From the IMG/VR virus record IMGVR_UViG_3300046050_000015: a DNA stretch of 64,000 nt, one strand, 5' to 3'. The notes beneath the pieces were generated by a model, which searched no databases, had not been told where the DNA came from, and worked only from the letters and a program-made list of their open reading frames with translations. The translations under genes were made by a program, and so were the position numbers. This document shows, piece by piece, positions 1 through 64,000 of the stretch (within the stretch, counting starts at the first letter, position 1; each line of letters begins with the position of its first letter). The stretch comes from an uncultured virus (IMG/VR IMGVR_UViG_3300046050_000015) (Duplodnaviria > Heunggongvirae > Uroviricota > Caudoviricetes).

Positions 1-15
1 GGGGGGGTTAGGCTC

Positions 16-1026
16 CTACTCTTCGTCGGCCAACTCTACCTCTTCTTCACCGACGAGAGCGTCCGCAGCACCCTCAAGGCCTTCTTCTTCGAAGAATCGC
101 TGATACCCCTTGTCGGTCACGTTCAGGCGGGCACCATCTGGGAAGTTGGGGTGGCGGCTATCCAACACGTCGACCCAGTAATCCTTCTCCACGCTACCTT
201 CCTGGTTCCGGTGGCTTTGGTCCTCTTCACTGGTAACGCGGTGCCGAAGTTGGACGTTGTAGTCGTCCTTGAAGTACTTCGGCCACTTGGGTGGCTTGAC
301 CTCTGTGACGACCTTCGTGCTGCCACCTTCCTTTCGCTTCATATCGGTCTTTTCTTGGGCCCCGTACCCCGTCAAGAAGAGTCCACGTTCCGGTACCTCT
401 CGTGCGGCTTCTTCGACGTGCATGACGAACGATTTTCGCTTCGAGTAATCTTGGATTTGGAGTTCGGCAAGCATGTCGTAGTTCTCCTCACCCTTCACCG
501 CGGTCGGGGCAATCTTGTCGTAGAACTTGTTGAACATGTCCAAGACAAGCCAATCGATATCGTCACGCTTTTTCAGTTCTTGGAGCTTCCACTGAATCAT
601 ACCCAAGGCCTGGACGCCACTCTTCGGCTCGTTGACCGAGAATCCCCCATACCCAATCTCGGGCTCTGGCTTGGTTGCCTCGGTCCATTCGATGTGCCCC
701 CGCGAGAGACCCGATTTCTCTCGTTGATAGAACTTCACCAACGAGGGTACCGTGGTCTCGTCGAATGTCAGAATGTGAATCTTCTGACCCTCATCGACCG
801 GGAGTCGGGACAAGGAGATGGTTTTCCCTGTGCCCTTATCTCCGTAGATAAGACCCAGAACACGCGGGGTCGTAACATCCTCGAACGACCCCGTGGAGAG
901 TGGGGCCTCAGCTTGCACATTGCGGGTCAACCCTTCTCGGGGCGGCCCGCTGAGGATGTCAGGCTCCGACGACTCCATGTCGGATTCGGTGCCCTCGTCC
1001 CCGCCCTCGTCTACGCTTACATCCAT
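16..1026 (-). CDS. P-loop ATPase, AAA_24/Sak4-like recombinase
   Basis: Walker A GDKGTGKT, Walker B-like WLVLD; lies beside SSB-like and primase genes. Confidence 0.65.
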   Translation of the reverse strand: MDVSVDEGGDEGTESDMESSEPDILSGPPREGLTRNVQAEAPLSTGSFEDVTTPRVLGLIYGDKGTGKTISLSRLPVDEGQKIHILTFDETTVPSLVKFYQREKSGLSRGHIEWTEATKPEPEIGYGGFSVNEPKSGVQALGMIQWKLQELKKRDDIDWLVLDMFNKFYDKIAPTAVKGEENYDMLAELQIQDYSKRKSFVMHVEEAAREVPERGLFLTGYGAQEKTDMKRKEGGSTKVVTEVKPPKWPKYFKDDYNVQLRHRVTSEEDQSHRNQEGSVEKDYWVDVLDSRHPNFPDGARLNVTDKGYQRFFEEEGLEGAADALVGEEEVELADEE

Positions 1027-1051
1027 TGCTTAGGTCACCCTTTCGCTCGTC

Positions 1052-2593
1052 TTACAGCCCGCTCCCGGTGGCAATACCGTCAGCTTCCGCCTGCTCGGTA
1101 AAGTCGTCTTCGGACACCTCGTCCACGTCACCGAGACCGCCGAAGTCACTGAAGGCATTGTCTTCGGTCACAACGCCGTGCTCGCTGAGGAACACGACGA
1201 ACGCACCCTGGTTATTGATGTCGTGAACGGTTTCCATGACGGGTTCACCGTTCTCGTCCGTGATGATGTTGCCTTCATCGTCGCGAGCCTCCGCCTCATA
1301 GCTGTACGGGTGCTCTCGCACGTCGGCCCAGAAGACACCGTTCTGGTCCTTCATGTGGACGGTGAACTCCCAGCAGCTCGGGTCGAAACCGGGACCCGTG
1401 TCAGGTTCGACTTCCTCGATATCGAAGAAACGCAAGTTCCCGAAGATGTTCTCGATGGTGATGGAGAGGTCGTCGAACTCCAGGTCACCAATATCGAGGC
1501 CGTCGACATCCTCCGGCACTTCGCCATCCCCATCTTCGAACGTGGCGAGGAGGTCGAGGGCGCGATAGGTGTGCTCGGTGCCGTCATCGAGCGTGGTCGA
1601 ACCGGCTTCAGTGAGGAGACCTTGCTCTTCAAGAGCCTCAAGGGCTCGAACAACCGCCCGCTCACCGAACTCGTCGGCCAGGTTGTTGAAACCCTCTCCA
1701 CCGTTACGTGAGGAGGTCGTACCAAGGCGGGCGCCGATAAGTAGTCGCTTACCGGATAGCACCTTGTAGTAGCGGTTACCGTTCGCCTCGTCGGAGAGGT
1801 CGAACGTTTCTTGCGTCTGGTCGATGGGCAACTTGAATCGGACGCGGTTATCGTCGCTGTCCTCCGTCATGATGCGGAGGCGCGGGGCGAAGGAAACGTC
1901 TACGTCGGGCGCGGTCCAGTCCACGTCGTCTTGCTCTTCACCCACGGTAACGGTGTAGACTTGGGGGTAGTTGCCGTCGCCGTAGATGGTGCCGCGCTGG
2001 GTCAGATTGTCCGGGTCGACCATGGCCTCGCCGTTGACGAGGCTCTGCCCCTGGAGGCGAAGTAGGTCCTCGGTGAGTGTGAGGTCGGGGACCGGTAGGC
2101 TGTGGTCCTCGGCACGAACATCCATTTCGCTCCGTTCGAGCGTGCTGTATTCTTCGACCTCGCCGGTGAGGATGTTGGTCTCTCGCATGAATGGCTCGAC
2201 GACGACCGTCGCCATCGTGGGGAGTTCGGGTACGTCGGCCCCGAAGGTTCCAGTGGTACCGTCGCCGAAGAGGACGCGGCCACCGATGCGGGGCTGGTCG
2301 TCGAAGTCCACGTGGTCGATGAAGTAACCTTCGCGCTCGATGGGTTCCCGGCGAACGAGGAGGTTGGCCAGGGCGCGTTGCTCGGCGACTTGCTCGGATG
2401 GGGCCGGGCCGATGTGGAAATCAACCAGGCTTTGCCAGGCATCGCTCGTTTGTACGTCCTCTACGTTGTCGAAACCGTATTCATCTTGGACGGCCTCAAG
2501 GAGTTCAGCCAGGGTGTGCCCCTGGAACTCTTCGAGGTTAACGTCCGTGTATGGTTGTACCGTGTGTCCAGAAACTTCGATGGTGTCAGGCAT
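1052..2593 (-). CDS. large acidic protein, possibly ssDNA-binding (RPA/SSB-like)
   Basis: long acidic ORF with beta-rich segments and acidic tail (DFGGLGDVDEVSEDDF); function inferred only from context. Confidence 0.4.
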   Translation of the reverse strand: MPDTIEVSGHTVQPYTDVNLEEFQGHTLAELLEAVQDEYGFDNVEDVQTSDAWQSLVDFHIGPAPSEQVAEQRALANLLVRREPIEREGYFIDHVDFDDQPRIGGRVLFGDGTTGTFGADVPELPTMATVVVEPFMRETNILTGEVEEYSTLERSEMDVRAEDHSLPVPDLTLTEDLLRLQGQSLVNGEAMVDPDNLTQRGTIYGDGNYPQVYTVTVGEEQDDVDWTAPDVDVSFAPRLRIMTEDSDDNRVRFKLPIDQTQETFDLSDEANGNRYYKVLSGKRLLIGARLGTTSSRNGGEGFNNLADEFGERAVVRALEALEEQGLLTEAGSTTLDDGTEHTYRALDLLATFEDGDGEVPEDVDGLDIGDLEFDDLSITIENIFGNLRFFDIEEVEPDTGPGFDPSCWEFTVHMKDQNGVFWADVREHPYSYEAEARDDEGNIITDENGEPVMETVHDINNQGAFVVFLSEHGVVTEDNAFSDFGGLGDVDEVSEDDFTEQAEADGIATGSGL

Positions 2594-2603
2594 TGTATCA
2601 CCG

Positions 2604-3293
2604 TTATTTGTTTGGAGGTTCCTTCGCACCACCCGAGTCGTCTCGGGCAGCCCGGAGAACGGAAGCGATATCTTCCCGCTCCACCTCCGGGGGTTGCGTT
2701 GGAATCCTCGTGTCCGCTATTGCGTATGCCTTGGGCCTACTTAAGCTTACTGGCTTGTAGTTTCCGGGACCATCGGTCCAGAGGGTCTTCGTAAAGCGCT
2801 TCTTGGCCCCGAAGGCACGAATGGCTTGACTGTTCTTGTCCGGACAGAGCAAACGTTCATCGTGCCCGAATTCGGTGAATATCTCAGTCAGTTCGTGGTC
2901 GAGGTGGTCGAAGATGGAGCCGTTGTTCAGTTGCCCCAAGGCAATCGAAACAACCGAATCGGCAAATTCTTCACGACATTCTTCGTCGATGAAGACGTGC
3001 GTGTGCGTACCTCTCCCGCCACTGAGTGCGCCCCAGTAAGGAATATCATGTTCGTTGAGAATGTCCCACAACAGATGGGTGCGGTCAACGCATGTTTCCC
3101 AATCGTCTACGTCCATGTCGAACACGACCTCACAAGGAAGAACGTTTCGGTAACCGTGCTGGATGTAACGACTGGTGTACCTCCAGTTGTACACTTGTCC
3201 GGATGGGCTAGATTCGCAGACTCGGAGAGATTCGCCCTTCAGTTCGTGTAGATTGTTGAAGAGGGCACGTCGACGTTCTTCCTTGGTCGCCAT
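2604..3293 (-). CDS. archaeo-eukaryotic primase catalytic subunit (PriS-like)
   Basis: AEP motif I EVVFDMD and motif II SGGRGTHTH; start uncertain (3293 or 3311). Confidence 0.8.
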   Translation of the reverse strand: MATKEERRRALFNNLHELKGESLRVCESSPSGQVYNWRYTSRYIQHGYRNVLPCEVVFDMDVDDWETCVDRTHLLWDILNEHDIPYWGALSGGRGTHTHVFIDEECREEFADSVVSIALGQLNNGSIFDHLDHELTEIFTEFGHDERLLCPDKNSQAIRAFGAKKRFTKTLWTDGPGNYKPVSLSRPKAYAIADTRIPTQPPEVEREDIASVLRAARDDSGGAKEPPNK

Positions 3294-3386
3294 CCGTTGC
3301 ACAGCCACCATAACTATACCATTCGATATAAGGGTTGGGACACCGTAAACCTTATCAGTAATAATTAATGTATGTGTATTGATACC

Positions 3387-3563
3387 ATGACACTGGAACT
3401 CAAGGAGAAGGAAGAGTCCAAACAAGAAGAGGAAGAACTAGACTTCGGGGCCACGTTCGATACTGAAGATGCGAAAGACGAAGACTTCGACCTTAACCTA
3501 GACTCTGCTCGATTCCAAGGTTCGAAGGGTCAGGCCGGCACTCGTACCCGCTCGGGCAACTAG
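3387..3563 (+). CDS. small acidic hypothetical protein
   Basis: divergent ORF after AT-rich promoter region; halophilic composition. Confidence 0.45.
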   Translation: MTLELKEKEESKQEEEELDFGATFDTEDAKDEDFDLNLDSARFQGSKGQAGTRTRSGN

Positions 3564-3582
3564 CCCAATTCTACACGGTGCC

Positions 3583-3855
3583 TTATTCCCCACTCCCTTC
3601 GAGGGACATTACCATGAGGTCTTCGAACCACATATGGAGGCTGTCAGAATCTACCTCTAGTTCCATAGACATGGAACACCCCATGTAGTGTTCTAAGATG
3701 GTCTCTAGTTTTTCGTTTTCTTCAGTTCCGATAATCTTTACCTTGGTCTGCTCCTGGTACTCCACCTTTTCGTCGTTCCAATGCGCCCTGGAGTTAACTA
3801 CAGGTTTAACCTTACCATCTAACTCGTAAAGTACTCCATCAATCCAAAGATTCAT
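3583..3855 (-). CDS. hypothetical protein
   Basis: acidic ORF overlapping upstream gene by 4 nt. Confidence 0.6.
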   Translation of the reverse strand: MNLWIDGVLYELDGKVKPVVNSRAHWNDEKVEYQEQTKVKIIGTEENEKLETILEHYMGCSMSMELEVDSDSLHMWFEDLMVMSLEGSGE

Positions 3856-4271
3856 AATTCAAATACTCCGTTTTGTTCGGTTTCTGGGTTGGTATTTTCT
3901 TCTATGGTACTACCATAGATGAAGAATTCAGTAGAACCTTCCCTGGGCATCTCAGTAACTTCAGACACACAACATTCATCGAAACCAATAACCATCCCAC
4001 TTTCGGTGTGGGAAATGCCAAAGAATGTCTCTAAACCAATATCATTCATAGCCCTAAGCATTCGCCCAATAGCACTACTTCTTTCAATAATGGTCGTGAG
4101 GCTATACGACCGCCGATGAGACTCCCGTCTACGGCTGGAGTGCTTGATTGTGGAGTTTATTTGCTCTACACCAGCGTTCCGAACTTCATAAACTGGTCCC
4201 TCATCCTGAATAGGAAACTTCGATTCGCCAATGTGTAGATAGCCGTAGATTTCGTTATCAAAACTAATCAC
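3852..4271 (-). CDS. hypothetical protein
   Basis: coupled to the CCA enzyme gene. Confidence 0.6.
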   Translation of the reverse strand: MISFDNEIYGYLHIGESKFPIQDEGPVYEVRNAGVEQINSTIKHSSRRRESHRRSYSLTTIIERSSAIGRMLRAMNDIGLETFFGISHTESGMVIGFDECCVSEVTEMPREGSTEFFIYGSTIEENTNPETEQNGVFEL

Positions 4272-5644
4272 GGTACTTCCCTCCGGAACTCTTCACCGAG
4301 CTGGTCTTGGTGTTGTCGAATGTACTCAGTATCCCTTTCAATGGCCTCCCTCACGAACATGTCGAGGATAAGTTTTCGGTTCAGACTGGGGTCATTATCC
4401 ACGATGGTACGCAGGGTGGAGAGGATGCCTCCAACCATGGGCCCAGGGTCGATGTACTCCAATACGTCGTCGCCGCTGATAGCTAACTCTGGAGGCTCAA
4501 CCCCGTCCTCGTTCATCAGTTCAAGCATGGACTTGATACGAACCGCCCGAGCCAGGCTATCTTGTTTGCCATGAGCCATCAGGTCAGCAACTCGAAGATT
4601 CACCAGGTCCTCAAACTCCTCATCCGAGTCAACCTTACGTCGGAGTCGACGAACGGCCTTCTTGAGATTGTGCTCGGGTTCGAACATGTGAAGATGAACT
4701 ATCCGAGCCACCCTCTCCACATCGTCGTTAGAGAACCGGAGTCGGCGCAGATATCGTTGGACGATGCGTTCGCTATCTTTCTCGTGCCCATAGAAGTGTG
4801 GGTCGTCAGGGTCACCATTGTAAGCATCTACCTTACCCACGTCGTGGAGAAGGGTAGCAAGGCGTAACAGCGGTTGGCTTGAAGGAACCTGTTTTGCAGC
4901 CTTTGTAGAATGTACCAATGGACCATGCTCGTGGTGCTCGTCGGGGTGAGGCAGGTATGCAAGCTCGTGCAATTCGGGTGGGAACAAGTCGTCGTGGAGA
5001 TTCGTGTTCATCGCCGCACCCACGAGTAGTTCCACGTCCCCGGTCATGGCTTTCATCAACTCTTCACGGATGCGTTCCTCTGCGATGGAATCAAGGTTAG
5101 TTTCCTTGATGGCTTCCAGGGTATCGTCACCGATGGAGAATTGGTAGGTAACCGCGAACCGAAGCGCCCGGAGAACTCGTAACTGGTCTTCGTCGAAGCG
5201 TTCTCGTGGCTCACCCACGGTGGAGATTCGTTGCCTGGCCAGGTCGTGTTGACCGTTGAATGGGTCAACGAGGGACCCATCGGCCATGTTTACGGCCATC
5301 GCGTTGATGGTGAAGTCACGTCGCTTCAAGTCCTCGCGGATATTGTTGGCGAACTCTACATCGTCGGGTCGGCGATTGTCGGAGTAAGTGGATTCGGTGC
5401 GGTAGGTGGTAATCTCGGCCTCTTCATCGTCGCGGTGGACAAGAATGGTACCATGGTCGATACCTACGGGCTTCAGGTCGGGAAAAACTTCAAGCATTTC
5501 TTGGGGGGTTGCATCGGTGGCGTAGTCAATGTCGTTGCTTTCCTTGCCAAGCATACGGTCCCGTACCGCGCCGCCGACGAGGTAGCACTCGTAACCGGCG
5601 CCGAGTAACTCATCCGCGATAGTTGACTCGTGTAGTAGATTCAT
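4268..5644 (-). CDS. cca: class II CCA tRNA nucleotidyltransferase with HD domain
   Basis: LVGGAVRD, DIDYAT, DLKRRDFTINAMA, EDQLR motifs; HD domain LLHDVGK...FYGHE. Confidence 0.9.
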   Translation of the reverse strand: MNLLHESTIADELLGAGYECYLVGGAVRDRMLGKESNDIDYATDATPQEMLEVFPDLKPVGIDHGTILVHRDDEEAEITTYRTESTYSDNRRPDDVEFANNIREDLKRRDFTINAMAVNMADGSLVDPFNGQHDLARQRISTVGEPRERFDEDQLRVLRALRFAVTYQFSIGDDTLEAIKETNLDSIAEERIREELMKAMTGDVELLVGAAMNTNLHDDLFPPELHELAYLPHPDEHHEHGPLVHSTKAAKQVPSSQPLLRLATLLHDVGKVDAYNGDPDDPHFYGHEKDSERIVQRYLRRLRFSNDDVERVARIVHLHMFEPEHNLKKAVRRLRRKVDSDEEFEDLVNLRVADLMAHGKQDSLARAVRIKSMLELMNEDGVEPPELAISGDDVLEYIDPGPMVGGILSTLRTIVDNDPSLNRKLILDMFVREAIERDTEYIRQHQDQLGEEFRREVP

Positions 5645-5683
5645 TGTCACAACAAATGCCTTCAAACAATAAAAGTGTTTAGA

Positions 5684-6640
5684 TTAGTGGTGGTCCGAGT
5701 ACTCGAACGTTTCCAAAGCTACCCCATCGTCTAACTTGACGACCACGACTTCTTTGTGGTCACCGAAGGCAAGTTCGAATGGGTCAATCTCGTCACCGGT
5801 TAGTTCGTTCATCATGTCACGGATGGCGTCTTGAGTGCCACCGAGTTGGCTAGGAACTTGAACCCATTCACCTTCCCGCTTCTCCTTGGTCCGGCTCCAT
5901 TCTACCCAGTTTCCTTCCGGTAACTCGTACTCCCCCACCTGGTCACCGAAATGTCCCTCCGCCACTCCGCCGAGGTAATGGATGTCATGAATCTCGTCCT
6001 CGGTTAGCGTCGTGTAGAATTCGGGTTCGTCGACGTACACGCCAAAGCTACACGGCTGACCGTCGTTGAAGTAGGGCGTAAATTGCGCCCATCGGAATGC
6101 AACGACACTATCATCTACTTCGTCAAATACCCTTTCCACTTGTTGAAGGATTACATCCGTGACCATTCCGCGGATTGGGGTAGCCAGGTCCTTAAGTTGT
6201 GCCTGAATTTGTTCGAATCGTTGTTCAATTTTTTCGCGCTCCATCGAGTCCAGGGAGTCCTCTTCTCGGTCCTCTTCGAGGCGTTCATCTGAGGGTGGTG
6301 TTCCTTGACCGTTTTGCATCCAGTCCTCAATGTCCATGGCTTGGATGTAGTCTTGGACCGTAGGAATGAACTTACCCTTGAGGTCCTCAAGAATGTGTTG
6401 TTCACCAACTTCACGAACCGGAACTTGGGAACCCTCGCTGTTCTCGACGGTTTTCCCGAAGGCTTTCTCTAGGGGGCCGTTGGGTCCGATGAACCAGGCG
6501 TTATGGGTGAGGACCCGGTGTCGATTGTCACCAACGACCCCCTTGGAACTATCCATGAAGTCGTGAATGTCGATGTAGTCCTCGGGTTCACCACCGAATG
6601 TTTTCGCGCTTGAAATCGCGTGCGTAATTGGTTTCGCCAT
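5684..6640 (-). CDS. DUF6915-like protein fused to a WxQFTPYFNDGxPCxF domain
   Basis: N-term HAISSAKTFGG..IHDFMDSSK..RHRVLTH..EQHILED; family name recalled, not searched. Confidence 0.6.
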   Translation of the reverse strand: MAKPITHAISSAKTFGGEPEDYIDIHDFMDSSKGVVGDNRHRVLTHNAWFIGPNGPLEKAFGKTVENSEGSQVPVREVGEQHILEDLKGKFIPTVQDYIQAMDIEDWMQNGQGTPPSDERLEEDREEDSLDSMEREKIEQRFEQIQAQLKDLATPIRGMVTDVILQQVERVFDEVDDSVVAFRWAQFTPYFNDGQPCSFGVYVDEPEFYTTLTEDEIHDIHYLGGVAEGHFGDQVGEYELPEGNWVEWSRTKEKREGEWVQVPSQLGGTQDAIRDMMNELTGDEIDPFELAFGDHKEVVVVKLDDGVALETFEYSDHH

Positions 6641-6666
6641 CTTGTCACCTCAGTACAACAACTTCG

Positions 6667-7104
6667 TCATGTAATCCATTCATTCCCAGTACCGCGAATA
6701 TAAGCAATTGAGACCAAGGCACTCAAGATAGCTACGGCAGCCCCCGCCAGTGCACTAATTTCCCCGGTTACGGGGACAATGATTCCAAGCCCGAAGCGGC
6801 GATTGAAATGGACGCCAAGGGGAATGCCGACGAATCCGAAGCCCAAGAACGGCAAGAGGGCGAGGGCACCATAGAGTCCAGTGAAGACGCCAATATCTTC
6901 ACCGATACCAAGGTTGGCTCCGCCAAGGAGGCCAAACGTTACGGAGGAAACATCACCCATAATTCCGCTACCTTCGCCCCCATCGTTGTTTTCTCCACCG
7001 GACCCGAGCATGCCGAGCCCAATCCAGAGACCGCCGGCTGGGCGTGTCCAGAGTCGTGGCATAGTACTCACTATTTGACTTCGTTCCGGATTAACTTCGC
7101 CCAT
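6667..7104 (-). CDS. membrane protein
   Basis: several hydrophobic Gly-rich segments. Confidence 0.55.
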   Translation of the reverse strand: MGEVNPERSQIVSTMPRLWTRPAGGLWIGLGMLGSGGENNDGGEGSGIMGDVSSVTFGLLGGANLGIGEDIGVFTGLYGALALLPFLGFGFVGIPLGVHFNRRFGLGIIVPVTGEISALAGAAVAILSALVSIAYIRGTGNEWIT

Positions 7105-7258
7105 TTACCTGCCCTCTCAAGGTGCCCCAGAAGCGTATCTTCACTAACGTTCCCATTAGCGGCATGGGACACGCTGCCCACCTCTGTCTTTAACCGCTCT
7201 ACGTAGGCCTTGGTTGGAGCGTCAGATGCATCTTCACGAATTTCATCAGGTACGAAAA

Positions 7259-8002
7259 TTATGGGTTCAACCTCTGTCGTTGAATCGCTTGTTGGTTCTC
7301 GTTCCAGACATCCATAACTGTGGGCATGTTCTCCTCTAACACGCGTTCAATGCCTTGGGACAGGTCTCGAATCTCACTCTGAGCGTCACCGGCACCACGC
7401 ATGTGTAAAATGTGGAAAGCCGTGCGAACGTTCATACTGGCCGTGATGTTGACCTTCGTCCCGATAGGAAGAACCATGCGGGCCTTCTCCTTGGGCACCC
7501 CGCTCTCCACCAAGTCTTCGTACAGCAGGACGCATGCCTCGTAGTGGGCCTTGATGGCGGCCTCACGTTGCTCTTGTGACATGTCAATGTTCATCAACCC
7601 ACCTTCACGGGCCTGCACGGAATCCTCGACGAAGGCATCTGGCCAACGGAAATCTTCACGGCTGGCTCCATCCTTGTCGCTGAAGTCGACGTAGCGCATC
7701 GACTGAATGTCGAAGCTAATGTGGCGGTGTCGGGTAATCTGCGCCATACAGGAACGACTAACGCGGAAATGGAGAGTGAACTGGGGATGCTCGAAGGGAC
7801 CCCAATGTCCTCGTAGCATGAGCTTCTTGAGAAGGGTATACTTCTTCTCCTGAATGGTGTCCCCATCAGTGCCTTCCATAACGGTTTCGAGGCTGTCCTC
7901 GGTTACGTTACCGTTGTAGTAGTCGTTGCGGGCACATGTACACACCAACTCTTCGGGGTTATCTGTAAATTCGATGCATTGAACTTCAACCATAATCTTC
8001 AC
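7259..8002 (-). CDS. thyX: FAD-dependent thymidylate synthase
   Basis: GHWGPFEH and RHRHISFDIQSMRY signature, ARMVLP, AQSEIR. Confidence 0.95.
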   Translation of the reverse strand: MKIMVEVQCIEFTDNPEELVCTCARNDYYNGNVTEDSLETVMEGTDGDTIQEKKYTLLKKLMLRGHWGPFEHPQFTLHFRVSRSCMAQITRHRHISFDIQSMRYVDFSDKDGASREDFRWPDAFVEDSVQAREGGLMNIDMSQEQREAAIKAHYEACVLLYEDLVESGVPKEKARMVLPIGTKVNITASMNVRTAFHILHMRGAGDAQSEIRDLSQGIERVLEENMPTVMDVWNENQQAIQRQRLNP

Positions 8003-8241
8003 CCCTTCTCGAAGATAACGATGTTGTCACCATTTTGACCGTGCATAGTGCAGAAGAGGGTGATGATACCAGCTTGAATACCGAGCATGGCCCAGAAAGT
8101 TGTCTGAGCTGCTTCAACTGTCCCTTGGAATACTACCACACCCATGCCAATCAGGGGAACTGCACTCAACACGGCGGCGTACATGGCACTCTTGGGGTGT
8201 TGGGGTTCTTGTCCGATGTTTTCGATTAGCTCCTTACACAT
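7999..8241 (-). CDS. small membrane protein
   Basis: two hydrophobic helices; overlaps thyX start. Confidence 0.55.
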   Translation of the reverse strand: MCKELIENIGQEPQHPKSAMYAAVLSAVPLIGMGVVVFQGTVEAAQTTFWAMLGIQAGIITLFCTMHGQNGDNIVIFEKG

Positions 8242-8334
8242 TGTTTATCCTCGGATGCGGACGGTTTGGTTTCAAGCATCGCACCACCAAATATTTATCC
8301 ATATATATTAGTGTTCCGGTTGTGTAGATGGGTG

Positions 8335-8511
8335 TTAGGCCGAGGCAACTAGACCTACCAGGAACCCAAAGATGACGATTGCGCCACCAAGGGTTGCACT
8401 AATCCAGAGTGGTGATAGGACCCATAGCCAAGACCAACCAATCGTACCTGTGAGCTTCAGCACAAGGAATAGTAGGGTCAACACTACCGGAAGACTAACA
8501 CTTGAGGACAT
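8335..8511 (-). CDS. small membrane protein (MSSSVSLPVVLTLLFLVLKLTGTIGWSWLWVLSPLWIS...)
   Basis: 58-aa ORF read manually; LKLTGxIxWSWxWVLSPLW pattern is common in small phage membrane proteins. Confidence 0.7.
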   Translation of the reverse strand: MSSSVSLPVVLTLLFLVLKLTGTIGWSWLWVLSPLWISATLGGAIVIFGFLVGLVASA

Positions 8512-8634
8512 CTTAACTCACCTACAGAGTGAAGGTGGCTCAAGACTTAAAGGATTTACGGTTGGTCATGTAGACCCCAACCCTCAACTACGGACCCAGT
8601 GATTCAACGCAAATGACTCACCACAGTGAGTCAA

Positions 8635-8708
8635 AGGTCTCGACAGGACTCGAACCCGCAATGGCCCGATTAGAAGTCGGGTACGTTATCCAGTTTCGTC
8701 ACGAGACC
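8635..8708 (-). tRNA. tRNA-Arg(UCU)
   Basis: cloverleaf; CCCGA-CT-TCT-AA-TCGGG; GGTTCGAGTCC. Confidence 0.9.
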
Positions 8709-8710
8709 AA

Positions 8711-8784
8711 TGCACTCGACCGGATTCGAACCAGTGACTTCCAGGTTCGCAACCTGGCGTCCTCATCCACTAGACCACGAGCGC
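8711..8784 (-). tRNA. tRNA-Arg(GCG)
   Basis: CCAGG-TT-GCG-AA-CCTGG; GCG anticodon is archaeal-type. Confidence 0.9.
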
Positions 8785-8785
8785 A

Positions 8786-8888
8786 TGGTGGGTGAAGATT
8801 CCTTGTCGTCTTCGTTACCTGCGGTCGGTGAGTCGACCTTGAAATCTACGAATAGCAGAACTTCTCTCGATTCGGAATCCTCAACCCA
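8786..8888 (-). ncRNA. unknown structured RNA ending in CCA
   Basis: 5' TGGGTTGAGGATTCC pairs with 3' GGAATCTTCACCCA, followed by CCA. Confidence 0.5.
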
Positions 8889-8889
8889 G

Positions 8890-8992
8890 TACGCCCGACC
8901 GGACTCGAACCGGTAATCACCCCCGTATCAGGTGGGCGGGGTTACCCCGGCGGCTCATAAAACCGCTGCCTTGCCAATTTGGCCACGAGCGT
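8890..8992 (-). tRNA. atypical tRNA, anticodon UAU, about 35-nt variable region
   Basis: acceptor ACGCTCG/CGGGCGT-A; GCGGT-TT-TAT-GA-GCCGC; T arm ACCGG-TTCGAGT-CCGGT. Confidence 0.8.
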
Positions 8993-8996
8993 ATAA

Positions 8997-9068
8997 CGGC
9001 CCCCAGTGGACTCGAAACACCATCGCCTGGGTAACAACCAGGCATGCTACCAATTACACCAGGGGGTC
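8997..9068 (-). tRNA. tRNA-Asn(GUU)
   Basis: CCTGG-TT-GTT-AC-CCAGG; imperfect T stem. Confidence 0.8.
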
Positions 9069-9070
9069 AG

Positions 9071-9146
9071 TACGCCTGGCCGGATTTGAACCGGCGACTT
9101 CTGATATATCAGACCAGCGTCTTAAGCCAGACTCGACCACAGGCGA
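9071..9146 (-). tRNA. tRNA-Ile(GAU)
   Basis: CTGGT-CT-GAT-AT-ATCAG; U1-U72 mismatch. Confidence 0.85.
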
Positions 9147-9147
9147 G

Positions 9148-9221
9148 CGCACCCGGCAGGATTCGAACCTGCGGCCACCCGGTTAACAGCCGGGGGCTGT
9201 CGGCCTCTTAGCTACGGATGC
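9148..9221 (-). tRNA. tRNA-Asn(GUU), second copy
   Basis: CCCGG-CT-GTT-AA-CCGGG. Confidence 0.85.
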
Positions 9222-9224
9222 GAG

Positions 9225-9316
9225 CGCCGCCGAACGGATTCGAACCATTATGCCCCGTTTCTCAGAGGCACACGCTTTCCAGGCGTGCGAGCTAGACCAG
9301 GTTGCTCAACGGCGAC
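9225..9316 (-). tRNA. tRNA-Ser(GGA)
   Basis: CACGC-CT-GGA-AA-GCGTG, long variable arm, G73. Confidence 0.9.
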
Positions 9317-9324
9317 AAATGGAG

Positions 9325-9416
9325 CGCTGCCGAGCGGATTCGAACCACTACACCCCATCTTGCAGAGGTACCAGGATAGCAACCTGGCGAGCTAGACCGA
9401 ATTGCTCAACGACAGC
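9325..9416 (-). tRNA. tRNA-Ser(GCU)
   Basis: CCAGG-TT-GCT-AT-CCTGG, long variable arm, G73. Confidence 0.9.
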
Positions 9417-9425
9417 ACGTGTGAA

Positions 9426-9513
9426 CGCCGCGGACAGGGGTCGAACCTGTAAACCCGTAAGGGCGTCCCGCTTTCAAGGCGGGCACAGTCGCCAGCTATC
9501 TGTTTGCCACGGC
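9426..9513 (-). tRNA. tRNA-Ser(UGA)
   Basis: CCCGC-CT-TGA-AA-GCGGG, long variable arm; atypical C8 and D arm. Confidence 0.85.
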
Positions 9514-9521
9514 AAGATGAG

Positions 9522-9595
9522 TGCATCCCACCGGATTCGAACCGACATCATGTCCGGTCTTCAGCCGGGCGCCTCCCAGGTTGGGCCAGGGATGT
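9522..9595 (-). tRNA. tRNA-Phe(GAA)
   Basis: CCGG-CT-GAA-GA-CCGG; A1-C72 mismatch. Confidence 0.85.
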
Positions 9596-9598
9596 AGA

Positions 9599-9670
9599 AG
9601 CTAGTGCCAGGAATCGAACCCTGGATTACCTCCTTACGAGGGAGGTGTCTTACCGTTGGACCACACCAGC
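9599..9670 (-). tRNA. tRNA-Thr(CGU)
   Basis: CCTCC-CT-CGT-AA-GGAGG. Confidence 0.9.
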
Positions 9671-9671
9671 A

Positions 9672-9743
9672 AGCCACCACCCGGACCTGCACCGGGCTCT
9701 GCTCCATACCAGGGAGCTACATCGCTATCTATGCTTTGGCGGC
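9672..9743 (-). tRNA. tRNA-Thr(GGU), non-canonical T and D loops
   Basis: GCTCC-CT-GGT-AT-GGAGC; T loop TGCAGGT. Confidence 0.8.
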
Positions 9744-9829
9744 AGATAAGGATTGCTGTTTGCCTTTTGTTGGCGGAGCGGTTGTAGGTTCTAAGCTATT
9801 CCAATAGTGCTAGAAGCACTATTAAAGTG

Positions 9830-9899
9830 GGTGAACCTACGGGAGTCTGAAGCCGTGCAGAAGAAATGGGGGCACATAGCTTCAGACATCACATTCACC
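9830..9899 (-). ncRNA. hairpin RNA with pyrimidine-rich loop
   Basis: GGTGAA/TTCACC, GTCTGAAGCT/GGCTTCAGAC, GTGC/GCAC stems; starts about 20-25 nt below a TTTTAAAT box. Confidence 0.45.
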
Positions 9900-9913
9900 G
9901 TATGTTTCTCCAC

Positions 9914-9928
9914 CCATTTAAAAGTTTG
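9914..9928 (-). promoter_or_regulatory. archaeal BRE/TATA promoter inside the tRNA array
   Basis: AAACTTTTAAATG on minus strand. Confidence 0.5.
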
Positions 9929-9963
9929 GTTCAACTCCCCCCCCCCCCACTACAGGGTATGAG

Positions 9964-10054
9964 TGGCTCCGGCAGGATTCGAACCTGCGATAGGGTCGCT
10001 ATGTCCCGAATTTAAACCGGGTGCCTTCGGCCAGACTCGGCTTGCCACGGAGCC
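9964..10054 (-). tRNA. tRNA-Leu(UAA)
   Basis: CCCGG-TT-TAA-AT-TCGGG, long variable arm, 4 extra nt before D stem. Confidence 0.85.
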
Positions 10055-10087
10055 ATAAGTGAAGATAAAAGACAAGGGCAAAAAATG

Positions 10088-10183
10088 TTACGACCCAATG
10101 GCCCACAAGACAAACCATAGGGCAAACGCTAGCGCTCCCATCAAAATGAGGTAACCGAACACGACCTTCAAGAACACTTTCAT
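10088..10183 (-). CDS. 31-aa single-helix membrane peptide (MKVFLKVVFGYLILMGALAFALWFVLWAIGS)
   Basis: hydrophobic ORF read manually between two tRNAs. Confidence 0.45.
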   Translation of the reverse strand: MKVFLKVVFGYLILMGALAFALWFVLWAIGS

Positions 10184-10199
10184 CCTCCTTATGGTCAGT

Positions 10200-10219
10200 C
10201 AACCATAAATTTATGGTTG
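10200..10219. promoter_or_regulatory. perfect 20-bp palindrome, possible operator/promoter
   Basis: CAACCATAAATTTATGGTTG. Confidence 0.45.
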
Positions 10220-10240
10220 GTGAACCTTCGAACAGTAAGG

Positions 10241-10313
10241 GGTCGGGACCGGGATTCGAACCCAGACCAGTGGGGTCACAGTCCACTATGCTAACCATTA
10301 CACCACCCCGAAC
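10241..10313 (-). tRNA. tRNA-His(GUG)
   Basis: GTGG-A-CT-GTG-AC-C-CCAC; encoded G-1 opposite C73. Confidence 0.85.
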
Positions 10314-10323
10314 CAAGGTGAAG

Positions 10324-10397
10324 AGTCCCCGACAGGACTTGAACCCGCAACTTCTTGGTTCGAAGCCAAGCGTCCTATCCGATTAGACCACGGGGAC
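10324..10397 (-). tRNA. tRNA-Arg(UCG)
   Basis: CTTGG-CT-TCG-AA-CCAAG. Confidence 0.9.
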
Positions 10398-10400
10398 GAG

Positions 10401-10484
10401 AGGGCCAGGAGGGATTCGAACCCCCGGGGGATTGCTCCGGCGGGTTAAAAGCCCGCTGCCCTACCGTGCTAGGCACACTGGCCC
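10401..10484 (-). tRNA. tRNA-Lys(UUU) with long variable arm
   Basis: GCGGG-CT-TTT-AA-CCCGC; variable hairpin GGA-GCAA-TCC. Confidence 0.85.
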
Positions 10485-10493
10485 TACCATGGG

Positions 10494-10652
10494 AGCATGA
10501 ATCGTCGATATACCCACTGGAGCTTGGATGGGTCCCCAAGGTACGCCTCTACCCAAGTAATCGCCTGCTCTGGTCCCTCATCGAAACCGATTCGACGAGC
10601 CCGAGCATACACATACCCAAGGTGTATCGGGTAAAATGGAGACGATTCAGCT
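10494..10652 (-). ncRNA. unknown multibranched structured RNA
   Basis: closing stem AGCTGAATCGTC/GACGATTCA(T)GCT; hairpins CTCGTCGAA/TTCGATGAG and ATACAC/GTGTAT. Confidence 0.55.
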
Positions 10653-10682
10653 ACCGGTGGGGTTGGCGGCTTGTCATGCAAG

Positions 10683-10754
10683 TGGGCCTACCCGGAGTCG
10701 AACCGGGCACTGGAGGTTAAGAATCTCCCGTCCTGACCACTAGACCATAGGCCC
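10683..10754 (-). tRNA. tRNA-Lys(CUU)
   Basis: GGAG-A-TT-CTT-AA-C-CTCC. Confidence 0.85.
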
Positions 10755-10757
10755 AAG

Positions 10758-10830
10758 TGGGGGACCTAGGATTTGAACCTAGAGCCACTGCTTCCAAGGC
10801 AGCAATGTTTCCAAGTTACACCAATCCCCC
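10758..10830 (-). tRNA. tRNA-Pro(UGG)
   Basis: GCTGC-CT-TGG-AA-GCAGT; A37. Confidence 0.85.
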
Positions 10831-10859
10831 GGGATGAGATACGGTAATCTAAGAACGTC

Positions 10860-10961
10860 GACGATTCGGTGTCAGCCACAAGAAGAGTTTCGACACCCTA
10901 CGCTGAAGCTTTAGGGTGCGGATGTTTCCGGGGTGGCTGCTTCCGGAACATCTGAATCACC
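10860..10961 (-). ncRNA. unknown RNA with predicted pseudoknot or kissing loop
   Basis: P1 GGTGATTC/GAATCGTC; P2 GATGTTCCGG/CCGGAAACATC with loop CAGCCAC complementary to downstream GTGGCTG; P3 CACCCTA/TAGGGTG. Confidence 0.55.
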
Positions 10962-10971
10962 CTATGTGGTT

Positions 10972-11520
10972 TCAGGTATTTAACTCTTCACCTTCGGCCT
11001 TGTGGAACTTTGGCTCATAAGAATCATATTCTTGTAGTTCCCAAAGGACCTTCGGATAATGACAGTTCACGTACTGTGTCCCGAAATCGATAACCTTACT
11101 CTGGGTACGGATGGTGAACAGAAGGTAGTTCTCGCCTTCCTTTGGTCCCCACACACCATCACCTACCGCCTCCGTCCACTTTTCCTTGTCGGCTTGGATG
11201 AAGGGGGTGTTGGTTTCATAGTCCGCACTTGAGACTTCCTCAACCTCTTCACCAATGGCTTTATAGTTGCTAGGTCTATCATCCACCACTCCGTTGTTGA
11301 CTTCAGCAATGTACCAGTTATCGTTCCAAGAGTACTCATACGTCTTACTCTTAATAACAATATGACATTCGTTATTATTCCTACCTAAGTGAAGAACGGT
11401 GGTCGTTACACGTTGACTGATTCCTCGAAGGAATTCACCTTCCAGGTCGTCAAAGGTCCATCCATGGTCTACGATGGCCCCAAAGTATGGGACATCGGTA
11501 ACCACACTCGAATCGACCAA
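10972..11520 (-). CDS. hypothetical protein inside the tRNA array
   Basis: 182-aa acidic ORF; start uncertain (poly-G run just upstream). Confidence 0.55.
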   Translation of the reverse strand: MVDSSVVTDVPYFGAIVDHGWTFDDLEGEFLRGISQRVTTTVLHLGRNNNECHIVIKSKTYEYSWNDNWYIAEVNNGVVDDRPSNYKAIGEEVEEVSSADYETNTPFIQADKEKWTEAVGDGVWGPKEGENYLLFTIRTQSKVIDFGTQYVNCHYPKVLWELQEYDSYEPKFHKAEGEELNT

Positions 11521-11583
11521 CCTACTGTATGCGCGGGGGGGGGGGTATAGCGGTTAGATGAAAGACAGAATTCGGTTGTTAAG

Positions 11584-11673
11584 AGCTTGGAGGGAGATTT
11601 GACCTCCCATTNNNNNNNNNNCCCATTCTTCCGGTTACAAACCGGCTGCCTTATCCAGTTTAGCCATCCAAGC
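11584..11673 (-). tRNA. tRNA-Thr(UGU), interrupted by assembly gap
   Basis: CCGG-TT-TGT-AA-CCGG; AATGGG repeated either side of N run; T loop GTCAAAT. Confidence 0.75.
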
Positions 11674-11706
11674 AATCTTCACATCTACCATCTAAGATAC
11701 CCGAAA

Positions 11707-11811
11707 TAGCCCCGGCAGGATTCGAACCTGCGTTGGGCGATATCTTCAGCCCACAGGGAATGCCTGGAAGCTTCCAAAGTCGCCCTGGATTGGCCACTAC
11801 CATACGGGGCA
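11707..11811 (-). tRNA. tRNA-Gln(UUG) with 32-nt BHB intron at 37/38
   Basis: GGCGA-CT-TTG-G[AAGCTTCCAGGCATTCCCTGTGGGCTGAAGAT]A-TCGCC; central helix CTTT/GAAG flanked by two 3-nt bulges. Confidence 0.85.
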
Positions 11812-11812
11812 G

Positions 11813-11887
11813 TTGGACCACCCGGATTCGAACCGGGGTTGAACCGATGTAAGCGGCACGTGATAAGCCAGGCTACACTATGGTCCA
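11813..11887 (-). tRNA. tRNA-Val(UAC)
   Basis: GCCG-CT-TAC-AT-CGGT. Confidence 0.85.
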
Positions 11888-11888
11888 A

Positions 11889-11977
11889 TGGTACCGGCTG
11901 GATTCGAACCAGCGATGAGGTCTCTATGTCCAGGGTCTCGACCTGGTGGGTTCGACCAGACTCCCCGCCACGGTACC
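11889..11977 (-). tRNA. tRNA-Leu(GAG)
   Basis: CCAGG-TC-GAG-AC-CCTGG; C33, A37; long variable arm. Confidence 0.85.
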
Positions 11978-12018
11978 AAGATGAAGCAGATGAAGCACAT
12001 GACATATAGCCATAATGC

Positions 12019-12031
12019 TACTTAAGGTTTT
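12019..12031 (-). promoter_or_regulatory. archaeal BRE/TATA promoter
   Basis: AAAACCTTAAGTA on minus strand; variants recur upstream of many genes. Confidence 0.55.
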
Positions 12032-12084
12032 ATGTAGAGATTTCACCGATATCGTTTAGTTGGGCCCCAATGCCAGGGGTCCAA

Positions 12085-12158
12085 AGGGACGCATGGAACT
12101 CGAATCCATCTACCAAGACTTTGGAGGTCTGGCGGATGCCATACTACCTTAGCGTCCC
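12085..12158 (-). tRNA. tRNA-Trp(CCA), intronless
   Basis: AGAC-CT-CCA-AA-GTCT. Confidence 0.8.
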
Positions 12159-12162
12159 AGAG

Positions 12163-12233
12163 TTTACCCGACCCGATTCGAACGGATATACCGAGGTTTA
12201 CAGCCTCGGCGGTTCACATTACCTCACGGGTAG
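12163..12233 (-). tRNA. tRNA-Tyr(GUA), short variable loop
   Basis: CGAGG-CT-GTA-AA-CCTCG; C1-A72 mismatch, D loop lacks GG. Confidence 0.75.
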
Positions 12234-12235
12234 AG

Positions 12236-12310
12236 TGGAGTTGACCGAACTTGAACCGGTGGCCGTGTCCTTGCAAGGGACCTGTTCTGGCCAATTGGAA
12301 CTACGACCCC
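12236..12310 (-). tRNA. tRNA-Ala(UGC)
   Basis: GTCC-CT-TGC-AA-GGAC; G3-U70 present. Confidence 0.85.
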
Positions 12311-12312
12311 AG

Positions 12313-12383
12313 TGCGTCGAGTCGGATTTGAACCGACGGCGTCAGCTTGGAAGGCTGACATGTTGCCCCTACACCATCGACGC
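12313..12383 (-). tRNA. tRNA-Gly(UCC)
   Basis: TCAGC-CT-TCC-AA-GCTGA. Confidence 0.9.
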
Positions 12384-12388
12384 ATGAG

Positions 12389-12478
12389 TTGTGGGCCCTG
12401 GACTTGAACCAGGAGTTCCCCAGGTTATGAGCCTGGTGCCTTATTCCATGTCTCTCGACATTATTTGGCCAGCCCACA
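12389..12478 (-). tRNA. tRNA with CAU anticodon (Met or Ile2), hairpin inserted in D loop
   Basis: CCAGG-CT-CAT-AA-CCTGG; D loop contains ATGTC-GAGA-GACAT. Confidence 0.8.
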
Positions 12479-12481
12479 AAA

Positions 12482-12555
12482 TCGCGGCCAGTGGATTTGA
12501 ACCACCAGTTGGGGCTTATGAAACCCCCGCCCTCTCCAGGTTAGACCAAGCCGCG
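12482..12555 (-). tRNA. tRNA with CAU anticodon (Met or Ile2)
   Basis: GGGGT-TT-CAT-AA-GCCCC. Confidence 0.85.
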
Positions 12556-12586
12556 AATCGGATTGTAAATATTTGTGATTTGGTTA

Positions 12587-12661
12587 GCGCCGCCCGCAGG
12601 ACTTGCACCCGCAGCGTCCGGTAGACAGCCGAACATGTTTCTAACTTACACCAGGAGCGGC
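12587..12661 (-). tRNA. tRNA-Asp(GUC), atypical
   Basis: TTCGG-CT-GTC-TA-CCGGA; U37; T loop TGCAAGT; bulged acceptor stem. Confidence 0.75.
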
Positions 12662-12698
12662 AAGTGCGGGTCGCTACCTTCCCAGGTCGTGCCCGCGA

Positions 12699-12773
12699 AG
12701 GTGCTGGCAGGATTTGAACCCGCGTATCCGGGGCGAAAACCCAGAATGATTGGCCGGACTACACTACAGCACC
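12699..12773 (-). tRNA. tRNA-Glu(UUC)
   Basis: CTGGG-TT-TTC-GC-CCCGG. Confidence 0.85.
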
Positions 12774-12775
12774 AG

Positions 12776-12852
12776 TGGACCCCCACAGATTTGAACTGTG
12801 AGCCTTCCCCAAGCCAAGAGGGCGTCTTCAACCTGGTTTGGACCAGGGGCCC
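12776..12852 (-). tRNA. tRNA-Ala(GGC)
   Basis: CCTC-TT-GGC-TT-GGGG; G3-U70; U37. Confidence 0.8.
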
Positions 12853-12877
12853 ATAGATGGAGGGCGTTTAACCTCCG

Positions 12878-13173
12878 CCCCACAGGAGGACCCTTAGCAC
12901 TCCACACCAATGGTGTTTCAACGTACCTGTTTCGGGTTTCCCAGGCCAGCTAGCCCTACCCGACACGGTTATCCCGTGCCGAATGGGCGACGAAGTGCTA
13001 GTTCACACAACCCACCGTTCCCGGGGTCAAGGGTACCGTGCCAATCGTGGTGGACAGGCCGTCCGGGAGCCATCCCGGTAAAGGGTTGCTTCACCTGGGC
13101 GTGCAGGCCGCCGAAGAGCATGGGTGGGCTATCTTCGGTCTGGTTAACGTGTTCCCAAACCGCACCTGCGGAG
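12878..13173 (-). ncRNA. large (about 296 nt) structured RNA of unknown class
   Basis: terminal stem CTCCGCAGG/CCTGTGGGG; internal stems TAGCACTTC/GGAGTGCTA, TTCGGCACGG/CCGTGTCGGG, CCGAAGA/TCTTCGG, CCGGGA/TCCCGG; fills the gap between two tRNAs. Confidence 0.65.
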
Positions 13174-13262
13174 TGGATGCGGGTGGATTTGAACCACCGA
13201 TAGGGTCGCTATGTACGGGTTCTAAGCCCGTTGGGTTCGACCAGACTCCCCGCCACGCATCC
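13174..13262 (-). tRNA. tRNA-Leu(UAG)
   Basis: ACGGG-CT-TAG-AA-CCCGT; long variable arm. Confidence 0.9.
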
Positions 13263-13263
13263 A

Positions 13264-13296
13264 TGGTGGGACGAGACATGTATGTAGTTCGTCCCA
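13264..13296 (-). ncRNA. minihelix-like hairpin ending in CCA
   Basis: TGGGACGA-14nt-TCGTCCCA-CCA directly upstream of first tRNA. Confidence 0.35.
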
Positions 13297-13311
13297 TAAG
13301 TATGTTTGGTT

Positions 13312-14754
13312 TTAGTCAGCCTTCAGGTTGAGAATGGGGTCAACTCGGTCGACAATCTCCACCGTGGGACCGATAGCTTCCTCGATAAGGCCGGGGTCTT
13401 TGTAGGCCCCGGGAATTTCATCGATGGGCGCCTTCGAGGTGTAGACTCCTTCGGTCTGTTTGTCGAAGTCGTCCTCATCGAATCGGCGCTCGGCATCCCG
13501 ACGGCCCATGGCTCGACCCGCACCGTGTGGGGCGCTGTTGTTCCAACTCGGGTCACCCTTACCGCGACAAATGAGAGTCCCATACTCGATGTTGAACGGG
13601 ATGATGACAAACTTATCTTGGTGGGCCCGACAAGCACCCTTCCGAATCGTGGAGTCGTCGAAGTCAATATAGTTGTGGACCGACGATACCGCGTCGTTGA
13701 TGTAATCGAACGATTCTCCAAGTGCCGTTGCTACGCCTTCAGCCATGATACGACGATTTTCCTCGGCGTAGGTTTGGGCGAAAATCATGTCACGGATGTA
13801 CCCGTGCGTCTCTTCACCCTCCAAGTAGTCCAGGTCCTCGTTACGGTTAGTGCTCTGGAGTTGGTGGACGATTGTCTTGAGTTCTTCGCGAATCTCACCG
13901 ATGCGCTCTGGTTCGGTCTCTCGATAGTCGGCCTTGAGGGCTTCGTAGTTGACGAAATCTTCACCCATGGAACCGTGAATCCAATCCAGAATCTCGTGGT
14001 TGGGTGTAGAGTAGGGGTTGAATTTCACGTAATCGTCGTATCCTTCCTCCACGATGTCGTCGAGCCAGTGATTCATCGTGTCGAAGTTGCGTAGTTCTGT
14101 GGCGCGGTCCATCCAGTATTCGGCGATGCTGAGGCCAAGGCCGCGGCTACCGGAGTGAATGATGCACCATAGGTCTCCGCTCTTCTCACCTTTTCCAAGC
14201 TCGATGAAATGATTGCCCCCACCAAGCGTGCCGACGCTTTGGGCAGCTCGGCTGGGGTCGTAGCCTACGCGGTCGAGGAGTTCGTCGTAGTAGTCTGGCC
14301 CGTAATCGGTCTCGACATGGAAGTCGTTGTGCTTGCTCTCGTTGAAACGCTCAAGCTTGTGTTGACAGAGGCTATAGGGAAAGTCGTTGTGCATGTGGTA
14401 CACGGCGTCGCCATGGACATCGAATCCCATGGGCACCTCTTCACGGATGCGCTGGTCAAGTTCTTCCACGTTGCCGAGTCTAGTTCGGCGGAAATTGGCC
14501 GCCAGCATGCCGCACCCAATATCTACCCCCACCGTTCCGGGGACAATGCGGTTACCGAGAGGTTTAGTGAACCCAATAACGGCCCCGGCTCCCCAATGTG
14601 CGTCAGGCATAATGGTAATGTCGTCGTCACCAACGAACGCTTCGTGGTTTACCATTTCCTGAATCTGTTCCATGGCCTCACCTTCGATTTCTTCCACCTT
14701 TACATCCGCGGTATTGTATTTTCCTTCAACAATCATTGGCCCAGTCCAACCCAT
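13312..14754 (-). CDS. rtcB: RtcB RNA ligase (tRNA splicing/repair)
   Basis: MPDAHWG, VGVDIGCG, GTLGGGNHFIE, IHSGSRG, HNY, SAPHGAGR, DEIPGAYK; start may be 14736. Confidence 0.95.
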   Translation of the reverse strand: MGWTGPMIVEGKYNTADVKVEEIEGEAMEQIQEMVNHEAFVGDDDITIMPDAHWGAGAVIGFTKPLGNRIVPGTVGVDIGCGMLAANFRRTRLGNVEELDQRIREEVPMGFDVHGDAVYHMHNDFPYSLCQHKLERFNESKHNDFHVETDYGPDYYDELLDRVGYDPSRAAQSVGTLGGGNHFIELGKGEKSGDLWCIIHSGSRGLGLSIAEYWMDRATELRNFDTMNHWLDDIVEEGYDDYVKFNPYSTPNHEILDWIHGSMGEDFVNYEALKADYRETEPERIGEIREELKTIVHQLQSTNRNEDLDYLEGEETHGYIRDMIFAQTYAEENRRIMAEGVATALGESFDYINDAVSSVHNYIDFDDSTIRKGACRAHQDKFVIIPFNIEYGTLICRGKGDPSWNNSAPHGAGRAMGRRDAERRFDEDDFDKQTEGVYTSKAPIDEIPGAYKDPGLIEEAIGPTVEIVDRVDPILNLKAD

Positions 14755-14793
14755 CTACGGGACAATGAGACTAGTCTCATAAATAGATTGGGG

Positions 14794-15447
14794 TCACAAG
14801 CTTAGTTCGTCCTTGGGGATATATTCTCGGTCCCAGGACTGGTCACTTGTGTCGAACCGAACGTACTGGTAGGGGTCGTCCCACATTTCGTCCATTGGTG
14901 GCAAGCTAATGATGTGGGTTCCATTGATGTACCTCTGGTCCGGCTCGTGGATATGTCCATGGACGTAAAGGTCGGGGTCTACCATGTCGGCGACTTGACA
15001 GAAGTAATCTTCACCAGCCTTCTCATACCACGGCTTGTCGTGGGTGATGAGGACATCGGAACCGTAGAGACACTTGATTAACTCCTCGTCCTCTTCGGTC
15101 CACATGCGGCGGTCCTCACCGAGGTAATAGAAGTTCTGCAATGCCCATTCGCATTTCTCGATGCCACCAAGGAACCCAAACTCTACACCACCGAAGGTAA
15201 TTTTCTTGTAGTCGTCCACGAACCGTTTCGTGTAGGGCATCTGGTAGTCGTTGTTTCTCCACCCGTTGAGCTTACCGAAGTGCTCGTGGTTTCCACGGAT
15301 AAAGAACATGGGTGTAGATGTGGATTCCTGGTAGGCGTAGTGGTCCCCTGCCTGTAGGAGGATGTCTAATCCTTCTTGTTCGGCTAGGATGTCAGCTTTG
15401 CGGATACCCTTGCGTCCGTGTACGTCACCGACAATGCCGATAATCAT
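14794..15447 (-). CDS. calcineurin-like metallophosphoesterase
   Basis: GDVHG, AGD, RGNHE, ITHD, HGHIH. Confidence 0.9.
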   Translation of the reverse strand: MIIGIVGDVHGRKGIRKADILAEQEGLDILLQAGDHYAYQESTSTPMFFIRGNHEHFGKLNGWRNNDYQMPYTKRFVDDYKKITFGGVEFGFLGGIEKCEWALQNFYYLGEDRRMWTEEDEELIKCLYGSDVLITHDKPWYEKAGEDYFCQVADMVDPDLYVHGHIHEPDQRYINGTHIISLPPMDEMWDDPYQYVRFDTSDQSWDREYIPKDELSL

Positions 15448-15837
15448 TTAGGGTCGGACGACCTTGGGTGGTAACTTTGAACCATTTTCGATATCGACCT
15501 CTACCTTACTCTCAACGTAGTTGAGGGCTTCGGAAAGCTTACCCCAGGCATCTTCAATTCGTTCAGCATCGTTTAGGGTGATAATTCCTTCGGCGTAATC
15601 AGAGGCTTGTTCTGGGCTGAGGTCCTGGTTAGCCTTAAGTAGGGCTGCTTGGAGTTGCTTCTCTGTTGGGAAGTTCATTTGGCCGGACCCTTTAATATTG
15701 TTGTCGATGTGTCGGGAAGTGAAGTCCATGTAGAGGCATAGCGCCCCACCGACACAGTAGCCGTTGGAAGTGTCGTCTTCACTCACTGGCTCTGGGTATT
15801 GCGAGCGAACATCGTTCACATGAATCATCCCTGTCAC
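15448..15837 (-). CDS. hypothetical protein
   Basis: abuts phosphoesterase gene; YCVGGALC motif. Confidence 0.6.
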   Translation of the reverse strand: MTGMIHVNDVRSQYPEPVSEDDTSNGYCVGGALCLYMDFTSRHIDNNIKGSGQMNFPTEKQLQAALLKANQDLSPEQASDYAEGIITLNDAERIEDAWGKLSEALNYVESKVEVDIENGSKLPPKVVRP

Positions 15838-15938
15838 CTGGGATTGAGACGATATACCAAGGTTGGACTAAAAAGCCGAAACCTTGCCGTCGTACATAGT
15901 ATGGCTCCCGGCCAGTTAAGTGTTGCCCTGTTGATGTA

Positions 15939-18923
15939 CTAGAGTCCCAGGTCCTGGCCGCGACGACTGAAGCGACTACGATGCTTCGAGTACCCCTTGC
16001 GCTTCTTGGAGCGCAAGTTGATAACCCTCACAGGGTCCTTACTGTGTTCGCGGATGTAGGTAAACGCCATAGCCATTGCGTCCACTCGGTCGTCACTTGC
16101 CCCCTCCCCACCGGAAGGCGTGAAGGAGAGCAATTCGTTGATTGTCTGTTCGTCCCGCATGTTGAGCCATACCTTTCCGTTCTTGAGCGCCGTGAGTAGG
16201 CCACTTTCGACCAGGTAAGTGTCTTTATCCTTGGTCTTCGACACGGGTTCAAGCGGTAGAATCTCACGCGAGCGCTGGTGGAGAGAATCGCTAAGTCCCT
16301 TCTGGAAGCCTTGGCTCTCCACGACGATAGCCCGTGGAGTCGTGTAATTCCGTTTCTCCTGCATGTATTTGGATTCGATGAGGTCAATAATCTCTTCGAA
16401 ATCCCACTTGCCAGCCTGCACATCGAAGAACACGTCATTGTCCGTGGTGCGGATAGCTCGCGCGAAGGCCGTGTTGTCGTTTTCACTGTTCTTCCCTACG
16501 GCTAGGTCCCAGGCGTGAACGATGGAGTGTAGGTCGTTTTCGCGTGGAGAGCCGGCAACCTTGGTGTCACAATCGTAGGGTGGGTAGTCGCCAACGTGTT
16601 CTCCTACGGGGTCGTAGAAGTTCATCATCGGCTCCTTGAAGCGATGTTCACCACTACCGACAATCTTGAGCAAGTACTGGCTCTGGAAGGCGGTCCGGTC
16701 TTCAAGCATTTGCAAGATGAGCCATTCCGCTGGCCGGTGTTCACCAACCAAGTCGTAGTGCTCGTCGGATTGGTAGGGACAGTTACCGACCCCGAATGGG
16801 CAACCCCAAAGCGTTTCAATTTCGTTGACACCACGGGGTGTGAGTTCGATATCAACAACGACGCCGTTGTCGTCTTCTTCGATGTTGAAGTGAACGTTTT
16901 TCCTGGGGGGTTTCGGCTTTCCCCTGATGGTCAACGCGGGGCGCTCGACGACGTGGAATTGGTTCTGCTTCTTGATGAGGCGGTCGTAAAGGTCACCATG
17001 ATAGTATCGGGTGCCTAGGACATAAACCTGAGAGTCGCGGTTCAGCGTCCCGACAATCGTTTCTGCCCAGAAGTCCCAGAGTTCTTGCCGAAGGTGTTGG
17101 GTCTTGCTATTTTCCTTCGTCACAACGTCGTCCATAATCACGATGTCTGGGTGCATGCCGGTAATATCACCCTTTGGACCCGCGCCGTATAGGGTGTGGT
17201 CCTTCGATACCGATTTTCTGGATGGGAGGTTGATGGTGTCTTCGTTCCACTTAGTAGCTTTGTCGGAAATGTCATCACCGAAAGCTAAGTGGATAAGGTT
17301 GCTTGCTCCCCCGGTTTCGAACTCTTCACGAATGGCCTTCACGGTTGCCTTGGCGGCGCTAGCACTTTCTTGAATGAGGAGAATGCTTACGTCCTCGTAC
17401 TTGGTGTCTGGGATAGTGGAGTAGCAAATGTGGTGAATGGGGAGGGCTTGGGCAATCATAGACGAGTTATGGCTAACAAACCCATCTGCAACGAAGTTAT
17501 GGTATTCTTCCGTTTCAATATCGTAGACCTTGCTTTCCCCTACTGATTCAATACTTTCAACTTCAATCCATTCAATAGGAGAGTCTAGCAAGTTAAGGAT
17601 TTGTTCGTTCTCTTCCCGCTCAGCCACCCGTCGAACTTTTTCCTTGGTGGTTCGATAGTTGTTACTAATTTTGTCTCCAGCCTTTTTATGCTGGAAGCTT
17701 GACCATTCTGTCAAGTCTCTCCATGAGGGTGGCATCAGTTTCCATTCACTGGTATCATATTCCCAGTCTTTGGTTTGCTCGTACAATTTTTCCAGTTGGT
17801 CTTCCTTTCCGAGGATTCCAACCTCTTCCTTGAATTTTTGAATGTTCTCTTTGCCACCAATGGTTAAAACGTGTACGGTTTCGTATTCTTCGCCATCAAA
17901 GACACCCGGTTTTGTGCACCTGGTGCCAGTGATTCCGAACTGTAGTAATAGGTCTTGGAGGTCATCAACGAGTTGCTCACTAGCTGAAGAATATCCGATA
18001 TTACCTGCATCCATCGCCACATACCCGTCTCCGCCAAAGATGGTTGCAAGGAACTTGGCAATCGTTTGCTTCTTGGCTCTAAAAACGGAATCAGGAACTT
18101 GAACGTTGTACGTTGTATATTTCTTTATGTTGTTCTCTTTAAGAAGTTTTCTTGGGTCTTTGTCAGTAACCTTGATTGTATGGGTATAACCATCTGAATG
18201 GGGACCACTTACTTCATAACCTAACGCCTCTGCACACCGTTTTACCTCCTTGGTTATATCTTCGTTACCATTTGAGAATTGGAAAGAGTCCATGGCCTTG
18301 CACCCTTCAGCCAAGTATATGGCAAGCAGGGTTGCTTCTTCAGGTGCTAGGTCTCCATGCCCATCGTTGCTGTATTTTGACGGCATTGCAATGTAATCCT
18401 CACCTGGTTTAATCTCCTTTACTGTCTTCCATCCGTCAAAAGTGAGGAATCGATGCTCCTCGGTTGCCTTTACTACCCTCCCAACCTTCGACTCAAGCCT
18501 AAATAATTCTTTCTCATTCTCTTCTTTCGCCACTACAACATCTGTTTCTTGGGTCAAGTCCCCACTGAAACTTACTACCTCATCTCCAGGTTTTACATCT
18601 TTTACTTTCTTTTTCGTCATATCTCCGAGAATAACGTCGGTTTCCGGACACCCGCATTTGCTATGCGAACGCGCTTGGAGAAACATCGAACGGTCATACT
18701 TCTGCGCCTCATCGAAGTAGTCGACAAAGTGGGGCGCGATGTCAAGACCAAGGAAAAGGTAAGCAAAGAGGGGAATGTTCTCGTAGGATAACTCGACGGC
18801 CTTTTTGATGAAGGCTTCATCATCCTCCTGCCGTCGATATCGAACCAGTTCGTTCCACTCGTCCTCGTCCACAACGTCGTAATAAACAGGCTGTGGCTCC
18901 TCTAACCGCTTGGTTTCGTCCAT
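15939..18923 (-). CDS. terminase large subunit with intein
   Basis: Walker A ARSHSK|S, ITGMHPDIVIMDD, LGTRY, nuclease WDLA..DNTA..VVESQGFQ..DDRVDA. Confidence 0.9.
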   Translation of the reverse strand: MDETKRLEEPQPVYYDVVDEDEWNELVRYRRQEDDEAFIKKAVELSYENIPLFAYLFLGLDIAPHFVDYFDEAQKYDRSMFLQARSHSKCGCPETDVILGDMTKKKVKDVKPGDEVVSFSGDLTQETDVVVAKEENEKELFRLESKVGRVVKATEEHRFLTFDGWKTVKEIKPGEDYIAMPSKYSNDGHGDLAPEEATLLAIYLAEGCKAMDSFQFSNGNEDITKEVKRCAEALGYEVSGPHSDGYTHTIKVTDKDPRKLLKENNIKKYTTYNVQVPDSVFRAKKQTIAKFLATIFGGDGYVAMDAGNIGYSSASEQLVDDLQDLLLQFGITGTRCTKPGVFDGEEYETVHVLTIGGKENIQKFKEEVGILGKEDQLEKLYEQTKDWEYDTSEWKLMPPSWRDLTEWSSFQHKKAGDKISNNYRTTKEKVRRVAEREENEQILNLLDSPIEWIEVESIESVGESKVYDIETEEYHNFVADGFVSHNSSMIAQALPIHHICYSTIPDTKYEDVSILLIQESASAAKATVKAIREEFETGGASNLIHLAFGDDISDKATKWNEDTINLPSRKSVSKDHTLYGAGPKGDITGMHPDIVIMDDVVTKENSKTQHLRQELWDFWAETIVGTLNRDSQVYVLGTRYYHGDLYDRLIKKQNQFHVVERPALTIRGKPKPPRKNVHFNIEEDDNGVVVDIELTPRGVNEIETLWGCPFGVGNCPYQSDEHYDLVGEHRPAEWLILQMLEDRTAFQSQYLLKIVGSGEHRFKEPMMNFYDPVGEHVGDYPPYDCDTKVAGSPRENDLHSIVHAWDLAVGKNSENDNTAFARAIRTTDNDVFFDVQAGKWDFEEIIDLIESKYMQEKRNYTTPRAIVVESQGFQKGLSDSLHQRSREILPLEPVSKTKDKDTYLVESGLLTALKNGKVWLNMRDEQTINELLSFTPSGGEGASDDRVDAMAMAFTYIREHSKDPVRVINLRSKKRKGYSKHRSRFSRRGQDLGL
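17466..18656 (-). mobile_element. intein (397 aa) with LAGLIDADG homing endonuclease
   Basis: starts Cys (CGCPETDV), block B ATEEHRF, LLAIYLAEG and FLATIFGGDG, ends VYDI..HNFVADGFVSHN|S; lower GC than flanks. Confidence 0.92.
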
Positions 18924-18982
18924 CCGTTAAAAGTTGTACATCGTAACGGAAAAGTATCAGGTAGCGATGTGAAGAGAAGGGG

Positions 18983-19058
18983 TGCGACGTAGCCACCGGG
19001 AGCGGGAGGCAGGGAGAGGGGGATGGGACGAGCGTTGGGAGCCTTCGACTACGCCGCA
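18983..19058 (-). ncRNA. small RNA or 5' leader with C/U-rich loop
   Basis: TGCGGCGTAGTC pairs with GGCTACGTCGCA; TTTAAATA box about 25 nt upstream. Confidence 0.45.
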
Positions 19059-19097
19059 ACTACATGTCTCGCCCCGAACTATTTAAAGGTCCGCAAG

Positions 19098-19511
19098 CTA
19101 CACATCAGGCCCCAACTGAGCCTTCAAAATTTCTACTACATCCTTGGGGTCTGGGTCTGGACCAGTCGTCATGTGCTCATAACCATCCTTGATAACGGCA
19201 TCCCAATGTCTCAGTTCCGCATCGTAGATGCCCGCAAAATTCTCGGTTTGGTCCTCCTCGTGTAGGCTTCCTCCACCAATCGAGATTTCCCCATTGATTA
19301 CCGCGTTCTGGAACGTGTCCTTGATGCGGTAGATGAGTTCTTTGACCTCCTTGTCGAGGAATTCCATGTTACGGACCACCTTCTCAAACATCATGGTCTC
19401 ATGGTTCGCCTTGCCTTCTTCGGGTTTCGGCTCGAACCAGTGGACATACGCTCCAATACGTGGACCAAGGTTTTCAACGTCAATAATTGTCCAAGCAACC
19501 TTATACATCAC
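19098..19511 (-). CDS. hypothetical protein
   Basis: acidic ORF coupled to upstream gene. Confidence 0.6.
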   Translation of the reverse strand: MMYKVAWTIIDVENLGPRIGAYVHWFEPKPEEGKANHETMMFEKVVRNMEFLDKEVKELIYRIKDTFQNAVINGEISIGGGSLHEEDQTENFAGIYDAELRHWDAVIKDGYEHMTTGPDPDPKDVVEILKAQLGPDV

Positions 19512-20650
19512 TATACTTCCGTGCTGGCCTTGGTCAACACGTATCGGTAACCGCTCTTCTCACCGATAAGCTCGTCAGCAGCCCCTTCACTGATTAGACC
19601 CCTCTCTACGGCTTCCTCCACATCGGACACGCTAACCTTGCGACCACCATCCCGCTCGACGAGCGTGCTCTTGAACTTGCCATCATCGTCCTCGACCCCG
19701 ATGCGTTTCTCTCCACTGATGTCGTGGAGACGCATGAGTTCACTCTTTAGTTCCTTCTTGCGTTCGTCCCACTCCTTTTGCTTTTCGTGAGCCTTCTCAT
19801 ACTCACCGATAAGTTTCTTTAGGTCCTCTTCGTCTTCGGGACTTTCAGCAATACGATTATCGAACTCGTCGTGGATGTTGTCCCACATACGTGCATCCGC
19901 GGTGGGGTCCTTCTTGAGCACACTCTTCACGATGGCAATGGCTTTGTCTTCGTAGTAGTTGAGGAGGTCGTCAAGTTCATCCCGAGTAACCTGCTCAGGC
20001 TCGACAATCGGGGGTGGGTACGTTGGGGCAACCGCCGTCACGACTCCACCAGGCTTATGTTCGTCGAGGTCAATGGCGAGAGTTCTCTTGTCTTCGGGGG
20101 CCCATTCGGCATTCTCAAACGTGATACGTCCACCGTTCGCTTCGGCAGCGTTGAACATCATGGCCAAGTACAGGAGTCCCTGGCGGCGAGCGGCCTCAAT
20201 TTGGTTGTCGGTAGGCATCCCGTGGCTCTTATGCTCGTCCACGAAAACCCAACCGTTGATGATGTCCACACCATCCGGGTGTCCCTGTATACGCCATAGC
20301 GACGTGTTGAGAGCCTGGGAGGCGCCAAGGTCAACCTCTTCAGGGTCCCAGTTGTCAGCGATGTTCCCGGTATCAATCTCGGGCAACTCATAGCGAAGCC
20401 TACACTCCCCATGAGGCATGTCTTGGAGGGCCGCGTCCCCGAGACTGTCCCCCCGGAAGGTGTAGTAAGCGGGAACATCATCCTCTTCCCCTTCAATCTT
20501 GTCAATCATTTCCGAAGCCAACTCCTCAGCGCTCTTCTTGACAAGCTGGCTCCCAGAGACGTAACTACCCACGGGATGTGGGTGCCCCTCGGGGTGGTAA
20601 CGACTCCGAATTTTCTGCGTGTGTTCGTATAGTGCGTCTTCGCGATTCAT
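19511..20650 (-). CDS. PD-(D/E)XK nuclease (YqaJ/Cas4-like fold) with C-terminal coiled coil
   Basis: IQGHPDG..VDEHKS..QGLLY. Confidence 0.7.
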   Translation of the reverse strand: MNREDALYEHTQKIRSRYHPEGHPHPVGSYVSGSQLVKKSAEELASEMIDKIEGEEDDVPAYYTFRGDSLGDAALQDMPHGECRLRYELPEIDTGNIADNWDPEEVDLGASQALNTSLWRIQGHPDGVDIINGWVFVDEHKSHGMPTDNQIEAARRQGLLYLAMMFNAAEANGGRITFENAEWAPEDKRTLAIDLDEHKPGGVVTAVAPTYPPPIVEPEQVTRDELDDLLNYYEDKAIAIVKSVLKKDPTADARMWDNIHDEFDNRIAESPEDEEDLKKLIGEYEKAHEKQKEWDERKKELKSELMRLHDISGEKRIGVEDDDGKFKSTLVERDGGRKVSVSDVEEAVERGLISEGAADELIGEKSGYRYVLTKASTEV

Positions 20651-22143
20651 TCTACTTCACCCATACGGTCAATCAATTGCGGAATCTTGTGAGCGTTCGC
20701 CTCATAATAGAAGCGTTCCGTTAACTGGTAAGCGTCGGCGTCCTTGTCGGCAGCACGCTCAAGCCACCCCTTCTCTAAACCATGGTCCGAAATGGCCCGA
20801 TACATGGTTCGTCGAGAACAACCCAAGCGGCCATCCTCTTTGGCAAGGTTCGCCAAGTCGGAACCACGGAACGTAACCTCTAAGCATTCCTGGGTATTGA
20901 TGGGGACATCGTGAAGAATGTGGACACCCATGGCAATTCGCTTCAACCATTTCAGGTCCTCGCTTTCGTCGATGTCCTGCATCTCGTTCTCGTATCGCTG
21001 CCGAACCTGTTGCCGCCAGAAATACATCGCGGTTTCCTTGTCCTGCTCCTTGTACTCCAGCTCGGGAACCGTCATACCGTCCTCGGCACGGTCCCATTCG
21101 CGTACGGTGCGCTCCCAGGCGGCACCCGTGAGCAGTTGATGGATGATGCCCTGGTCTCGACCGGACCGTACCCTGTCGGCACGTTTCCCCATCTGTTGCT
21201 CGATTTGTCGGAAGAACTTGCGCCCATAGTCGAGTAGGTCCTGAACCATGTCAAAGGGTGGAGAGTTCAAGTAATCAAGTTGGAGATGCCAGGCGTCATG
21301 GTTGTGGCGGGCAATCTTCTCCATGTTATCTTCGTCGACCACACGCTCAGCATACCAGGCCTTGTCGACCTGGCTATCGGTGGCGTTCCAGGCCGAAACA
21401 TACATGCGGTCCCAGAGACCGCTCTGCTTGATGGCGTCCATGAAGTCGCCCTCGATGGGTCGCGTGCACCCAATGAGGGCGGTTTCCACGTCGTATTTCA
21501 CAATCTTGTTCTCGGGGTCGAATGTGACACCGAAATCGTCAAGCTCTGCTTGAGCCTTCTCGGAATCTTCGACGTTACCGAACTTGACAAGTGAACGACT
21601 AACGTGTCCTTCTTCGAGGATTTCATTGAAGATTTCTCCGGTTTCTTTGGCCCCGGCGAAGTTCGCTCGCATCGCAGACATAAGCTCGGAAGAGAAAAGG
21701 TAGTCGGTTTTCGCAATCAGCGGCGGCATGATTTCACCAGTTTCGTCGATGGACCCGAGCAACTTGGGCCACGAAGTTCCTTTCCCGGTCATTTTGTACT
21801 GAGTCGGGGGTCGGGTTCCGCCCTGGTTGGCTACCTTGTCACCTTCGGTCAGGTCCTTGGCGTCGATTCCCTTGCTAAGGAAAATCTTGGCTCCACTGGA
21901 CTTGTACCAACCGCGGGTGGCGTGGAGAATGAGGTGGCGCCGGGCTCGAAGTCCCTCTTTGTCGTCGTATTCGCGTTTACCCATACTTTGGAGCATGTGC
22001 GTCATTTCGAGGTCTGGGTACCAGAGCCGCAGGGGTCCGCCCTTGGTTACTTCCCGTGCCCCGGCGAGCCAGGCGTGACCGAACGTGGTACCTTGAATCT
22101 CTTCGGGTACGTTAGACTGGTCTAATTTCGAATGGTCCCTCAT
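20647..22143 (-). CDS. MCM-like AAA+ ATPase with C-terminal winged helix, degenerate Walker motifs
   Basis: HLILHATRGWYKS, LLGSIDETGEIMPPLI, LIGCTRP, GLWDRM, RSGRD in MCM motif order. Confidence 0.55.
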   Translation of the reverse strand: MRDHSKLDQSNVPEEIQGTTFGHAWLAGAREVTKGGPLRLWYPDLEMTHMLQSMGKREYDDKEGLRARRHLILHATRGWYKSSGAKIFLSKGIDAKDLTEGDKVANQGGTRPPTQYKMTGKGTSWPKLLGSIDETGEIMPPLIAKTDYLFSSELMSAMRANFAGAKETGEIFNEILEEGHVSRSLVKFGNVEDSEKAQAELDDFGVTFDPENKIVKYDVETALIGCTRPIEGDFMDAIKQSGLWDRMYVSAWNATDSQVDKAWYAERVVDEDNMEKIARHNHDAWHLQLDYLNSPPFDMVQDLLDYGRKFFRQIEQQMGKRADRVRSGRDQGIIHQLLTGAAWERTVREWDRAEDGMTVPELEYKEQDKETAMYFWRQQVRQRYENEMQDIDESEDLKWLKRIAMGVHILHDVPINTQECLEVTFRGSDLANLAKEDGRLGCSRRTMYRAISDHGLEKGWLERAADKDADAYQLTERFYYEANAHKIPQLIDRMGEVE

Positions 22144-22249
22144 CGTAGCACCACCATATGTTCGACACCCTTCTTAAGTCTTTGGCACATGTGTCATCTA
22201 AGCTTATGGAGTTATAATATAACAAGTAGAGAGTATATGATTGTGACAG

Positions 22250-22933
22250 TTATAGGAGACTTTTGACACCGCCCCGTTGTTCAGCCTGTCGTAACCGAAC
22301 AAGCCAATTTCGTAAACGTTCTTCATCAGGCTCTTCTTGAAGGGTGGAGTTCCCCTTAGCCTCCTCCAGTTCGTCCACCTCGTCAAGGATGTCGTTCCAT
22401 TTAACTGTCTCAGGATTAACGGCGTAGAACCATAACCCTTCGTCACGGAACACCCTCTTCACGCACCGGACTATGCGGAGAATCTTCGCAGCTCGGTGAG
22501 GGTTCGCATCTTCTGTTCCCTCGTATTTATGATAGCTACTGAGTGCCATCCCCTTGGCCGAATCGAAAAGTGACAGCGATAAATTTTCCTCTACGATTTC
22601 TCGCAGGTTCCACATACGCTCGTCTGCGTATTCGACCTTGGGTGAGAGCAACCGAAGTGTGTTGTTGATGTTTCCCTTACAAATGAGGTTGAGTGTGTGT
22701 TCGATTTCGTGAAGATGAAAATCGTACTCATCACCTGCAATATCCTCGAACCAATCGTAGGTCGTTTTATTCGCCGTACCACCAAGGAAACGTTCAGTTG
22801 GTTCAAGGTAAACCATGTGATAGTCGTAGTCGGAACCTTCGTGCTCCATTCCCCACATTCGGGAACCGACAAGCGAGCGGAAGATGAGCCGGTCTCGGGC
22901 ATCTTCCTTCGTAAAACTATCGGTAGCGTCCAT
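22250..22933 (-). CDS. Pol-beta family nucleotidyltransferase (RlaP/YcgL-like)
   Basis: LVGSRMWGMEHEGSDYD; KGNINN..LLSP. Confidence 0.8.
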   Translation of the reverse strand: MDATDSFTKEDARDRLIFRSLVGSRMWGMEHEGSDYDYHMVYLEPTERFLGGTANKTTYDWFEDIAGDEYDFHLHEIEHTLNLICKGNINNTLRLLSPKVEYADERMWNLREIVEENLSLSLFDSAKGMALSSYHKYEGTEDANPHRAAKILRIVRCVKRVFRDEGLWFYAVNPETVKWNDILDEVDELEEAKGNSTLQEEPDEERLRNWLVRLRQAEQRGGVKSLL

Positions 22934-23016
22934 TGTGCGTCAAAGTGATACCCAGACATTTAACCGTTTCGGTCGCTGCGATAGATTCAAAAGGTCTAAT
23001 ATACAAGAATTATACG

Positions 23017-23634
23017 ATGGGCCGAAAACCAAAAAAGAGGGTTCGGAAAGCAGCCAGGGTTGCCCAGATGATTCCAGATGGCAACACGAAAATTCACGAC
23101 CACCCCGAGCGGAACAAGATTTACGAGGTCATGGCCATCTATGCCCTCACTCCCGAAAGCCAACGGCGTTCGTTAGCCGAGCTTGAGAAAGACCTCAAAG
23201 TTGAGTTCGAGCTTGACGTTGATGGTAATGGTTCATATACTCACTGGTTCCTGAAGGAGTACGTGACGCCCGAAGTTAAGGTTCTCCCAGGCTGGTTCAA
23301 AGCCGAAATGGTCGAGCGAGACATCTCGGCACTTGAGGTCCCAATTCAAGAAGGAGAAAACCTGAAAAAGGCTCAAGCAAAGCTGGAAGAAGCTCTCAGC
23401 AACCCCGAAGCTGACTACAGCGAGATTGCAACACTAATGCGTGCCGTCCAATCGATGCGTAACGACTTCAAAGATACACTCGAACGCTTCAACACGTATC
23501 CGGAAGAAAAGCCGGACAAGAGTGAAGAGAGGAGCATCAACATCGACATTAGTGCCGACGACCTACAAGAGGCCGGTGGAGAGAAGGTACAAGATGTCGA
23601 AGGTGGCGTAGCTGACGACTTGGACCTGGACTAG
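23017..23634 (+). CDS. hypothetical protein, possible small terminase
   Basis: lone plus-strand gene; basic N-term, helical middle, SINIDI tail; function speculative. Confidence 0.4.
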   Translation: MGRKPKKRVRKAARVAQMIPDGNTKIHDHPERNKIYEVMAIYALTPESQRRSLAELEKDLKVEFELDVDGNGSYTHWFLKEYVTPEVKVLPGWFKAEMVERDISALEVPIQEGENLKKAQAKLEEALSNPEADYSEIATLMRAVQSMRNDFKDTLERFNTYPEEKPDKSEERSINIDISADDLQEAGGEKVQDVEGGVADDLDLD

Positions 23635-23957
23635 AGTTCTAGGTTTAGAGCCTCGAAATCGTCTTGGTCCTCGCCCCGAATCTCCACCGTTACAGTATCA
23701 GCTACCTCACCAACATCTACACCACCGTCTTGTAGAGTCTTGAAGAAATTGGAGTCGATAACCTGTAGGTCGTACTCAGTGAGGGGGCCGTGTAGAGTTG
23801 CGTGGTCGAGAATACCTTCGATGGTCTCCCGGATGTAATCTTTTCCCCGTTCGTTATCCGGGATGTTCTCTTTCCGTAACCCCTGAATTGTTTCCTCAAC
23901 CCGTTTTCGAATAGCTGTGATTTGTTCCATACAACTCACCTCATATCGTCGTGACAC
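23631..23957 (-). CDS. hypothetical protein
   Basis: acidic ORF. Confidence 0.5.
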   Translation of the reverse strand: MSRRYEVSCMEQITAIRKRVEETIQGLRKENIPDNERGKDYIRETIEGILDHATLHGPLTEYDLQVIDSNFFKTLQDGGVDVGEVADTVTVEIRGEDQDDFEALNLEL

Positions 23958-24223
23958 CTTAGAATCCAGTGGAAGTGCTTCTTCATTTGTTGATGTTGTA
24001 CTGTCTTGGTTCGCACCAGGTCATGTTCTTCCATCTTATAGAGTTTCTTCCTGTTTTCCTTTTCGATGGGTGAGTCAAGGGCAACCGTATCCTCATCGAA
24101 GACATCTTCAATGGTTTCGATAACCCAACCGATGTCTCCGTCTACTTTAGCTTTGACCCACCGTCGAAGGTTTTGTTCGCTTGGAAGTTCCTCACCTTCT
24201 AATTGTTTCGAGGTGTCCATCAT
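23936..24223 (-). CDS. winged-helix protein, TFE-alpha-like
   Basis: RKKLYKMEEHDLV..R..W pattern resembles TFE recognition helix and wing. Confidence 0.45.
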   Translation of the reverse strand: MMDTSKQLEGEELPSEQNLRRWVKAKVDGDIGWVIETIEDVFDEDTVALDSPIEKENRKKLYKMEEHDLVRTKTVQHQQMKKHFHWILRCHDDMR

Positions 24224-24472
24224 AAGGTATTATACATAAAGTTGTACTCCACCTTAAAAAGTTTTTGGTGGGTTCCTTATGAGTCTAACGATTCGACATG
24301 CTCTTCAAATTGAGTAACCAGTTTCTTCTCGCCAACCTTCAGCTTGTTCTGAGATAGCGTGTATCTCGCTCGACCCCTCCAATCTCCACACTTGCATCGT
24401 CCGATAAGATGTCGATACGTTCGTTTGTCTTCCGCACGTACCCGGAGTGCATGTCCGTCTGGCGGACTGCCG

Positions 24473-24652
24473 TCATAGGACATCCTCAGCAAGCTCCACA
24501 GCTTCCCCAAGGAACTTTTCGGCCTTTCCTAGGGCATCTTCCGCCTGAGTAGTATATCCCAACTCAGAGTATTGTGAGGCAATCTTTTCCATTCGGTGCG
24601 CTGCATCCATGTAGAATCGAATTTTTTGGTCCTGTTCTGCTGTCGGTGTCAT
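24473..24652 (-). CDS. hypothetical protein
   Basis: MTPTAEQDQK... acidic ORF in operon. Confidence 0.5.
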   Translation of the reverse strand: MTPTAEQDQKIRFYMDAAHRMEKIASQYSELGYTTQAEDALGKAEKFLGEAVELAEDVL

Positions 24653-24656
24653 GATA

Positions 24657-24932
24657 TCACTCCAATAAGTGTTCAACGAACTCATTTTCTGCGGCCACCA
24701 GGTCGTCGTACACGATACGCTTGCGACCATCCTCGTGTGTGATAACTTCAGCCTCAGCAAAAACCTCTTGGCAAACCATCTGTAGGAAACCATCCATCTC
24801 CACGACGCTATCAGACCCGATTTGTGTAGAGCTGGTGAAGATTTCTTTCCCAAGGTCTTTGATTTTGCCCTCACTGAAGTAGGTATCCTTGTCGAAGTCG
24901 GGTTCTACTCCGTCTAGCATGTCGTCTTCCAT
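24657..24932 (-). CDS. hypothetical protein
   Basis: acidic ORF. Confidence 0.55.
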   Translation of the reverse strand: MEDDMLDGVEPDFDKDTYFSEGKIKDLGKEIFTSSTQIGSDSVVEMDGFLQMVCQEVFAEAEVITHEDGRKRIVYDDLVAAENEFVEHLLE

Positions 24933-24960
24933 GGCTACCCGTACATATGGATGGCCTTAC

Positions 24961-25539
24961 TTAGGCTTTTGGGGTACTCCACTCACTGTTTCCAAGATGG
25001 TTAACCACACAAACCAACAGTTCGACGGCTTGCCTAGCGTCCCACAAGGCGTTGTGCTCTCGCTCGTTGGAGGTGATGTCCTTATAGAAGCGTTTGTGTG
25101 TCTTCTCAGGTTCGTCTTCTACGTAGTCCACGATGGATAACGCTGTGTTGAGTTCGCGGACCTCGTAGTCGAATAGGGCGTCTAGGCGGGGCATTTGTTC
25201 TTCGACGAATTGCATGTCGAAGCCGCCGACGTTGAACCCGATGGCGATGTGGTCATCGGTCTCGATGCCGGTGGTTTCTTTGAGCCATTCAGCAGCAATG
25301 AGGTCAGCTTCATCGATAGTGGGGTTCTCGGGGTCATTAATGTCACCCCATTCGATATCGTTGATGGCCATAGCTTGGTCTTCCCATTCGATGGTCCCGG
25401 GGTAATGAATCTCGGCGTACCACTCTTCACCCGTGCGTGGGTGGACCATCCCAAGACTTAACAGGCTGTGTTCATCTTCGTCGACCCCAGATGTTTCGAT
25501 GTCAAGAGCGACGAGGCGATTCGGCACGTCTCGGTCCAT
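24961..25539 (-). CDS. DEDDh (DnaQ-like) 3'-5' exonuclease
   Basis: LDIETSG, GFNVGGFD, HNALWDA. Confidence 0.9.
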   Translation of the reverse strand: MDRDVPNRLVALDIETSGVDEDEHSLLSLGMVHPRTGEEWYAEIHYPGTIEWEDQAMAINDIEWGDINDPENPTIDEADLIAAEWLKETTGIETDDHIAIGFNVGGFDMQFVEEQMPRLDALFDYEVRELNTALSIVDYVEDEPEKTHKRFYKDITSNEREHNALWDARQAVELLVCVVNHLGNSEWSTPKA

Positions 25540-25540
25540 G

Positions 25541-25819
25541 TCAATAGTAGAGGTCAACGAAGTCGTCAATCATCGTCATGAATGCCGCCGTACTTCCTAG
25601 AGCCTTCGTTGCATCTGCATCGTCGTTAATGTCAAGCTCTGATAGTGCTTCGAGGTACTTCTCAATGGCATCGTCCACATCCAGGTTTTCGGCTTCGGAG
25701 GCATCTTCGAAGTCAAACCGTTGAAGATAGAAATCTACCCCCTCAAATGCGTTGTTCTCCTCGAACATATCCTCCGCGAAATCGTAGAGTAACTGTGTCT
25801 GTAACTGGGAGCGTTCCAT
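25541..25819 (-). CDS. hypothetical protein
   Basis: acidic ORF. Confidence 0.55.
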   Translation of the reverse strand: MERSQLQTQLLYDFAEDMFEENNAFEGVDFYLQRFDFEDASEAENLDVDDAIEKYLEALSELDINDDADATKALGSTAAFMTMIDDFVDLYY

Positions 25820-25852
25820 GAATACCGTAAGGCTTAAGCGCTTCGCTCTTAC

Positions 25853-26290
25853 TTAAATCTTTTGGAAGTAGCCAAATTCGGGCGTAAAACGACAATCCGG
25901 GCAACGCTGCGGGTTGTCGACAACCGGTATCCATTCGTATTCGCACCTGGTACAACGCATCAATACTACGTCAAGACTGGTCGAGCATTGTGGACACCTT
26001 TCGGGGTTGTCAACCTTCGGAATCCAGGCGTAATCACAGTTGTGGCATTCCAAGAGTTGGAACTCTCCACTCTCGATGCGCTGTTTCCACTCATCTGTGA
26101 GTGTGTAGATGGTGGGACTTCGGTCATGAGAATCAGCAATCTGGTAACTGTCGAGAATGGATGCTACACTAATGGCATTCTCTGGGAGGTTTTCCGCCAG
26201 CTCTCCCGCTGTAGCTTCACCTCGGTCATGAAGCATGAGGGCGAGGACCTTATTCACTTGGTCCTGGGACATCTGACGGTTGGCGAACAT
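25853..26290 (-). CDS. wHTH protein with two tandem Zn ribbons
   Basis: ATAGELAE helix; repeated CxxC-YxWIPxVDNPxRCPxC. Confidence 0.7.
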   Translation of the reverse strand: MFANRQMSQDQVNKVLALMLHDRGEATAGELAENLPENAISVASILDSYQIADSHDRSPTIYTLTDEWKQRIESGEFQLLECHNCDYAWIPKVDNPERCPQCSTSLDVVLMRCTRCEYEWIPVVDNPQRCPDCRFTPEFGYFQKI

Positions 26291-26292
26291 GG

Positions 26293-26646
26293 TCACCTCC
26301 TTGAGAAGGTGATGTTGGTTTCGAAGCAAAAAATTCTACCATCGGGTCGATATTCATTGAGTTGAATATCTCGGAATTCATAACCCTTGGTCACCATGAT
26401 AATGGGGACATTGGTCTCGTAGGCGACATTTCGAAGGTCCTTATCTACGTTTGGCCACTTCATTGACCCACTGAGGACATCTCGACCATTGAGGACCTCT
26501 ACACCTTGGTCTGGGAAGTCTTCAATCAAGTACAAGAACTTACCATCGGATTCATGGTGAATTCCCTCATTTCGGTAGTGTAGGAGTAGTTCATTGATGT
26601 CTTCCGGTTCAGTTGTCGTAATGTAATGGTCACGTTGTCTTCCCAT
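26293..26646 (-). CDS. hypothetical protein
   Basis: operonic ORF. Confidence 0.55.
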   Translation of the reverse strand: MGRQRDHYITTTEPEDINELLLHYRNEGIHHESDGKFLYLIEDFPDQGVEVLNGRDVLSGSMKWPNVDKDLRNVAYETNVPIIMVTKGYEFRDIQLNEYRPDGRIFCFETNITFSRR

Positions 26647-27162
26647 TGGTTCACCTCAGTAAATCTCCATTTCAACGTCTTCAGCTACCATTTACGTCGT
26701 CCTCCGGCGCTGCTTCTAGTGTTACTCTCACCATCGTTAACACCACGTGTGTGTGACGATAAGCGTCTGGTGCGCGCCCTCATATTGGGTGATGTCTACG
26801 AGTTCCCAACCATCGCGTTCCATTTGTTCGAGATATCCTTCGAGTTCCCAATCACCGTTCACGGCCGTTAATGATGTAGCGTTGAATTTCTTGCACTTGA
26901 AATGTGCCATTGTTTCACCGTATCCAACAATGGGGGAACACTACTTAAACGTTACCACTCTACGCCGTGACGGTCTTGATAGCACCCCAGGCACCGACTA
27001 TCGAACTCCTCGACATCGCCACTACTGATGGGGTCACCACAGTCTTGACAATTGAAGGGTTTATGTCGCATGTTGCCGCGCTCAGCGTGCTGAGTGGTGC
27101 CCGGGTGTACCTGTAGTTGGCACCGCTCACCATCGATACGAACCGGACATTGTTCGGTGTCG

Positions 27163-27375
27163 TCAGTTGACACAGAGATTCGCCACGGGCGATGCTCGCT
27201 GGACGGCAAGCTTTCGGGCGCGGCGCTCGTCGAAGTTGTCAGCGGGGTGACGCTTGGCTACCCCGGTACCCAAGCGACCATTGTCGTAGACCACGTGGGC
27301 AATCATGAAATCATCTTGGCGTCGGAATTCAACGTTCTCGATAGACATATCGTCGTCCATGAGTTCATTCCTCAC
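27163..27375 (-). CDS. small phage protein (GVAKRHPADNFD motif)
   Basis: GxAxxHPxDxFD..A pattern seen in phage proteins. Confidence 0.55.
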   Translation of the reverse strand: MRNELMDDDMSIENVEFRRQDDFMIAHVVYDNGRLGTGVAKRHPADNFDERRARKLAVQRASPVANLCVN

Positions 27376-27410
27376 ACGTAAAATGACCTCGACTCACTTC
27401 AAGGTTTGGG

Positions 27411-27851
27411 TTACCAAATATCCGCGCCAACCATATCAAGCGCTGCTAAACAGATTGCTTCGGCGGGACTGTCCGTTGACTCGCCACGGAAATAACCCCC
27501 ACCCCCTTCGGGTTGGTGGAACATCGCCATCCAATCGTCAGACTGGAGATTGAACGTCGTGCCCGGGGTATCTAGTAGTGTAGATACAACATGGAACGCG
27601 GAATTCATGTCGTTCACGTAATCGGGAACAGTCCACATTCGTTGACCGTCAATCTCCCACCGGTGCTCTCCCTGCCGAGATAGGTCAACCGGAATACCGA
27701 CGTAGAATGGTTCCGATGCTGGTTCTTCATCCATACGTTGGACATTTCGCCAACCAATCACTTGGTCAGCTATGAGGGCGCTCTTTTCGGCGTCGGACAT
27801 CTCTGTCCACTTCTTGCGTTGATACTCTTCATTTTGCATGTGGTTTCCCAT
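27411..27851 (-). CDS. phage ABA-sandwich domain protein
   Basis: VPDYVNDMNSAFHVV and SPAEAICLAAL. Confidence 0.75.
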   Translation of the reverse strand: MGNHMQNEEYQRKKWTEMSDAEKSALIADQVIGWRNVQRMDEEPASEPFYVGIPVDLSRQGEHRWEIDGQRMWTVPDYVNDMNSAFHVVSTLLDTPGTTFNLQSDDWMAMFHQPEGGGGYFRGESTDSPAEAICLAALDMVGADIW

Positions 27852-27956
27852 CCTCTTGTAAACATAACGGACAATCTGTCATTAGGTGCTCACATTCTCC
27901 TTGGTAATGTACTTGCTGCGCCCACTGTTCAACGACTTGTGGGCTCGGTTCGAATC

Positions 27957-28400
27957 TCAATCTGGAACCTCCATCCCTGCTCGCATGCGAAGATGATGCA
28001 TATGTTCTTCATCTTCGTGTTCTTCCTCTTCAACCATTTGGCGCGCCTGGTCTTCAACCCACTCAGACCAGGAGTCTAACCAGTTATTGATGCGTTGTTT
28101 GATTTCGTCGTCGGTTTCGAAGAGCATTGAGTCACTGTCGAGCAGGGCAAAGGGTCCATCGATTCCCTTGGAATGGCGAATGAAACTCATAATGGCAAAC
28201 CTGGCCTGTTCCATGTTGACATTGGCCTCGTTCGCCACGTAACGGAACGTGGCCAGGGCTGTTCGCCATACGGCTTCGGAGCGCCGATTGTAGTTATCAA
28301 CCCCCTCTTCACTGTCAGCAGCTTTAAGTTCTGACCGAATGAAATCAAGTAGTTCTTCTTCGTCCTCCGGCCACGGCACGTCGAAATCATCCATTGGCAT
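27957..28400 (-). CDS. hypothetical protein
   Basis: acidic ORF. Confidence 0.6.
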   Translation of the reverse strand: MPMDDFDVPWPEDEEELLDFIRSELKAADSEEGVDNYNRRSEAVWRTALATFRYVANEANVNMEQARFAIMSFIRHSKGIDGPFALLDSDSMLFETDDEIKQRINNWLDSWSEWVEDQARQMVEEEEHEDEEHMHHLRMRAGMEVPD

Positions 28401-28791
28401 AAACGTTAACTGCTAACTCGTAAACGGCTTCAATTGCAGTGTCTCCTACAGCCTTGGTTTTGCCATCCATAGACCGCCCAGGACCACCCCAAACCTTCAT
28501 GGCTACGGCTTGGATACCATCGGGACATTTGGTATATTCTACACGATAACCATCTTGGATAAACTTTTCAATGATTCGGTTAAAATAAATGAAATCAGAA
28601 TACCAGTGCGGGATACCGTTCCACCATTCCGCACCCCACTGGTCCTCATTGGCTTCATGTCCTTCGGGTGGCCAAATAGCCAGATTTAACCCCACAGGAG
28701 AGTCCAAGTACTCCCAACCGAACATATGTACGGCCACCTTTTTGCGGGTCTGTTTATCTACTTGCGCAGGACCGTACTTCTCACGCATCAT
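28387..28791 (-). CDS. ABA-sandwich-like protein
   Basis: VAVHMFGW..IPHWYSD..IIEKF..TAIEAVYELA. Confidence 0.5.
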   Translation of the reverse strand: MMREKYGPAQVDKQTRKKVAVHMFGWEYLDSPVGLNLAIWPPEGHEANEDQWGAEWWNGIPHWYSDFIYFNRIIEKFIQDGYRVEYTKCPDGIQAVAMKVWGGPGRSMDGKTKAVGDTAIEAVYELAVNVYANG

Positions 28792-29204
28792 TCATCGCCC
28801 CGAAGACTCTCTGTAAGGGCCGAGCTTTTTTGAATGCACTGGGAAATGAGCGACTCCACTCCTTCGATGTCTCCGGAATCCAGAGCATTCGAGGCTTGGA
28901 TAAGTTTGGAGCGAATCTCTGATGCACTGTCAAGCATCCCCTCTTCATCTCGTGGAAGATGGATTCCCATGTCTTCAAGTTGTCCACGGTACTTTTGGAG
29001 CATCTTGAAGGCTGCCGCGAGCTGGTTATCGCTGAGACTCCCATACTCTTCGACCGATTGCGCGAGGTCTTGCCCGAAGTCAGCGTCGAACTTGTTGAAC
29101 CCAACCCCATCCCTGGACCGGGCGCTATCGCATCGTTGGGCCAGGGCCTGCACCCCACCCTCGATGGCCTTACGTTCCTCATGGCTGAACTTTCGGTCGC
29201 TCAT
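28788..29204 (-). CDS. hypothetical protein (RCD..A..RDGVGFNKFD domain)
   Basis: DGVGFNKFD..LSxxQ..LQKYRGQL resembles a domain recalled from phage helicase-associated proteins. Confidence 0.6.
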   Translation of the reverse strand: MSDRKFSHEERKAIEGGVQALAQRCDSARSRDGVGFNKFDADFGQDLAQSVEEYGSLSDNQLAAAFKMLQKYRGQLEDMGIHLPRDEEGMLDSASEIRSKLIQASNALDSGDIEGVESLISQCIQKSSALTESLRGDE

Positions 29205-29242
29205 GTCTAGGCAATGAACCTACACTCACTTATAGTTATCCC

Positions 29243-29542
29243 CTACGTACTCACGCCAACGTCGTACTCGCCGAGGTGAAGACCCTTGCCAAGCTTCTGG
29301 ATACCCTGTATTCGGTCCGGGCCGAAATACTCATAGATTTGCGTGGGGTCACCAGTGACAACAATAACACACTCATACTGTTGCATGCGGCGAGACATTG
29401 AACCCATACCATGTTGACTTTCGTCGTTTCGCTCCCAAGGATTCGTCTTGATGTTGGTATCTTCCTCTTGTTCTTCGCCTTCTTCCTCGATAGTAACTTG
29501 GTACGCTGTCGCCATATCGTTTTCTGTCATCTTACTCACCAA
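29243..29542 (-). CDS. hypothetical protein
   Basis: acidic ORF. Confidence 0.5.
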   Translation of the reverse strand: MVSKMTENDMATAYQVTIEEEGEEQEEDTNIKTNPWERNDESQHGMGSMSRRMQQYECVIVVTGDPTQIYEYFGPDRIQGIQKLGKGLHLGEYDVGVST

Positions 29543-29699
29543 GTGATGTCAAGATGTTTAATCATTTTGGTCTTCCCAGCCCATCCGGATGTCTCCAATC
29601 GTGATAGCCTGACCCACGTGAAGATTCCGGGGTGGAATTTGTGTTCCCAAGAGAGCTAAGGCAACTCTATTTCTAACCTCTACACTAACACCGTTGCGT

Positions 29700-30182
29700 T
29701 CAGTCTCCTGACACATTTTCTTTTACCTGTTGAATTGATTCCTCACCAATAAAGGTGGAGATTACTGGTTCTTCATCATAGACAACCTCCAATTTCTCTA
29801 CAACCTCTTCACCCTGCTTGTTTAAGTCGTTCATTTTCGGGGCCCAAATTTTTCCTCCTTTCGTCGCTACGTAACCCTGCCCCAGAGAAACAGCACCCTT
29901 TGTTTCCAGGGTGTCATAAACCTCACACCGCTGGTCAAGGTCGGGGCGACCCGGAAGAGACAATCGACGCTCACTCTCTGGCGGACGGCCAGTCTTTTTC
30001 CCGTACACCTTGAATTGTTCGCGCGTCCCGGTGACAATGATGTGTGGAGATGGTTTCTGGTTCGGGTGCTTCCATACGGCCATTGCGGTCATGGTCGTCC
30101 CACCATGCATCAGGACATCTGAAGGATACTTGTACATTCGTTCATCAAGCCAGGAGAAGTAATCGCTTTGGTTCTCAATCAT
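29700..30182 (-). CDS. hypothetical protein
   Basis: start overlaps stop of upstream nuclease gene. Confidence 0.55.
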   Translation of the reverse strand: MIENQSDYFSWLDERMYKYPSDVLMHGGTTMTAMAVWKHPNQKPSPHIIVTGTREQFKVYGKKTGRPPESERRLSLPGRPDLDQRCEVYDTLETKGAVSLGQGYVATKGGKIWAPKMNDLNKQGEEVVEKLEVVYDEEPVISTFIGEESIQQVKENVSGD

Positions 30183-30705
30183 CCGCAACATTCCCAAGAA
30201 TAGAACGACCAATATCATTTTCTGGTGGTTTCGTAACTTCGGAAGCAATTTTGGCCGCTTGGGTCAGGGGGATAAGGTACGCGCGAGTGCGTTGCCCTGA
30301 CCTATTCCCGTTGACGTTCTCGCGGGTCAACGTCGTTGGGAAGTCGCGTTCTTGGAGTACCTGGTACAGTTCCTCTACGTCGAACCAATAGGTGACTTCT
30401 TGTTCTCCAATCTCGTGAGCCCAAATATCACATTGGTCTGCGGCTAACCTGATGCCCGAATCTGTCCATGTCTCTCCACCGTCGTTGGTTTGCTCGAACT
30501 CGACGTAAAGGTTCCCAGTCTTGATGGCATCAACATCGGCTTTGTGCTCGATGATTGCCCCGTCATGGGGGCGAACCATGTCCCCCTGGTCTCCTTTCTG
30601 TTGTTCTTCGACGGGTTCGTAGTCGTGTCGTTCGGCGAACGCTAACTCGTATTCTTTGGATTCGGCTAAATGTTCACCAACGTTCCGATGGGTATTCTTG
30701 GACAT
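30175..30705 (-). CDS. PD-(D/E)XK family nuclease
   Basis: GD..IEHKAD..TGNLYVEF..SGI. Confidence 0.65.
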   Translation of the reverse strand: MSKNTHRNVGEHLAESKEYELAFAERHDYEPVEEQQKGDQGDMVRPHDGAIIEHKADVDAIKTGNLYVEFEQTNDGGETWTDSGIRLAADQCDIWAHEIGEQEVTYWFDVEELYQVLQERDFPTTLTRENVNGNRSGQRTRAYLIPLTQAAKIASEVTKPPENDIGRSILGNVADD

Positions 30706-30706
30706 G

Positions 30707-30895
30707 TTAGGTCCCGGTGGTGATGAACCCATTACTTGCGGCTTCTCGTAGCGTGATAAGTTTTTGCCGCAGTTCCCAGAGGTGGTCGGTTTCTGAGCCC
30801 CCTGCTGCTTCTCGTTCGATTTCCATTGCTTCCTTTAGGTCCTCGATTTGGTCTTCAATGAGGTCGACGTTAACAGGGACGCGAATCTCGGGCAT
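30707..30895 (-). CDS. hypothetical protein
   Basis: short acidic ORF downstream of a TTAAAG box. Confidence 0.5.
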   Translation of the reverse strand: MPEIRVPVNVDLIEDQIEDLKEAMEIEREAAGGSETDHLWELRQKLITLREAASNGFITTGT

Positions 30896-30957
30896 TGAAC
30901 ATGTAAGTGTCCTCCTGAAACTTTAAGGTTTCGTCCGGTGGTCGTGATACCGGTAAC

Positions 30958-31185
30958 AGCGCGGAAACCCACCCATTTACGGGTTGGGGAAAGTGCGCAC
31001 CCCCCGTACAACAATCCATCAACGGCAGCACATCCCACTCCCCAACATTTTTAAATCACCAAGTACACATATGATATATGGAGAAGCGGCGTACTGTCCC
31101 GGTCAAACTCAATGTGGACAGTGACGACGCCACCCTTCTCCACGATACTATAGACGAGTTTCTGTGGGCGGCTAACTATGTGACA
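30958..31185 (+). mobile_element. tnpB: IS200/IS605 (IS1341-type) remnant with end hairpin and truncated tnpB
   Basis: hairpin GAAACCCACCCATTTACGGGTTGGG; ORF at 31078 [35 protein letters not shown] resembles haloarchaeal TnpB N-termini, then similarity ends. Confidence 0.75.
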
Positions 31186-31520
31186 TGCCACGCCTTTACC
31201 GGGTTTTCTTGGCAGTCGAACTTTCTCCAGTACCCGATACGAATTTCAGGTTCAGTGCCCGGGATAGGTAAGTAAATCATGCGATACATTTCATCCTCAG
31301 CACATTGTAATACGTGCCATTCACGTTTCAGAACCTTCATCGTGTAGATAACGGCTCCAGTGGCAACAATAGCTCCCATCACAATTGAGGCAAGGATTAC
31401 AGTTCCCAGACTTACGATATCCGAGACCACAGCATAAGCGATGTTAATAACGGATAGTAAGCCTGACAAAGATATGATTCCAACGATAGCTCCACTCGTT
31501 GGTTTAATCTTCAACACCAC
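31176..31520 (-). CDS. membrane protein
   Basis: two hydrophobic helices. Confidence 0.55.
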
Positions 31521-31746
31521 CCTCCATGTTTAGGGGACGTTCAAGCCATTTGAAACCACAGCGCTGACATCGACGAAAGATGTGTGCATCCTTTCGGTCT
31601 GTTACTCGGCTCTGGTTTGGTACGTCGGTACCACAGTTATATGTACAATCCCATTTGCTACTATGGTATTGTGTGGTTATTTCAACGTGTCCACAAGCTC
31701 TACAGTTGGCATCATCGTCGTATGGTTCAAGTGTCATGGTAACCAT
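31504..31746 (-). CDS. Zn-ribbon protein
   Basis: CRACG..CQRCG. Confidence 0.55.
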   Translation of the reverse strand: MVTMTLEPYDDDANCRACGHVEITTQYHSSKWDCTYNCGTDVPNQSRVTDRKDAHIFRRCQRCGFKWLERPLNMEGGVED

Positions 31747-32698
31747 TCCTGAGAATAACTAATCTACCCTCTTTCTGGAAGTATTGCTCCTCAGGAAGGT
31801 AATTAAAGGCGACCTCATTATTGGTATCATGAACATCTTCCTCTGGGATATGGGCTCCGGAAGCGTTCGAGTGTCCACCACCTCCAAGCTCTTCAGCGAA
31901 CTTGGACATATCAGGCCCGTCGTCAGTTGCACGGAAACTGAGTTTGATACCACCCTCGTCACTCCAATCCCATACGATGGCGAACCCGTCGTCGGATTGT
32001 TTAGCGAGCTTGTTACCGAGGAGACTCGCCACATTTCCATTACCTCGTCGAGCCAAGCCACTCTTACCGAAGAGAAGAATGGATTGCGCGTCTTGAGCAA
32101 GTAGGTCGGTCATGTTGTCCTTGGACTCGTACATGTTGTAACCTTGAGTTAGGACGAAATCGAAGTTGTCCTCTAATTCATGCGCAGCAACATTGAAGGC
32201 GTCAGTTGTTCGAGGAATTTTGCTTAGCCATTCAGCGATGGCTTTCGACGCCGGGTACTTGTTTCTCCACAGGTCCCGGTCCTCGACGTACTTGACCAGC
32301 TTAGTAGGAGATTTGTTGGGTCCGAACACATCCCAAGCGATGCGTGCACCCGAACGCTCCTTGTCGAACACACCGATAATGTCATCGGGAAGCTCGTCCA
32401 AGTGTCGTTCCGCGGAGGCGTGATGGTCGTAAACCTTGACGATTTCGGCAACCTCCATGATTTCCTGCATTTGTTCCGGTGGGAAACAAAAATCGACAAG
32501 GGCAACCCGTCGACCATAAACGTCACCAATGGGTGGGTCTTCACCGTGACTAACTCCAACGGTACGGAAGTGGGATTTGGCGGCTGTTTCTTCCATAATC
32601 CAAGCGGCCGCTAACCCATCGTTACATCCGCCATGGTAGAGGGCAACATCGAAATCGTGGCACTCGTTAAACATTTCCATACTCATTTCCTCACTCAT
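31727..32698 (-). CDS. DHH/DHHA1 phosphoesterase
   Basis: YHGGCNDG, VDF, DHH, EDRDLW, GGGGHSNASG. Confidence 0.9.
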   Translation of the reverse strand: MSEEMSMEMFNECHDFDVALYHGGCNDGLAAAWIMEETAAKSHFRTVGVSHGEDPPIGDVYGRRVALVDFCFPPEQMQEIMEVAEIVKVYDHHASAERHLDELPDDIIGVFDKERSGARIAWDVFGPNKSPTKLVKYVEDRDLWRNKYPASKAIAEWLSKIPRTTDAFNVAAHELEDNFDFVLTQGYNMYESKDNMTDLLAQDAQSILLFGKSGLARRGNGNVASLLGNKLAKQSDDGFAIVWDWSDEGGIKLSFRATDDGPDMSKFAEELGGGGHSNASGAHIPEEDVHDTNNEVAFNYLPEEQYFQKEGRLVILRNGYHDT

Positions 32699-32936
32699 TT
32701 GTATGGTGAAGAGTGGGGGACCCACTTAATCGTTACGATTCCCAGGTCGGAGAAGCATCCTTGAAGCCTAACTCAACNNNNNNNNNNCCCACTCGTCCGT
32801 GGGTGGAGATTGGAGGCTAGCGATGGCGTCCTCGACAACGTAGACCTCATAACCACGCTCAACCAATCCACTCTCCACTCATGTCGAACCGTACATGTCC
32901 GTTTACCTTGTTAAGACTTTCGATAGTGGAGAGTAT

Positions 32937-33308
32937 TTAGTCGTAGTGCTCGGGGTACAGCTCCCGGGCCCAGCGCTCGTACCGTTCAGGAACATCGTCG
33001 AACGCATCTTCAAGGAGCTGAGGTAAGGGTTTGGGCCGCTTAGACTCGAACATCATGGCGGGGATGTTACCTGTATCGGTCGGTGCTTGCCCGTCGTCGA
33101 GGCAGCACTCTTGGCATCGGAGCGGTACATTGTCCTGAAGCCAGCCTAAGGGTGGATGTTTCTTCTCGTTGGGGCGGCCCCGAAGGAACTTCTGAGGCTT
33201 GTATCGTTCTTCGCACTCATCGCACTCGTACCACTCTTCACTCTCCATGAATTGCACGAGTTTAGGTCGCCATTCGTCCCGAAGGTACCAATGCTCGTCG
33301 TTGGACAT
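32937..33308 (-). CDS. Zn-finger protein
   Basis: CDEC..CQEC. Confidence 0.55.
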   Translation of the reverse strand: MSNDEHWYLRDEWRPKLVQFMESEEWYECDECEERYKPQKFLRGRPNEKKHPPLGWLQDNVPLRCQECCLDDGQAPTDTGNIPAMMFESKRPKPLPQLLEDAFDDVPERYERWARELYPEHYD

Positions 33309-33326
33309 GTATGACGCTCCCGCGCG

Positions 33327-33524
33327 TTAGTTCACAGCATCAAGTGTCTCACGGATTTGCGTGAGGTAGTGTTCCATCTCTTCGACCTGTGTTTCCAGGT
33401 CCTCAACACTGCTTGAGGAATCTCCACCGACAAGCCTGTCTCGGGCCTCAGCCGATAAGTGGTTAAGTGCACTGAACCTGTCAGTTAGGAAGGTGCCGTA
33501 GTGCATCGTCCAGAAGTCGTCCAT
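33327..33524 (-). CDS. hypothetical protein
   Basis: first gene of leftward block. Confidence 0.5.
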   Translation of the reverse strand: MDDFWTMHYGTFLTDRFSALNHLSAEARDRLVGGDSSSSVEDLETQVEEMEHYLTQIRETLDAVN

Positions 33525-33681
33525 GGTGTAGAGGTTAGGTTGGTCAGCCTACTTGAACCTTCGGTGGGTGTGCGGCGAGCGACTGTCCACTGGTTCGTTG
33601 TGTCAGCATGGATGACAGATTCCTTCTACCCTTGTCACAAGCGTTAGGTGGTCTTCGGTGGGAAATTGCTTTCGAGAGGTG

Positions 33682-33887
33682 GCTGTGTCAGTATGCCAAG
33701 TTTTGCAGGGGGGTACGATTTCACAGAAACGTGGGGGAAACCTTTATATGTCATTGGTTACCTTTACACTACACCCAGCGAGGGGTGCTATTGGCTTGAG
33801 AAAATTTTTTCTTATAGGGGTAAGGACATATGGGGGAATTCTGTCAGAGATTGTACCCCCCTGCAAACGCTGTCATTCTGACACAGC
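33682..33887. repeat. origin-like inverted-repeat element, copy A
   Basis: TTTGCAGGGGGGTACGAT ... ATTGTACCCCCCTGCAAA around AT-rich core; outer GCTGTGTCAG/CTGACACAGC; at transcription strand switch. Confidence 0.7.
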
Positions 33888-34012
33888 GGCCCAATTCACC
33901 CAAATCGCTAGGTTAGAGAAACTAATTCGTGTGCGGGCCGTTTGAGACACTTGGCACAGATGTCAAAAATCAAACCATAACTCTTAATAGTTAAGAGTAG
34001 GTTTTAGGGTCG

Positions 34013-34312
34013 ATGGTACTGCACTGGATTACCGTAAGCCTCGAAGACACCCCGGCACAGACCACCATCGAAACCCGGGACAACCTCCAAGCCTACGTTA
34101 AGCACCACTTCGGCGCAGGTCCCATCACGAAGGAAGTCACGAAGACTTGGCAGCAAGGACCAAGCACGCAACGTAAGGATAGCTTAGAGGTTCGGGTCGA
34201 TGCAACCGAAGACATGGTTCGTAGCTTTATCGACATGATTCAGACAAAGCTTGAACATCCAGATATCCATTTACTTCGTATGGAAGCCAACGTCTCAGAG
34301 GAATACTTATGA
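34013..34312 (+). CDS. hypothetical protein
   Basis: first gene of rightward block after CTCTTAATA box. Confidence 0.6.
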   Translation: MVLHWITVSLEDTPAQTTIETRDNLQAYVKHHFGAGPITKEVTKTWQQGPSTQRKDSLEVRVDATEDMVRSFIDMIQTKLEHPDIHLLRMEANVSEEYL

Positions 34313-34524
34313 AAGTTCAGCTATACGAGGTGACTGGGAAGATTGAGGAGTCGAAACAGGTTCCCGGTACTCATTCCCGGAAAACTTGGAAGGTTCCCGC
34401 TTCAGGATTTGAGGAAGCCTACAAAATCTTTAAGGAAGCCCAGGACCCAAAGGAAATCATGTCAATCGAGAGAATGAATGAAACTGTCCTCGTGCCGGAT
34501 AATTACCCCGGGGACTCTGTGTAA
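34309..34524 (+). CDS. hypothetical protein
   Basis: ATGA overlap. Confidence 0.55.
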   Translation: MKVQLYEVTGKIEESKQVPGTHSRKTWKVPASGFEEAYKIFKEAQDPKEIMSIERMNETVLVPDNYPGDSV

Positions 34525-34577
34525 CTGAATGGTGGGCGTAGATACCCTGACAACTCAGGTGAAATGGAGTCACCATC

Positions 34578-34865
34578 ATGGTCATACAGGAAGAAGAAAT
34601 CCGTTCTGAAATCAAAACAGCACTTCGCCTCTGTGGGTATAACGACCGGAAACCGTGGAGATTGTTCTGGGACCACGAGCATGATGAGGCCTTCGCTTTA
34701 CCGGGCGCGGAGACCGACTTTACGTGGATAATGGAACACCACGAACTCCTAGCCACGTTTAAGGAGTTCCGTCAATCGTTCGAAGTTACGAGGAACGAGA
34801 TAAGAGTTATTGTCCGCGAACTAGCTCCAAGGCTAAAATCAAGGGATAGAAGGGAGCAGTTCTAG
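34578..34865 (+). CDS. hypothetical protein
   Basis: operonic ORF. Confidence 0.55.
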   Translation: MVIQEEEIRSEIKTALRLCGYNDRKPWRLFWDHEHDEAFALPGAETDFTWIMEHHELLATFKEFRQSFEVTRNEIRVIVRELAPRLKSRDRREQF

Positions 34866-35118
34866 GTGTTTAGCCCGTGATACATGCCCGAGCAGTATAC
34901 GACACCCATCATCGCTGACACCGACGCAACCAGAACAGGAGCACTGATGGTCGATACTGTGGTCAGGAAGTAGGATAGGCTACCTGTAGCGGCAATAGCT
35001 AGAACCTTGTCGAACATCACCATGCTTTAGGTTATCTTTCCTATTTAAGGCTTCGGAGTACCGAAGATATATACGGGGTTGTCTCATTTCTGGGAATGCG
35101 CCCCACGGAGGGAATGAG

Positions 35119-35316
35119 ATGGAGCTAGAAACCAAGACCAACCGCGAACTGATGAAGCTATACAACGAGAAAAAGAACCACCTCAATAAGACCGAATACC
35201 CCAAGGTGGTTGAAGGACTCGAAGAAGACCTCGATGCTATCGAAGACGAGTTCGACCGGCGGGAGAAGGCGTTCAACTACAACCGACAACAGATGGAGGA
35301 AACCAATGTTGTTTGA
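35119..35316 (+). CDS. small coiled-coil protein
   Basis: acidic helical ORF with SD-like GGAGG. Confidence 0.55.
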   Translation: MELETKTNRELMKLYNEKKNHLNKTEYPKVVEGLEEDLDAIEDEFDRREKAFNYNRQQMEETNVV

Positions 35317-35697
35317 CTGGGGTCGGTGGTTTCTCACCGGGTTCTCGCTTGGCACCCTTCTTGGCCTTACCGTTGGTATCAACGTGGGGGTGTGAAGATG
35401 GGGGTCATGAAATCTCTCTACCCCGGATACCACGAGAAAGACGCCGACTTGGTTAGAGCGAACATGGGATGGAACGACGACGTGAAGAGGTAGAGGTGGA
35501 ACATATTGGACAAGGATGGTCATGTGGTCAAAGCGCTCGCCTACCTCAACGTCGGTATCGCCAAGGTGGAGAGTGGGTTGCGGAGGCTCAGGCGACGGCT
35601 GAATGGAAAGAGTTAAGTAAAAATAACCATGTTTATGGTTATGCGTCGGGTGGGTAGGCTGCTCGGTGCTAGGAATTCATTCTTCTCCCGCCCTGGT

Positions 35698-35825
35698 GGA
35701 GGCAGGAAACAAATATCCACCGTTCCCCTTCACTGGGATGCACGAGGGACGAAGCCCCACCCCGGGCAGTGAATACGGGGTAACGGTCGGGTTCTGCCTC
35801 TGGCCCCGAGGGTGAAATCGGGGCA
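35698..35825 (+). ncRNA. rod-like structured RNA candidate
   Basis: nested stems GAGGCAGGA/TTCTGCCTC, ACCGTTCCCC/GGGG(T)AACGGT, TTCACTG/CAGTGAA, then GCCCCGA/TCGGGGC hairpin. Confidence 0.5.
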
Positions 35826-35869
35826 ACCCCTTCACAACATTTTTAGGTCTTGAGTCTATTCGGTATCAT

Positions 35870-36421
35870 ATGAGCAAGAACCCATATCCGTTCGAGTTCG
35901 AGGCTACAATCGTTGACGACGTTCGCGTGCTCGACGAGACAACCATCGAAGTTAATGGTGTCAAGTACGACACTACCGAATGTCTGTACCGTGACGGTGA
36001 AGAGTTAGAGACAACCATCGATACCATGGGGCTTTGTCAGGAGGAGGAAATTACTGATAGTGTTGTTCGTGCCCTCGACCCCCTTGTCAAAGTAGGAGTA
36101 CTTCACATCAGGCCGGTTGGAAGGATTGAGGGGGAGTTCCGTGGTATCGAATACACCACCAACCTTGGCGCACGCGTACACGAAGGTGACATGTTGCTGT
36201 CGTTCCGCAACTCCAAATACTCACCCGAGGACATGTTCGATGATTGCACTGACTCTTGGCACTTTCTCGGTGCCTGGAACCATTACCCCGGGGTTAGTCT
36301 CCGCGTTGCTCCGGACCGGGATGAGGGAGGTCCAGGCAACACTCTACACGACACAATGACGACAGCGGCCGAACTTTCCGAAGGTGACATCCTACTCCTC
36401 AAGACAAGCCCCAAGCGTTAA
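35870..36421 (+). CDS. hypothetical protein
   Basis: 183-aa acidic ORF after TTTTTAGG box. Confidence 0.65.
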   Translation: MSKNPYPFEFEATIVDDVRVLDETTIEVNGVKYDTTECLYRDGEELETTIDTMGLCQEEEITDSVVRALDPLVKVGVLHIRPVGRIEGEFRGIEYTTNLGARVHEGDMLLSFRNSKYSPEDMFDDCTDSWHFLGAWNHYPGVSLRVAPDRDEGGPGNTLHDTMTTAAELSEGDILLLKTSPKR

Positions 36422-36550
36422 GTAGGAACAGCCTCATACCAGAGTAGCCATGAGGGACAAGTTGCCCCCAGACCTCGAACCCTACTATCGTGAACTCTTC
36501 AGTACATCATTGAGGAACTTTGTGACAAGCTTGACCTTGCAGAGCGACAA

Positions 36551-37270
36551 TTGGGGGAACTTCGGGAGATTCAAGACCGCGTAAAGCAATGGCGGTTCGA
36601 GTACGTTCGCTGGGTCGAAGCCGGTCGCGGAGATAAGAGTGACTGGATTCGGGTCAGCCACCTCGACAAGGTTATCGACGCCGCCCGCACATACAAGGAA
36701 AAAGACGATATCAAGTCCGCCCATCTTTACCTGGAGGCCCGAGCGACGGCTGGGCTCTACGGGGGTGGCATTCACGGGGTGGCAAGTGGACACGATTGGC
36801 CCTCCGCGGACCATTATCTCCACCCCGGGATGAAGGAGAACGACGGTGGATATCGGCAGTTTGGATGGGTGAATCGAGCCGACTGCGAGGAGAAAGACCC
36901 CAGTGAAGAGCAGCTTGGTGTTGCAGATTCTCCCATCTGGGAAGGTGTCCCGGCAAGCCCCGGGACCGGGACAGGGACCATTGTCGAGGTCCCCACGAAG
37001 AAAGAAGAATGGGATAGAGATTTCCCGAGGGGTGCGGTGTTGTACAGTCAGTCAACCAAGCCCTGGATGGTATCCATGATGGACGATGCCAGCGCCGTGA
37101 TTACCGTCCTGGGTGGCATGGGAAGCCACGCGGCGCAAGTGTCACGGGAACTCAACACACCTTGCGTGGCGAACGTGATGAGTGCTCAGGGTCAAGAGGA
37201 TGGTGACATCATCAGGGAGGGACAGACGGTTCTGGTTAACGGGAACGAAGGAACCATACGGATTATATAG
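36551..37270 (+). CDS. protein with PEP-utilising phosphohistidine swivel domain
   Basis: GVPASPG..GAVL..T..ASAVIT..GGMGSHAAQVSRELNTPCV..VLVNG; probable true start 36450 with frameshift near 36497. Confidence 0.85.
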   Translation: MGELREIQDRVKQWRFEYVRWVEAGRGDKSDWIRVSHLDKVIDAARTYKEKDDIKSAHLYLEARATAGLYGGGIHGVASGHDWPSADHYLHPGMKENDGGYRQFGWVNRADCEEKDPSEEQLGVADSPIWEGVPASPGTGTGTIVEVPTKKEEWDRDFPRGAVLYSQSTKPWMVSMMDDASAVITVLGGMGSHAAQVSRELNTPCVANVMSAQGQEDGDIIREGQTVLVNGNEGTIRII

Positions 37271-37411
37271 GTTTGGGGCTTTGTCATCGTGAGGTTTTCC
37301 CATAAATTGTCATGGATGTTGGCGATGATTCCCGTACCAAATGCTTGAAGGGCGAGACGTTTGCCCCGACTGTGAACCGGTGGGGTAGAAACAAGATATT
37401 AAGGTGAAGAT

Positions 37412-37657
37412 ATGCTTCACGAACTACTGGAAATCATTTGGCGAGTACTGGGTATCATGCTGTCGGTGGTCGTGCTATGGCTCGTGTGGAGATTGTGGGA
37501 CCAGCTATTGGGTACCCAATCTTCACGCTCACAATCGAGTACGTCCCACCCACGCACCAAGGCCGACACATGCAACCACAAGAAGGAAGCCGTGAACGGG
37601 GCCGGGTTTGGGCGTATCATTCGTTGCAAGAAATGTAACAAAATCTTTGACGCGTGA
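37412..37657 (+). CDS. membrane-anchored Zn-finger protein
   Basis: N-terminal TM helix, CNH..CKKC. Confidence 0.5.
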   Translation: MLHELLEIIWRVLGIMLSVVVLWLVWRLWDQLLGTQSSRSQSSTSHPRTKADTCNHKKEAVNGAGFGRIIRCKKCNKIFDA

Positions 37658-37703
37658 CCCCGTCGAAGATGTTAAGTATGCCGATGAACATTTGTGCCTC
37701 GCA

Positions 37704-37922
37704 ATGAATGAAACGGCACCAGACCCCGAAGGTATCGTGGTCAAATTCAGCGCAAGTGACCGATACCCCTTCAACGCTATCCAAACCATCGAAAACGCGA
37801 TGAAAAACGCCGGCTACAGCCGTGAGTCGGTGGATAGGTTCGTCACCGAATCTTCCCAAGCCGAAACCACGGATAGCGTCGTAGAGATTGCCTCCAAGTA
37901 CGACATTGAGGTGGAGTGGTGA
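37704..37922 (+). CDS. hypothetical protein
   Basis: acidic ORF. Confidence 0.55.
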   Translation: MNETAPDPEGIVVKFSASDRYPFNAIQTIENAMKNAGYSRESVDRFVTESSQAETTDSVVEIASKYDIEVEW

Positions 37923-38308
37923 TGCGTGACCCATTCACCGTTTACGTGGGCGAACGCCACATCGACGACAGCAACCCCGAACACATGTCGGACTGCGCGC
38001 TAGCGTGCGCACTCGAACCCATTCTCGGACGCTGCCATGTCAACTACATGACCGGGAAAGAATGCGGTCGGCGGTTGACTTACGTCGCCACGTTGGGAGA
38101 AGATGGTGAAGAGGTGTTCGTCGCTGGGAAAGAAGCCACGGATTGGTTAGACCGATACGACGACGGTGAAGAGGTGGGCCCCTGCCAAATCGAGCTTCAT
38201 CGTATCGTTGACCTCCATGTCGAAGATAATGAGGTTCAATGGACCAGTAAGCTGTCGAACGGGCAAACCCTCAAGCAATGGTTCGACGAAAGGTGGGAAC
38301 ATGTCTGA
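37922..38308 (+). CDS. hypothetical protein, paralog of 42155-42430
   Basis: HI..CALACAL..WLDRYDDGEEVGP. Confidence 0.6.
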   Translation: MRDPFTVYVGERHIDDSNPEHMSDCALACALEPILGRCHVNYMTGKECGRRLTYVATLGEDGEEVFVAGKEATDWLDRYDDGEEVGPCQIELHRIVDLHVEDNEVQWTSKLSNGQTLKQWFDERWEHV

Positions 38309-39314
38309 GCCCTACATCGAGTTCGAAATCGACGAGCCCACAAAACGGGCGATGGCCATCAATCCCGAGAACATCTGCACCATCGAAGAAGGTGTAGAGA
38401 TGGAGGACGAGGGATTCTTCGGGCTTCGGAACGAATACGAGACTACCCGAGATTGGTGCCGGATTCGGACCACCGATGGTGAGGCTCATCGGATTAGTGA
38501 GCCCTGGGAATTTGTCCTGGAACGAGTTGACCTTGATAGGAACGAGTTCATCAAGGTCGACGCCTATCGGTCCAGTAGGGAGCAGGTTGAGTGTACCGTT
38601 GTGTTCATCCTCGATAATGTGGCCACCGTCAAGAAAGGAGCGAAGGTGAAGGAAACGAACTTCCTAGGTCTCCCCGTGGAGTGGCGAAAAGATAACCAGA
38701 AGGTGGAGATTGGTGTGAACGATGGCACCATCTACACCGCTGAGACGTTTTATAGTTCGGTGATGAACCAGATTCCAAAGGCTCGGAAGACCAATCAACA
38801 GTACGGAGAGGGTAGACTAGTGGGTCTTCGTAATCTTCTGGGGGTCAGTGAACCCACGGTTACCGTGTACCAGGACCACACACTTGCGCATCGTTACACT
38901 GAGCACACGGCACGCATTGACTACAAAAGTGGCCGGGAATCCGAAGAGGTGACCTTTCACGGGTTGGATGTGGAGAATGGGGTCTACAAGTTGGAAGAAA
39001 TTGCAAACTTTCGGGTGGTTACAGCCCCAACAAGAAGTCCCCATGGCCTACCCAGGCACACCCAAAGGAAAATTCAGGTCGACAAAGAGGTCAACCTTAG
39101 CATCCCTCTGAACTCTGTCGAGCGATTCAAGACCATCGATAAGGAAACAAAGGTCGAAAAGCGGACCGTTAAGCACCAATGGAAACGAATGTCTGTCTCC
39201 AAGGCCATGGGGGAGCTTGAAGGAGAAGACAACCTCTATGTCCGTGTTGATGGTGAGTATGTGAGTGGTGTAGAGTTTCATGATAAGGGCTACGATGAGG
39301 AGGACATTCAATGA
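38301..39314 (+). CDS. hypothetical protein with internal repeats
   Basis: two similar N-terminal units (ENICTIEEG..FFGL / DNVATVKKG..FLGL). Confidence 0.65.
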   Translation: MSEPYIEFEIDEPTKRAMAINPENICTIEEGVEMEDEGFFGLRNEYETTRDWCRIRTTDGEAHRISEPWEFVLERVDLDRNEFIKVDAYRSSREQVECTVVFILDNVATVKKGAKVKETNFLGLPVEWRKDNQKVEIGVNDGTIYTAETFYSSVMNQIPKARKTNQQYGEGRLVGLRNLLGVSEPTVTVYQDHTLAHRYTEHTARIDYKSGRESEEVTFHGLDVENGVYKLEEIANFRVVTAPTRSPHGLPRHTQRKIQVDKEVNLSIPLNSVERFKTIDKETKVEKRTVKHQWKRMSVSKAMGELEGEDNLYVRVDGEYVSGVEFHDKGYDEEDIQ

Positions 39315-40063
39315 ACCTTGAAAACACCATTGGGAGGGTTTTGCTTTCCCTGCTCGTTTCCGGAATCCTCATGTTGCTCATGGGAACTTTTATCTCGTAC
39401 ATCTGGGGATAATGACATAATTTAGGTGAACCTAAAAATGGGGCATTGTGAAGAGTGGGGGCAAAAGAATCTATCCAGGCGACATTCAATGATTTACAAC
39501 CGGATTATAGCTTGGGATAAATTGGCAGGAAACATGAATCACTTCCCAACATTTATCAGAGATAATACGCAGGGCCACCAGTCCGGATATATTCATGAGT
39601 GAAACACCACACCCAGAGTTCGAGTTAGCCGACGAGACCATTTCTGGGGCTCGGATGCAGTACATAACCGAGTACCAGCTCGACCCAGACGAACGTGTAG
39701 AGTGGGAGCTTGATGGGTACGAAAGCCCTCGGGTGAATGAATGGTAGACTTGGTATCCCTAACGATACCATGTGGTAGTGTTTGGAAAACCTGGGGGGTA
39801 TACTTTAATGCATTGGATACATAATTTCTTCGTCGTCTACGTCGGTGGTCACTAGGTTTAAGTACGTGAAGATGTATTGATGAGTATGTGTCTCGGACTC
39901 AAAGACTGGCTCAAAGAATTATTCGGTGGAGAAGGGCCCTCCGGAGAAGACATGGTGACGGTGAAGCACAGGTTCACCCACGAACACACCTGGCAAGAGA
40001 AAACCATCAACGTTCTCTACGTAGACGACGAGAAAGGCCTCTTCACCCCACTGCGCGGAAGCA

Positions 40064-40441
40064 ATGGGTGAAGACTTGGCTAAATTACAGGACGGAGTAG
40101 AGGAACTTGAAGCACAAATTCAACGCCTACGTGAGGACCACGAGGACGGCTCCATGGAAGCACGCATTGAATCCTTGTACGAGTTCACCGAAGAATACCT
40201 AGGTCATAGTCGATTCAGTGCCCGCGCCCCCGAAGGGGTATTGTTTGAGGCTTATTTGGAGCAACAAGAGCTGGTGGAGAGTTTGGTTGCCAAGCTCGAT
40301 GAAGCCGAAGGTGCCCTAATCGAGGATATCGCGAATCCAAGTGAAGTGCAGGGGCAGGGGGCGCTGGCCACTATTCAGCAAGCATTGAACCAAGTACAAG
40401 AAGCAAATATTGAACTGAACCCAAATGACACTGAAAATTGA
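40064..40441 (+). CDS. coiled-coil protein
   Basis: acidic helical ORF. Confidence 0.6.
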   Translation: MGEDLAKLQDGVEELEAQIQRLREDHEDGSMEARIESLYEFTEEYLGHSRFSARAPEGVLFEAYLEQQELVESLVAKLDEAEGALIEDIANPSEVQGQGALATIQQALNQVQEANIELNPNDTEN

Positions 40442-40727
40442 CGAAATTTACCCCCTGGGGGATGAAAAATTCCCCTGGGAGGGGGGTCAAGGTGGGGTGG
40501 AGAGTTTAGACGTGTACAGGTTCTCCTTCACGCTCGGCGACGGTATCCCGATGGAGGGGAAAACGGGGGTTGACCATCCACCGATGCGTCGATACTGCCC
40601 CGAGAAGGAATGTCAGTGTGGATACGTGAACGCTTACGTCGACGAAGAGCCAACATATTGTCCGGTTTGTCGATGGCCCCTCGACATGCCCGGGAACCCC
40701 GGACCAGGGCCCGATAAGGGGTGGTAG
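40425..40727 (+). CDS. Zn-finger protein
   Basis: CPEKECQC..CPVC. Confidence 0.55.
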   Translation: MTLKIDEIYPLGDEKFPWEGGQGGVESLDVYRFSFTLGDGIPMEGKTGVDHPPMRRYCPEKECQCGYVNAYVDEEPTYCPVCRWPLDMPGNPGPGPDKGW

Positions 40728-40870
40728 GGGGTGGTGGAGATGAATATTTGATTGTTCCCAAAGAACCCCAAGGTTCATCGTTTCCCGGGCATGAGGATGT
40801 ATGGGGGCAGTAAGCTTCAGGTAAACATTGGGTACAAGGACTCAGAGTTTTACGAACGGTTGTTGACACG

Positions 40871-40913
40871 GAAATCAAGGGATTGATTTCGGCCAGGTCT
40901 ATGGGGGGGGGGG
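40871..40913 (+). repeat. palindrome plus G-string motif, copy 1 of 4
   Basis: GAAATCAA-GGGA-TTGATTTC-GGCCAGGTCTAT-G(n). Confidence 0.7.
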
Positions 40914-41180
40914 TGGTGGGCCCGGCCCGGGTAACCGGGGGTGGGAACGGAAGACTTATGTGGGTGACTGATACCACTCCCTGTTGAACGTTCGGGTTAA
41001 GAGGTTAGATGGTGGTTCGAACAGTTTTGTGTGACTGCCAGGAGACATCATCCTGGCTGTGGTGACCGGTGGCATGTTCCGAGGGTAAGTAAGGCTCCCT
41101 ACTTGAAGGTTTGGAGAATCAAATTGCAGCGACGGGTAGCGAAAGGTATAAGTGGGAGCCCCTGAATCTACACTCAGACG

Positions 41181-41298
41181 TAGCCTACAGTTTGCCACTA
41201 CGGCGAGCCGGCCCTTAGCTATCAGCGGGAACGCGAAGAATGGGACGCAGAGCCGCGATAGCTACCTCGAAACGGTCCGAGAACTGGACCAATAGGTT
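41181..41298 (+). ncRNA. multibranched RNA or 5' leader candidate
   Basis: AGCCTA/TAGGTT closing; GTTTGCC/GGCGAGC; TAGCTATC/GATAGCTA; GGTCC/GGACC; promoter AAAGGTATAAGT upstream. Confidence 0.5.
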
Positions 41299-41330
41299 TA
41301 TATGCGTGGAGGTTGTTGGGAGGGGTAGCC

Positions 41331-41642
41331 ATGATTCCAACGCAAGAACAAGCACAACAAGCGGCGGAGAGTCTTGGGGACGGGCACGAGGAGGTTCAGA
41401 ACTTCCTCGAAAGGGTAGCAGAGGGGGAAGTTCGGGAAACGCTCATCACCGATATCGATGCAGTGAGGGCCGCCAAGACGGCCCAACGGAGAGCACAAGG
41501 CAGCGCCGACCTCGCCCTGATGGCACTGCTCAAAGCCAAAACGCGAAGACTGGGAAGGGTGGCGAGAGCCGACCTCGTGACCGCCCGGCAACACATCGAA
41601 CACAGCATCAAACAAGTCGACCTCGCTGACGAGATGTGGTGA
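41331..41642 (+). CDS. hypothetical protein
   Basis: helical ORF with SD GGAGGG. Confidence 0.6.
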   Translation: MIPTQEQAQQAAESLGDGHEEVQNFLERVAEGEVRETLITDIDAVRAAKTAQRRAQGSADLALMALLKAKTRRLGRVARADLVTARQHIEHSIKQVDLADEMW

Positions 41643-41666
41643 CCTGTTACCAAGGATAAGAGCTAA

Positions 41667-42149
41667 GTGAAGAGGAACATATGGGTCGTTGCCATGATTG
41701 ATGTCAACTACGGCGAAACAACGTACCTCGTGGATGTCAAGCAGCTTGCATTCGCAAACGGGAAGGTCTACTTCCAGGAAAGATATCCCGACGTTGAAAG
41801 GGAACGGAACGGAAAACGAGGACAAATTACGCTCAGCAGTACCGTTCAAGCCGAAGTCGAAGGCTACTTGACCGCCCTCCACCAACAGGGAGAATTGGAG
41901 GAGCCACAGAGGGGGGAGGTCTGCGGGTGGGAATGGACCACGCACCCCGGGTACGAACTGGAAGAAGGAGACCTATGCCTATCGTTCCGAGAAGAACACC
42001 TCTTCAACACGTGCCTGGAAAGGGCAGAACACGGGGAGACGAGTATCCTCAGCGCGGTTGCGAGCGTGAAGATGATTGGTGGAGGGGATGCCGGGCAAAC
42101 GCTGGAAGAGCGGGCCGAGGGCCTGTTTGTGGTTGTTCTCAAGGGGTGA
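41667..42149 (+). CDS. hypothetical protein, paralog of 42960-43406
   Basis: GWEWTTHPGYELEEGD. Confidence 0.6.
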   Translation: MKRNIWVVAMIDVNYGETTYLVDVKQLAFANGKVYFQERYPDVERERNGKRGQITLSSTVQAEVEGYLTALHQQGELEEPQRGEVCGWEWTTHPGYELEEGDLCLSFREEHLFNTCLERAEHGETSILSAVASVKMIGGGDAGQTLEERAEGLFVVVLKG

Positions 42150-42154
42150 AACGG

Positions 42155-42430
42155 ATGGACGTAGAAGTGAAGAAAGAACACATTCAAAGGGGGGACGTTT
42201 ACTGTATGGAATGCCCCATTGCGCTCGCCCTGAGCGACAAGCCCGGGGTGAGAGGGGCGAAAGTGATGAGTAACGGGAACACGGTCCTCAAGAAGCACGG
42301 GGAGTTCTGTCGGATGGAATGGGAAGACCCCGAGGGCGTGGTGGACTGGATTCAACGATTCGACAAAGGAGAGGATGTGACCCCGAAGATGTTCGAGGGG
42401 GAGGTAAACGTTAAGAGGGGGGAGGAATAA
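42155..42430 (+). CDS. hypothetical protein
   Basis: EHIQRG..CPIALAL..WIQRFDKGEDVTP. Confidence 0.65.
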   Translation: MDVEVKKEHIQRGDVYCMECPIALALSDKPGVRGAKVMSNGNTVLKKHGEFCRMEWEDPEGVVDWIQRFDKGEDVTPKMFEGEVNVKRGEE

Positions 42431-42613
42431 ATGGAAGGTATGTCACAGCTTACCAAGGACGTGGAGGAATGGCTCGAACAAGGTGAAGATGGGGGGGGGG
42501 GGGTTAGGTGCATTCTTCACGACGACGGGAAGCATATCCTTATGCGGGTGCCCCAGGGTGGAGAATGGGAACACATCAACGGGGACCCCATTCAGGTCGA
42601 CCAATAACGCTAT

Positions 42614-42973
42614 ATGAGGGTAGGCGTATTGGGAGACATGATTATGACGGAAGACATGGGAGAAAGCAACGTGAAGAGAGACGTTCTTGAGGTACTCCAG
42701 GGCCAAAGGGGTAGGGGTAACGCCGTTACGACGAAAGAAATCGCCAACAATATTGGCCTCAACTACGAACACGACACCGTTCCTGAGGTACGGAAGGTCA
42801 TCAAGGAACTCCTCAACGACGGCCACGGGGTGGCCAGTTGCAATCAAGACTTCTACATGGTGGAGAGTATCAAAGACCTCAACAACTACATGGAAGACAT
42901 GCGAACCCGAATCAAAGGACTACACATGGACCACATGGTGGACGCCTTCTGGGATAACGATGAAACTGCCTGA
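42614..42973 (+). CDS. winged-helix DNA-binding protein
   Basis: GRGNAVTTKEIA..VRKVIKEL..VAS..FYM. Confidence 0.65.
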   Translation: MRVGVLGDMIMTEDMGESNVKRDVLEVLQGQRGRGNAVTTKEIANNIGLNYEHDTVPEVRKVIKELLNDGHGVASCNQDFYMVESIKDLNNYMEDMRTRIKGLHMDHMVDAFWDNDETA

Positions 42974-43406
42974 CGTCGACATGAAAGACGACGAAGTGCA
43001 CGCCACGGTTCGATACCGGAGCAGGCAAGACTTTCGGGTCGAATTCGACATCGGCGAAGACATTCGATGGGACGAAGGTGGAGAACTGGTGATTGCCGAA
43101 GACCACAGCCTCAGAAAGGAAGAAATAGCCTACCTGCGTGGGGTGCTAGAAGAACGGCTTGAGCCACCCGTGGGGTACGAGAGTGGAGAATGGATTACGC
43201 ACCCATGGACCACGAACCCCCGATACGAACTGGAAAAGGGAGATATTTTGGTCGATGAAGATGGGTTGAGATACCTCCGCAACAACAACCCCGACGCACT
43301 TATGGCAGCCAATGAGGTCACAGCAAGCGCGAACTGGGTCAAAGCAGAAACACTCGGCGACCTCCCAGGGTGCTATGTTGCTGTAATCAAGACCGGGGGG
43401 TCTTAA
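42960..43406 (+). CDS. hypothetical protein
   Basis: GEWITHPW..YELEKGD. Confidence 0.6.
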   Translation: MKLPDVDMKDDEVHATVRYRSRQDFRVEFDIGEDIRWDEGGELVIAEDHSLRKEEIAYLRGVLEERLEPPVGYESGEWITHPWTTNPRYELEKGDILVDEDGLRYLRNNNPDALMAANEVTASANWVKAETLGDLPGCYVAVIKTGGS

Positions 43407-43445
43407 AAACCCCACGGTGGGGGGTTACTCCCTCACCATCGTTAC

Positions 43446-43597
43446 GTTCACGTCACACTCCGGGTGTAGCAATCGGGAATGGCCATCCGCATGGCGTCCC
43501 TTTGTGATGTTTCTGTTACACGGTTCCAGTCATGGCGTGTCGTGGAATTCGGCTACTGACCTTATGAACCGGCCCGAGGCGGCCCGGAGTCACTGAC
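43446..43597 (-). ncRNA. structured RNA candidate
   Basis: closing stem GTCA..ACTCCGGG/CCCGGAGT..TGAC; minus-strand CTCTTAATAA box upstream; hairpin downstream. Confidence 0.4.
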
Positions 43598-43810
43598 TTT
43601 AACTTCTTCATCACATTATTAAGAGTCTAAAGATACTTATTAAATATGATGTAACAAATATGTCACATATATAATAATGTTGTTCTTTTCTTCCGGTCCA
43701 TTTTCGAATTTTTTGACGTATTTTTGAGGCGTTGTTATTCGCTACCTAACCTTTAAGTGGTCCCCTTTACACGCCCTTTGCGTCCTTTTTCTGGCATTGT
43801 TAGAGGTTCC

Positions 43811-43855
43811 AAAATCAAGGGAATGATTTCGGCCAGTTCTATGGGGGGGGGGGGG
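43811..43855 (+). repeat. palindrome plus G-string motif, copy 2
   Basis: AAAATCAAGGGAATGATTTCGGCCAGTTCTAT-G(n). Confidence 0.7.
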
Positions 43856-44365
43856 ATATTGTTCGGTCTGGGTCACATCACTCCACCCTTTATAAGGGTT
43901 GGTGTTACCCCTACTATATAAGGGTTCCGGTTTGCATCCTTACTTGAACCTTTGGATTGGGATGCCTTTATCTGGACGGGGTTATCCACCCCCTTATCAA
44001 TCTTCCCCCTTTCAATTCAATAACTATTCGAACCTTTCGATGCTCACTTCTGTCCATTATTTGCCGAGCCTTCTACCTCGTACCATGCCCGGGAGTAGCG
44101 AGCTTCCTCCATTTAACTCTTCCCCCAACGACCCCCAACCACTTCAATCTTTCCCCCGGACCGCTATCAAGAACTAACTTTACCCCCATTGGCATCGCCG
44201 GGGTCATCGGCCCGGGCCTGGCGTGCCCCCACATTCTCCCCTAACCACTTAACCCTTTCCCCTAAGCAATCCTCTACCCACTATCGGTGGAAAACGATAC
44301 CATCCCATTCTATCACTGATAACACGACCCAAACATTGACATATCCTCACCCACATCTCCACTCG

Positions 44366-44767
44366 ATGGACGAACACCGCCACACATACTGGGTCTACTG
44401 CCCCCGAGGATTCGGCAACGAATACACCATCATCGCCGTACCCATGGGCCACGTGCCCGCACGCAAAGTAACCACCCCGGACGGAAAAGTGAAGAAAAAG
44501 CCCCTAAACCCCGGCCCGGGAGCATCGCTCGAACGCGTCACCCGGGACAAGGCCCTGAAACGACTCAGAGCCACGGCCCCCGAGACCAAGCCCACGGTAC
44601 ACGCCAACGCTTCCCTATGCCCGTACTGCGACCAAGATGCCCTCCAGGCCCAAGCCCGCGAACGCGGCGACTACAGCCCCCTCGCGGGCCGCGTGAAGCA
44701 AGCCCTCCAATGCAAACGCTTCGGCAACCCCCTGGACCAACCCGCCAGCATCCCCCGTGAAGAGTAG
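44366..44767 (+). CDS. hypothetical protein (YCPRGFGNEY), copy 1
   Basis: single gene in the duplicated unit. Confidence 0.65.
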   Translation: MDEHRHTYWVYCPRGFGNEYTIIAVPMGHVPARKVTTPDGKVKKKPLNPGPGASLERVTRDKALKRLRATAPETKPTVHANASLCPYCDQDALQAQARERGDYSPLAGRVKQALQCKRFGNPLDQPASIPREE

Positions 44768-45216
44768 GGGCGGGGTCCAGTGGTTTGACTCGGGGTCAGA
44801 CTAACCCCCTCTTCACTTCTCTTTTTCTCGCATCCGCGCCGACCAGCAGCAGCCGGTAATGCATGCGCGGGAACCTACTTCAACATTCCGCCACTGACTT
44901 CGTTAGATTAGGCCTCGAACGAGTGAAGAATGGAAAACTGACCTTCCCATCTCGGGGTCCCACAGGCTCACTGGCTCAACGACCCCCAACCACTTCAATC
45001 TTTCCCCCGGACCGCTATCAAGAACTAACTTTACCCCCATTGGCATCGCCGGGGTCATCGGCCCGGGCCTGGCGTGCCCCCACATTCTCCCCTAACCACT
45101 TAACCCTTTCCCCTAAGCAATCCTCTACCCACTATCGGTGGAAAACGATACCATCCCATTCTATCACTGATAACACGACCCAAACATTGACATATCCTCA
45201 CCCACATCTCCACTCG

Positions 45217-45618
45217 ATGGACGAACACCGCCACACATACTGGGTCTACTGCCCCCGAGGATTCGGCAACGAATACACCATCATCGCCGTACCCATGGGC
45301 CACGTGCCCGCACGCAAAGTAACCACCCCGGACGGAAAAGTGAAGAAAAAGCCCCTAAACCCCGGCCCGGGAGCATCGCTCGAACGCGTCACCCGGGACA
45401 AGGCCCTGAAACGACTCAGAGCCACGGCCCCCGAGACCAAGCCCACGGTACACGCCAACGCTTCCCTATGCCCGTACTGCGACCAAGATGCCCTCCAGGC
45501 CCAAGCCCGCGAACGCGGCGACTACAGCCCCCTCGCGGGCCGCGTGAAGCAAGCCCTCCAATGCAAACGCTTCGGCAACCCCCTGGACCAACCCGCCAGC
45601 ATCCCCCGTGAAGAGTAG
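45217..45618 (+). CDS. hypothetical protein (YCPRGFGNEY), copy 2
   Basis: same protein as copy 1. Confidence 0.65.
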   Translation: MDEHRHTYWVYCPRGFGNEYTIIAVPMGHVPARKVTTPDGKVKKKPLNPGPGASLERVTRDKALKRLRATAPETKPTVHANASLCPYCDQDALQAQARERGDYSPLAGRVKQALQCKRFGNPLDQPASIPREE

Positions 45619-45959
45619 GGGCGGGGTCCAGTGGTTTGACTCGGGGTCAGACTAACCCCCTCTTCACTTCTCTTTTTCTCGCATCCGCGCCGACCAGCAG
45701 CAGCCGGTAATGCATGCGCGGGAACCTACTTCAACATTCCGCCACTGACTTCGTTAGATTAGGCCTCGAACGAGTGAAGAATGGAAAACTGACCTTCCCA
45801 TCTCGGGGTCCCACAGGCTCACTGGCTCAACGACCCCCAACCACTTCAATCTTGCCCCATCTCCCCACTGTGACAGGGGTCCGGACTTCGCGGGGGCGCG
45901 ATGAGGTTTAGGCTTGCCTAAATGACAAACCCCTCTATTCGCTGTCAGCTTTCATAGAG

Positions 45960-46377
45960 CTTCTGGCTGGCAGATTTCGGACTTAGACGGGTTGGTGACA
46001 TTCGGACCGAGTTGCTTGTCGACGTTAGAGCGGGTCTGGCTGGGAAATTTTGGAGTTATAGGGGTTTGTGACAAATTTCGGGGGTTTTCCGGGGGGTACG
46101 ATTTCAACGACTCGATTCGGTGGGAAACCTTTATGTGTCTTGCCAACACAGTACCTACTGTAGCTGTGGGTATCTTAATTTATTTCATACAAAAAATCTT
46201 AAGGAAGAGGAATAGGGGGGAAAACTGTCTGAGATTGTACCCCCCCGAGAACCCCCCCAAATTTGTCACATACCCCTCTAACCCCCAAACTCCTAAGCCA
46301 GAAGCCATTTCCCGTCGACAAGGCAAATCGGCCGTTTGTCTCCGACCCGTCTAAGCCCCAAATTTCCCAGCCAGAAG
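45960..46377. repeat. origin-like inverted-repeat element, copy B, about 140-bp imperfect arms
   Basis: CTTCTGGCTGG..CTTAGACGGGT..CTTGTCGACG..TGTGACAAATTT..GGGGGGTACGAT mirrored after the AT-rich core. Confidence 0.75.
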
Positions 46378-46719
46378 TCCTCTCATGGATGACACGATAT
46401 AGGGGGGTTTGTCACAACCCTTTATAAACCTTTATAAACCCCCCTCCTCCATGCCCCAACCTACCATGGCACACCGTACCACGATTCCTTTATAAGTAAC
46501 GTAGTACAATTTTCGAACAACGTACAAAGTTGTACATCGGAGGCCGCAGCCCCGTGACACAAACCAACCCCGAAAACCCCAAAGCTCCCAAACCCAGCCG
46601 CCAGAACCCCCACAGCAAGGTGAAGAAGAGGTCGCCCCCCCCCCGCCCCCCACTCTCCACCTCAAACCTCGCCTCAACGAAACACTCAAGTACATGGGCC
46701 CATCTTGCTTGTCCACGCC

Positions 46720-46959
46720 ATGAACCCCGGAATCGAACTCCGAAACCGCGTCATGGACCACCTCAAGGACGCGTTCGGTCCCAAGGCCGAAGACATGTTC
46801 ACCCTCACGACCTCGGGCACGCACAGCTCGCCCGTTTACGTGCAAGCCAACTCACTCTCCACCATCGCCATCAACACCCTGCAAGAAGAGTTCGAGGTTA
46901 GTGCCGTCGTCGTGAAGAATGGGGAACCGGCGGCCATGATTCACGAACCGAAACACTAA
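46720..46959 (+). CDS. hypothetical protein
   Basis: ATG about 30 nt below promoter-like CACTCAAGTA. Confidence 0.6.
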   Translation: MNPGIELRNRVMDHLKDAFGPKAEDMFTLTTSGTHSSPVYVQANSLSTIAINTLQEEFEVSAVVVKNGEPAAMIHEPKH

Positions 46960-47121
46960 CAAGCCCCCACCTCCGTGGTGAGTACATGCCCACGACCGAG
47001 GGTCGACGCGATGGAGCGGATTGCGAGGAGTGCAACGACACCCAATACGTGTACGATTGGGAATCCGAAGACATGAAGCCGTGCCCGGAGTGCGGGCCGA
47101 GCAAGTAACCCACTCTCCACC

Positions 47122-47331
47122 ATGACGCGAAACGAGAACACGACGCACGACTACGAAAGCAAGGTTGGCAAGTATATGCTTGTCGTTAACAAGTTGCCCA
47201 CCGGCGAATACGCGTGGAAGGTGTACCGACGCTACGCCCACAATCACGCCCTCAAGAACAACGGGCTCGAACCCACCCGGCGGAAGGCCATTCGCAAGGC
47301 GCGCGAGGACGTGGAGAGTCGGAGGGGGTAG
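47122..47331 (+). CDS. hypothetical protein
   Basis: compact ORF. Confidence 0.55.
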   Translation: MTRNENTTHDYESKVGKYMLVVNKLPTGEYAWKVYRRYAHNHALKNNGLEPTRRKAIRKAREDVESRRG

Positions 47332-47395
47332 GCGCCCGCCCCCAGCTCTCCACCTTAACCTATAAGTATCCCCCACTACATGGGTTGCGTGCGCC

Positions 47396-47830
47396 ATGAT
47401 TGACGATATCGCTCGAAAGGTCGAACAAGAAGCTGCCCGTCGCAGAGAACACCCCCGGGAGGTGCTCGAAGACCTACGGGAGGAGGTCGACATGAGTGAA
47501 CTCTCCCAGGCCCGGTACTGGGTCGCCAGCGTGCTCACCGGGAGCTGGGCCTACGCCCAAGCCACGCATCAAGATGATGCCCTGCGAGCCGGTGACGAAG
47601 ACCGAGCCCAACGCCTGAACAACCGTGCCAAGCTCGGGCATCGGGTCGCCGAGAAGCTCCGCGACCACGACCCGCTAACCAGTCACGAGGCCGGGTTCTT
47701 GAAGGAGGCCCTGGAGAACTACATTCTTCACACTGAGGAGGATTGGCGGCTCGCCGGACTCGAAGACGTTGACATGTCTATCCGTGACGTGGTGCGAGGG
47801 CTCGCTGACCCAGAGGGTGGCGACGAGTAA
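47396..47830 (+). CDS. hypothetical protein
   Basis: acidic ORF below AACCTATAAGT promoter, T-rich terminator after. Confidence 0.65.
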   Translation: MIDDIARKVEQEAARRREHPREVLEDLREEVDMSELSQARYWVASVLTGSWAYAQATHQDDALRAGDEDRAQRLNNRAKLGHRVAEKLRDHDPLTSHEAGFLKEALENYILHTEEDWRLAGLEDVDMSIRDVVRGLADPEGGDE

Positions 47831-47871
47831 CCCCACTCTCCACCCAATTTTCCCTTTTCTTTGTTGTTTTC

Positions 47872-47909
47872 GAAAATCAAGGGATTGAAATCAGCCAGTT
47901 CTATGGGGG
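47872..47909 (+). repeat. palindrome plus G-string motif, copy 3
   Basis: GAAAATCAAGGGATTGAAATCAGCCAGTTCTATGGGGG. Confidence 0.65.
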
Positions 47910-48350
47910 CAGACCTGGGTAGTTCGGCCCAGGTTACCAGTCGGTGAAGAACGTAACCGGTTCAACTGGGGGTCCAACTGTTCGAATCAGACGGTTAGAA
48001 GATGGGTCGAACTGAGTTGTTCGATGCCCGATTTGACCGTTCGGGACAGACCCCATGGCCATCCAGCTTGCCACGTCTTGCCATGGTGGCGGCATCGTGG
48101 AGAGTAGGGGGGGCCACATACTTCAACCCTCGCCAATCCAAAGATTGACATACCCCTCTGTTGCCTCTTCTACTTGAATGTTATGGCGCTGCCGCTATAA
48201 GGGGCTTGCTTTACCCCCATTGGCATCGCCGGGCTCATCGCCCCGGGGCTCGCGTGCGTGGACAAGACAAACGTATCCACTTAAGGGTTAGGGTTGGGTG
48301 GAGAGTCGTAACACTTATCTGGGAATGGGGTCATCAGGGGGTAGGTAGCT

Positions 48351-48599
48351 ATGAACGTTGAATTGGAGTTCGAGCGCGCGGGAGTTGGCACCAAGATTGA
48401 GGCTTCTCTCACGCGAGGAGAAGACTACAAAAGCGCCACCTACGACGGCGATGCCCTCCACCTGCACGGGGTCGACGGGGAGGTCTTCGACTCCTTCCCG
48501 GGCGAAGCGACGGCGCACGTCCGAGGGACCGGAGGGGGGTTCTGGTCGAAGAGGTTCCAGGGCGCCAAACTCTTCACCCGCGACCCCCCGAAGGTTTAA
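48351..48599 (+). CDS. hypothetical protein
   Basis: solo ORF with own promoter-like box. Confidence 0.55.
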   Translation: MNVELEFERAGVGTKIEASLTRGEDYKSATYDGDALHLHGVDGEVFDSFPGEATAHVRGTGGGFWSKRFQGAKLFTRDPPKV

Positions 48600-48634
48600 G
48601 TAGAAGCTGACATATCTTCCGGCGGTCGAAACGT

Positions 48635-48916
48635 ATGGCTATGCTCGTCAACGAAACCGTGGCAACGCTTCACGTGGGGTTCGACGGCGCCCCCATGGGG
48701 CAACCCCTGGAAGCCCTCAAGAGCATCCTTGAGCAAGAGACACAAGCCGCGACCGTCGAACCTACCAAGGGCCTTTGGCGTGGAGAGTGGGAGGACGGCG
48801 CGAAGGTCGAAATCGTGCTGAACGGTTCGACCCAGTTCGACACGAAGAAAGACGTGCTGGGCCTCGCCGAACGAATCGAAGACAAGTTGAACCAAGACGT
48901 GGTGATGGTTCGGTAA
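48635..48916 (+). CDS. hypothetical protein (GLWRGEWE..LNQDVV)
   Basis: below AAGGTTTAAGTA promoter; T-rich terminator. Confidence 0.65.
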   Translation: MAMLVNETVATLHVGFDGAPMGQPLEALKSILEQETQAATVEPTKGLWRGEWEDGAKVEIVLNGSTQFDTKKDVLGLAERIEDKLNQDVVMVR

Positions 48917-49185
48917 GGGGTTAGGTCGAACGGTTTACCCCTTCTTCACCCTTTTTCTTTCCGCGTAATGGTTCGAACTTGGGTCGAACGGTTTCGTCAT
49001 AGGGGGTTGGCTTTGCCATCTTGGCATCCCACGGGCTTACCCCTCCAACAACCCCCACCACCTTAAGGGTTTCGACTGGTAACGCACGCAAACATTGAAG
49101 TACAAACCCCGTGCCGTGGGTGGAGAGTAAAGGGGAAACCATTAAGTGAACCTGCGAGTATCGGTTACACGCACGAGGCATCGCA

Positions 49186-49407
49186 ATGGGATACCACGAC
49201 GTGAAGACCGCCGGCAATCGACGGGTAAGCTGCGACGAGTGCGGCCGCGAGTTCCTCGTGAACCCCCCACTCGACGGTGTAACCGCCTGCCCCCGGTGCG
49301 GGCACAAGAACGCCATCAAGCAGAAGAAGCGAGACATCGGCGAACTGAAAAGCAAGTACGACGGCGGTATGGGGAGTCGGGGCAAGGTCAGCCCCGGGCA
49401 CCTATAG
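49186..49407 (+). CDS. Zn-ribbon protein
   Basis: CDECG..CPRCG; promoter AAACCATTAAGT. Confidence 0.65.
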   Translation: MGYHDVKTAGNRRVSCDECGREFLVNPPLDGVTACPRCGHKNAIKQKKRDIGELKSKYDGGMGSRGKVSPGHL

Positions 49408-49593
49408 GCCAGGGACGCCCTGGGGTACACGCCCGAGGCACGGGACCCATGCCCCAAGGTTACCCCTTTATTCTTCACAAGGTGGAGAAGGTGTCAGTGG
49501 TGCATGAGAGTAGGACTACTTAACTCTTCCCCCAATCTCCACCCACCGCAACCCTTAAGTGAATGCTTGTCTCTTGCCTGGTTGAGGCGAACG

Positions 49594-49767
49594 ATGGACT
49601 GCAACGAGTGCGGACGGCGAATTAGCGACGACAAACAACCCCCTGCCTTCGTGCGGTGCGTCGACTGTAAGCGAGCCCGCATGCCCATGGACCCGAACCG
49701 GCCCGGAAGCTTCCGGGAGTGCCCGAACGGGCATACGAGTCCCCTGCGGGACATGGGCCTCATCTGA
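49594..49767 (+). CDS. small Zn-finger protein
   Basis: CNECG..CVDC..CPNGH; promoter AACCCTTAAGT. Confidence 0.6.
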   Translation: MDCNECGRRISDDKQPPAFVRCVDCKRARMPMDPNRPGSFRECPNGHTSPLRDMGLI

Positions 49768-50491
49768 GTGGAGAGCCTGGGGGTCAGGCCCCCACGGTCC
49801 TCTTCTCTTCACGCGCCTGAAGCACGGGCCTAAGTGCCTTAGGTCAGCTTTCTATAGGGTCGGGGTTAGGGTTCGTGGTTACAGTAGTCAATAGGATATG
49901 AGAATAGAGGCACTTGAACCTTTGGACAGCCCCCAAATCGGAACATTCAAGTTTATGTGGGTTTCTTTCAGGGTTGAGGTGTATGACGTGAATCATCGAG
50001 ACATCGCGCGACGAGAAGGACGGAAGGCGTTTAGGGCAGCCATGGACGACGCTCGTGGGGCGCTCGTGGAAGATGTAGCCGACGACATTATGGCGATTTT
50101 CGAGGCTCACGGTGGAGAGCGGCGCACGCCCCACCATCTTCACAGGACGCTTGAACGGGACGTGAGTGCCAAGGTGGGTCCGTGAGGCCATTGCACTACT
50201 GACCAGCAACGGCCGCCTTGAGTGGTTCGGGCAGCAGTTCTTGGCGCCGGTTGAGTGAGGCTCATTTCTCTTTTTCCTTTCTTTTTCTCCACATTATTCG
50301 ACCAGAGCCCAAACAATGTGGAGAGTGGGGGAGTGGACTTGTCGCCCCAATCTTCACGTATGTGCGGGCCACCTCAGGCCTTTATAAGGGGCTTGTCGTC
50401 GGGTTGTGCATTTGTGCCAACGGAGGCCCGGTCGGCGCACATCGCTAACCCGGGAACTTGGGGGATTTAGGTGGGTCTAACGGGGTGTCGA

Positions 50492-50689
50492 CAGTATGCC
50501 AAGTTTTGCAGGGGGGTACAATGTGAGCAGAAGCGGTCCCAAACCTTTATGTAGGGGTAGCTACATATAGCTTACTGTAGCGGTGGCTATCTTATTTCTC
50601 TCGATACAAAAAATCTTAAGAAATGGGGGCAAACCGGGGAAAATTGGCTGAGATGTTACCCCCCTGCAAACGCTGTCATTTTGTCACAG
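50492..50689. repeat. origin-like inverted-repeat element, copy C
   Basis: CAGTATGCCAAGTTTTGCAGGGGGGTAC and TACCCCCCTGCAAACGCTGTCATT identical to copy A arms; core similar to copy B. Confidence 0.75.
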
Positions 50690-50771
50690 AAGGGTCTAAC
50701 CCAAGGAAATGTAAGCAAGAGGCTATTTACTGTGTGCGGGGGGTGAAGATTCGTTGGCACAGGCTTGCACA

Positions 50772-50819
50772 ACATGTCGAAAGGGTCAAGTGGATGGGGG
50801 TCACTGTGGAGGTTGAGGC
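50772..50819 (+). promoter_or_regulatory. 48-bp duplicated promoter module, copy 1
   Basis: ACATGTCGAAAGGGTCAAGTGGATGGGGGTCACTGTGGAGGTTGAGGC; 2 mismatches to 51594-51641. Confidence 0.7.
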
Positions 50820-50825
50820 CCGACA

Positions 50826-51146
50826 ATGCAAGCAAACCTGTACCGACGCGCGCGCCAAGTCCTATTCAATCACTACGGCATGCAAACCTTCGAAGACCTA
50901 ACCGTCGTGGACCCCACCGAAGACCCCCAGTTCGAAGACTGGACCAACCCTGAGGCCTTCATCGGGGTAGATGGTGGTGAGTTCATTACCTCAATCACCA
51001 TCGACGCATTCAAGGCGGAGGGGTGGACGTTCGAACGTGTCGAAGCCGTAGAAGGCGATACAGTGGCCCTCTTCACCCCACCCGAGGGGGTCATAGAACA
51101 CGGGGACCTTAAAGCACCCGAGGAGCCCCGGGGTGTTGACCCATGA
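50826..51146 (+). CDS. hypothetical protein
   Basis: acidic ORF directly after promoter module. Confidence 0.6.
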   Translation: MQANLYRRARQVLFNHYGMQTFEDLTVVDPTEDPQFEDWTNPEAFIGVDGGEFITSITIDAFKAEGWTFERVEAVEGDTVALFTPPEGVIEHGDLKAPEEPRGVDP

Positions 51147-51593
51147 AGTCCGAGGAGTTCGCAATCTACCTCGAAACCGAGACCGCGCGCGTGTTCGGGA
51201 GCGAGCTTCTTGCGCCCAAGTCCCGGGCCTGGGAGAAGGCCAAGCTCAGGGCGCCCCGGGTTCGGGCTTAATCTTCTCATCCTTTTTTTTTCTCCACCCT
51301 GGGCCAAGAGTTAAGTGGGTAATTGTTTGGTACTTCAATCTTTCGAAAGATTGATAAGGGTGGAGAGCGGGTGGCCCCAGACCCCCCAATCTTCACACTG
51401 TTTGATGAGAGTTCGAACGATTTCGCTATAGGAATCTGACCTTCACGTCGGGGCTTGCGCCCCCGTGGTGCCACGGGCTTACTCCCACAAGAGACAAGGG
51501 CCACATAAGGATTGGGGGTGATACTTCCCTACTTGAATGTTTCGTAAGAGTTAAGTGGAGAATTGGGGGTCGTCGGTGCCCGCCCCACTCTCC

Positions 51594-51641
51594 ACATGTC
51601 GAAAGGGTTAAGTAGATGGGGGTCACTGTGGAGGTTGAGGC
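51594..51641 (+). promoter_or_regulatory. 48-bp duplicated promoter module, copy 2
   Basis: contains AAAGGGTTAAGTA box. Confidence 0.7.
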
Positions 51642-51648
51642 GTGCGAC

Positions 51649-52206
51649 GTGACGATTAGCAAACAATGGATGAGTGAAGCCTTCCGAGAGAAGTGGAGAG
51701 AAGCCGCCAACGAATGGGACGAAGTGCCCCAAGAACCACCCAAGTTCGAGGTGACGAGCGCCGTGCAGACCGCCGGAAGTTGCCGGTACGGGATTCGGGA
51801 ACACTCCGTGAGCTTCGACGAAATTCACGTTCGCAAGATTACCGTAAGCCAGCACATCCGCAACAAGGCCGAAGCCATGGACACGATTGCGCACGAAATC
51901 GCGCACGCCGTCAAACACCTCCGGCATGGGGGCAACGGGCACGGGATGTTGTGGAAAACCTACGCCCGGAAGCTCGGCGCCGACCCCACAAGAACGCACG
52001 ACGGGCCCGGCGAAAAGATATGTCCCGAGGCCTACAGCGACAAGATGAAATACACCATCGTTTGTGAGAACTGCGGCCCCATCAACGGGAAGACGCGTAA
52101 GTGTAAGACCGTCAAGCAGCCCGAGTTATACGAATGCAAGGACTGTAATGGTCGGCTCACAAGTCGGGAGTCGCGCCCGGAGGACGTGAAGAAGATTAAC
52201 CATTAG
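51649..52206 (+). CDS. SprT-like zinc metalloprotease with Zn ribbon
   Basis: TAGSC, TIAHEIAH..GHGMLWK, CENCG..CKDCNG; start uncertain. Confidence 0.85.
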   Translation: MTISKQWMSEAFREKWREAANEWDEVPQEPPKFEVTSAVQTAGSCRYGIREHSVSFDEIHVRKITVSQHIRNKAEAMDTIAHEIAHAVKHLRHGGNGHGMLWKTYARKLGADPTRTHDGPGEKICPEAYSDKMKYTIVCENCGPINGKTRKCKTVKQPELYECKDCNGRLTSRESRPEDVKKINH

Positions 52207-52580
52207 CTTTAAAGGGGGTGGGGTTCACATCGCACGCCTCCCCCGCCCCCGAATTTCCACTTCAGCGTTTTGGTATGGGGGTTCTCCTTAAGGTTTGGGG
52301 AAATTGGAGTACATCGCTCCTCTGCCCCCAATTCTTCACTTCAATGTTTTGATGGTATCGGTATAGGGGGTTGGCCTTCCCATCTTGGGGTGCCTTGGGC
52401 TTGCATAGACAAGGACCCATGAACGGATAAGGGTTGTGGTCAAGATGGAGATACGTAAAGCTTGGGAAAGAGTTAAGTGAGTAATGGGAAACTACTTAAC
52501 GTTTGGGAAAGAGTTAAGTGGAGAATAGATAGTCGAAAGCCTTATGTAGGATTAACTCAATCGTAGGGTAGGTCGACACG

Positions 52581-52826
52581 ATGCGTAACGAACACCAAAA
52601 CCGACTGCGGCACGAAGCCATCACCACGGTTGAAGACATTTACCGACTCCTCACCGAGGGCAAACCCAACGTCGCCCTCAAGATGGCCGTGGAGAAACAA
52701 ACGAACCTTGAAATGCGAGGCGCGACCGTGGAGATTCTGGACATCCTCGCCGACGCCGAATTCATTCTCCGAGACCACGACGAACCCGAGGACGACATGA
52801 AGAACTACCTGGAGAGCTACGACTAA
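52581..52826 (+). CDS. hypothetical protein
   Basis: solo acidic ORF. Confidence 0.6.
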   Translation: MRNEHQNRLRHEAITTVEDIYRLLTEGKPNVALKMAVEKQTNLEMRGATVEILDILADAEFILRDHDEPEDDMKNYLESYD

Positions 52827-52921
52827 CGTTTCTTGGGTCGGGGTTAGGGTTCACCCCTAACTCTCCACCCACACCCAAAGCTTAAGTGAATTCCTGAGTA
52901 TGGGATGGTAGGTCGGTACCA

Positions 52922-53137
52922 ATGTACAACGAAGCCCTCATCTCCGTGAACGAGAACATCCACAAGACGCGCGCCAAGATGCAAAACGCTCGCGAAGAAG
53001 GCAACAAGGCCCGCGCCACGAATCTGAGTCGCGCCCTCACGAGCCTCAAACAAGCCAAGGAAGCCCTGGAACGGGCTCGGGCCTTCGAGGCTGAGGACCA
53101 GCAACTACTTGACGCCGCGCGCAACGGTCACAGTTAA
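52922..53137 (+). CDS. small coiled-coil protein
   Basis: below AAAGCTTAAGT promoter. Confidence 0.6.
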   Translation: MYNEALISVNENIHKTRAKMQNAREEGNKARATNLSRALTSLKQAKEALERARAFEAEDQQLLDAARNGHS

Positions 53138-53429
53138 GTCAGTCATTCGACCTTGCCCCAGGTTAGGAGCCCGGGGCGAAACAGCGGGGGGAGGCCCCCG
53201 CTCACCTATCCTTTTCTTCACGTATCGGAAGATTTAAGGGGTTGTGGTCTCATGTGGTACTGACGGCTTTTCTTTTGGTGATATCGTAAGGGCGTGGTTT
53301 GCCCCAAGATTGACGTATGCTTGGGTGGTGGGGGCCCTCTTAAGGTTTGCGAAAGATTCAAGTGGGTAACATCTGTGTACGGGCACGACTCTATACGGGG
53401 TGCGGACACTGGTGGAGATAGGTGACAAG

Positions 53430-55151
53430 ATGCCCAACATCATCGACCTAAGCCCAGGGAAAGACGTCTACCAATCCGCCGCCGCCGACGTACACACCAT
53501 CGACGCCGTGAAGGAATTGGTCGATAACGCCTTAGACAACTGGACGCGCATGAGTCAACGCGCCGACAACCTCACCATTGAAATCGAAGCAAACAACGGG
53601 CGCACGCGCGTACAAGACAACAGTGGAGGACTCGACCCCGACCGCATCCACACACTCTTCGCGCTCGGTCGCACGTTTCAGGACGAAATCCCCACCAGTA
53701 TCGGCGCCTACGGAATCGGGGCGAAAAAAGCCATTATGCGGCTCGCCAACATCAACGGCGAAGGCCAAGCCACCGTGAAGAGTCACGCGCGGGGTGAAGG
53801 GGAGGGAGTTGGGTTCAGTATCGACGCCCACTGGATGGCGAGCGATGCTTGGACCGTAGAACAAGAAACCTTCGACATGGACGAAGGGAGCACCGTGGTT
53901 GACGTGGGGAGTGGGGGAGAGGTTTGGACTGACGAGCGGGTTGAGGACCTGAAACAAGCACTCTCCACCACGTATCAGAGGTTTTTGGGGGGTGAAGCGA
54001 CTCAAGGTGGGGGGCTGTCGATTGTCGTCAATGGTGAAGAATTGGGGGTGCCTGATGCTACGCCGTACAGCTTTACACCCTTTGATGGGATGCATCCCCG
54101 CCGGTACGAGGGTATCGAATTGCAGCCTGAAGGTGTTGAGCAACCCATCGAGATGGACGTTACTGTGGGCCTCATGGCGAAAGCTGACGCGCAACACGCC
54201 GGTGTAGATTGGTATTGCCAGGACCGGCTCGTGATTGAGGGAGATAGGTCCGAGGCGAGCGGGTTCGGTGAGGTACGGAAGGGGGGTATGGGTAGTTGGA
54301 CCGCCCACCACAACCGGTTGCATGTTGTTGTGGAATTGCGCACCGAAGGGAATACTGCCCTATTGCCCTGGGGGACGACGAAGAACAGTATCGACCCCTA
54401 TGACCGGGTGACGCGGGCGGTACAGGGTTGGTTGAAGCGCATCGTGAAGCCGTATTATCGACTCAACACGAATCGGGTTCCGAGGGCTTTCGTTGAGCCG
54501 TACACGAGCGAGCACCCCGATGCCGCCAATCAGGGGGTTGTTGACGTGTTGGATTACGCGGGGTACGAGAGGGTGGTTCACAAGCCCGACACGGACACGC
54601 CTCGGGTGAAGACTGTGGAGGAGCAAGCACGTCTCCACGCTGAGGAAGGTGTCCGGTATTATGGGGACCTGGACGCCGCAGAAGAGGAGGCCTATGAGCA
54701 ACAGCTTCGGATGTTTCATGGGGAAGACGTGGACGAGATGCCGATTGTCGACCGGTTCGAAACCGACGACACCGCGGTCATCGACCAAGTGGGCATTGGG
54801 GAGATTACCGAGCGAGTGCCCGGGTTCGGGGAAAAGAAGGCCGAAAGGCTCATGGGAGCCGGGTACGAGACCTTGGGGGATGTGCACAATGTGACGGCTG
54901 AAGCGCTGACCGAAGCGCAAGGTATTGGGATGGGGCTCGCCACCCGCATCCACGACGCCGTTGAAGTCGTCTATAAGGAGCAGGAACCGGCGCAGGTGGC
55001 TGAACAGGAGACGGTTTCGGTTACGTTGGAATTCGAGCGAGGGGACTATGAGGAGTTGTGCGACACCATCGGGGTGGAGAGTGGGGACCCCGAGCGAGTG
55101 TCCGGGAAGTTGGTGGAGGTCTTGACGCGGGCCTACGGGGCGCTTGCCTGA
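53430..55151 (+). CDS. GHKL (MORC/MutL-like) ATPase with C-terminal helix-hairpin-helix
   Basis: AVKELVDNALD, DNSGGL, IGAYGIGAKKA; HhH VPGFGEKKAERL and AQGIGMGLATRI. Confidence 0.85.
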   Translation: MPNIIDLSPGKDVYQSAAADVHTIDAVKELVDNALDNWTRMSQRADNLTIEIEANNGRTRVQDNSGGLDPDRIHTLFALGRTFQDEIPTSIGAYGIGAKKAIMRLANINGEGQATVKSHARGEGEGVGFSIDAHWMASDAWTVEQETFDMDEGSTVVDVGSGGEVWTDERVEDLKQALSTTYQRFLGGEATQGGGLSIVVNGEELGVPDATPYSFTPFDGMHPRRYEGIELQPEGVEQPIEMDVTVGLMAKADAQHAGVDWYCQDRLVIEGDRSEASGFGEVRKGGMGSWTAHHNRLHVVVELRTEGNTALLPWGTTKNSIDPYDRVTRAVQGWLKRIVKPYYRLNTNRVPRAFVEPYTSEHPDAANQGVVDVLDYAGYERVVHKPDTDTPRVKTVEEQARLHAEEGVRYYGDLDAAEEEAYEQQLRMFHGEDVDEMPIVDRFETDDTAVIDQVGIGEITERVPGFGEKKAERLMGAGYETLGDVHNVTAEALTEAQGIGMGLATRIHDAVEVVYKEQEPAQVAEQETVSVTLEFERGDYEELCDTIGVESGDPERVSGKLVEVLTRAYGALA

Positions 55152-55223
55152 ACAGGCCCCTTCTCTCCACTTTTTTTTTGGGCACCCAGAACATTCATAT
55201 GTTTGGGACGGGTTCATGATTTT

Positions 55224-55550
55224 ATGTTAGCTCAGGAAGGGTGGTTGTTCGCAAAACAATGGAGGGGGGTCTTGAAAAAATCCCTCGGTGGGGGGTCCAT
55301 TGGGGCTAAAACGGTGGAGAGGGCGAAGCGATGGGACCTGGGTCCTACGGGAGAACTCAGAGGCGTCCAGGGGGGTGAAGACGTGCTGCCGCCTCGGGAC
55401 CACACTCTGAAAGTGCTCGGTGTGCGGTTCTATCAGGCCGTCGAATCAGCACATAAGACCGAGGGGGTCGAGAAGGATGGCCATGTTCAGCGGGCCCTGG
55501 TTACGCTTGAGAACATTGAACAGCGGTGGCAAGAACTGAACGCTGATTAA
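55224..55550 (+). CDS. hypothetical protein
   Basis: ORF after T-rich terminator. Confidence 0.45.
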   Translation: MLAQEGWLFAKQWRGVLKKSLGGGSIGAKTVERAKRWDLGPTGELRGVQGGEDVLPPRDHTLKVLGVRFYQAVESAHKTEGVEKDGHVQRALVTLENIEQRWQELNAD

Positions 55551-55678
55551 GCCGGGTCTTGGCGTGGAGGGGTGGGGGTTGCGTGCACGCCAGGTCCGGG
55601 GTTGGGCTTGATTGGCCGGGGTTAAATCGGCGCGACCCCCAATTCTTCACTTCAAGTTTTGGGGGTTGGCTTGGGGGT

Positions 55679-55716
55679 GGAATTCAAGGGATTGAAAAAT
55701 TGCAGTTCTATGGGGG
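55679..55716 (+). repeat. palindrome plus G-string motif, copy 4 (diverged)
   Basis: AATTCAAGGGATTGAAAAATTGCAGTTCTATGGGGG. Confidence 0.55.
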
Positions 55717-56225
55717 TGGGCCCAGATTTCGGTTCGGTCAGTGGTCAAACGGTTTGGTCCGGGAAGTGTAATTGGGTTGCTCGTGGGTTGCGCTGGGGTT
55801 GGTTCCTGCGAATAGTTTCGTGGGCTTCCAGCGTGCCGGTTTGCATCCGTTGTGGGTTGTATCTTGGTCACGTCGGAAAAAGTTTGCGTGGCACGTTGTG
55901 ACATGGGGTACACGTAATTTAGTAGCAGGGGTAGCGGAAACAGTGATGGGGGGAGTTTTGGTGGTTTCAGGGGGCTGAAGCAGGTTTCGAGAAACAGTTT
56001 GTTTTCGGGAAGGGACAAGTACCGGAATCGGCCCAGAATGACGAGAAGAGCTGATTCGGCGATATTTTCGGGTTATAGAATTGGCTGTGGGTGGTAATTC
56101 TTGGAGAGTTGGAGCTTCTAAAATTAGATGGTCTGAAGCGTTGGAATATGGAACTTCCAGTAGCCGAAACCCTTAAGTCAAAGCCTGAGTGTGGTGGGTA
56201 CAGGTCGAACACGATAACCAAGGCG

Positions 56226-56417
56226 ATGCCTCGAGAAATCGAACACAACGACGTGACGACAGGCGAGACCGGGACCGAGGGCGGTGCTACCGTCACTATC
56301 ATCCCCCACTCCCCCACGGTGACACGCCCCATCGGTCAGGAGGGCCGGCATCGAGCCCTGGCCGCCTGGGCCCTCGGCCTGGACACCATCCAGATGGCCC
56401 ACGTCGTTGGACTCTGA
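56226..56417 (+). CDS. ParB/Srx-like fragment
   Basis: EGRHRALAAWALGLDTI matches the GxHRxxA motif. Confidence 0.5.
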   Translation: MPREIEHNDVTTGETGTEGGATVTIIPHSPTVTRPIGQEGRHRALAAWALGLDTIQMAHVVGL

Positions 56418-56636
56418 GGGTGCTCGGGGTCCCCATCTATCCCAACCCCTACCGGGCAACCCCCGGCAGGGGGGATAGGTGAATCCCATGTCATTTCGAG
56501 AAAGATGCGACAAGTCCGAACCCGCACGAAACCGAGAAAACGGCCTCGACGAGCTGCGTGACATCATCCGCTCGTGGGCATCCGAGGCAGCCGAGGTCCA
56601 GCTCCGACGGGCTCTCGATGTTCCGGAGGGTCGATA

Positions 56637-56846
56637 ATGGCACAATACATCCCCATGCACTCCGCCGAAGAGAGCCCCCGGGGTCCCGAGCCCGAATGCT
56701 GCGACGCCAAAGGATGCCAGGAAGAACCTCTCTGGTACACCAGCCGGAAAGCCTGGTTGTGCCAGGAGCATAGCAGTCCATATTCCGAACCCGTGCTGGT
56801 GCCGGTGGACGAGGACACTCACCAGGTGGTCCAGCACCGCGCCTGA
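56637..56846 (+). CDS. small Cys-rich protein
   Basis: CDAKGC..LCQEH. Confidence 0.5.
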   Translation: MAQYIPMHSAEESPRGPEPECCDAKGCQEEPLWYTSRKAWLCQEHSSPYSEPVLVPVDEDTHQVVQHRA

Positions 56847-57604
56847 GGACGGGCACCGACCCGGGGGCTGGCCCCGACTCTGACCGACCCCCGTAGGGCC
56901 CACAGGGCCCCTCCCCCTTTCTCGTTGTCTCAAGGCCCACACAGAGGGCTCAGTTCTACAGGTCCCACCCTACCGGCACAGTGAGATTGGATGCACAGGG
57001 GCACTCACAGGCTCCTGTGGCCCATGCCTGGGTCAGGACACCCCCACGGCCCGGCATGGGGTCGGGCCGTGGCGACCACTGAGGCCGATAAGCTTGACAA
57101 AGCTTGACATGGTTCTGAGACGTTGACTCAGGGCGATTGTCAAAGAGTGACATGGTGGGGAAATCGAACCCCCAAACAGAAACCAACCCAACACCCACGA
57201 CAAAACAGGGCACTACACCCAGACACATTTCGACGTCAAGACGCTACACAAACCCCACAACAATTCTGTTTCGAAGAAGACAGGGGGTCAAAATGCTGGA
57301 GAAATAAGCGCTCTCGGCACGAAATGTCTGAGAAATTGTAATATTCAAAAATCTATCCGGAAGAAGCAAAAACCCAGAACTGGTAAATTTCAACGAGAGA
57401 AGCTGTCTGGAAGGAAAATTAGAACTCGACAACCAAACCCCGAAAGGAAACACTGGCGAAAACGGCCCCCGGGGGGTTGAGAGCGGATAGGTCCCCCTGC
57501 GTAAGTTTGCTCAACAAAAATTGAGTCCACCCCCAGCACCCAATGCTCCCGGGTACCTGATTAGCCTGTTCGACTAGTTGAATGAAGTATTCGTCCCGTC
57601 CGGG

Positions 57605-59317
57605 TTAGACATCTTGAATCCCTCCCAGCGGCCCGGTTTGTTCCTCACTCTGATTGCATCTTCCCTGCTTCACTTCCCCGAGTGGCAGGAATTCGGGACA
57701 CTCGCCGATAAAGTACAACTCTTGCTCGGTACGCGTAATCGCCACATACGTAACGTTCCCCTCTTCACCGTTATCTCCCAGTTCACTGGGCTGCAAAATA
57801 AAGACCCGGGGTGCTTCGAGTCCTTTGGCCCGGTGAATGGTGGAGAGGGGGATGGCGTTGTTCGGTAGCGCGTGTCCTTCACTTTCCACCTCTTGGAAGA
57901 TATCGTCCACCAGATTATTGAACTCTTGCACTGTTTCGACCTTCTCGGCCAGCGTTTTGATGCATTTGTATTGGTCCCGGATGGCGTCGGCGGCTTCGTC
58001 TCGGTTGCTGTTTTCGTATTCGGCGGCCAGCTCCCACATGTCTTTCTTCAGTTCCCCCAAAATATTCTCCACAAGCGCCCGATTATTCGTTGCGTAGGCT
58101 CCAACTTTCCCCTTAAGCTGCTTCCCTACGTCTTTCCCCAGAATGAACGCTGGCTGTTCGTTCATGAGGAGTTGAACGGCCCACCGCGTCAGGGGGGCAT
58201 TTTTCCGTGACAGTACAAAGTCCCCTGGTCGCACGTTTTCCATGGCTTCCTCCGGCGTCACCTCCTGCACGATACCTTCGTCTGCGTCGTCGGTTGCTCG
58301 AAACCTCGGCACCAGCGTACTCGCCAAATCAACGACCTTTGTGGGGCACCGGAATGTCTGAGTCAGGGGTCGCTCAATGACGCTCCGTTTCCCGTCCCGA
58401 TTCATGAGTCCTTGCTTCAAGTTTTGAATGCTGTCCCTATCTGCCGCCCTCCAGGCATACAGGCTTTGCATCTCGTCCCCGATAGCGATAACTCGACCTC
58501 CCCTACTGGCCCTGAGCACGACTTCTCGTTCGGCGGGCGTGAGGTCTTGGGCCTCATCCACCATCACCACGTCATACTTACTCAACCAAATATCTCCACG
58601 ATTCAGCACGCAGTCAATCATGCCGTCGTAGTTCACGACTTGTGGCTCGTCCCGCAAAATCTCCACAACCTTCCCGAGCACGTCGGACAGTTTCCGACTT
58701 ACCGCGTCTTCGGTCTCGTTCGTATGAGGCGTCAGGGGCTCTCCACCATAATGCTTGGTTAGGCGCCGTTGATACAACCGCTCTTCTTCACTTTGGTCCT
58801 TATTCCCTCGGAAGGCGAGCGGCACGTTGTACCGACTCAGAATACTAGCAATCGTTTTAGCCTTACTCAGGTCCACCAGCTTTGCCCGTCCCAACGAAAT
58901 AATCTTGAGGAGGTTCCCCATGCCCATCATGTCGATATCGTTCTTGCACCAGTGCTCGGGTCCATCATCTTTCCACGTCAACCCTCGAAGTGCCTCTTTC
59001 ACGTTTTCGTTGTTGTCGTTAACTTCCACGTCCCCCTTATACTTCCCGTAGAGGCTCTTGGCGCAGAGGCTGTGAATGGTTCGGGCTTCGGCGTGGTCCG
59101 GCAACTTCTCATCGAGTTCATCTGAAATGTTCCGGTTGAACGCCAGGAAGATAACCTCTTGGTTTTCAGGCAATCGTTCGGCGGCCTCAATCGCGGTCGT
59201 GGTCTTGCCACTGCCGCTGACGGCGTTCACGATAACGTGTTTGTCTGTGTTTTCGATAACGGAGAAAATGTCGGTTTGTTCGTCGGTCCATTCCCACCCG
59301 AGTTTGGCTTGCCTCAT
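57605..59317 (-). CDS. UvrD/Rep-like superfamily 1 helicase
   Basis: AVSGSGKTTT, LAFN, TIHS, VDEAQD, GDEMQSLYAWR, TFRCP, STIHRAKGLE, YVAITR. Confidence 0.92.
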   Translation of the reverse strand: MRQAKLGWEWTDEQTDIFSVIENTDKHVIVNAVSGSGKTTTAIEAAERLPENQEVIFLAFNRNISDELDEKLPDHAEARTIHSLCAKSLYGKYKGDVEVNDNNENVKEALRGLTWKDDGPEHWCKNDIDMMGMGNLLKIISLGRAKLVDLSKAKTIASILSRYNVPLAFRGNKDQSEEERLYQRRLTKHYGGEPLTPHTNETEDAVSRKLSDVLGKVVEILRDEPQVVNYDGMIDCVLNRGDIWLSKYDVVMVDEAQDLTPAEREVVLRASRGGRVIAIGDEMQSLYAWRAADRDSIQNLKQGLMNRDGKRSVIERPLTQTFRCPTKVVDLASTLVPRFRATDDADEGIVQEVTPEEAMENVRPGDFVLSRKNAPLTRWAVQLLMNEQPAFILGKDVGKQLKGKVGAYATNNRALVENILGELKKDMWELAAEYENSNRDEAADAIRDQYKCIKTLAEKVETVQEFNNLVDDIFQEVESEGHALPNNAIPLSTIHRAKGLEAPRVFILQPSELGDNGEEGNVTYVAITRTEQELYFIGECPEFLPLGEVKQGRCNQSEEQTGPLGGIQDV

Positions 59318-59709
59318 TCCTCACCCTCCGCGTCGTTGACCCGCTGCTCCAACTCAGCCAGTTTCTCCGCGTAGATGTCAGTGTACATCATACCCTCCTC
59401 GGTGAAGATTTCTTCCATTTGTTGCAGCATGAGCTGAACGTCGACAATCTCACCCAGTACCTCTTCTTTCCCAGTTTTGCCCCTCCGATAGTGCTGGATA
59501 GCGGTCATGAGTTCGCCCATTTCTTCGTACAGCATCCCAATCTGAGCCTCTTCACCCCATGCTTCGATGGCACGTTGCTCCAATTTCATGTCTGGTTCCA
59601 TGTTGTCGTTGAGTTTGATTTGAAACTCTGTCGTAAATGTTGGAGCGTGGATGCTCTCGTCGTGAATGTCACTCTCACTATCGCCGGGTGGAAGTTCTTT
59701 CCAGTTCAA
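59314..59709 (-). CDS. MazG-like NTP pyrophosphohydrolase
   Basis: EEMGEL..GEIVDV. Confidence 0.8.
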   Translation of the reverse strand: MNWKELPPGDSESDIHDESIHAPTFTTEFQIKLNDNMEPDMKLEQRAIEAWGEEAQIGMLYEEMGELMTAIQHYRRGKTGKEEVLGEIVDVQLMLQQMEEIFTEEGMMYTDIYAEKLAELEQRVNDAEGEE

Positions 59710-60134
59710 ATGTCTCCCCCCGTTGCTCGCACGGCTGCCATCACAATCGTTTCGGCAACGTGTTCATTGTCTTCCATGGCGAGCCATTTCGCCAATCGGC
59801 TAAACGTTGACGTATTACTGAACTCACCCGACTTGGGCGTAGGGACGAGTTCCTTGAATTCTTCCACCCACCCGGACCCAACTTCCTTGGCGAGGTTGAG
59901 AGCGTCGTGGAGACTGTTCACGTAGTCGGGGGTGTAGTGACCCATATGAACCTCGGGCTCGGGCCAAGCATCATCCCGGCTGTAGATGTACGTCCAACAC
60001 TCTTCGCACATCACGGGGTCCATGTCGTCGACCGGATGCCCGAACTCTCCACCACAGGGTTCCTTTCGAAGAACGAAGATTTCGGCGTAGGCGTTCTTTT
60101 CTAAGTCGCTAAGTTCTGCCCAGTTCATCAGCAT
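59706..60134 (-). CDS. ABA-sandwich-like protein
   Basis: TPDYVNSLHDALNL..AETIVMAAV. Confidence 0.55.
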   Translation of the reverse strand: MLMNWAELSDLEKNAYAEIFVLRKEPCGGEFGHPVDDMDPVMCEECWTYIYSRDDAWPEPEVHMGHYTPDYVNSLHDALNLAKEVGSGWVEEFKELVPTPKSGEFSNTSTFSRLAKWLAMEDNEHVAETIVMAAVRATGGDI

Positions 60135-60246
60135 GCACCCCCGTAAATAGACATGAATACTGCGGTTACTGCCAGCATACTTGCACCGATGGCGAACACC
60201 AGCATACTCCCCCCGATGATGAGGATAGCTTCCTTAACTCCGCTCA

Positions 60247-60486
60247 TCAGTTATCCAGGCTCCGTAATTGCTTGCGGGTCGTCCCGGGGTCGTAGTCGCT
60301 CCATTCGGCGTGTTCGTGGATGATGTCGAATACTTCATCTTCACTGTACCCGATGAAGTTGAGGAGGAAGCCCCCGAACCAGCAGCGGTCGCTGTGACCG
60401 GCGTCGGGGTCCTTGAGCACCTCCCCCAACTCTTCACGCTTTTGGGCGCTTTTGACTTTCGAGAAGACTCGCTTGGTATTCATCAA
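60247..60486 (-). CDS. stand-alone primase large-subunit C-terminal-like domain
   Basis: H..R..FL..GYSEDEVFDI..DYDPGTTRKQL resembles PriL-CTD. Confidence 0.6.
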   Translation of the reverse strand: MMNTKRVFSKVKSAQKREELGEVLKDPDAGHSDRCWFGGFLLNFIGYSEDEVFDIIHEHAEWSDYDPGTTRKQLRSLDN

Positions 60487-60736
60487 CCCACGAAGCGACC
60501 TAACATGTGAAAAGAGTTATGGTTCTAAGTGCTCCATGCACCGAATCTTTCCCCTGTCGTCCCGGCGCTCGTCGTCGACACAAACAACGACCTGCTTCCC
60601 GCAAATCGCACATCCCACTTTCCGATTCTTGAAATCCAAAAGTGATGCCATATCGGTAATCTGTGTTTTCCCTTATATATTTTCTTCGCAGAAAACCAAA
60701 CCTTTATATAAGCTTTCCGTAAGACTTAACCCTGTA

Positions 60737-60988
60737 ATGAGCGCAGAACTGGTAGCCGGCCTCGTGTACGGGCTCGCCGCACTCCTCGTCAACGCCGGAG
60801 ACAACACCGGCAACAGCATTGGTGCCCTAACTGTCGTCGCGGCCCTCACGTTCTACACCGGTCAATACCTCGGGGGTGCCTGGTACCATTACCTCATCCC
60901 CGCGGGCTCCCTCATCATCGGTAGCATCGTAGCGGTGACCCTCTCCACCGAGACCCAGGATGAAGCGCCCACGGAGTCGGTAACATAA
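60737..60988 (+). CDS. small three-helix membrane protein
   Basis: hydrophobic ORF below AAACCTTTATATA promoter. Confidence 0.6.
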   Translation: MSAELVAGLVYGLAALLVNAGDNTGNSIGALTVVAALTFYTGQYLGGAWYHYLIPAGSLIIGSIVAVTLSTETQDEAPTESVT

Positions 60989-61434
60989 TGGGAGACCCGA
61001 CAAGTGCAAGGATGAAGAACGGTCAAGTTCACTTCAAATGCCCCACATGCGCCATTGACCTTACGGTAAAGGACAAGGCGCGCGAGGGCAATCACACCGT
61101 CACATTGACGAGCTTCGGGGTTACGGTTGACCCACAATGGGTATGCCCCGAGTGCGGCTTAGTGGGCAAAATCCGCAACGACGACCTGAAAAGCGTTGAC
61201 CGTCGCAGCATTCCGCCCGGCGACTACCAACCCGCCGAATTGAGCAACGGCACTCGGGCGTTCGCCGTTCGGGTCGACGTGGAAGAACAAGACGAAGACC
61301 CCGAAGCTTACCCTGACAAGGACGACTGCCCCGACAACGCCAAGCACGGCTATTATGGTCGCGTCGGTGAGCGTTGTCCAACCTGTTACACTGATTTCTC
61401 GGAGGATAACAATGCCAACGAAGGACGAGATTAA
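60988..61434 (+). CDS. Zn-finger protein
   Basis: CPTC, CPEC, CPTC. Confidence 0.6.
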   Translation: MGDPTSARMKNGQVHFKCPTCAIDLTVKDKAREGNHTVTLTSFGVTVDPQWVCPECGLVGKIRNDDLKSVDRRSIPPGDYQPAELSNGTRAFAVRVDVEEQDEDPEAYPDKDDCPDNAKHGYYGRVGERCPTCYTDFSEDNNANEGRD

Positions 61435-61690
61435 GCAAGAACGAGACGAGCTACGGAACCGCGTCGACGAGCTTGAGGAAGACCTCACTGAAGCCGAGAT
61501 GGAGCGAGACTACCTCCGCGAATGTGTCAACATCGCCGAAGACGTGATTGACACCCTCGGCGACGAAGTAGAGGGCGTGGTCGAAACGTACAACGATAAG
61601 GTGGAACTCAAGCAAACCCGTCAACAGCGCGCCGCTCGGGCCGTCGAGGAAGAGCACAATGACTCCGACCCTGAGTCGGACGCAACATAA
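61412..61690 (+). CDS. coiled-coil protein
   Basis: acidic heptad pattern. Confidence 0.6.
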   Translation: MPTKDEIKQERDELRNRVDELEEDLTEAEMERDYLRECVNIAEDVIDTLGDEVEGVVETYNDKVELKQTRQQRAARAVEEEHNDSDPESDAT

Positions 61691-61784
61691 TCTACACGAA
61701 ACCCCAAACAACACCGTCACCGTGTTGGTGATGAAGGTTCAAGGGGGCGCGGTGAACATGAAGATGTGGACGGCTCACTGGACC

Positions 61785-62123
61785 ATGAGTGACAACATCG
61801 AAACATTGCAACGCTTAAACGAAAGACTGGACGGAGAAAACTCCAGCCTCGACGGTATCCAGAACGCCTGGAGTGCGGACTACCGCAACAGTGAAGAGAA
61901 CACCTTCACGCTGGCCTCCAGCCTGGGATGCAAAATCTGTCAACAGTACCACCAAAACCCCACGGTTCATTCATTAGAGTTCCCCCTACGCATCGACGGC
62001 AAGACCTACGAGTATTACACTGTCTGTCCGCAGGCCGAAGAACCCCTCTTCCTCACCGAAGACGCCTCCTATCCACGCATGCAAGATGTTGACCCCGAAG
62101 ACATCCCGGACCAAGAAAGCTGA
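61785..62123 (+). CDS. hypothetical protein
   Basis: acidic ORF upstream of portal. Confidence 0.55.
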   Translation: MSDNIETLQRLNERLDGENSSLDGIQNAWSADYRNSEENTFTLASSLGCKICQQYHQNPTVHSLEFPLRIDGKTYEYYTVCPQAEEPLFLTEDASYPRMQDVDPEDIPDQES

Positions 62124-62161
62124 CAAGGCTTTAAGAACCACAAAATTGAAACGATAGACCA

Positions 62162-63670
62162 ATGGACTCTCAGCGGTTACCAGTCAACAATCAACGTTTC
62201 CTACTCCCTGACGCCCAAAGCGCGGCGCAATTCCTCAGCTTTTACGAGGACGACCGCAGAGAGGATGCCGCTGAGATGGCTAGTGCCGCGTTCGCCGGGA
62301 ACAGTCTAGCCAACACGCGTGTCGAGGACCAACTCAGCAACCTCGGTGGCCAACGCTCCTTCCGCAGTCGATTCAAAAAGGAGCAACACATTTACGGCAA
62401 TCAGGAAACCGTGTGGGACCTGGACCTGGAGTATCTCCACAATCGTGACCCCACGGTTCGAGCCATTAACCACCGACCCGCCGAAGACACCTGGTACCGG
62501 CTCCCCGAAACGAGTGTAGAGTCTATCGACGAATGGTTCACCCGCCTCATGAGGATGAAATACCATACCAAGGCCATCAGTGCCGATGCGCTCGGGCGGG
62601 CCTATGGGGGCGCGTTCCTATACATCAACGCCTCCGGTGACGTGAGCGAAGAGATTCCGAGACGAGGTGGAGAGATTCATGGTTTCACTGTTATTCATCC
62701 TCTATTGGTTGCTGACGATAGCGTGGAGTGGGATAACTCGGGTCGCCGCATTTATAAACAACATGGCATCAAGAGCATTCGACTCAATGCGAAACTTCTT
62801 CGCGGCGACGAAAACATCGGTTCTGAGGGTTCACGAGCCCGAACCAAACCCATCGACGGTTCACGCCTCATCCACTTCAGCCCCGATGCTTCGACCGAGC
62901 ACTGGCGAGGCAAACCCAAGATACTGCCTGCATTCGACACCATCAACGACCTCCGTGACATTATCTATGGGCAGACGAAGCAACAGTTCGAGGGTTCACC
63001 AATCGCTATCACTATCACTGAACCCGAGCAATTCGCCCTCGACGCCGAAAGCGAAGAACAACTAGAACAAGACATTCAACGCTTCGTTTCCGGTGGCGGT
63101 CAATTCTTCAGCCCCGTCAAGGGAGCCACGGTTCAGCGCGTCGGTGACCATGGTCTCGCCGACCCCGAGACGGCTCTCCACACGGTTGCTTCCCGGATTG
63201 CTCAAGACGTTGAGTTGCCCAAACAAATGATTCTGGCGACCGCGGGCAACGACCAGGCTATCGATGAATCGACCGCCATGACCTACTCTTCACGCATCGC
63301 TGTCCGCCGCAACCGGTTCGCGTTCCCGATTCTTCAACACCTCACCCTTCTGGGTCAATGGGTTCGAGACATTCCCGCCACCGAGCAATTGCCCCTCGAC
63401 CTCGACTGGCCGAGCCTTCGCATGATGAGTGCTCGTGAACGAGCTTACGTTCGCCGCACGAACTCGATGGCGCTGGACGTGGCTGAGAAATGGAACCGGG
63501 GCGTTGACAAGGAGGTCGAGGAAATGTTCCCCCAAGACGGGGGCTCCAATATTGAGTCCCGCAAACCCGACCAAGACAACTCATCCGATGGTGAAGAGAT
63601 GGATTCCTTCGACATGGAGATTCTTCACCGCCTTGACCGCATCGACCGAGAATTGGAGGACCTACAATGA
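62162..63670 (+). CDS. portal protein (DUF1073-like)
   Basis: 502 aa; RPAEDTW, GRAYGGAFLYI, IDGSRLIHF, WRGKPKI, ELPKQMIL, LDWPSL. Confidence 0.75.
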   Translation: MDSQRLPVNNQRFLLPDAQSAAQFLSFYEDDRREDAAEMASAAFAGNSLANTRVEDQLSNLGGQRSFRSRFKKEQHIYGNQETVWDLDLEYLHNRDPTVRAINHRPAEDTWYRLPETSVESIDEWFTRLMRMKYHTKAISADALGRAYGGAFLYINASGDVSEEIPRRGGEIHGFTVIHPLLVADDSVEWDNSGRRIYKQHGIKSIRLNAKLLRGDENIGSEGSRARTKPIDGSRLIHFSPDASTEHWRGKPKILPAFDTINDLRDIIYGQTKQQFEGSPIAITITEPEQFALDAESEEQLEQDIQRFVSGGGQFFSPVKGATVQRVGDHGLADPETALHTVASRIAQDVELPKQMILATAGNDQAIDESTAMTYSSRIAVRRNRFAFPILQHLTLLGQWVRDIPATEQLPLDLDWPSLRMMSARERAYVRRTNSMALDVAEKWNRGVDKEVEEMFPQDGGSNIESRKPDQDNSSDGEEMDSFDMEILHRLDRIDRELEDLQ

Positions 63671-63824
63671 CGACCGTGGACGAAAGCGAAGAAGGAGACC
63701 TTGTGTACGAGAACGGGAAAATCCTTGACGCGAAGACCGGTGAGGAGTTAACCCGCGAAGAGATGCAAGAGCGAGCGAATCGCTAGCTTGCCTTTATAAA
63801 CCTTGATAGTGGAGATTGAGGATA

Positions 63825-64000
63825 ATGCCCGACGACATTCCTTCCCGGGTTGCGATTGCTGGCGGAGCCTTCAACACGTCCGTTCCCGGTAACGGCATGT
63901 GGTTCCAGCACGAACACATCGAAGACCTGGCCGAACAAATGGCTAGCGGTGGAGAGTTCGTCGCGAACCACGACCGAGAGATTGATGCTCTCGCTGGACT
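63825..64000 (+). CDS. probable prohead protease (5' part, runs off window)
   Basis: follows portal; NG..F..L..FVANHD pattern. Confidence 0.5.
   Translation, partial: MPDDIPSRVAIAGGAFNTSVPGNGMWFQHEHIEDLAEQMASGGEFVANHDREIDALAG

Follow-up and report, generated by a model that had tools for sequence, protein, structure and literature searches.

The combination of a large tRNA set with an end-repair kit has already been described in one cultured relative, HGTV-1, and the present virus is a further example. Liu et al. 2021 give HGTV-1 36 tRNAs, a CCA enzyme and RtcB, and state a model in which the virus supplies, matures and repairs tRNAs; the same model is stated for jumbo phages in Iyer et al. 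2021. The HGTV-1 CCA enzyme is of the class II PolyA_pol type, as is the one found here (31% identity over 330 aa, HD motif included), and a search for a class I CCA enzyme in HGTV-1 found none. Like this virus, HGTV-1 also has RlaP; its class II CCA enzyme and its RlaP were recognised in the present analysis. There is in addition an HD protein near RtcB, separated from it by two small genes, as well as TROVE, and the 35 tRNAs annotated in the region examined form clusters that are broken by small ORFs and homing endonucleases. HGTV-1 has the same functional set as the virus described here.

The locus lies in a window of 64,000 nucleotides, i.e. the whole stretch of DNA that was analysed, and the sequence is present in one DNA run only. 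We consider it likely that the array at 8635-13262 and its flanking enzymes belong to an uncultured tailed virus that infects halophilic archaea, and that they serve it as a tRNA supply-and-maintenance block. The 32 tRNA candidates, all on the minus strand within 8635-13262, are arranged as eight tight clusters with intra-cluster spacers of 1-12 nt:

8635..8708, minus, tRNA-Arg(TCT); ARAGORN, Rfam 56 bits
8711..8784, minus, tRNA-Arg(GCG); ARAGORN, Rfam 64.9 bits
8890..8992, minus, tRNA-Ile(TAT), variable region ~35 nt; Rfam 50.7 bits, anticodon loop read from sequence
8997..9069, minus, tRNA-Asn(GTT) copy 2; ARAGORN, Rfam 46.4 bits
9071..9146, minus, tRNA-Ile(GAT); ARAGORN, Rfam 56.8 bits
9148..9221, minus, tRNA-Asn(GTT) copy 1; ARAGORN, Rfam 61.9 bits
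9225..9316, minus, tRNA-Ser(GGA); ARAGORN, Rfam 42.4 bits
9325..9416, minus, tRNA-Ser(GCT); ARAGORN, Rfam 45.4 bits
9426..9513, minus, probable tRNA-Ser(TGA), weak; tRNA-Sec model 28.1 bits (sub-threshold), cloverleaf and anticodon by eye
9522..9595, minus, tRNA-Phe(GAA); ARAGORN, Rfam 34.1 bits
9599..9670, minus, tRNA-Thr(CGT); ARAGORN, Rfam 55.8 bits
9672..9743, minus, possible tRNA-Thr(GGT), weak, atypical T-loop; ARAGORN -ps90 only, cloverleaf MFE -30.0, Rfam none
9964..10054, minus, tRNA-Leu(TAA); Rfam 31.2 bits
10241..10313, minus, tRNA-His(GTG); ARAGORN, Rfam 45.9 bits
10324..10397, minus, tRNA-Arg(TCG); ARAGORN, Rfam 63.5 bits
10401..10484, minus, tRNA-Lys(TTT), variable arm ~14 nt; ARAGORN, Rfam 50.5 bits, fold
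10683..10754, minus, tRNA-Lys(CTT); ARAGORN, Rfam 58.2 bits
10758..10830, minus, tRNA-Pro(TGG); ARAGORN, Rfam 51.2 bits
11584..11673, minus, tRNA-Thr(TGT), long variable region; Rfam 44.7 bits
11707..11811, minus, tRNA-Gln(TTG), 32-nt intron at 11742-11773; ARAGORN -i, Rfam 39.8 bits
11813..11887, minus, tRNA-Val(TAC); ARAGORN, Rfam 48.8 bits
11889..11977, minus, tRNA-Leu(GAG); ARAGORN, Rfam 43.4 bits
12085..12158, minus, tRNA-Trp(CCA); ARAGORN default only, Rfam none
12163..12233, minus, tRNA-Tyr(GTA), 71 nt; ARAGORN default only
12236..12310, minus, tRNA-Ala(TGC), G3:U70; ARAGORN, Rfam 42.4 bits
12313..12383, minus, tRNA-Gly(TCC); ARAGORN, Rfam 64.3 bits
12388..12479, minus, probable CAT-anticodon tRNA, weak; Rfam 20.7 bits (partial match), cloverleaf MFE -37.0
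12481..12556, minus, tRNA-Met(CAT); ARAGORN, Rfam 42.3 bits
12588..12661, minus, tRNA-Asp(GTC); ARAGORN default, Rfam 18.8 bits (partial match)
12699..12773, minus, tRNA-Glu(TTC); ARAGORN, Rfam 53.2 bits
12776..12852, minus, probable tRNA-Ala(GGC), weak, G3:U70; ARAGORN -ps90 only, Rfam none
13174..13262, minus, tRNA-Leu(TAG); Rfam 49.5 bits, ARAGORN -ps90

Over the 64-kb window, ARAGORN with default settings made 24 tRNA calls. Of these, 23 are minus-strand genes between 8635 and 12773; the lone plus-strand call (13161-13243) was rejected as the mirror image of the minus-strand tRNA-Leu(TAG), which scores 49.5 bits with Rfam. The Rfam scan of 3500-16500 in E-value mode listed 32 matches: 24 minus-strand RF00005 matches above the 29-bit gathering score, one tRNA-Sec-like match below threshold (9427-9513, 28.1 bits), six sub-threshold plus-strand mirror matches and one sub-threshold sR45 match within the CCA gene. 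The tRNA-Gln with its intron comes out of a narrower scan (39.8 bits), which brings the candidates at or above the Rfam threshold to 25 of the 32. Three more, Trp, Tyr and Asp, are found by ARAGORN default only (Rfam 18.8 bits or nothing), which gives 28 well-supported genes. The four weaker candidates are Ser-TGA, the CAT tRNA, whose 26-nt D-loop contains a hairpin, and Ala-GGC and Thr-GGT, both recovered solely by ARAGORN -ps90; that 4 of 32 tRNAs are sub-threshold counts against a supply-and-maintenance block.

Together the 32 tRNAs cover 19 amino acids, which supports a near-complete set encoded by the virus. Cys, the sole amino acid without a viral tRNA, is also the rarest residue in the 44 ORFs of the window (120 of 11,727 codons). 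GC3 in these ORFs is 0.616, and CAA makes up 62% of Gln, GAA 54% of Glu and AAA 35% of Lys codons; we propose that the viral set gives readers for A/U-ending codons, which the virus uses heavily (GC3 0.62). The variable arm of tRNA-Leu(TAA) is homologous to the arms of the other two Leu tRNAs (family D4), a run of ten N (11612-11621) falls inside the variable region of tRNA-Thr(TGT), and a motif scan of tRNA-Ile(TAT) did not find a strict bulge-helix-bulge motif. The array thus includes some tRNA oddities.

The intron of tRNA-Gln(TTG), at position 37/38, forms a strict helix-bulge-helix-bulge-helix motif with an outer helix of 6 bp and an inner helix of 5 bp, and tRNA-Tyr(GTA) has a short variable loop and C1 as its first base, i.e. 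it is of the archaeal/eukaryal type; the bulge-helix-bulge intron and the short-arm tRNA-Tyr point to an archaeon as the probable host. The 3' ends read N73-C-T in 19 and N73-T in 12 of the 32 tRNAs, and in none is the discriminator followed by CCA.

The protein genes around the array are as follows:

4268..5665, minus, class II (bacterial-type) CCA-adding tRNA nucleotidyltransferase with C-terminal HD domain; Pfam
5684..6640, minus, DUF6915-domain protein; Pfam PF21866 1.7e-36, PHROG families of unknown function
6667..7104, minus, ORF of 145 aa; no family in Pfam, NCBIfam or PHROG
7259..8002, minus, ThyX thymidylate synthase; Pfam Thy1 4.2e-47
8335..8511, minus, small hydrophobic ORF of 58 aa with two putative membrane helices; hydrophobicity by eye
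13312..14754, minus, RtcB RNA ligase; Pfam 2.2e-59, PHROG 1075 4.7e-118
14794..15447, minus, calcineurin-like metallophosphoesterase; Pfam Metallophos_2 3e-11
15448..15837, minus, ORF of 129 aa directly next to the phosphoesterase gene; no family in Pfam, NCBIfam or PHROG
22250..22933, minus, RlaP-family Pol-beta nucleotidyltransferase; Pfam PF10127 3e-20, PHROG 388

A preliminary description of this DNA had listed 32 tRNA genes on one strand without encoded CCA, a CCA-adding/HD enzyme downstream, RtcB and a calcineurin-like phosphoesterase directly upstream and an RlaP-like nucleotidyltransferase, and this inventory is borne out by ARAGORN, Rfam and Pfam, though four of the tRNAs are weak. 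It had also described the array as bracketed by the enzymes. RtcB and the phosphoesterase do adjoin the array; the CCA side is loose, since ~3 kb with ThyX, the DUF6915 protein and three small ORFs separate the CCA gene from the last tRNA. The RlaP gene lies farther upstream, 6.8 kb from the phosphoesterase gene and past the terminase gene. A CCA gene set 3 kb off behind unrelated genes and an RlaP gene beyond the terminase count against a supply-and-maintenance block.

Catalytic motifs are intact in RtcB, the phosphoesterase and the CCA-adding enzyme. The last matches PolyA_pol (2.9e-39), PolyA_pol_RNAbd and HD (5.2e-08) in Pfam and scores 264.5 bits against NCBIfam PRK13299, under the cut-off of 290. 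Its head domain, aligned to PDB 6ibp/1miv, has GGAVRD, DxD, RRDFTINA and EDxxR, and the HD motif reads LLHDVGK, which supports an intact-looking enzyme; its start is likely M8, because the database copy, known from a single contig, has 458 aa. The phosphoesterase, also known from a single contig, has the full metal-binding motif set, with D8, H10, GD35, GNHE52-55, H136 and GHxH164-167 invariant in 26 homologues. The top Foldseek match of its AlphaFold2 model (pLDDT 95.4) is Dbr1 (TM 0.65-0.68), narrowly ahead of purple acid phosphatase, LpxH, GpdQ and Mre11, a generic fold match that counts against the block. Distant homologues on other viral contigs in IMG/VR have tRNA genes within 0.5-1.5 kb at 3 of 4 loci (all inside 1.6 kb), and one is flanked by TROVE/Ro60 and Thg1. 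Searching 81 loci by tblastn (80 with RtcB, plus the HGTV-1 CCA locus) found no homologues of the phosphoesterase, RlaP or the DUF6915 protein, a weak null because the RlaP of HGTV-1 is likewise invisible to BLAST; the Atlas neighbours of the DUF6915 protein are viral DUF6915 clusters.

RtcB ligates RNA that ends in 3'-P or 2',3'-cyclic-P to RNA with a 5'-OH. The viral protein has all ligase motifs that could be aligned (PDAHWG, DIGCG, GNHF, HSGSRG, HNY, HGAGR) and is 51% identical to the RtcB of HGTV-1 and 41-46% to those of HCTV and HF viruses; its best relatives in IMG/VR, metagenomes and genomes (<=50% identity) come without tRNA arrays. RtcB is also carried by haloviruses that have from one to a few tRNAs. 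In HGTV-1, HCTV-1 (one tRNA) and HF2, ThyX is on the same strand as RtcB and within 12 kb of it, which makes it a syntenic partner of RtcB in haloviruses. Since this proximity is kept even where there are almost no tRNAs, inherited gene order accounts for part of the enzyme bracket, and RtcB does not depend on an array; both points count against the block. The viral RtcB can also be explained by ordinary archaeal splicing, as the one bulge-helix-bulge intron in tRNA-Gln would account for it.

Under the supply-and-maintenance reading, the tRNA clusters would be transcribed as polycistronic precursors, and host RNase P would cut before each tRNA, so that the upstream one keeps a short trailer (one to a few nt, mostly C-U). 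After trimming of this trailer, the CCA end would be completed by the viral CCA enzyme together with the class I enzyme of the host; the Gln intron would be excised by the host splicing endonuclease and the halves joined by viral or host RtcB. The same enzymes could restore tRNAs with a lost CCA or a cut anticodon loop: removing a blocking 3' phosphate would be the task of either the HD domain or the phosphoesterase, replacing a lost nucleotide that of RlaP, and closing the break that of RtcB. Archaeal hosts possess their own CCA enzyme and RtcB, and therefore neither viral copy is strictly required. RlaP is described in PMC12776372 as extending damaged RNA 3' ends by 1-2 nt. With a near-complete tRNA set, the CCA enzyme, RtcB, the phosphoesterase and RlaP, the gene content fits a virus that produces its own tRNAs and brings them to maturity, and the supply, maturation and repair reading put forward earlier is plausible; repair aimed at a host tRNA-cleaving defence is an inferred part of it.

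Between the tRNA clusters are the following spacers and ORFs:

8785..8889, minus, spacer G, 105 nt; MFE -36.7, z -3.73, 0/200 shuffles as stable, Rfam none
9744..9963, minus, spacer F, 220 nt; z -2.94, 0/200 shuffles, Rfam none
10088..10183, minus, small hydrophobic ORF of 31 aa; AAGGAGGA motif before, T6 run after
10485..10682, minus, spacer D, 198 nt; z -2.22, 4/200 shuffles as stable
10831..10971, minus, spacer C2, 141 nt, structured; z -3.26, 0/200 shuffles
10972..11520, minus, acidic ORF of 182 aa, no family
11978..12084, minus, spacer B, 107 nt, AT-rich, not significant; z -1.13, 29/200 shuffles as stable
12853..13173, minus, spacer A, 321 nt, 60% GC; MFE -140, centroid -135.1, z -3.54, 0/100 shuffles

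The 182-aa ORF has no match in Pfam, NCBIfam or PHROG, and a search of 5.8 billion proteins returns only itself. At least six non-tRNA base-paired elements had been reported between the tRNAs, with the proposal that tRNA processing frees them as additional ncRNAs. When the fold stability of seven spacers was compared with dinucleotide shuffles, four were more stable than every shuffle (z -2.9 to -3.7), two gave borderline values (z -2.2 and -2.5) and one was not significant; one of four coding-region controls also reached z -2.8. The reported number of elements is not fully borne out. The proposal of released ncRNAs draws on fold stability and is weak: the spacers match no Rfam family, have no excess of bulge-helix-bulge motifs, and several hold ORFs. 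Spacer D is spanned entirely by a 65-aa ORF (10484-10681), and in spacer F two long hairpins occur together with a G12 run and a 32-47-aa ORF. Spacer A gave one 12-bit chance match and no family with Rfam to E 10; its predicted fold is a well-defined multibranch structure. Spacer G has a 13-bp closing stem, followed by ACCA.

The window virus encodes 32 candidate tRNA genes on a single strand, together with genes for a CCA-adding enzyme, RtcB, a metallophosphoesterase and RlaP. This gene kit is already known from the cultured halovirus HGTV-1, and the window is a further example of it, not a new category.

Genes and loci discussed in the text (window coordinates)
4268-5665, minus strand, putative CCA-adding enzyme with HD domain
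7259-8002, minus strand, ThyX
8635-13262, minus strand, array of 32 tRNA candidates
13312-14754, minus strand, RtcB
14794-15447, minus strand, metallophosphoesterase
15939-18923, minus strand, terminase large subunit
22250-22933, minus strand, RlaP
62162-63670, plus strand, portal protein

With default settings ARAGORN finds 24 tRNA genes in the 64-kb window, 23 of them on the minus strand; the plus-strand call was discarded as a mirror of the minus-strand tRNA-Leu(TAG), itself scoring 49.5 bits in Rfam. Rfam gives 24 minus-strand matches to RF00005 over the gathering score, and a narrower scan adds one, the intron-bearing tRNA-Gln (39.8 bits). Altogether 25 out of 32 candidates reach the RF00005 gathering threshold (at least 29 bits) and 7 out of 32 do not. 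The tRNAs for Trp, Tyr and Asp are found by ARAGORN at default settings only, with a sub-threshold Rfam score or none. Four further candidates are weak: Ser-TGA scores 28.1 bits under the tRNA-Sec model, one CAT tRNA, whose D-loop is 26 nt long, has a partial Rfam match of 20.7 bits, and Ala-GGC and Thr-GGT appear in ARAGORN with -ps90 only, both folding as cloverleaves, the Ala-GGC candidate retaining G3:U70. The tally (25 + 3 + 4) agrees with the 32 one-strand genes of the preliminary description, provided that the four weak ones are counted, and the anticodons cover 19 amino acids; a tRNA-Cys is not found at any ARAGORN threshold. If the calls hold, 28-32 genes would place this virus among the largest tRNA complements of archaeal viruses; the published maximum is the 36 of HGTV-1.

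The 3' ends were read after the acceptor stems of the 32 tRNAs had been positioned by script. As had been proposed from the sequence, no gene (0 out of 32) has CCA after the acceptor stem: the bases at this place are N73-C-T in 19 out of 32 genes, N73-T in 12 out of 32, and CC in tRNA-His. The array consists of eight clusters in which the spacers are mostly 1-12 nt long (three are 31-37 nt), and the clusters are separated by gaps of 105-321 nt plus one stretch of 753 nt that holds a 182-aa ORF. Genes from about 22.9 kb to the window start are nearly all on the minus strand. A scan for sigma-70 promoters and intrinsic terminators, a type of scan ill-suited to archaea, stayed at chance level, and a TATA-like regular expression found three overlapping sites confined to one spacer. 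There are two homopolymers of at least 8 nt in the array and no others (minus strand), G12 at 9937-9948 just after tRNA-Leu(TAA) and C11 at 11535-11545, which precedes the 182-aa ORF by 25 nt; either might mark a place liable to misassembly or a junction with inserted DNA. The sequence source lists one DNA run, labelled halite metagenome, and no RNA run.

The genes for RtcB, the phosphoesterase, the CCA/HD enzyme and RlaP that had been claimed around the array are all matched by Pfam profiles. The CCA/HD protein consists of a PolyA_pol head (Pfam 2.9e-39), an RNA-binding part and an HD domain. Its head contains the class II motifs GGAVRD, DxD and RRDFTINA, aligned to 6ibp (Planococcus) and 1miv (Geobacillus), and FDEDQLRVLRALRF aligns to the 6ibp motif D (EDxxR), the nucleotide template by which class II CCA-adding enzymes choose CTP and ATP. 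At the level of equivalogs the best NCBIfam model, PRK13299 (Bacillus-type CCA enzyme), reaches 264.5 bits against a cut-off of 290, and nine further models of tRNA nucleotidyltransferases and poly(A) polymerases match below their cut-offs. Judged by its sequence, the protein is a divergent, putative CCA-adding member of the family, a description that covers CCA-, CC- and A-adding enzymes alike. The HD domain is recognized by Pfam (5.2e-08) and by an HDIG model over its cut-off; the HD dyad lies at LLHDVGK, a position read from the sequence and not mapped on a structure. In E. coli the HD domain of the CCA enzyme has phosphatase activity, and this multifunctional CCA/repair enzyme (NCBIfam PRK10885) is one of the bacterial class II enzymes with which the viral protein is compared.

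The nearest of 7,114 homologues of the CCA enzyme are bacterial (37-42% identity), and the named ones are mostly Spirochaetota; the protein itself is present on one contig only, and a search of IMG/VR with it returned no relatives. The motifs GGxVRD, DxD, RRDFTINA and EDxxR and the HD motif are shared with bacterial class II CCA enzymes with HD (6ibp, 1miv), but the window copy is encoded by an archaeal virus while archaea themselves use class I. The control genomes agree with this division, as PF01743 was found in 10 bacterial and 0 archaeal ones and PF09249 only in the 4 archaeal ones. At first sight the gene might be thought a cross-domain peculiarity of the window virus; this idea was dropped, since HGTV-1 has a class II counterpart too (PolyA_pol 66.8 bits in a 445-aa ORF; 31% identity across 330 residues, the HD motif among them), and no class I CCA enzyme was found in HGTV-1. 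Both viruses thus use a bacterial-type class II enzyme where their hosts use class I, a clear cross-domain acquisition. In HGTV-1 a SprT-like gene lies directly before the class II CCA gene and overlaps it (647-2730 of locus L081), and the SprT-like ORF of the window is distant (51616-52206). Downstream of the window CCA gene a 273-aa ORF (2604-3425, minus strand) has a weak similarity to LigD primase-polymerase (8e-05, below the Pfam cut-off).

RtcB matches its profile over the full length (PF01139, 2.2e-59; PHROG 1075 spans residues 7-479). The motifs PDAHWG, DIGCG, GNHF, HSGSRG and HGAGR align to the Thermus thermophilus structure 2epg, HNY was read from the translation, and the Asp, Cys and His residues that bind metal in RtcB are present, as is the His that accepts GMP. 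RlaP is assigned by PF10127 (3e-20, 73.4 bits versus a cut-off of 23), and its gene is on the far side of the terminase gene, which contains an intein. Upstream of the island the same strand also encodes an Rv2179c-like DEDD 3'-5' exoribonuclease (24961-25569) and a DHHA1-domain protein (31727-32725), both candidates for 3'-trailer trimming or nano-RNA enzymes.

The phosphoesterase contains the calcineurin-like motifs DxH, GD, GNH[E/D], H and GHxH, and the residues D8, H10, G34-D35, G52-N53-H54-E55, H136 and G164-H165-x-H167 vary little or not at all among 26 homologues. Its structure model (pLDDT 95.4) confirms the metallophosphoesterase fold. Foldseek ranks Dbr1 (RNA debranching) first with TM 0.65-0.68, but purple acid phosphatase, LpxH, GpdQ, Mre11 and Rv0805 follow so closely that the fold ranking does not point to a particular substrate, such as the RNA ends (2',3'-cyclic phosphate or 3'-phosphate) of Pnkp-type healing enzymes; solved structures contain no sequence match to the protein. 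Word-based homologue searches leave this protein and the 182-aa ORF essentially as orphans. At E <=0.001 there are 78 relatives of the phosphoesterase among 1.84 billion representatives, and a cluster look-up of phosphoesterase relatives gave neither names nor genomic context. With an alignment of 4 sequences a locus search found four distant homologues in IMG/VR (22-25% identity), 3 out of 4 being 0.5-1.5 kb from tRNA genes. Two of these three contigs have arrays of 10 and 27 tRNAs. For one homologue, the upstream neighbour is TROVE/Ro60 and the downstream one a Thg1 gene that it overlaps. Such an RNA-repair neighbourhood with a phosphoesterase is seen on a 139-kb IMG/VR contig (L088), where positions 5180-12852 encode, all in one direction, TROVE/Ro60, an SPFH protein, tRNA-Arg, the metallophosphoesterase, Thg1 (overlapping the phosphoesterase stop) and an HSP90-like ATPase, with 12 tRNAs within 20 kb.

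The most likely working model is that the virus would supply tRNAs whose 3' ends the viral CCA enzyme would complete, while RtcB would ligate spliced or damaged tRNAs and the HD domain or the phosphoesterase, together with RlaP, would heal the ends. This reading had been put forward in the preliminary description, and it is reasonable on gene content but not new: Liu et al. 2021 (PMC8651126) describe a tRNA-metabolism gene set in HGTV-1 (Halomagnusviridae) with the same supply, maturation and repair proposal. A similar picture is known from jumbo phages, whose tRNAs, ligases (RtcB or Rnl), RlaP and CCA-adding enzyme are read by Iyer et al. 2021 (PMC7824862) as restoring tRNAs cut by host RNase effectors. 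Self-encoded tRNAs, RtcB, RlaP and a CCA-adding enzyme are common to those phages and the window virus. The latter differs in having an archaeal host and a much smaller genome (contig of at least 78.6 kb), and no ATP-grasp ligase, polynucleotide kinase, KptA or Thg1 was seen in the window. Counter-defence may be a part of the working model by analogy with the phage systems (Iyer et al. 2021 and a preprint on RlaP).

It is also conceivable that RtcB is there for splicing and not for counter-defence. In archaeal tRNA splicing an endonuclease cuts bulge-helix-bulge introns and RtcB seals the ends. A bulge-helix-bulge scan finds an intron of the archaeal type in tRNA-Gln(TTG): it is 32 nt long, is located at position 37/38, and forms a strict helix-bulge-helix-bulge-helix with an outer helix of 6 bp, a central helix of 4 bp (one G-U), an inner helix of 5 bp and two 3-nt bulges on opposite strands (GGA and ATA). 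Cutting it would leave a 2',3'-cyclic phosphate and a 5'-OH, the predicted substrates of RtcB, as in archaeal splicing, from which the viral case differs in that the ligase is virus-encoded. RtcB, as the archaeal splicing ligase, would then mainly join intron-bearing pre-tRNAs (the viral Gln-UUG and those of the host) and circularise excised RNAs, sustaining splicing under heavy transcription of the array. HGTV-1 has two annotated intron tRNAs, one of them 1.1 kb downstream of its RtcB gene. However, such an intron is found in only 1 out of 32 viral tRNAs, HCTV-1 (another cultured halovirus) has RtcB although its one tRNA, a tRNA-Gln of 75 nt, lacks an intron, and the host already possesses RtcB; in addition, the co-occurrence of RlaP with HD/CCA functions better matches damage repair. 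We consider the splicing explanation unlikely, though not negligible.

The scan of the whole array found no strict bulge-helix-bulge among the other tRNA insertions or the spacers. The candidates number 83, versus 60-81 in ten shuffles, and this lack of enrichment indicates that neither the insertions in D-loops and variable arms nor the spacers are bulge-helix-bulge introns in the strict sense. Expansions were seen in four tRNAs: the variable region spans about 35 nt in Ile-TAT and at least 21 nt, a run of ten N among them, in Thr-TGT, the variable arm of Lys-TTT is about 14 nt long, and the D-loop of the CAT tRNA has 26 nt. In HGTV-1, Lys-TTT and Thr-TGT are of standard length. Runs of exactly ten N occur at 11612-11621, within the variable region of tRNA-Thr(TGT), and at 32778-32787; the former means that the length and the arm of this tRNA are not reliably readable. 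With its compact layout and its expanded tRNAs, the array is a handy test case for the archaeal maturation of polycistronic viral tRNA precursors.

A supply role is consistent with the codon usage and anticodon set as deduced from the sequence. In 44 ORFs GC3 is 0.616 and A/U-ending codons are heavily used, 14 out of 32 anticodons start with T (U34), and Cys, the sole amino acid without a viral tRNA, is the rarest residue. Two haloarchaeal loci were discarded as a proxy for host codon usage (GC of 45% and 61%, unreliable ORF calls). One might go further and hold that the array does nothing except match viral codons or replace depleted host tRNAs, the enzymes being general genes of the early region whose closeness is inherited. 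The match between the A/U-ending codons (GC3 0.62) and the 14 U34 tRNAs, and the lack of a tRNA for the rarest residue, would fit this explanation, yet the codon-compensation argument takes viral codon usage as its one basis. Gene order speaks for it as well. RtcB, which is widespread among haloviruses with few tRNAs, lies on the same strand as ThyX and at most 12 kb from it in HGTV-1, HCTV-1 (one tRNA) and the cultured halovirus HF2; this closeness, seen also in haloviruses with 1-5 tRNAs, means that the bracket around the array, which in the window sits between the two genes, is partly an inherited order. Furthermore, the island also holds ThyX and a DUF6915 protein and is adjoined by the terminase gene. 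In a tblastn search the window phosphoesterase, RlaP and DUF6915 protein had no homologue in 81 loci, 80 of them with RtcB, so that a phosphoesterase homologue stands beside RtcB in 0 out of 80 loci; this negative is weak because the RlaP of HGTV-1 is itself undetectable by BLAST. On the other hand, class II CCA enzymes are not known to have any role besides tRNA 3' ends, such an enzyme is found again in the other archaeal virus that has a large array, HGTV-1, and phosphoesterase homologues adjoin tRNA genes in 3 out of 4 other viral contigs, with Thg1 and TROVE in one of them. Pure supply is in our opinion improbable as the whole explanation. As to the bracketing of the tRNAs by enzyme genes, emphasised earlier, HGTV-1 combines the same functions (RtcB, an HD protein, RlaP, TROVE and a class II CCA enzyme), and the RtcB-ThyX order also exists without arrays.

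The working model of supply, completion and repair can be set against the general features of HGTV-1. If the kit is informally defined as a large tRNA array, a CCA enzyme and RtcB in one archaeal virus, the window virus has it. Both viruses have a large one-strand tRNA complement in clusters broken by small ORFs (and by homing endonucleases in HGTV-1), RtcB (51% identity), a class II CCA enzyme of the PolyA_pol type that contains an HD motif, RlaP, ThyX on the RtcB strand, an HSP90-like ATPase, intron-bearing tRNAs and a GC3 of about 0.62. The differences are several. Firstly, the CCA gene of HGTV-1 is about 45 kb from RtcB, while in the window the enzymes lie directly around a compact 4.6-kb array. 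Secondly, the HD-domain protein of HGTV-1 is encoded upstream of RtcB at a distance of two small genes, and the window has the metallophosphoesterase beside RtcB. Thirdly, TROVE, LysRS and Rnl2 are listed for HGTV-1, but none was found by Pfam among the 64 ORFs scanned in the window; the contig runs on for at least 14 kb beyond it, where such genes may lie. Finally, the window lacks tRNA-Cys, there is no conserved order of the tRNAs, the discriminator is mostly followed by T in HGTV-1 while C-T trailers (19 out of 32) are found in the window only, and the structural genes are unrelated.

The last point bears on the lineage of the virus. The window tRNA-Tyr has 71 nt, a short variable loop and C as its first base; short-arm tRNA-Tyr starting with C is of the archaeal/eukaryal type, and the tRNA-Tyr of the bacterial-phage contigs that were fetched is 82-98 nt long. 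RtcB is nearest to haloarchaeal viruses (HGTV-1 51%, HCTV-1/5/16 45-46%, HF1/HF2 and relatives 41% identity). Relatives found through RtcB are at most 50% identical in IMG/VR (12 loci), metagenomes (67 loci) and species genomes (11 loci), and the ten best of these loci have 0 or 1 tRNA each and no array. The portal (Pfam Phage_portal_3) has no tblastn match at E <=1e-5 in 50,697 phage records, and near-identical DNA in these records is limited to a 66-bp match in ThyX. An intein that carries a LAGLIDADG endonuclease domain splits the terminase large subunit, whose C-extein matches bacterial podophage terminases only (22-31% identity). The kinship with HGTV-1, as measured by sequence comparison, covers accessory genes and not core genes, and the window virus is a new (deep) lineage of probable haloarchaeal tailed viruses. 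Since portal and terminase have no detectable kinship to cultured haloviruses, the kit of tRNAs, CCA enzyme, RtcB and RlaP has come together in, or moved between, archaeal virus lineages that are not related.

The gaps between the tRNA clusters were folded and compared with dinucleotide shuffles by z-scores of the minimum-energy fold.

Fold stability of inter-tRNA spacers (minus strand; spacer letters denote gaps of the array; last figure, shuffles at least as stable)
Spacer A, 12853-13173: 321 nt; z -3.54; 0/100
Spacer C2, 10831-10971: 141 nt; z -3.26; 0/200
Spacer F, 9744-9963: 220 nt; z -2.94; 0/200
Spacer G, 8785-8889: 105 nt; z -3.73; 0/200
Spacer D, 10485-10682: 198 nt; z -2.22; 4/200
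Hairpin between tRNA-Glu and tRNA-Asp: 37 nt; z -2.47; 4/200
Spacer B, 11978-12084: 107 nt; z -1.13; 29/200

At least six base-paired elements other than tRNAs had been claimed: A, C2, F and G are more stable than all of their 100-200 shuffles (z -2.9 to -3.7) and are possible RNAs of an unknown kind, but D and the Glu-Asp hairpin are equalled by 4 out of 200 shuffles and B by 29 out of 200. It had further been proposed that the long spacers are novel non-coding RNAs excised from the precursor by the enzymes that process the flanking tRNAs. Besides the fold energies, spacer A with its 60% GC and a centroid near the minimum-energy fold would fit this idea, as would the minihelix-like end of spacer G, which has a 13-bp hairpin and a 3' end A-CCA directly before tRNA-Arg(GCG), the sole CCA after a helix end in the array. 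Several observations go against it: Rfam gives no family match for any spacer, lax filters included, there is no excess of bulge-helix-bulge structures, one of four 141-nt coding controls (z +0.73, -1.17, +1.58 and -2.82) comes close to these values, and relatives for covariation are absent. Moreover, a 65-aa ORF takes up spacer D, spacer E has a 31-aa hydrophobic ORF with a AAGGAGGA (ribosome-binding-like) motif before it and a terminator-like T6 run after it, a 58-aa two-helix membrane ORF follows the last tRNA, the 182-aa ORF inside the array is acidic and without relatives, and annotated small ORFs interrupt the array of HGTV-1 too. The release of RNAs by tRNA processing is not borne out by these data, and we regard it as doubtful.

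A bolder proposal is that the block is a partly host-independent pathway for tRNA 3' ends that also yields unusual RNAs. After RNase P has cut the next tRNA, the viral DEDD exoribonuclease could trim the trailer and stall at C74, and the CCA enzyme would then add only C and A, bypassing tRNase Z; the basis offered for the stall is that C74 with a U after it is templated in 19 out of 32 genes. The extra arms of the CAU species and of three U34 tRNAs that read A-ending codons (Ile-UAU, Lys-UUU, Thr-UGU), which no bulge-helix-bulge motif accounts for, might make these isoacceptors resistant to nucleases or change their charging. The same cuts might also free structured viral RNAs of a new kind, namely the GC-rich spacer of 321 nt and the hairpin with the ACCA tail. 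We think it very unlikely that this proposal as a whole is correct. Apart from the tRNA region, an HSP90/GHKL-type ATPase with a helix-hairpin-helix tail is encoded at 53400-55151 (plus strand); HGTV-1 has an annotated HSP90 chaperone, and on contig L088 a similar ATPase follows the phosphoesterase and Thg1 genes.

Follow-up and report, generated by a model that had tools for sequence, protein, structure and literature searches.

Our analysis of the 64,000-nucleotide window, by which we mean the whole stretch of DNA analysed and which belongs to a tailed virus that infects haloarchaea and has not been cultivated, points to a candidate non-coding RNA (ncRNA) of 296 nt on the minus strand (12878..13173). 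Its minimum free energy (MFE) is −131.5 kcal/mol, it is apparently non-coding, and it belongs to no Rfam family. We put at about even the chance that it is a virus-encoded structured ncRNA of an undescribed class, transcribed together with a minus-strand tRNA operon. The stretch may reasonably be proposed as a new class of viral RNA, located in a genomic niche of a type already known; this proposal is plausible and credible but unproven, since only two near-identical copies of the RNA exist.

The candidate RNA, read from 13173 to 12878, lies near an RtcB gene and inside a tRNA array of 4.6 kb (8635-13262, all on the minus strand), in which ARAGORN and Rfam identified at least 24 tRNA genes. 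The RtcB RNA ligase gene (13312..14754, minus strand; Pfam PF01139, E 2.2e-59) is located directly upstream of the tRNA-Leu and the RNA on the same strand, and its product is closest to those of haloarchaeal viruses, with 51% identity to HGTV-1 and about 45% to HCTV-1, HCTV-5, and HCTV-16. The tRNA-Leu(UAG) is a class II tRNA with a long variable arm (13174..13262, minus strand; Rfam RF00005, 49.5 bits), whose anticodon loop, CUUAGAA, reads Leu(UAG). ARAGORN called it as tRNA-Leu(tag) at 13175-13256 with -ps80, and with default settings gave only a mirror call on the plus strand. No CCA is encoded in this gene, and its discriminator A abuts the 5′ end of the RNA, in agreement with the sequence-only reading that had let the RNA begin at the base after the discriminator. 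The same reading had placed the RNA between this tRNA-Leu and a tRNA-Ala(GGC). The first neighbour was confirmed, but the second is a weak tRNA-like element with a GGC anticodon (12775..12852, minus strand), which was called only by ARAGORN at -ps80 and was not matched by the Rfam tRNA model at E ≤ 10. It is also 25 nt further off, being separated from the proposed 3′ end by a tail with a GGAGG/CCUCC hairpin (12853..12877, minus strand). The spacing at the other tRNA junctions within the array is only 1–10 nt. All sequencing runs containing the stretch were halite metagenomes, and a check for expression found no RNA sequencing run among them.

The tRNA array is surrounded by an RNA-maintenance toolkit, all of it on the minus strand: a bacterial-type CCA-adding enzyme with an HD domain (4268-5665), RtcB (13312-14754), a metallophosphoesterase (14794-15447), an RlaP-type nucleotidyltransferase (22250-22933), an Rv2179c-like 3′-5′ exoribonuclease (24961-25569), and a DHH/DHHA1 protein (31727-32725). 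ThyX and a portal protein are also encoded in the window. The gene of the terminase large subunit, upstream of RtcB (15939-18923, minus strand), has an intein with a LAGLIDADG homing endonuclease domain. No relatives of the terminase, the portal, or the CCA-adding enzyme were found among IMG/VR or phage records, which indicates that this virus is far from anything catalogued.

The array has further features of its own. In the gap at 11674-11812 we found a probable tRNA (11700-11806, minus strand) whose anticodon arm holds a long insertion; it folds into an acceptor stem, a D-arm, and a T-arm with the loop GGUUCGAAUCC, and was called neither by ARAGORN nor by Rfam. Judging from this predicted fold it is likely an intron-containing tRNA, consistent with the adjacent RtcB ligase. 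In the tRNA-Glu (12699-12773, minus strand), a second halite metagenome has 51 other letters replacing 20 at 12725-12746, and this difference may be an intron or insert polymorphism between two virus populations. Two small hydrophobic ORFs were noticed by eye in or at the edge of the array, one at about 8335-8513 and one at 10088-10183 (both minus strand), the latter of 31 aa and with AAGGAGG ahead of its start. A run of N (11611-11621) falls within the tRNA call at 11584-11673, and long G and C homopolymers occur in array gaps at about 9934-9946 and about 11526-11535. These are possibly masking or assembly artefacts, able to affect local tRNA calls. A second array gap of about 293 nt (9671-9963, minus strand) had no tRNA or Rfam match and a fold z score of −2.03, and a covariance model of the 3′ domain of the RNA, described below, gave no match to it.

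Folding of the whole RNA gave a z score of −2.35 for the minus strand, which 2 of 200 shuffles equalled in stability, and of −0.30 for the plus strand. Two further long gaps in this array had z scores of −2.03 and −2.22, close to that of the RNA. The ends of the RNA had been described as pairing with each other, and they do: CUCCGCAGG and CCUGUGGGG form 9 bp (7 Watson-Crick and 2 G-U) in the MFE fold. The 5′ strand of this terminal helix, P1, is at 13165..13173 (RNA 1-9) and its 3′ strand at 12878..12886 (RNA 288-296), both on the minus strand. An end helix of at least 9 bp was found in 18 of 1000 dinucleotide shuffles (P = 0.018). The MFE fold has well over the six internal helices that had been proposed as a minimum. 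Among these are hairpin A (RNA 11-38; 13136..13163, minus strand) and the long-range helix B, whose 5′ strand (RNA 42-51; 13123..13132, minus strand) pairs with RNA 158-167 (13007..13016, minus strand). A consensus fold of the two known sequences retains P1, hairpin A, helix B, and the whole 3′ domain.

The best-supported part of the RNA is this 3′ domain of 106 nt (RNA 174-279; 12895..13000, minus strand). A closing stem of 9 bp leads to a four-way junction whose three arms are all hairpins: one has 15 bp and a GAUAA loop, another is bulged, and the remaining one has 5 bp. The domain gave a fold z score of −4.35, with none of 200 shuffles as stable, and its complement strand one of −2.29. Because the 3′ domain had been picked from the fold, the same choice was repeated in a control on 186 random segments of the window, each 296 nt long. 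A closed domain of 90–125 nt was present in 110 of them; 3 of these 110 control domains were at z ≤ −4.35, and none was as low as −5.01, the score given to the target by the control script. The 3′ domain is within the top ~3% of selection-matched control domains. It looks like the functional core of the RNA.

The RNA had been called highly structured as a whole. This description holds for the 3′ 106 nt but not for the 5′ part, as the 5′ domain (RNA 40-169) folds like its shuffles (z −1.17; 29 of 200). The structural signal rests mainly on the 106-nt 3′ domain and the end helix. In the 5′ part, a possible pseudoknot had also been proposed, in which a hairpin loop is complementary to a distal segment. 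The complementarity exists: AGCCCACC (RNA 44-51) can pair with GGUGGGUU (RNA 158-165), and the loop carrying AGCCCACC belongs to an alternative hairpin of 7 Watson-Crick base pairs (RNA 36-42/57-63; 13111..13138, minus strand). But 8-bp complementarities of this kind are equally common in shuffles (6 observed against 5.2 ± 3.1), and in the MFE fold the two segments lie, without a pseudoknot, nested within the 10 bp of helix B, whose strands contain them. The alternative hairpin competes with parts of the MFE fold. When the hairpin was forced and the pseudoknot strands were left free, the constrained fold had −115.6 kcal/mol, to which the pseudoknot duplex would add about −12.8; the sum is comparable to that of the nested MFE fold, but the constrained fold disrupts the 3′ domain.

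A natural variant of the RNA was found in the second halite metagenome, which belongs to a different study and in which contigs of about 90% identity cover the whole stretch. These contigs keep the gene order, with the same tRNA-Leu, RtcB end, and tRNA-like element. Within the RNA, 26 substitutions were listed (21 transitions and 5 transversions), 23 of them in RNA 1-166 and 3 in RNA 167-296, the list leaving out differences within about 33 letters of the ends of contig pieces. Since the junction of two contigs lies at 12959-12975, the segment 12944-12990 (RNA 184-230) may contain up to about ten differences that are not listed, and the 3′ part can be said with confidence to diverge little only in RNA 231-296 (2 of 66 positions) and RNA 167-183 (1 of 17). 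The 3′ domain has two listed substitutions (RNA 181 and 263), with RNA 184-230 incompletely readable. The 5′ part differs at 23 of 166 positions (~14%), which is about the rate of the neighbouring spacer: the 49 nt before tRNA-Leu contain 5 substitutions and 2 indels. There are 3 substitutions in the 89 nt of tRNA-Leu and 3 in the last 89 nt of RtcB.

The substitutions of the variant tend to preserve pairing. Fifteen of them are at positions paired in the MFE fold; the pair is kept in 11 cases and broken in 4, all of the latter in the 5′ domain. Changes between G-U and A-U or between G-U and G-C occur in four helices: G5-U292 to A5-U292 in P1, C12-G38 to U12-G38 in hairpin A, G45-U164 to A45-U164 in helix B, and one in the closing stem of the 3′ domain. 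A double change, A40-U59 to G40-C59, was found in the middle of the perfect 7-bp hairpin (RNA 36-42/57-63), the one that the sequence-only reading had proposed. We compared the variant with random placements, in which the 26 listed substitutions, keeping their types, were placed 1000 times, domain by domain. The variant's own MFE was −134.0 kcal/mol against −124.9 ± 5.0 for these placements (P = 0.043), and its energy on the reference structure was −118.6 against −103.1 ± 7.4 (P = 0.017). By random placement, a double change within a Watson-Crick helix of at least 7 bp occurred in 2.3% of cases (P = 0.023), and the same statistic was not significant with G-U pairs allowed (P = 0.47).

Analysis on coding potential agreed with the earlier statement that no convincing ORF is present. 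The longest minus-strand ORF within the stretch has 50 aa, and its AUG is altered in the variant (13120 A>G). On the plus strand, two ORFs of 97 aa run antisense through the tRNA-Leu. One of these, at 12910-13203, has its ATG changed to AAG in the variant (12911 T>A), so that two of the three overlapping ORFs of at least 50 aa lose their start codons there. In the frame of this ORF, 11 of 24 changed codons were synonymous against a null of 6.2 ± 2.2 (P = 0.033, uncorrected); the test covered six frames, and the excess is not significant after correction. The predicted product would be a basic protein with many Pro, Arg, Trp, and Cys residues, and it had no homologue among 5.8 billion protein clusters. 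With start codons lost in the variant, no homologue, and a synonymous excess in one frame only, a protein-coding gene is unlikely.

We then compared the RNA with known families. The search against Rfam 15 (4227 models), which the sequence-only reading had suggested, was run at the gathering score and at E ≤ 10 on 801 nt and on 321 nt. No family was found in 12878-13173 at either threshold, and the sole row of the 321-nt search was a 12-bit chance match of a snoRNA (E 8.9). This excludes recognisable RNase P, SRP, tmRNA, 6S, GOLLD, ROOL, and YrlA RNAs, as well as recognisable group I/II introns and small ribozymes, and agrees with the view taken from the letters that there is no RNase P, SRP, tmRNA, or group I signature. 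A tRNA or intron-bearing tRNA was rejected because ARAGORN, with introns allowed and at -ps80, found nothing inside the stretch, and the Rfam tRNA model matched nothing even partially. A tmRNA was likewise rejected, as none was found with default ARAGORN or in Rfam; a "permuted tmRNA" call of ARAGORN at -ps80 uses the neighbouring tRNA-like element, and we regard it as spurious. Archaeal RNase P RNA is improbable for want of a match to any RNase P model and for the position of the 106-nt domain, which is 3′ of the long-range helix in every fold; the specificity domain of RNase P RNA is nested within P4/P5. The conserved-region motifs of RNase P (CR-I and CR-V) are not evident in the RNA.

A Y-RNA-like partner was considered because RtcB adjoins the RNA and HGTV-1 encodes a TROVE protein. 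No YrlA match was found in the stretch, however, and no TROVE domain in the 36 ORFs scanned, so a Y RNA or YrlA is improbable. BLASTP of two unknown proteins of ~500 aa against the HGTV-1 TROVE protein gave E values of 0.4–0.8, which is no match, and Rfam showed no YrlA match near the HGTV-1 TROVE gene. A scan of 12700-13330 for the bulge-helix-bulge (BHB) motif of splicing gave 14 weak matches, none of them at the end helix. There is therefore no support for the idea that splicing endonuclease and RtcB excise and circularise the RNA. As for GOLLD and ROOL, the location in a viral tRNA island is shared by the RNA, which lies in an array of at least 24 tRNA genes, but the family consensus and the length of at least 580 nt are not, the RNA being 296–321 nt.

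Our search for homologues in hypersaline material and elsewhere, another check proposed from the sequence, found the one variant of about 90% identity with its mostly pairing-preserving substitutions, and no further homologue in any collection searched. With distant settings, blastn found nothing real in 50,697 phage records or 72,556 plasmids. BLAST of the RNA found nothing in HGTV-1 or 5 IMG/VR records, and blastn and nhmmer found nothing over 84 loci. A covariance model of the 3′ domain, built from a single sequence, gave nothing elsewhere in the window, in HGTV-1 and 3 IMG/VR records, or in 82 loci. Pattern scans of viral contigs gave 3 chance matches in an unrelated phage coding region and none in further scans, and a pattern scan of genome contigs gave one chance 21-mer in a Spirochaetia MAG. 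Relatives of RtcB were found at 12 loci in viral contigs (best identity 45%) and at 67 loci in metagenome contigs (best 50%). The neighbourhood of RtcB was checked with ARAGORN at 18 of these loci; none had a tRNA array, and only two had single tRNAs.

The tRNA region of HGTV-1 (NC_021328) has unannotated gaps of 183, 348, and 349 nt, none of which was linked to the RNA by BLAST or the single-sequence covariance model. The gaps at 49760-50107 and 52999-53347 each lie beside a homing endonuclease gene, one of the HNH and one of the LAGLIDADG type. The accessible portion of PMC13532342 mentions no such RNA for HGTV-1.

Several explanations compete with that of a structured ncRNA. A minor but real share of the probability goes to a non-functional spacer, made of decayed tRNA genes or leftover inserted DNA, in which GC-rich sequence folds well by chance and selection acts on the neighbouring tRNAs alone. 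This would account for a whole-stretch z score that resembles those of other array gaps, for 5′ 166 nt that diverge at the spacer-like ~14% and fold no better than shuffles, for a length of about four tRNAs, and for the failure to find a homologue in any collection searched. However, the Rfam tRNA model flags weak partial tRNAs in other gaps and none here (E ≤ 10), the 3′ domain combines a z score of −4.35 with few listed changes, the end helix is itself uncommon in shuffles (P = 0.018), and the substitutions of the variant spare the fold. We consider it rather unlikely that the stretch is instead a cis-acting part of the tRNA operon transcript, such as a processing spacer or a separator of the downstream tRNAs, which could, for example, order or time the cleavages by RNase P and RNase Z. 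Its location inside a densely packed operon, an end helix that brings both flanking tRNA junctions together, and the lack of any oligo-T run within the stretch would fit such a role, but the other junctions of the array, at 1–10 nt, need no such element, and a four-way junction of 106 nt would be an elaborate structure for such a role.

The RNA could also belong to a known class from which it has diverged greatly, for example RNase P RNA, SRP RNA, group I introns, or the Y RNA partners of RtcB/Ro60 modules, but this appears improbable. In favour of it, archaeal RNase P and SRP RNAs have a similar length of ~300 nt, the long-range helix, which follows a purine-rich linker, might loosely resemble P4 of RNase P, RtcB adjoins, and the relative HGTV-1 encodes a TROVE/Ro60 protein. 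Against this, no Rfam model of these classes matched at E ≤ 10, even on 321 nt; the domain order is unlike that of RNase P, with a large second domain outside the P4-like helix; the long helix 5 of SRP RNA is missing; and none of the 36 ORFs contains TROVE, the two ~500-aa unknowns being unmatched to that of HGTV-1. Least of all do we expect a small protein gene, for which the plus-strand ORF at 12910-13203 is the most plausible candidate. Its synonymous excess (11 of 24 changed codons; P = 0.033 uncorrected) does not survive the six-frame correction, its ATG becomes AAG in the variant, it runs antisense through tRNA-Leu, and no homologue was found among the 5.8 billion clusters. Halophile proteins are typically acidic, unlike its basic product.

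The reading as an ncRNA is favoured by the strand-asymmetric fold, by a 3′ domain in the top ~3% of the controls and an end helix at P = 0.018, by a syntenic copy of ~90% identity whose substitutions spare the fold and include A40-U59 to G40-C59, by ORFs that lose their start codons and a 97-aa ORF without a homologue, and by a tRNA-Leu without encoded CCA in a window that has a CCA-adding enzyme. Against it, there is one close variant only and hence no real covariation test, the signals, though several and independent, are each modest (P 0.02–0.04) and come from two sequences, and the variant differences are partly unlisted. The whole-stretch z score is no better than those of two other array gaps, and the 5′ domain is like shuffles and diverges like a spacer, with 4 of 15 paired substitutions breaking pairs. 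The compensatory-helix statistic with G-U pairs (P = 0.47), the synonymous excess in the frame of ORF 12910-13203, and the doubtful status of the downstream tRNA needed for the RNase P cut also count against it. The earlier claim of a new viral ncRNA thus stands in part: non-coding character, a strand-specific fold, the absence of an Rfam family, a setting in a tRNA array without CCA, and kept synteny all speak for it.

In archaea, tRNase Z cuts CCA-less pre-tRNAs after the discriminator, and RNase P removes their 5′ leaders. If the stretch is indeed an ncRNA, a tRNase Z cut behind the discriminator of tRNA-Leu would set its 5′ end at 13173, and an RNase P cut at the 5′ end of the next tRNA or tRNA-like element (12852, or else 12773) would set its 3′ end. 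The released RNA would have 296–321 nt, or about 400 nt if the tRNA-like element is unrecognised. The 9-bp end helix might then shield the termini, and the 3′ domain would be the functional core, by our preferred guess a platform to which a protein or another RNA binds, with the 5′ 160 nt as a fast-evolving accessory part. By analogy with the large RNAs in tRNA islands of bacteriophages, the function of the RNA is probably tied to the tRNA supply and RNA repair module around it (RtcB, CCA-adding enzyme, RlaP, and exoribonuclease). A fuller reading has an appreciable, though clearly less than even, chance of holding in all its parts together: the RNA would be the first large structured ncRNA class of an archaeal virus, a counterpart of GOLLD and ROOL of bacteriophages, excised by host tRNA-processing enzymes and composed of a conserved four-way-junction core and a fast-evolving 5′ domain, which may form a pseudoknot with that core.

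Compared with known systems, the RNA resembles archaeal RNase P RNA in its similar length, its terminal helix, its early hairpin and long-range helix, and the presence of pre-tRNAs needing 5′ processing. It differs in that its large 3′ domain is outside the long-range helix, not inside, and in that no model matched. Y RNA and YrlA occur with Ro60 and RtcB operons in bacteria and some phages. Like them, the RNA is an apparent ncRNA that lies near RtcB, pairs its ends, and contains a four-way junction module, but it has no T-arm-like loop, its length is about three times theirs, and the window lacks a TROVE gene. Non-tRNA transcripts are released at tRNA punctuation marks in mitochondria and in the case of MALAT1/mascRNA; the maturation proposed here, by tRNA-processing cuts at flanking tRNAs, would be analogous in processing only.

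To our knowledge, large structured RNAs of viral tRNA islands, namely GOLLD and ROOL, are found in bacteriophages only, and their function is unsolved. If an unrelated RNA occupies this niche in an archaeal virus, this would suggest that a folded RNA among viral tRNAs is a recurrent strategy across domains. The niche here also holds an RNA ligase, a CCA-adding enzyme, and other RNA-repair genes, and a core of ~110 nt would offer a small object for structural and binding studies. GOLLD and ROOL are roughly 580 to over 800 nt long and have bacterial hosts, whereas the RNA here is ~300 nt with an archaeal host, has no Rfam match, and is known from two copies, without covariation. What they share with it is that they are virus-encoded, are non-coding, and lie in or beside tRNA islands. 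The layout of GOLLD, as given in the available part of its description (10.1101/2024.12.08.627333), is a conserved 3′ and a variable 5′ part, and the RNA here, with few listed changes in its 3′ part against 23 in its 5′ part, is similar to GOLLD in this respect, as far as that part of the description goes.
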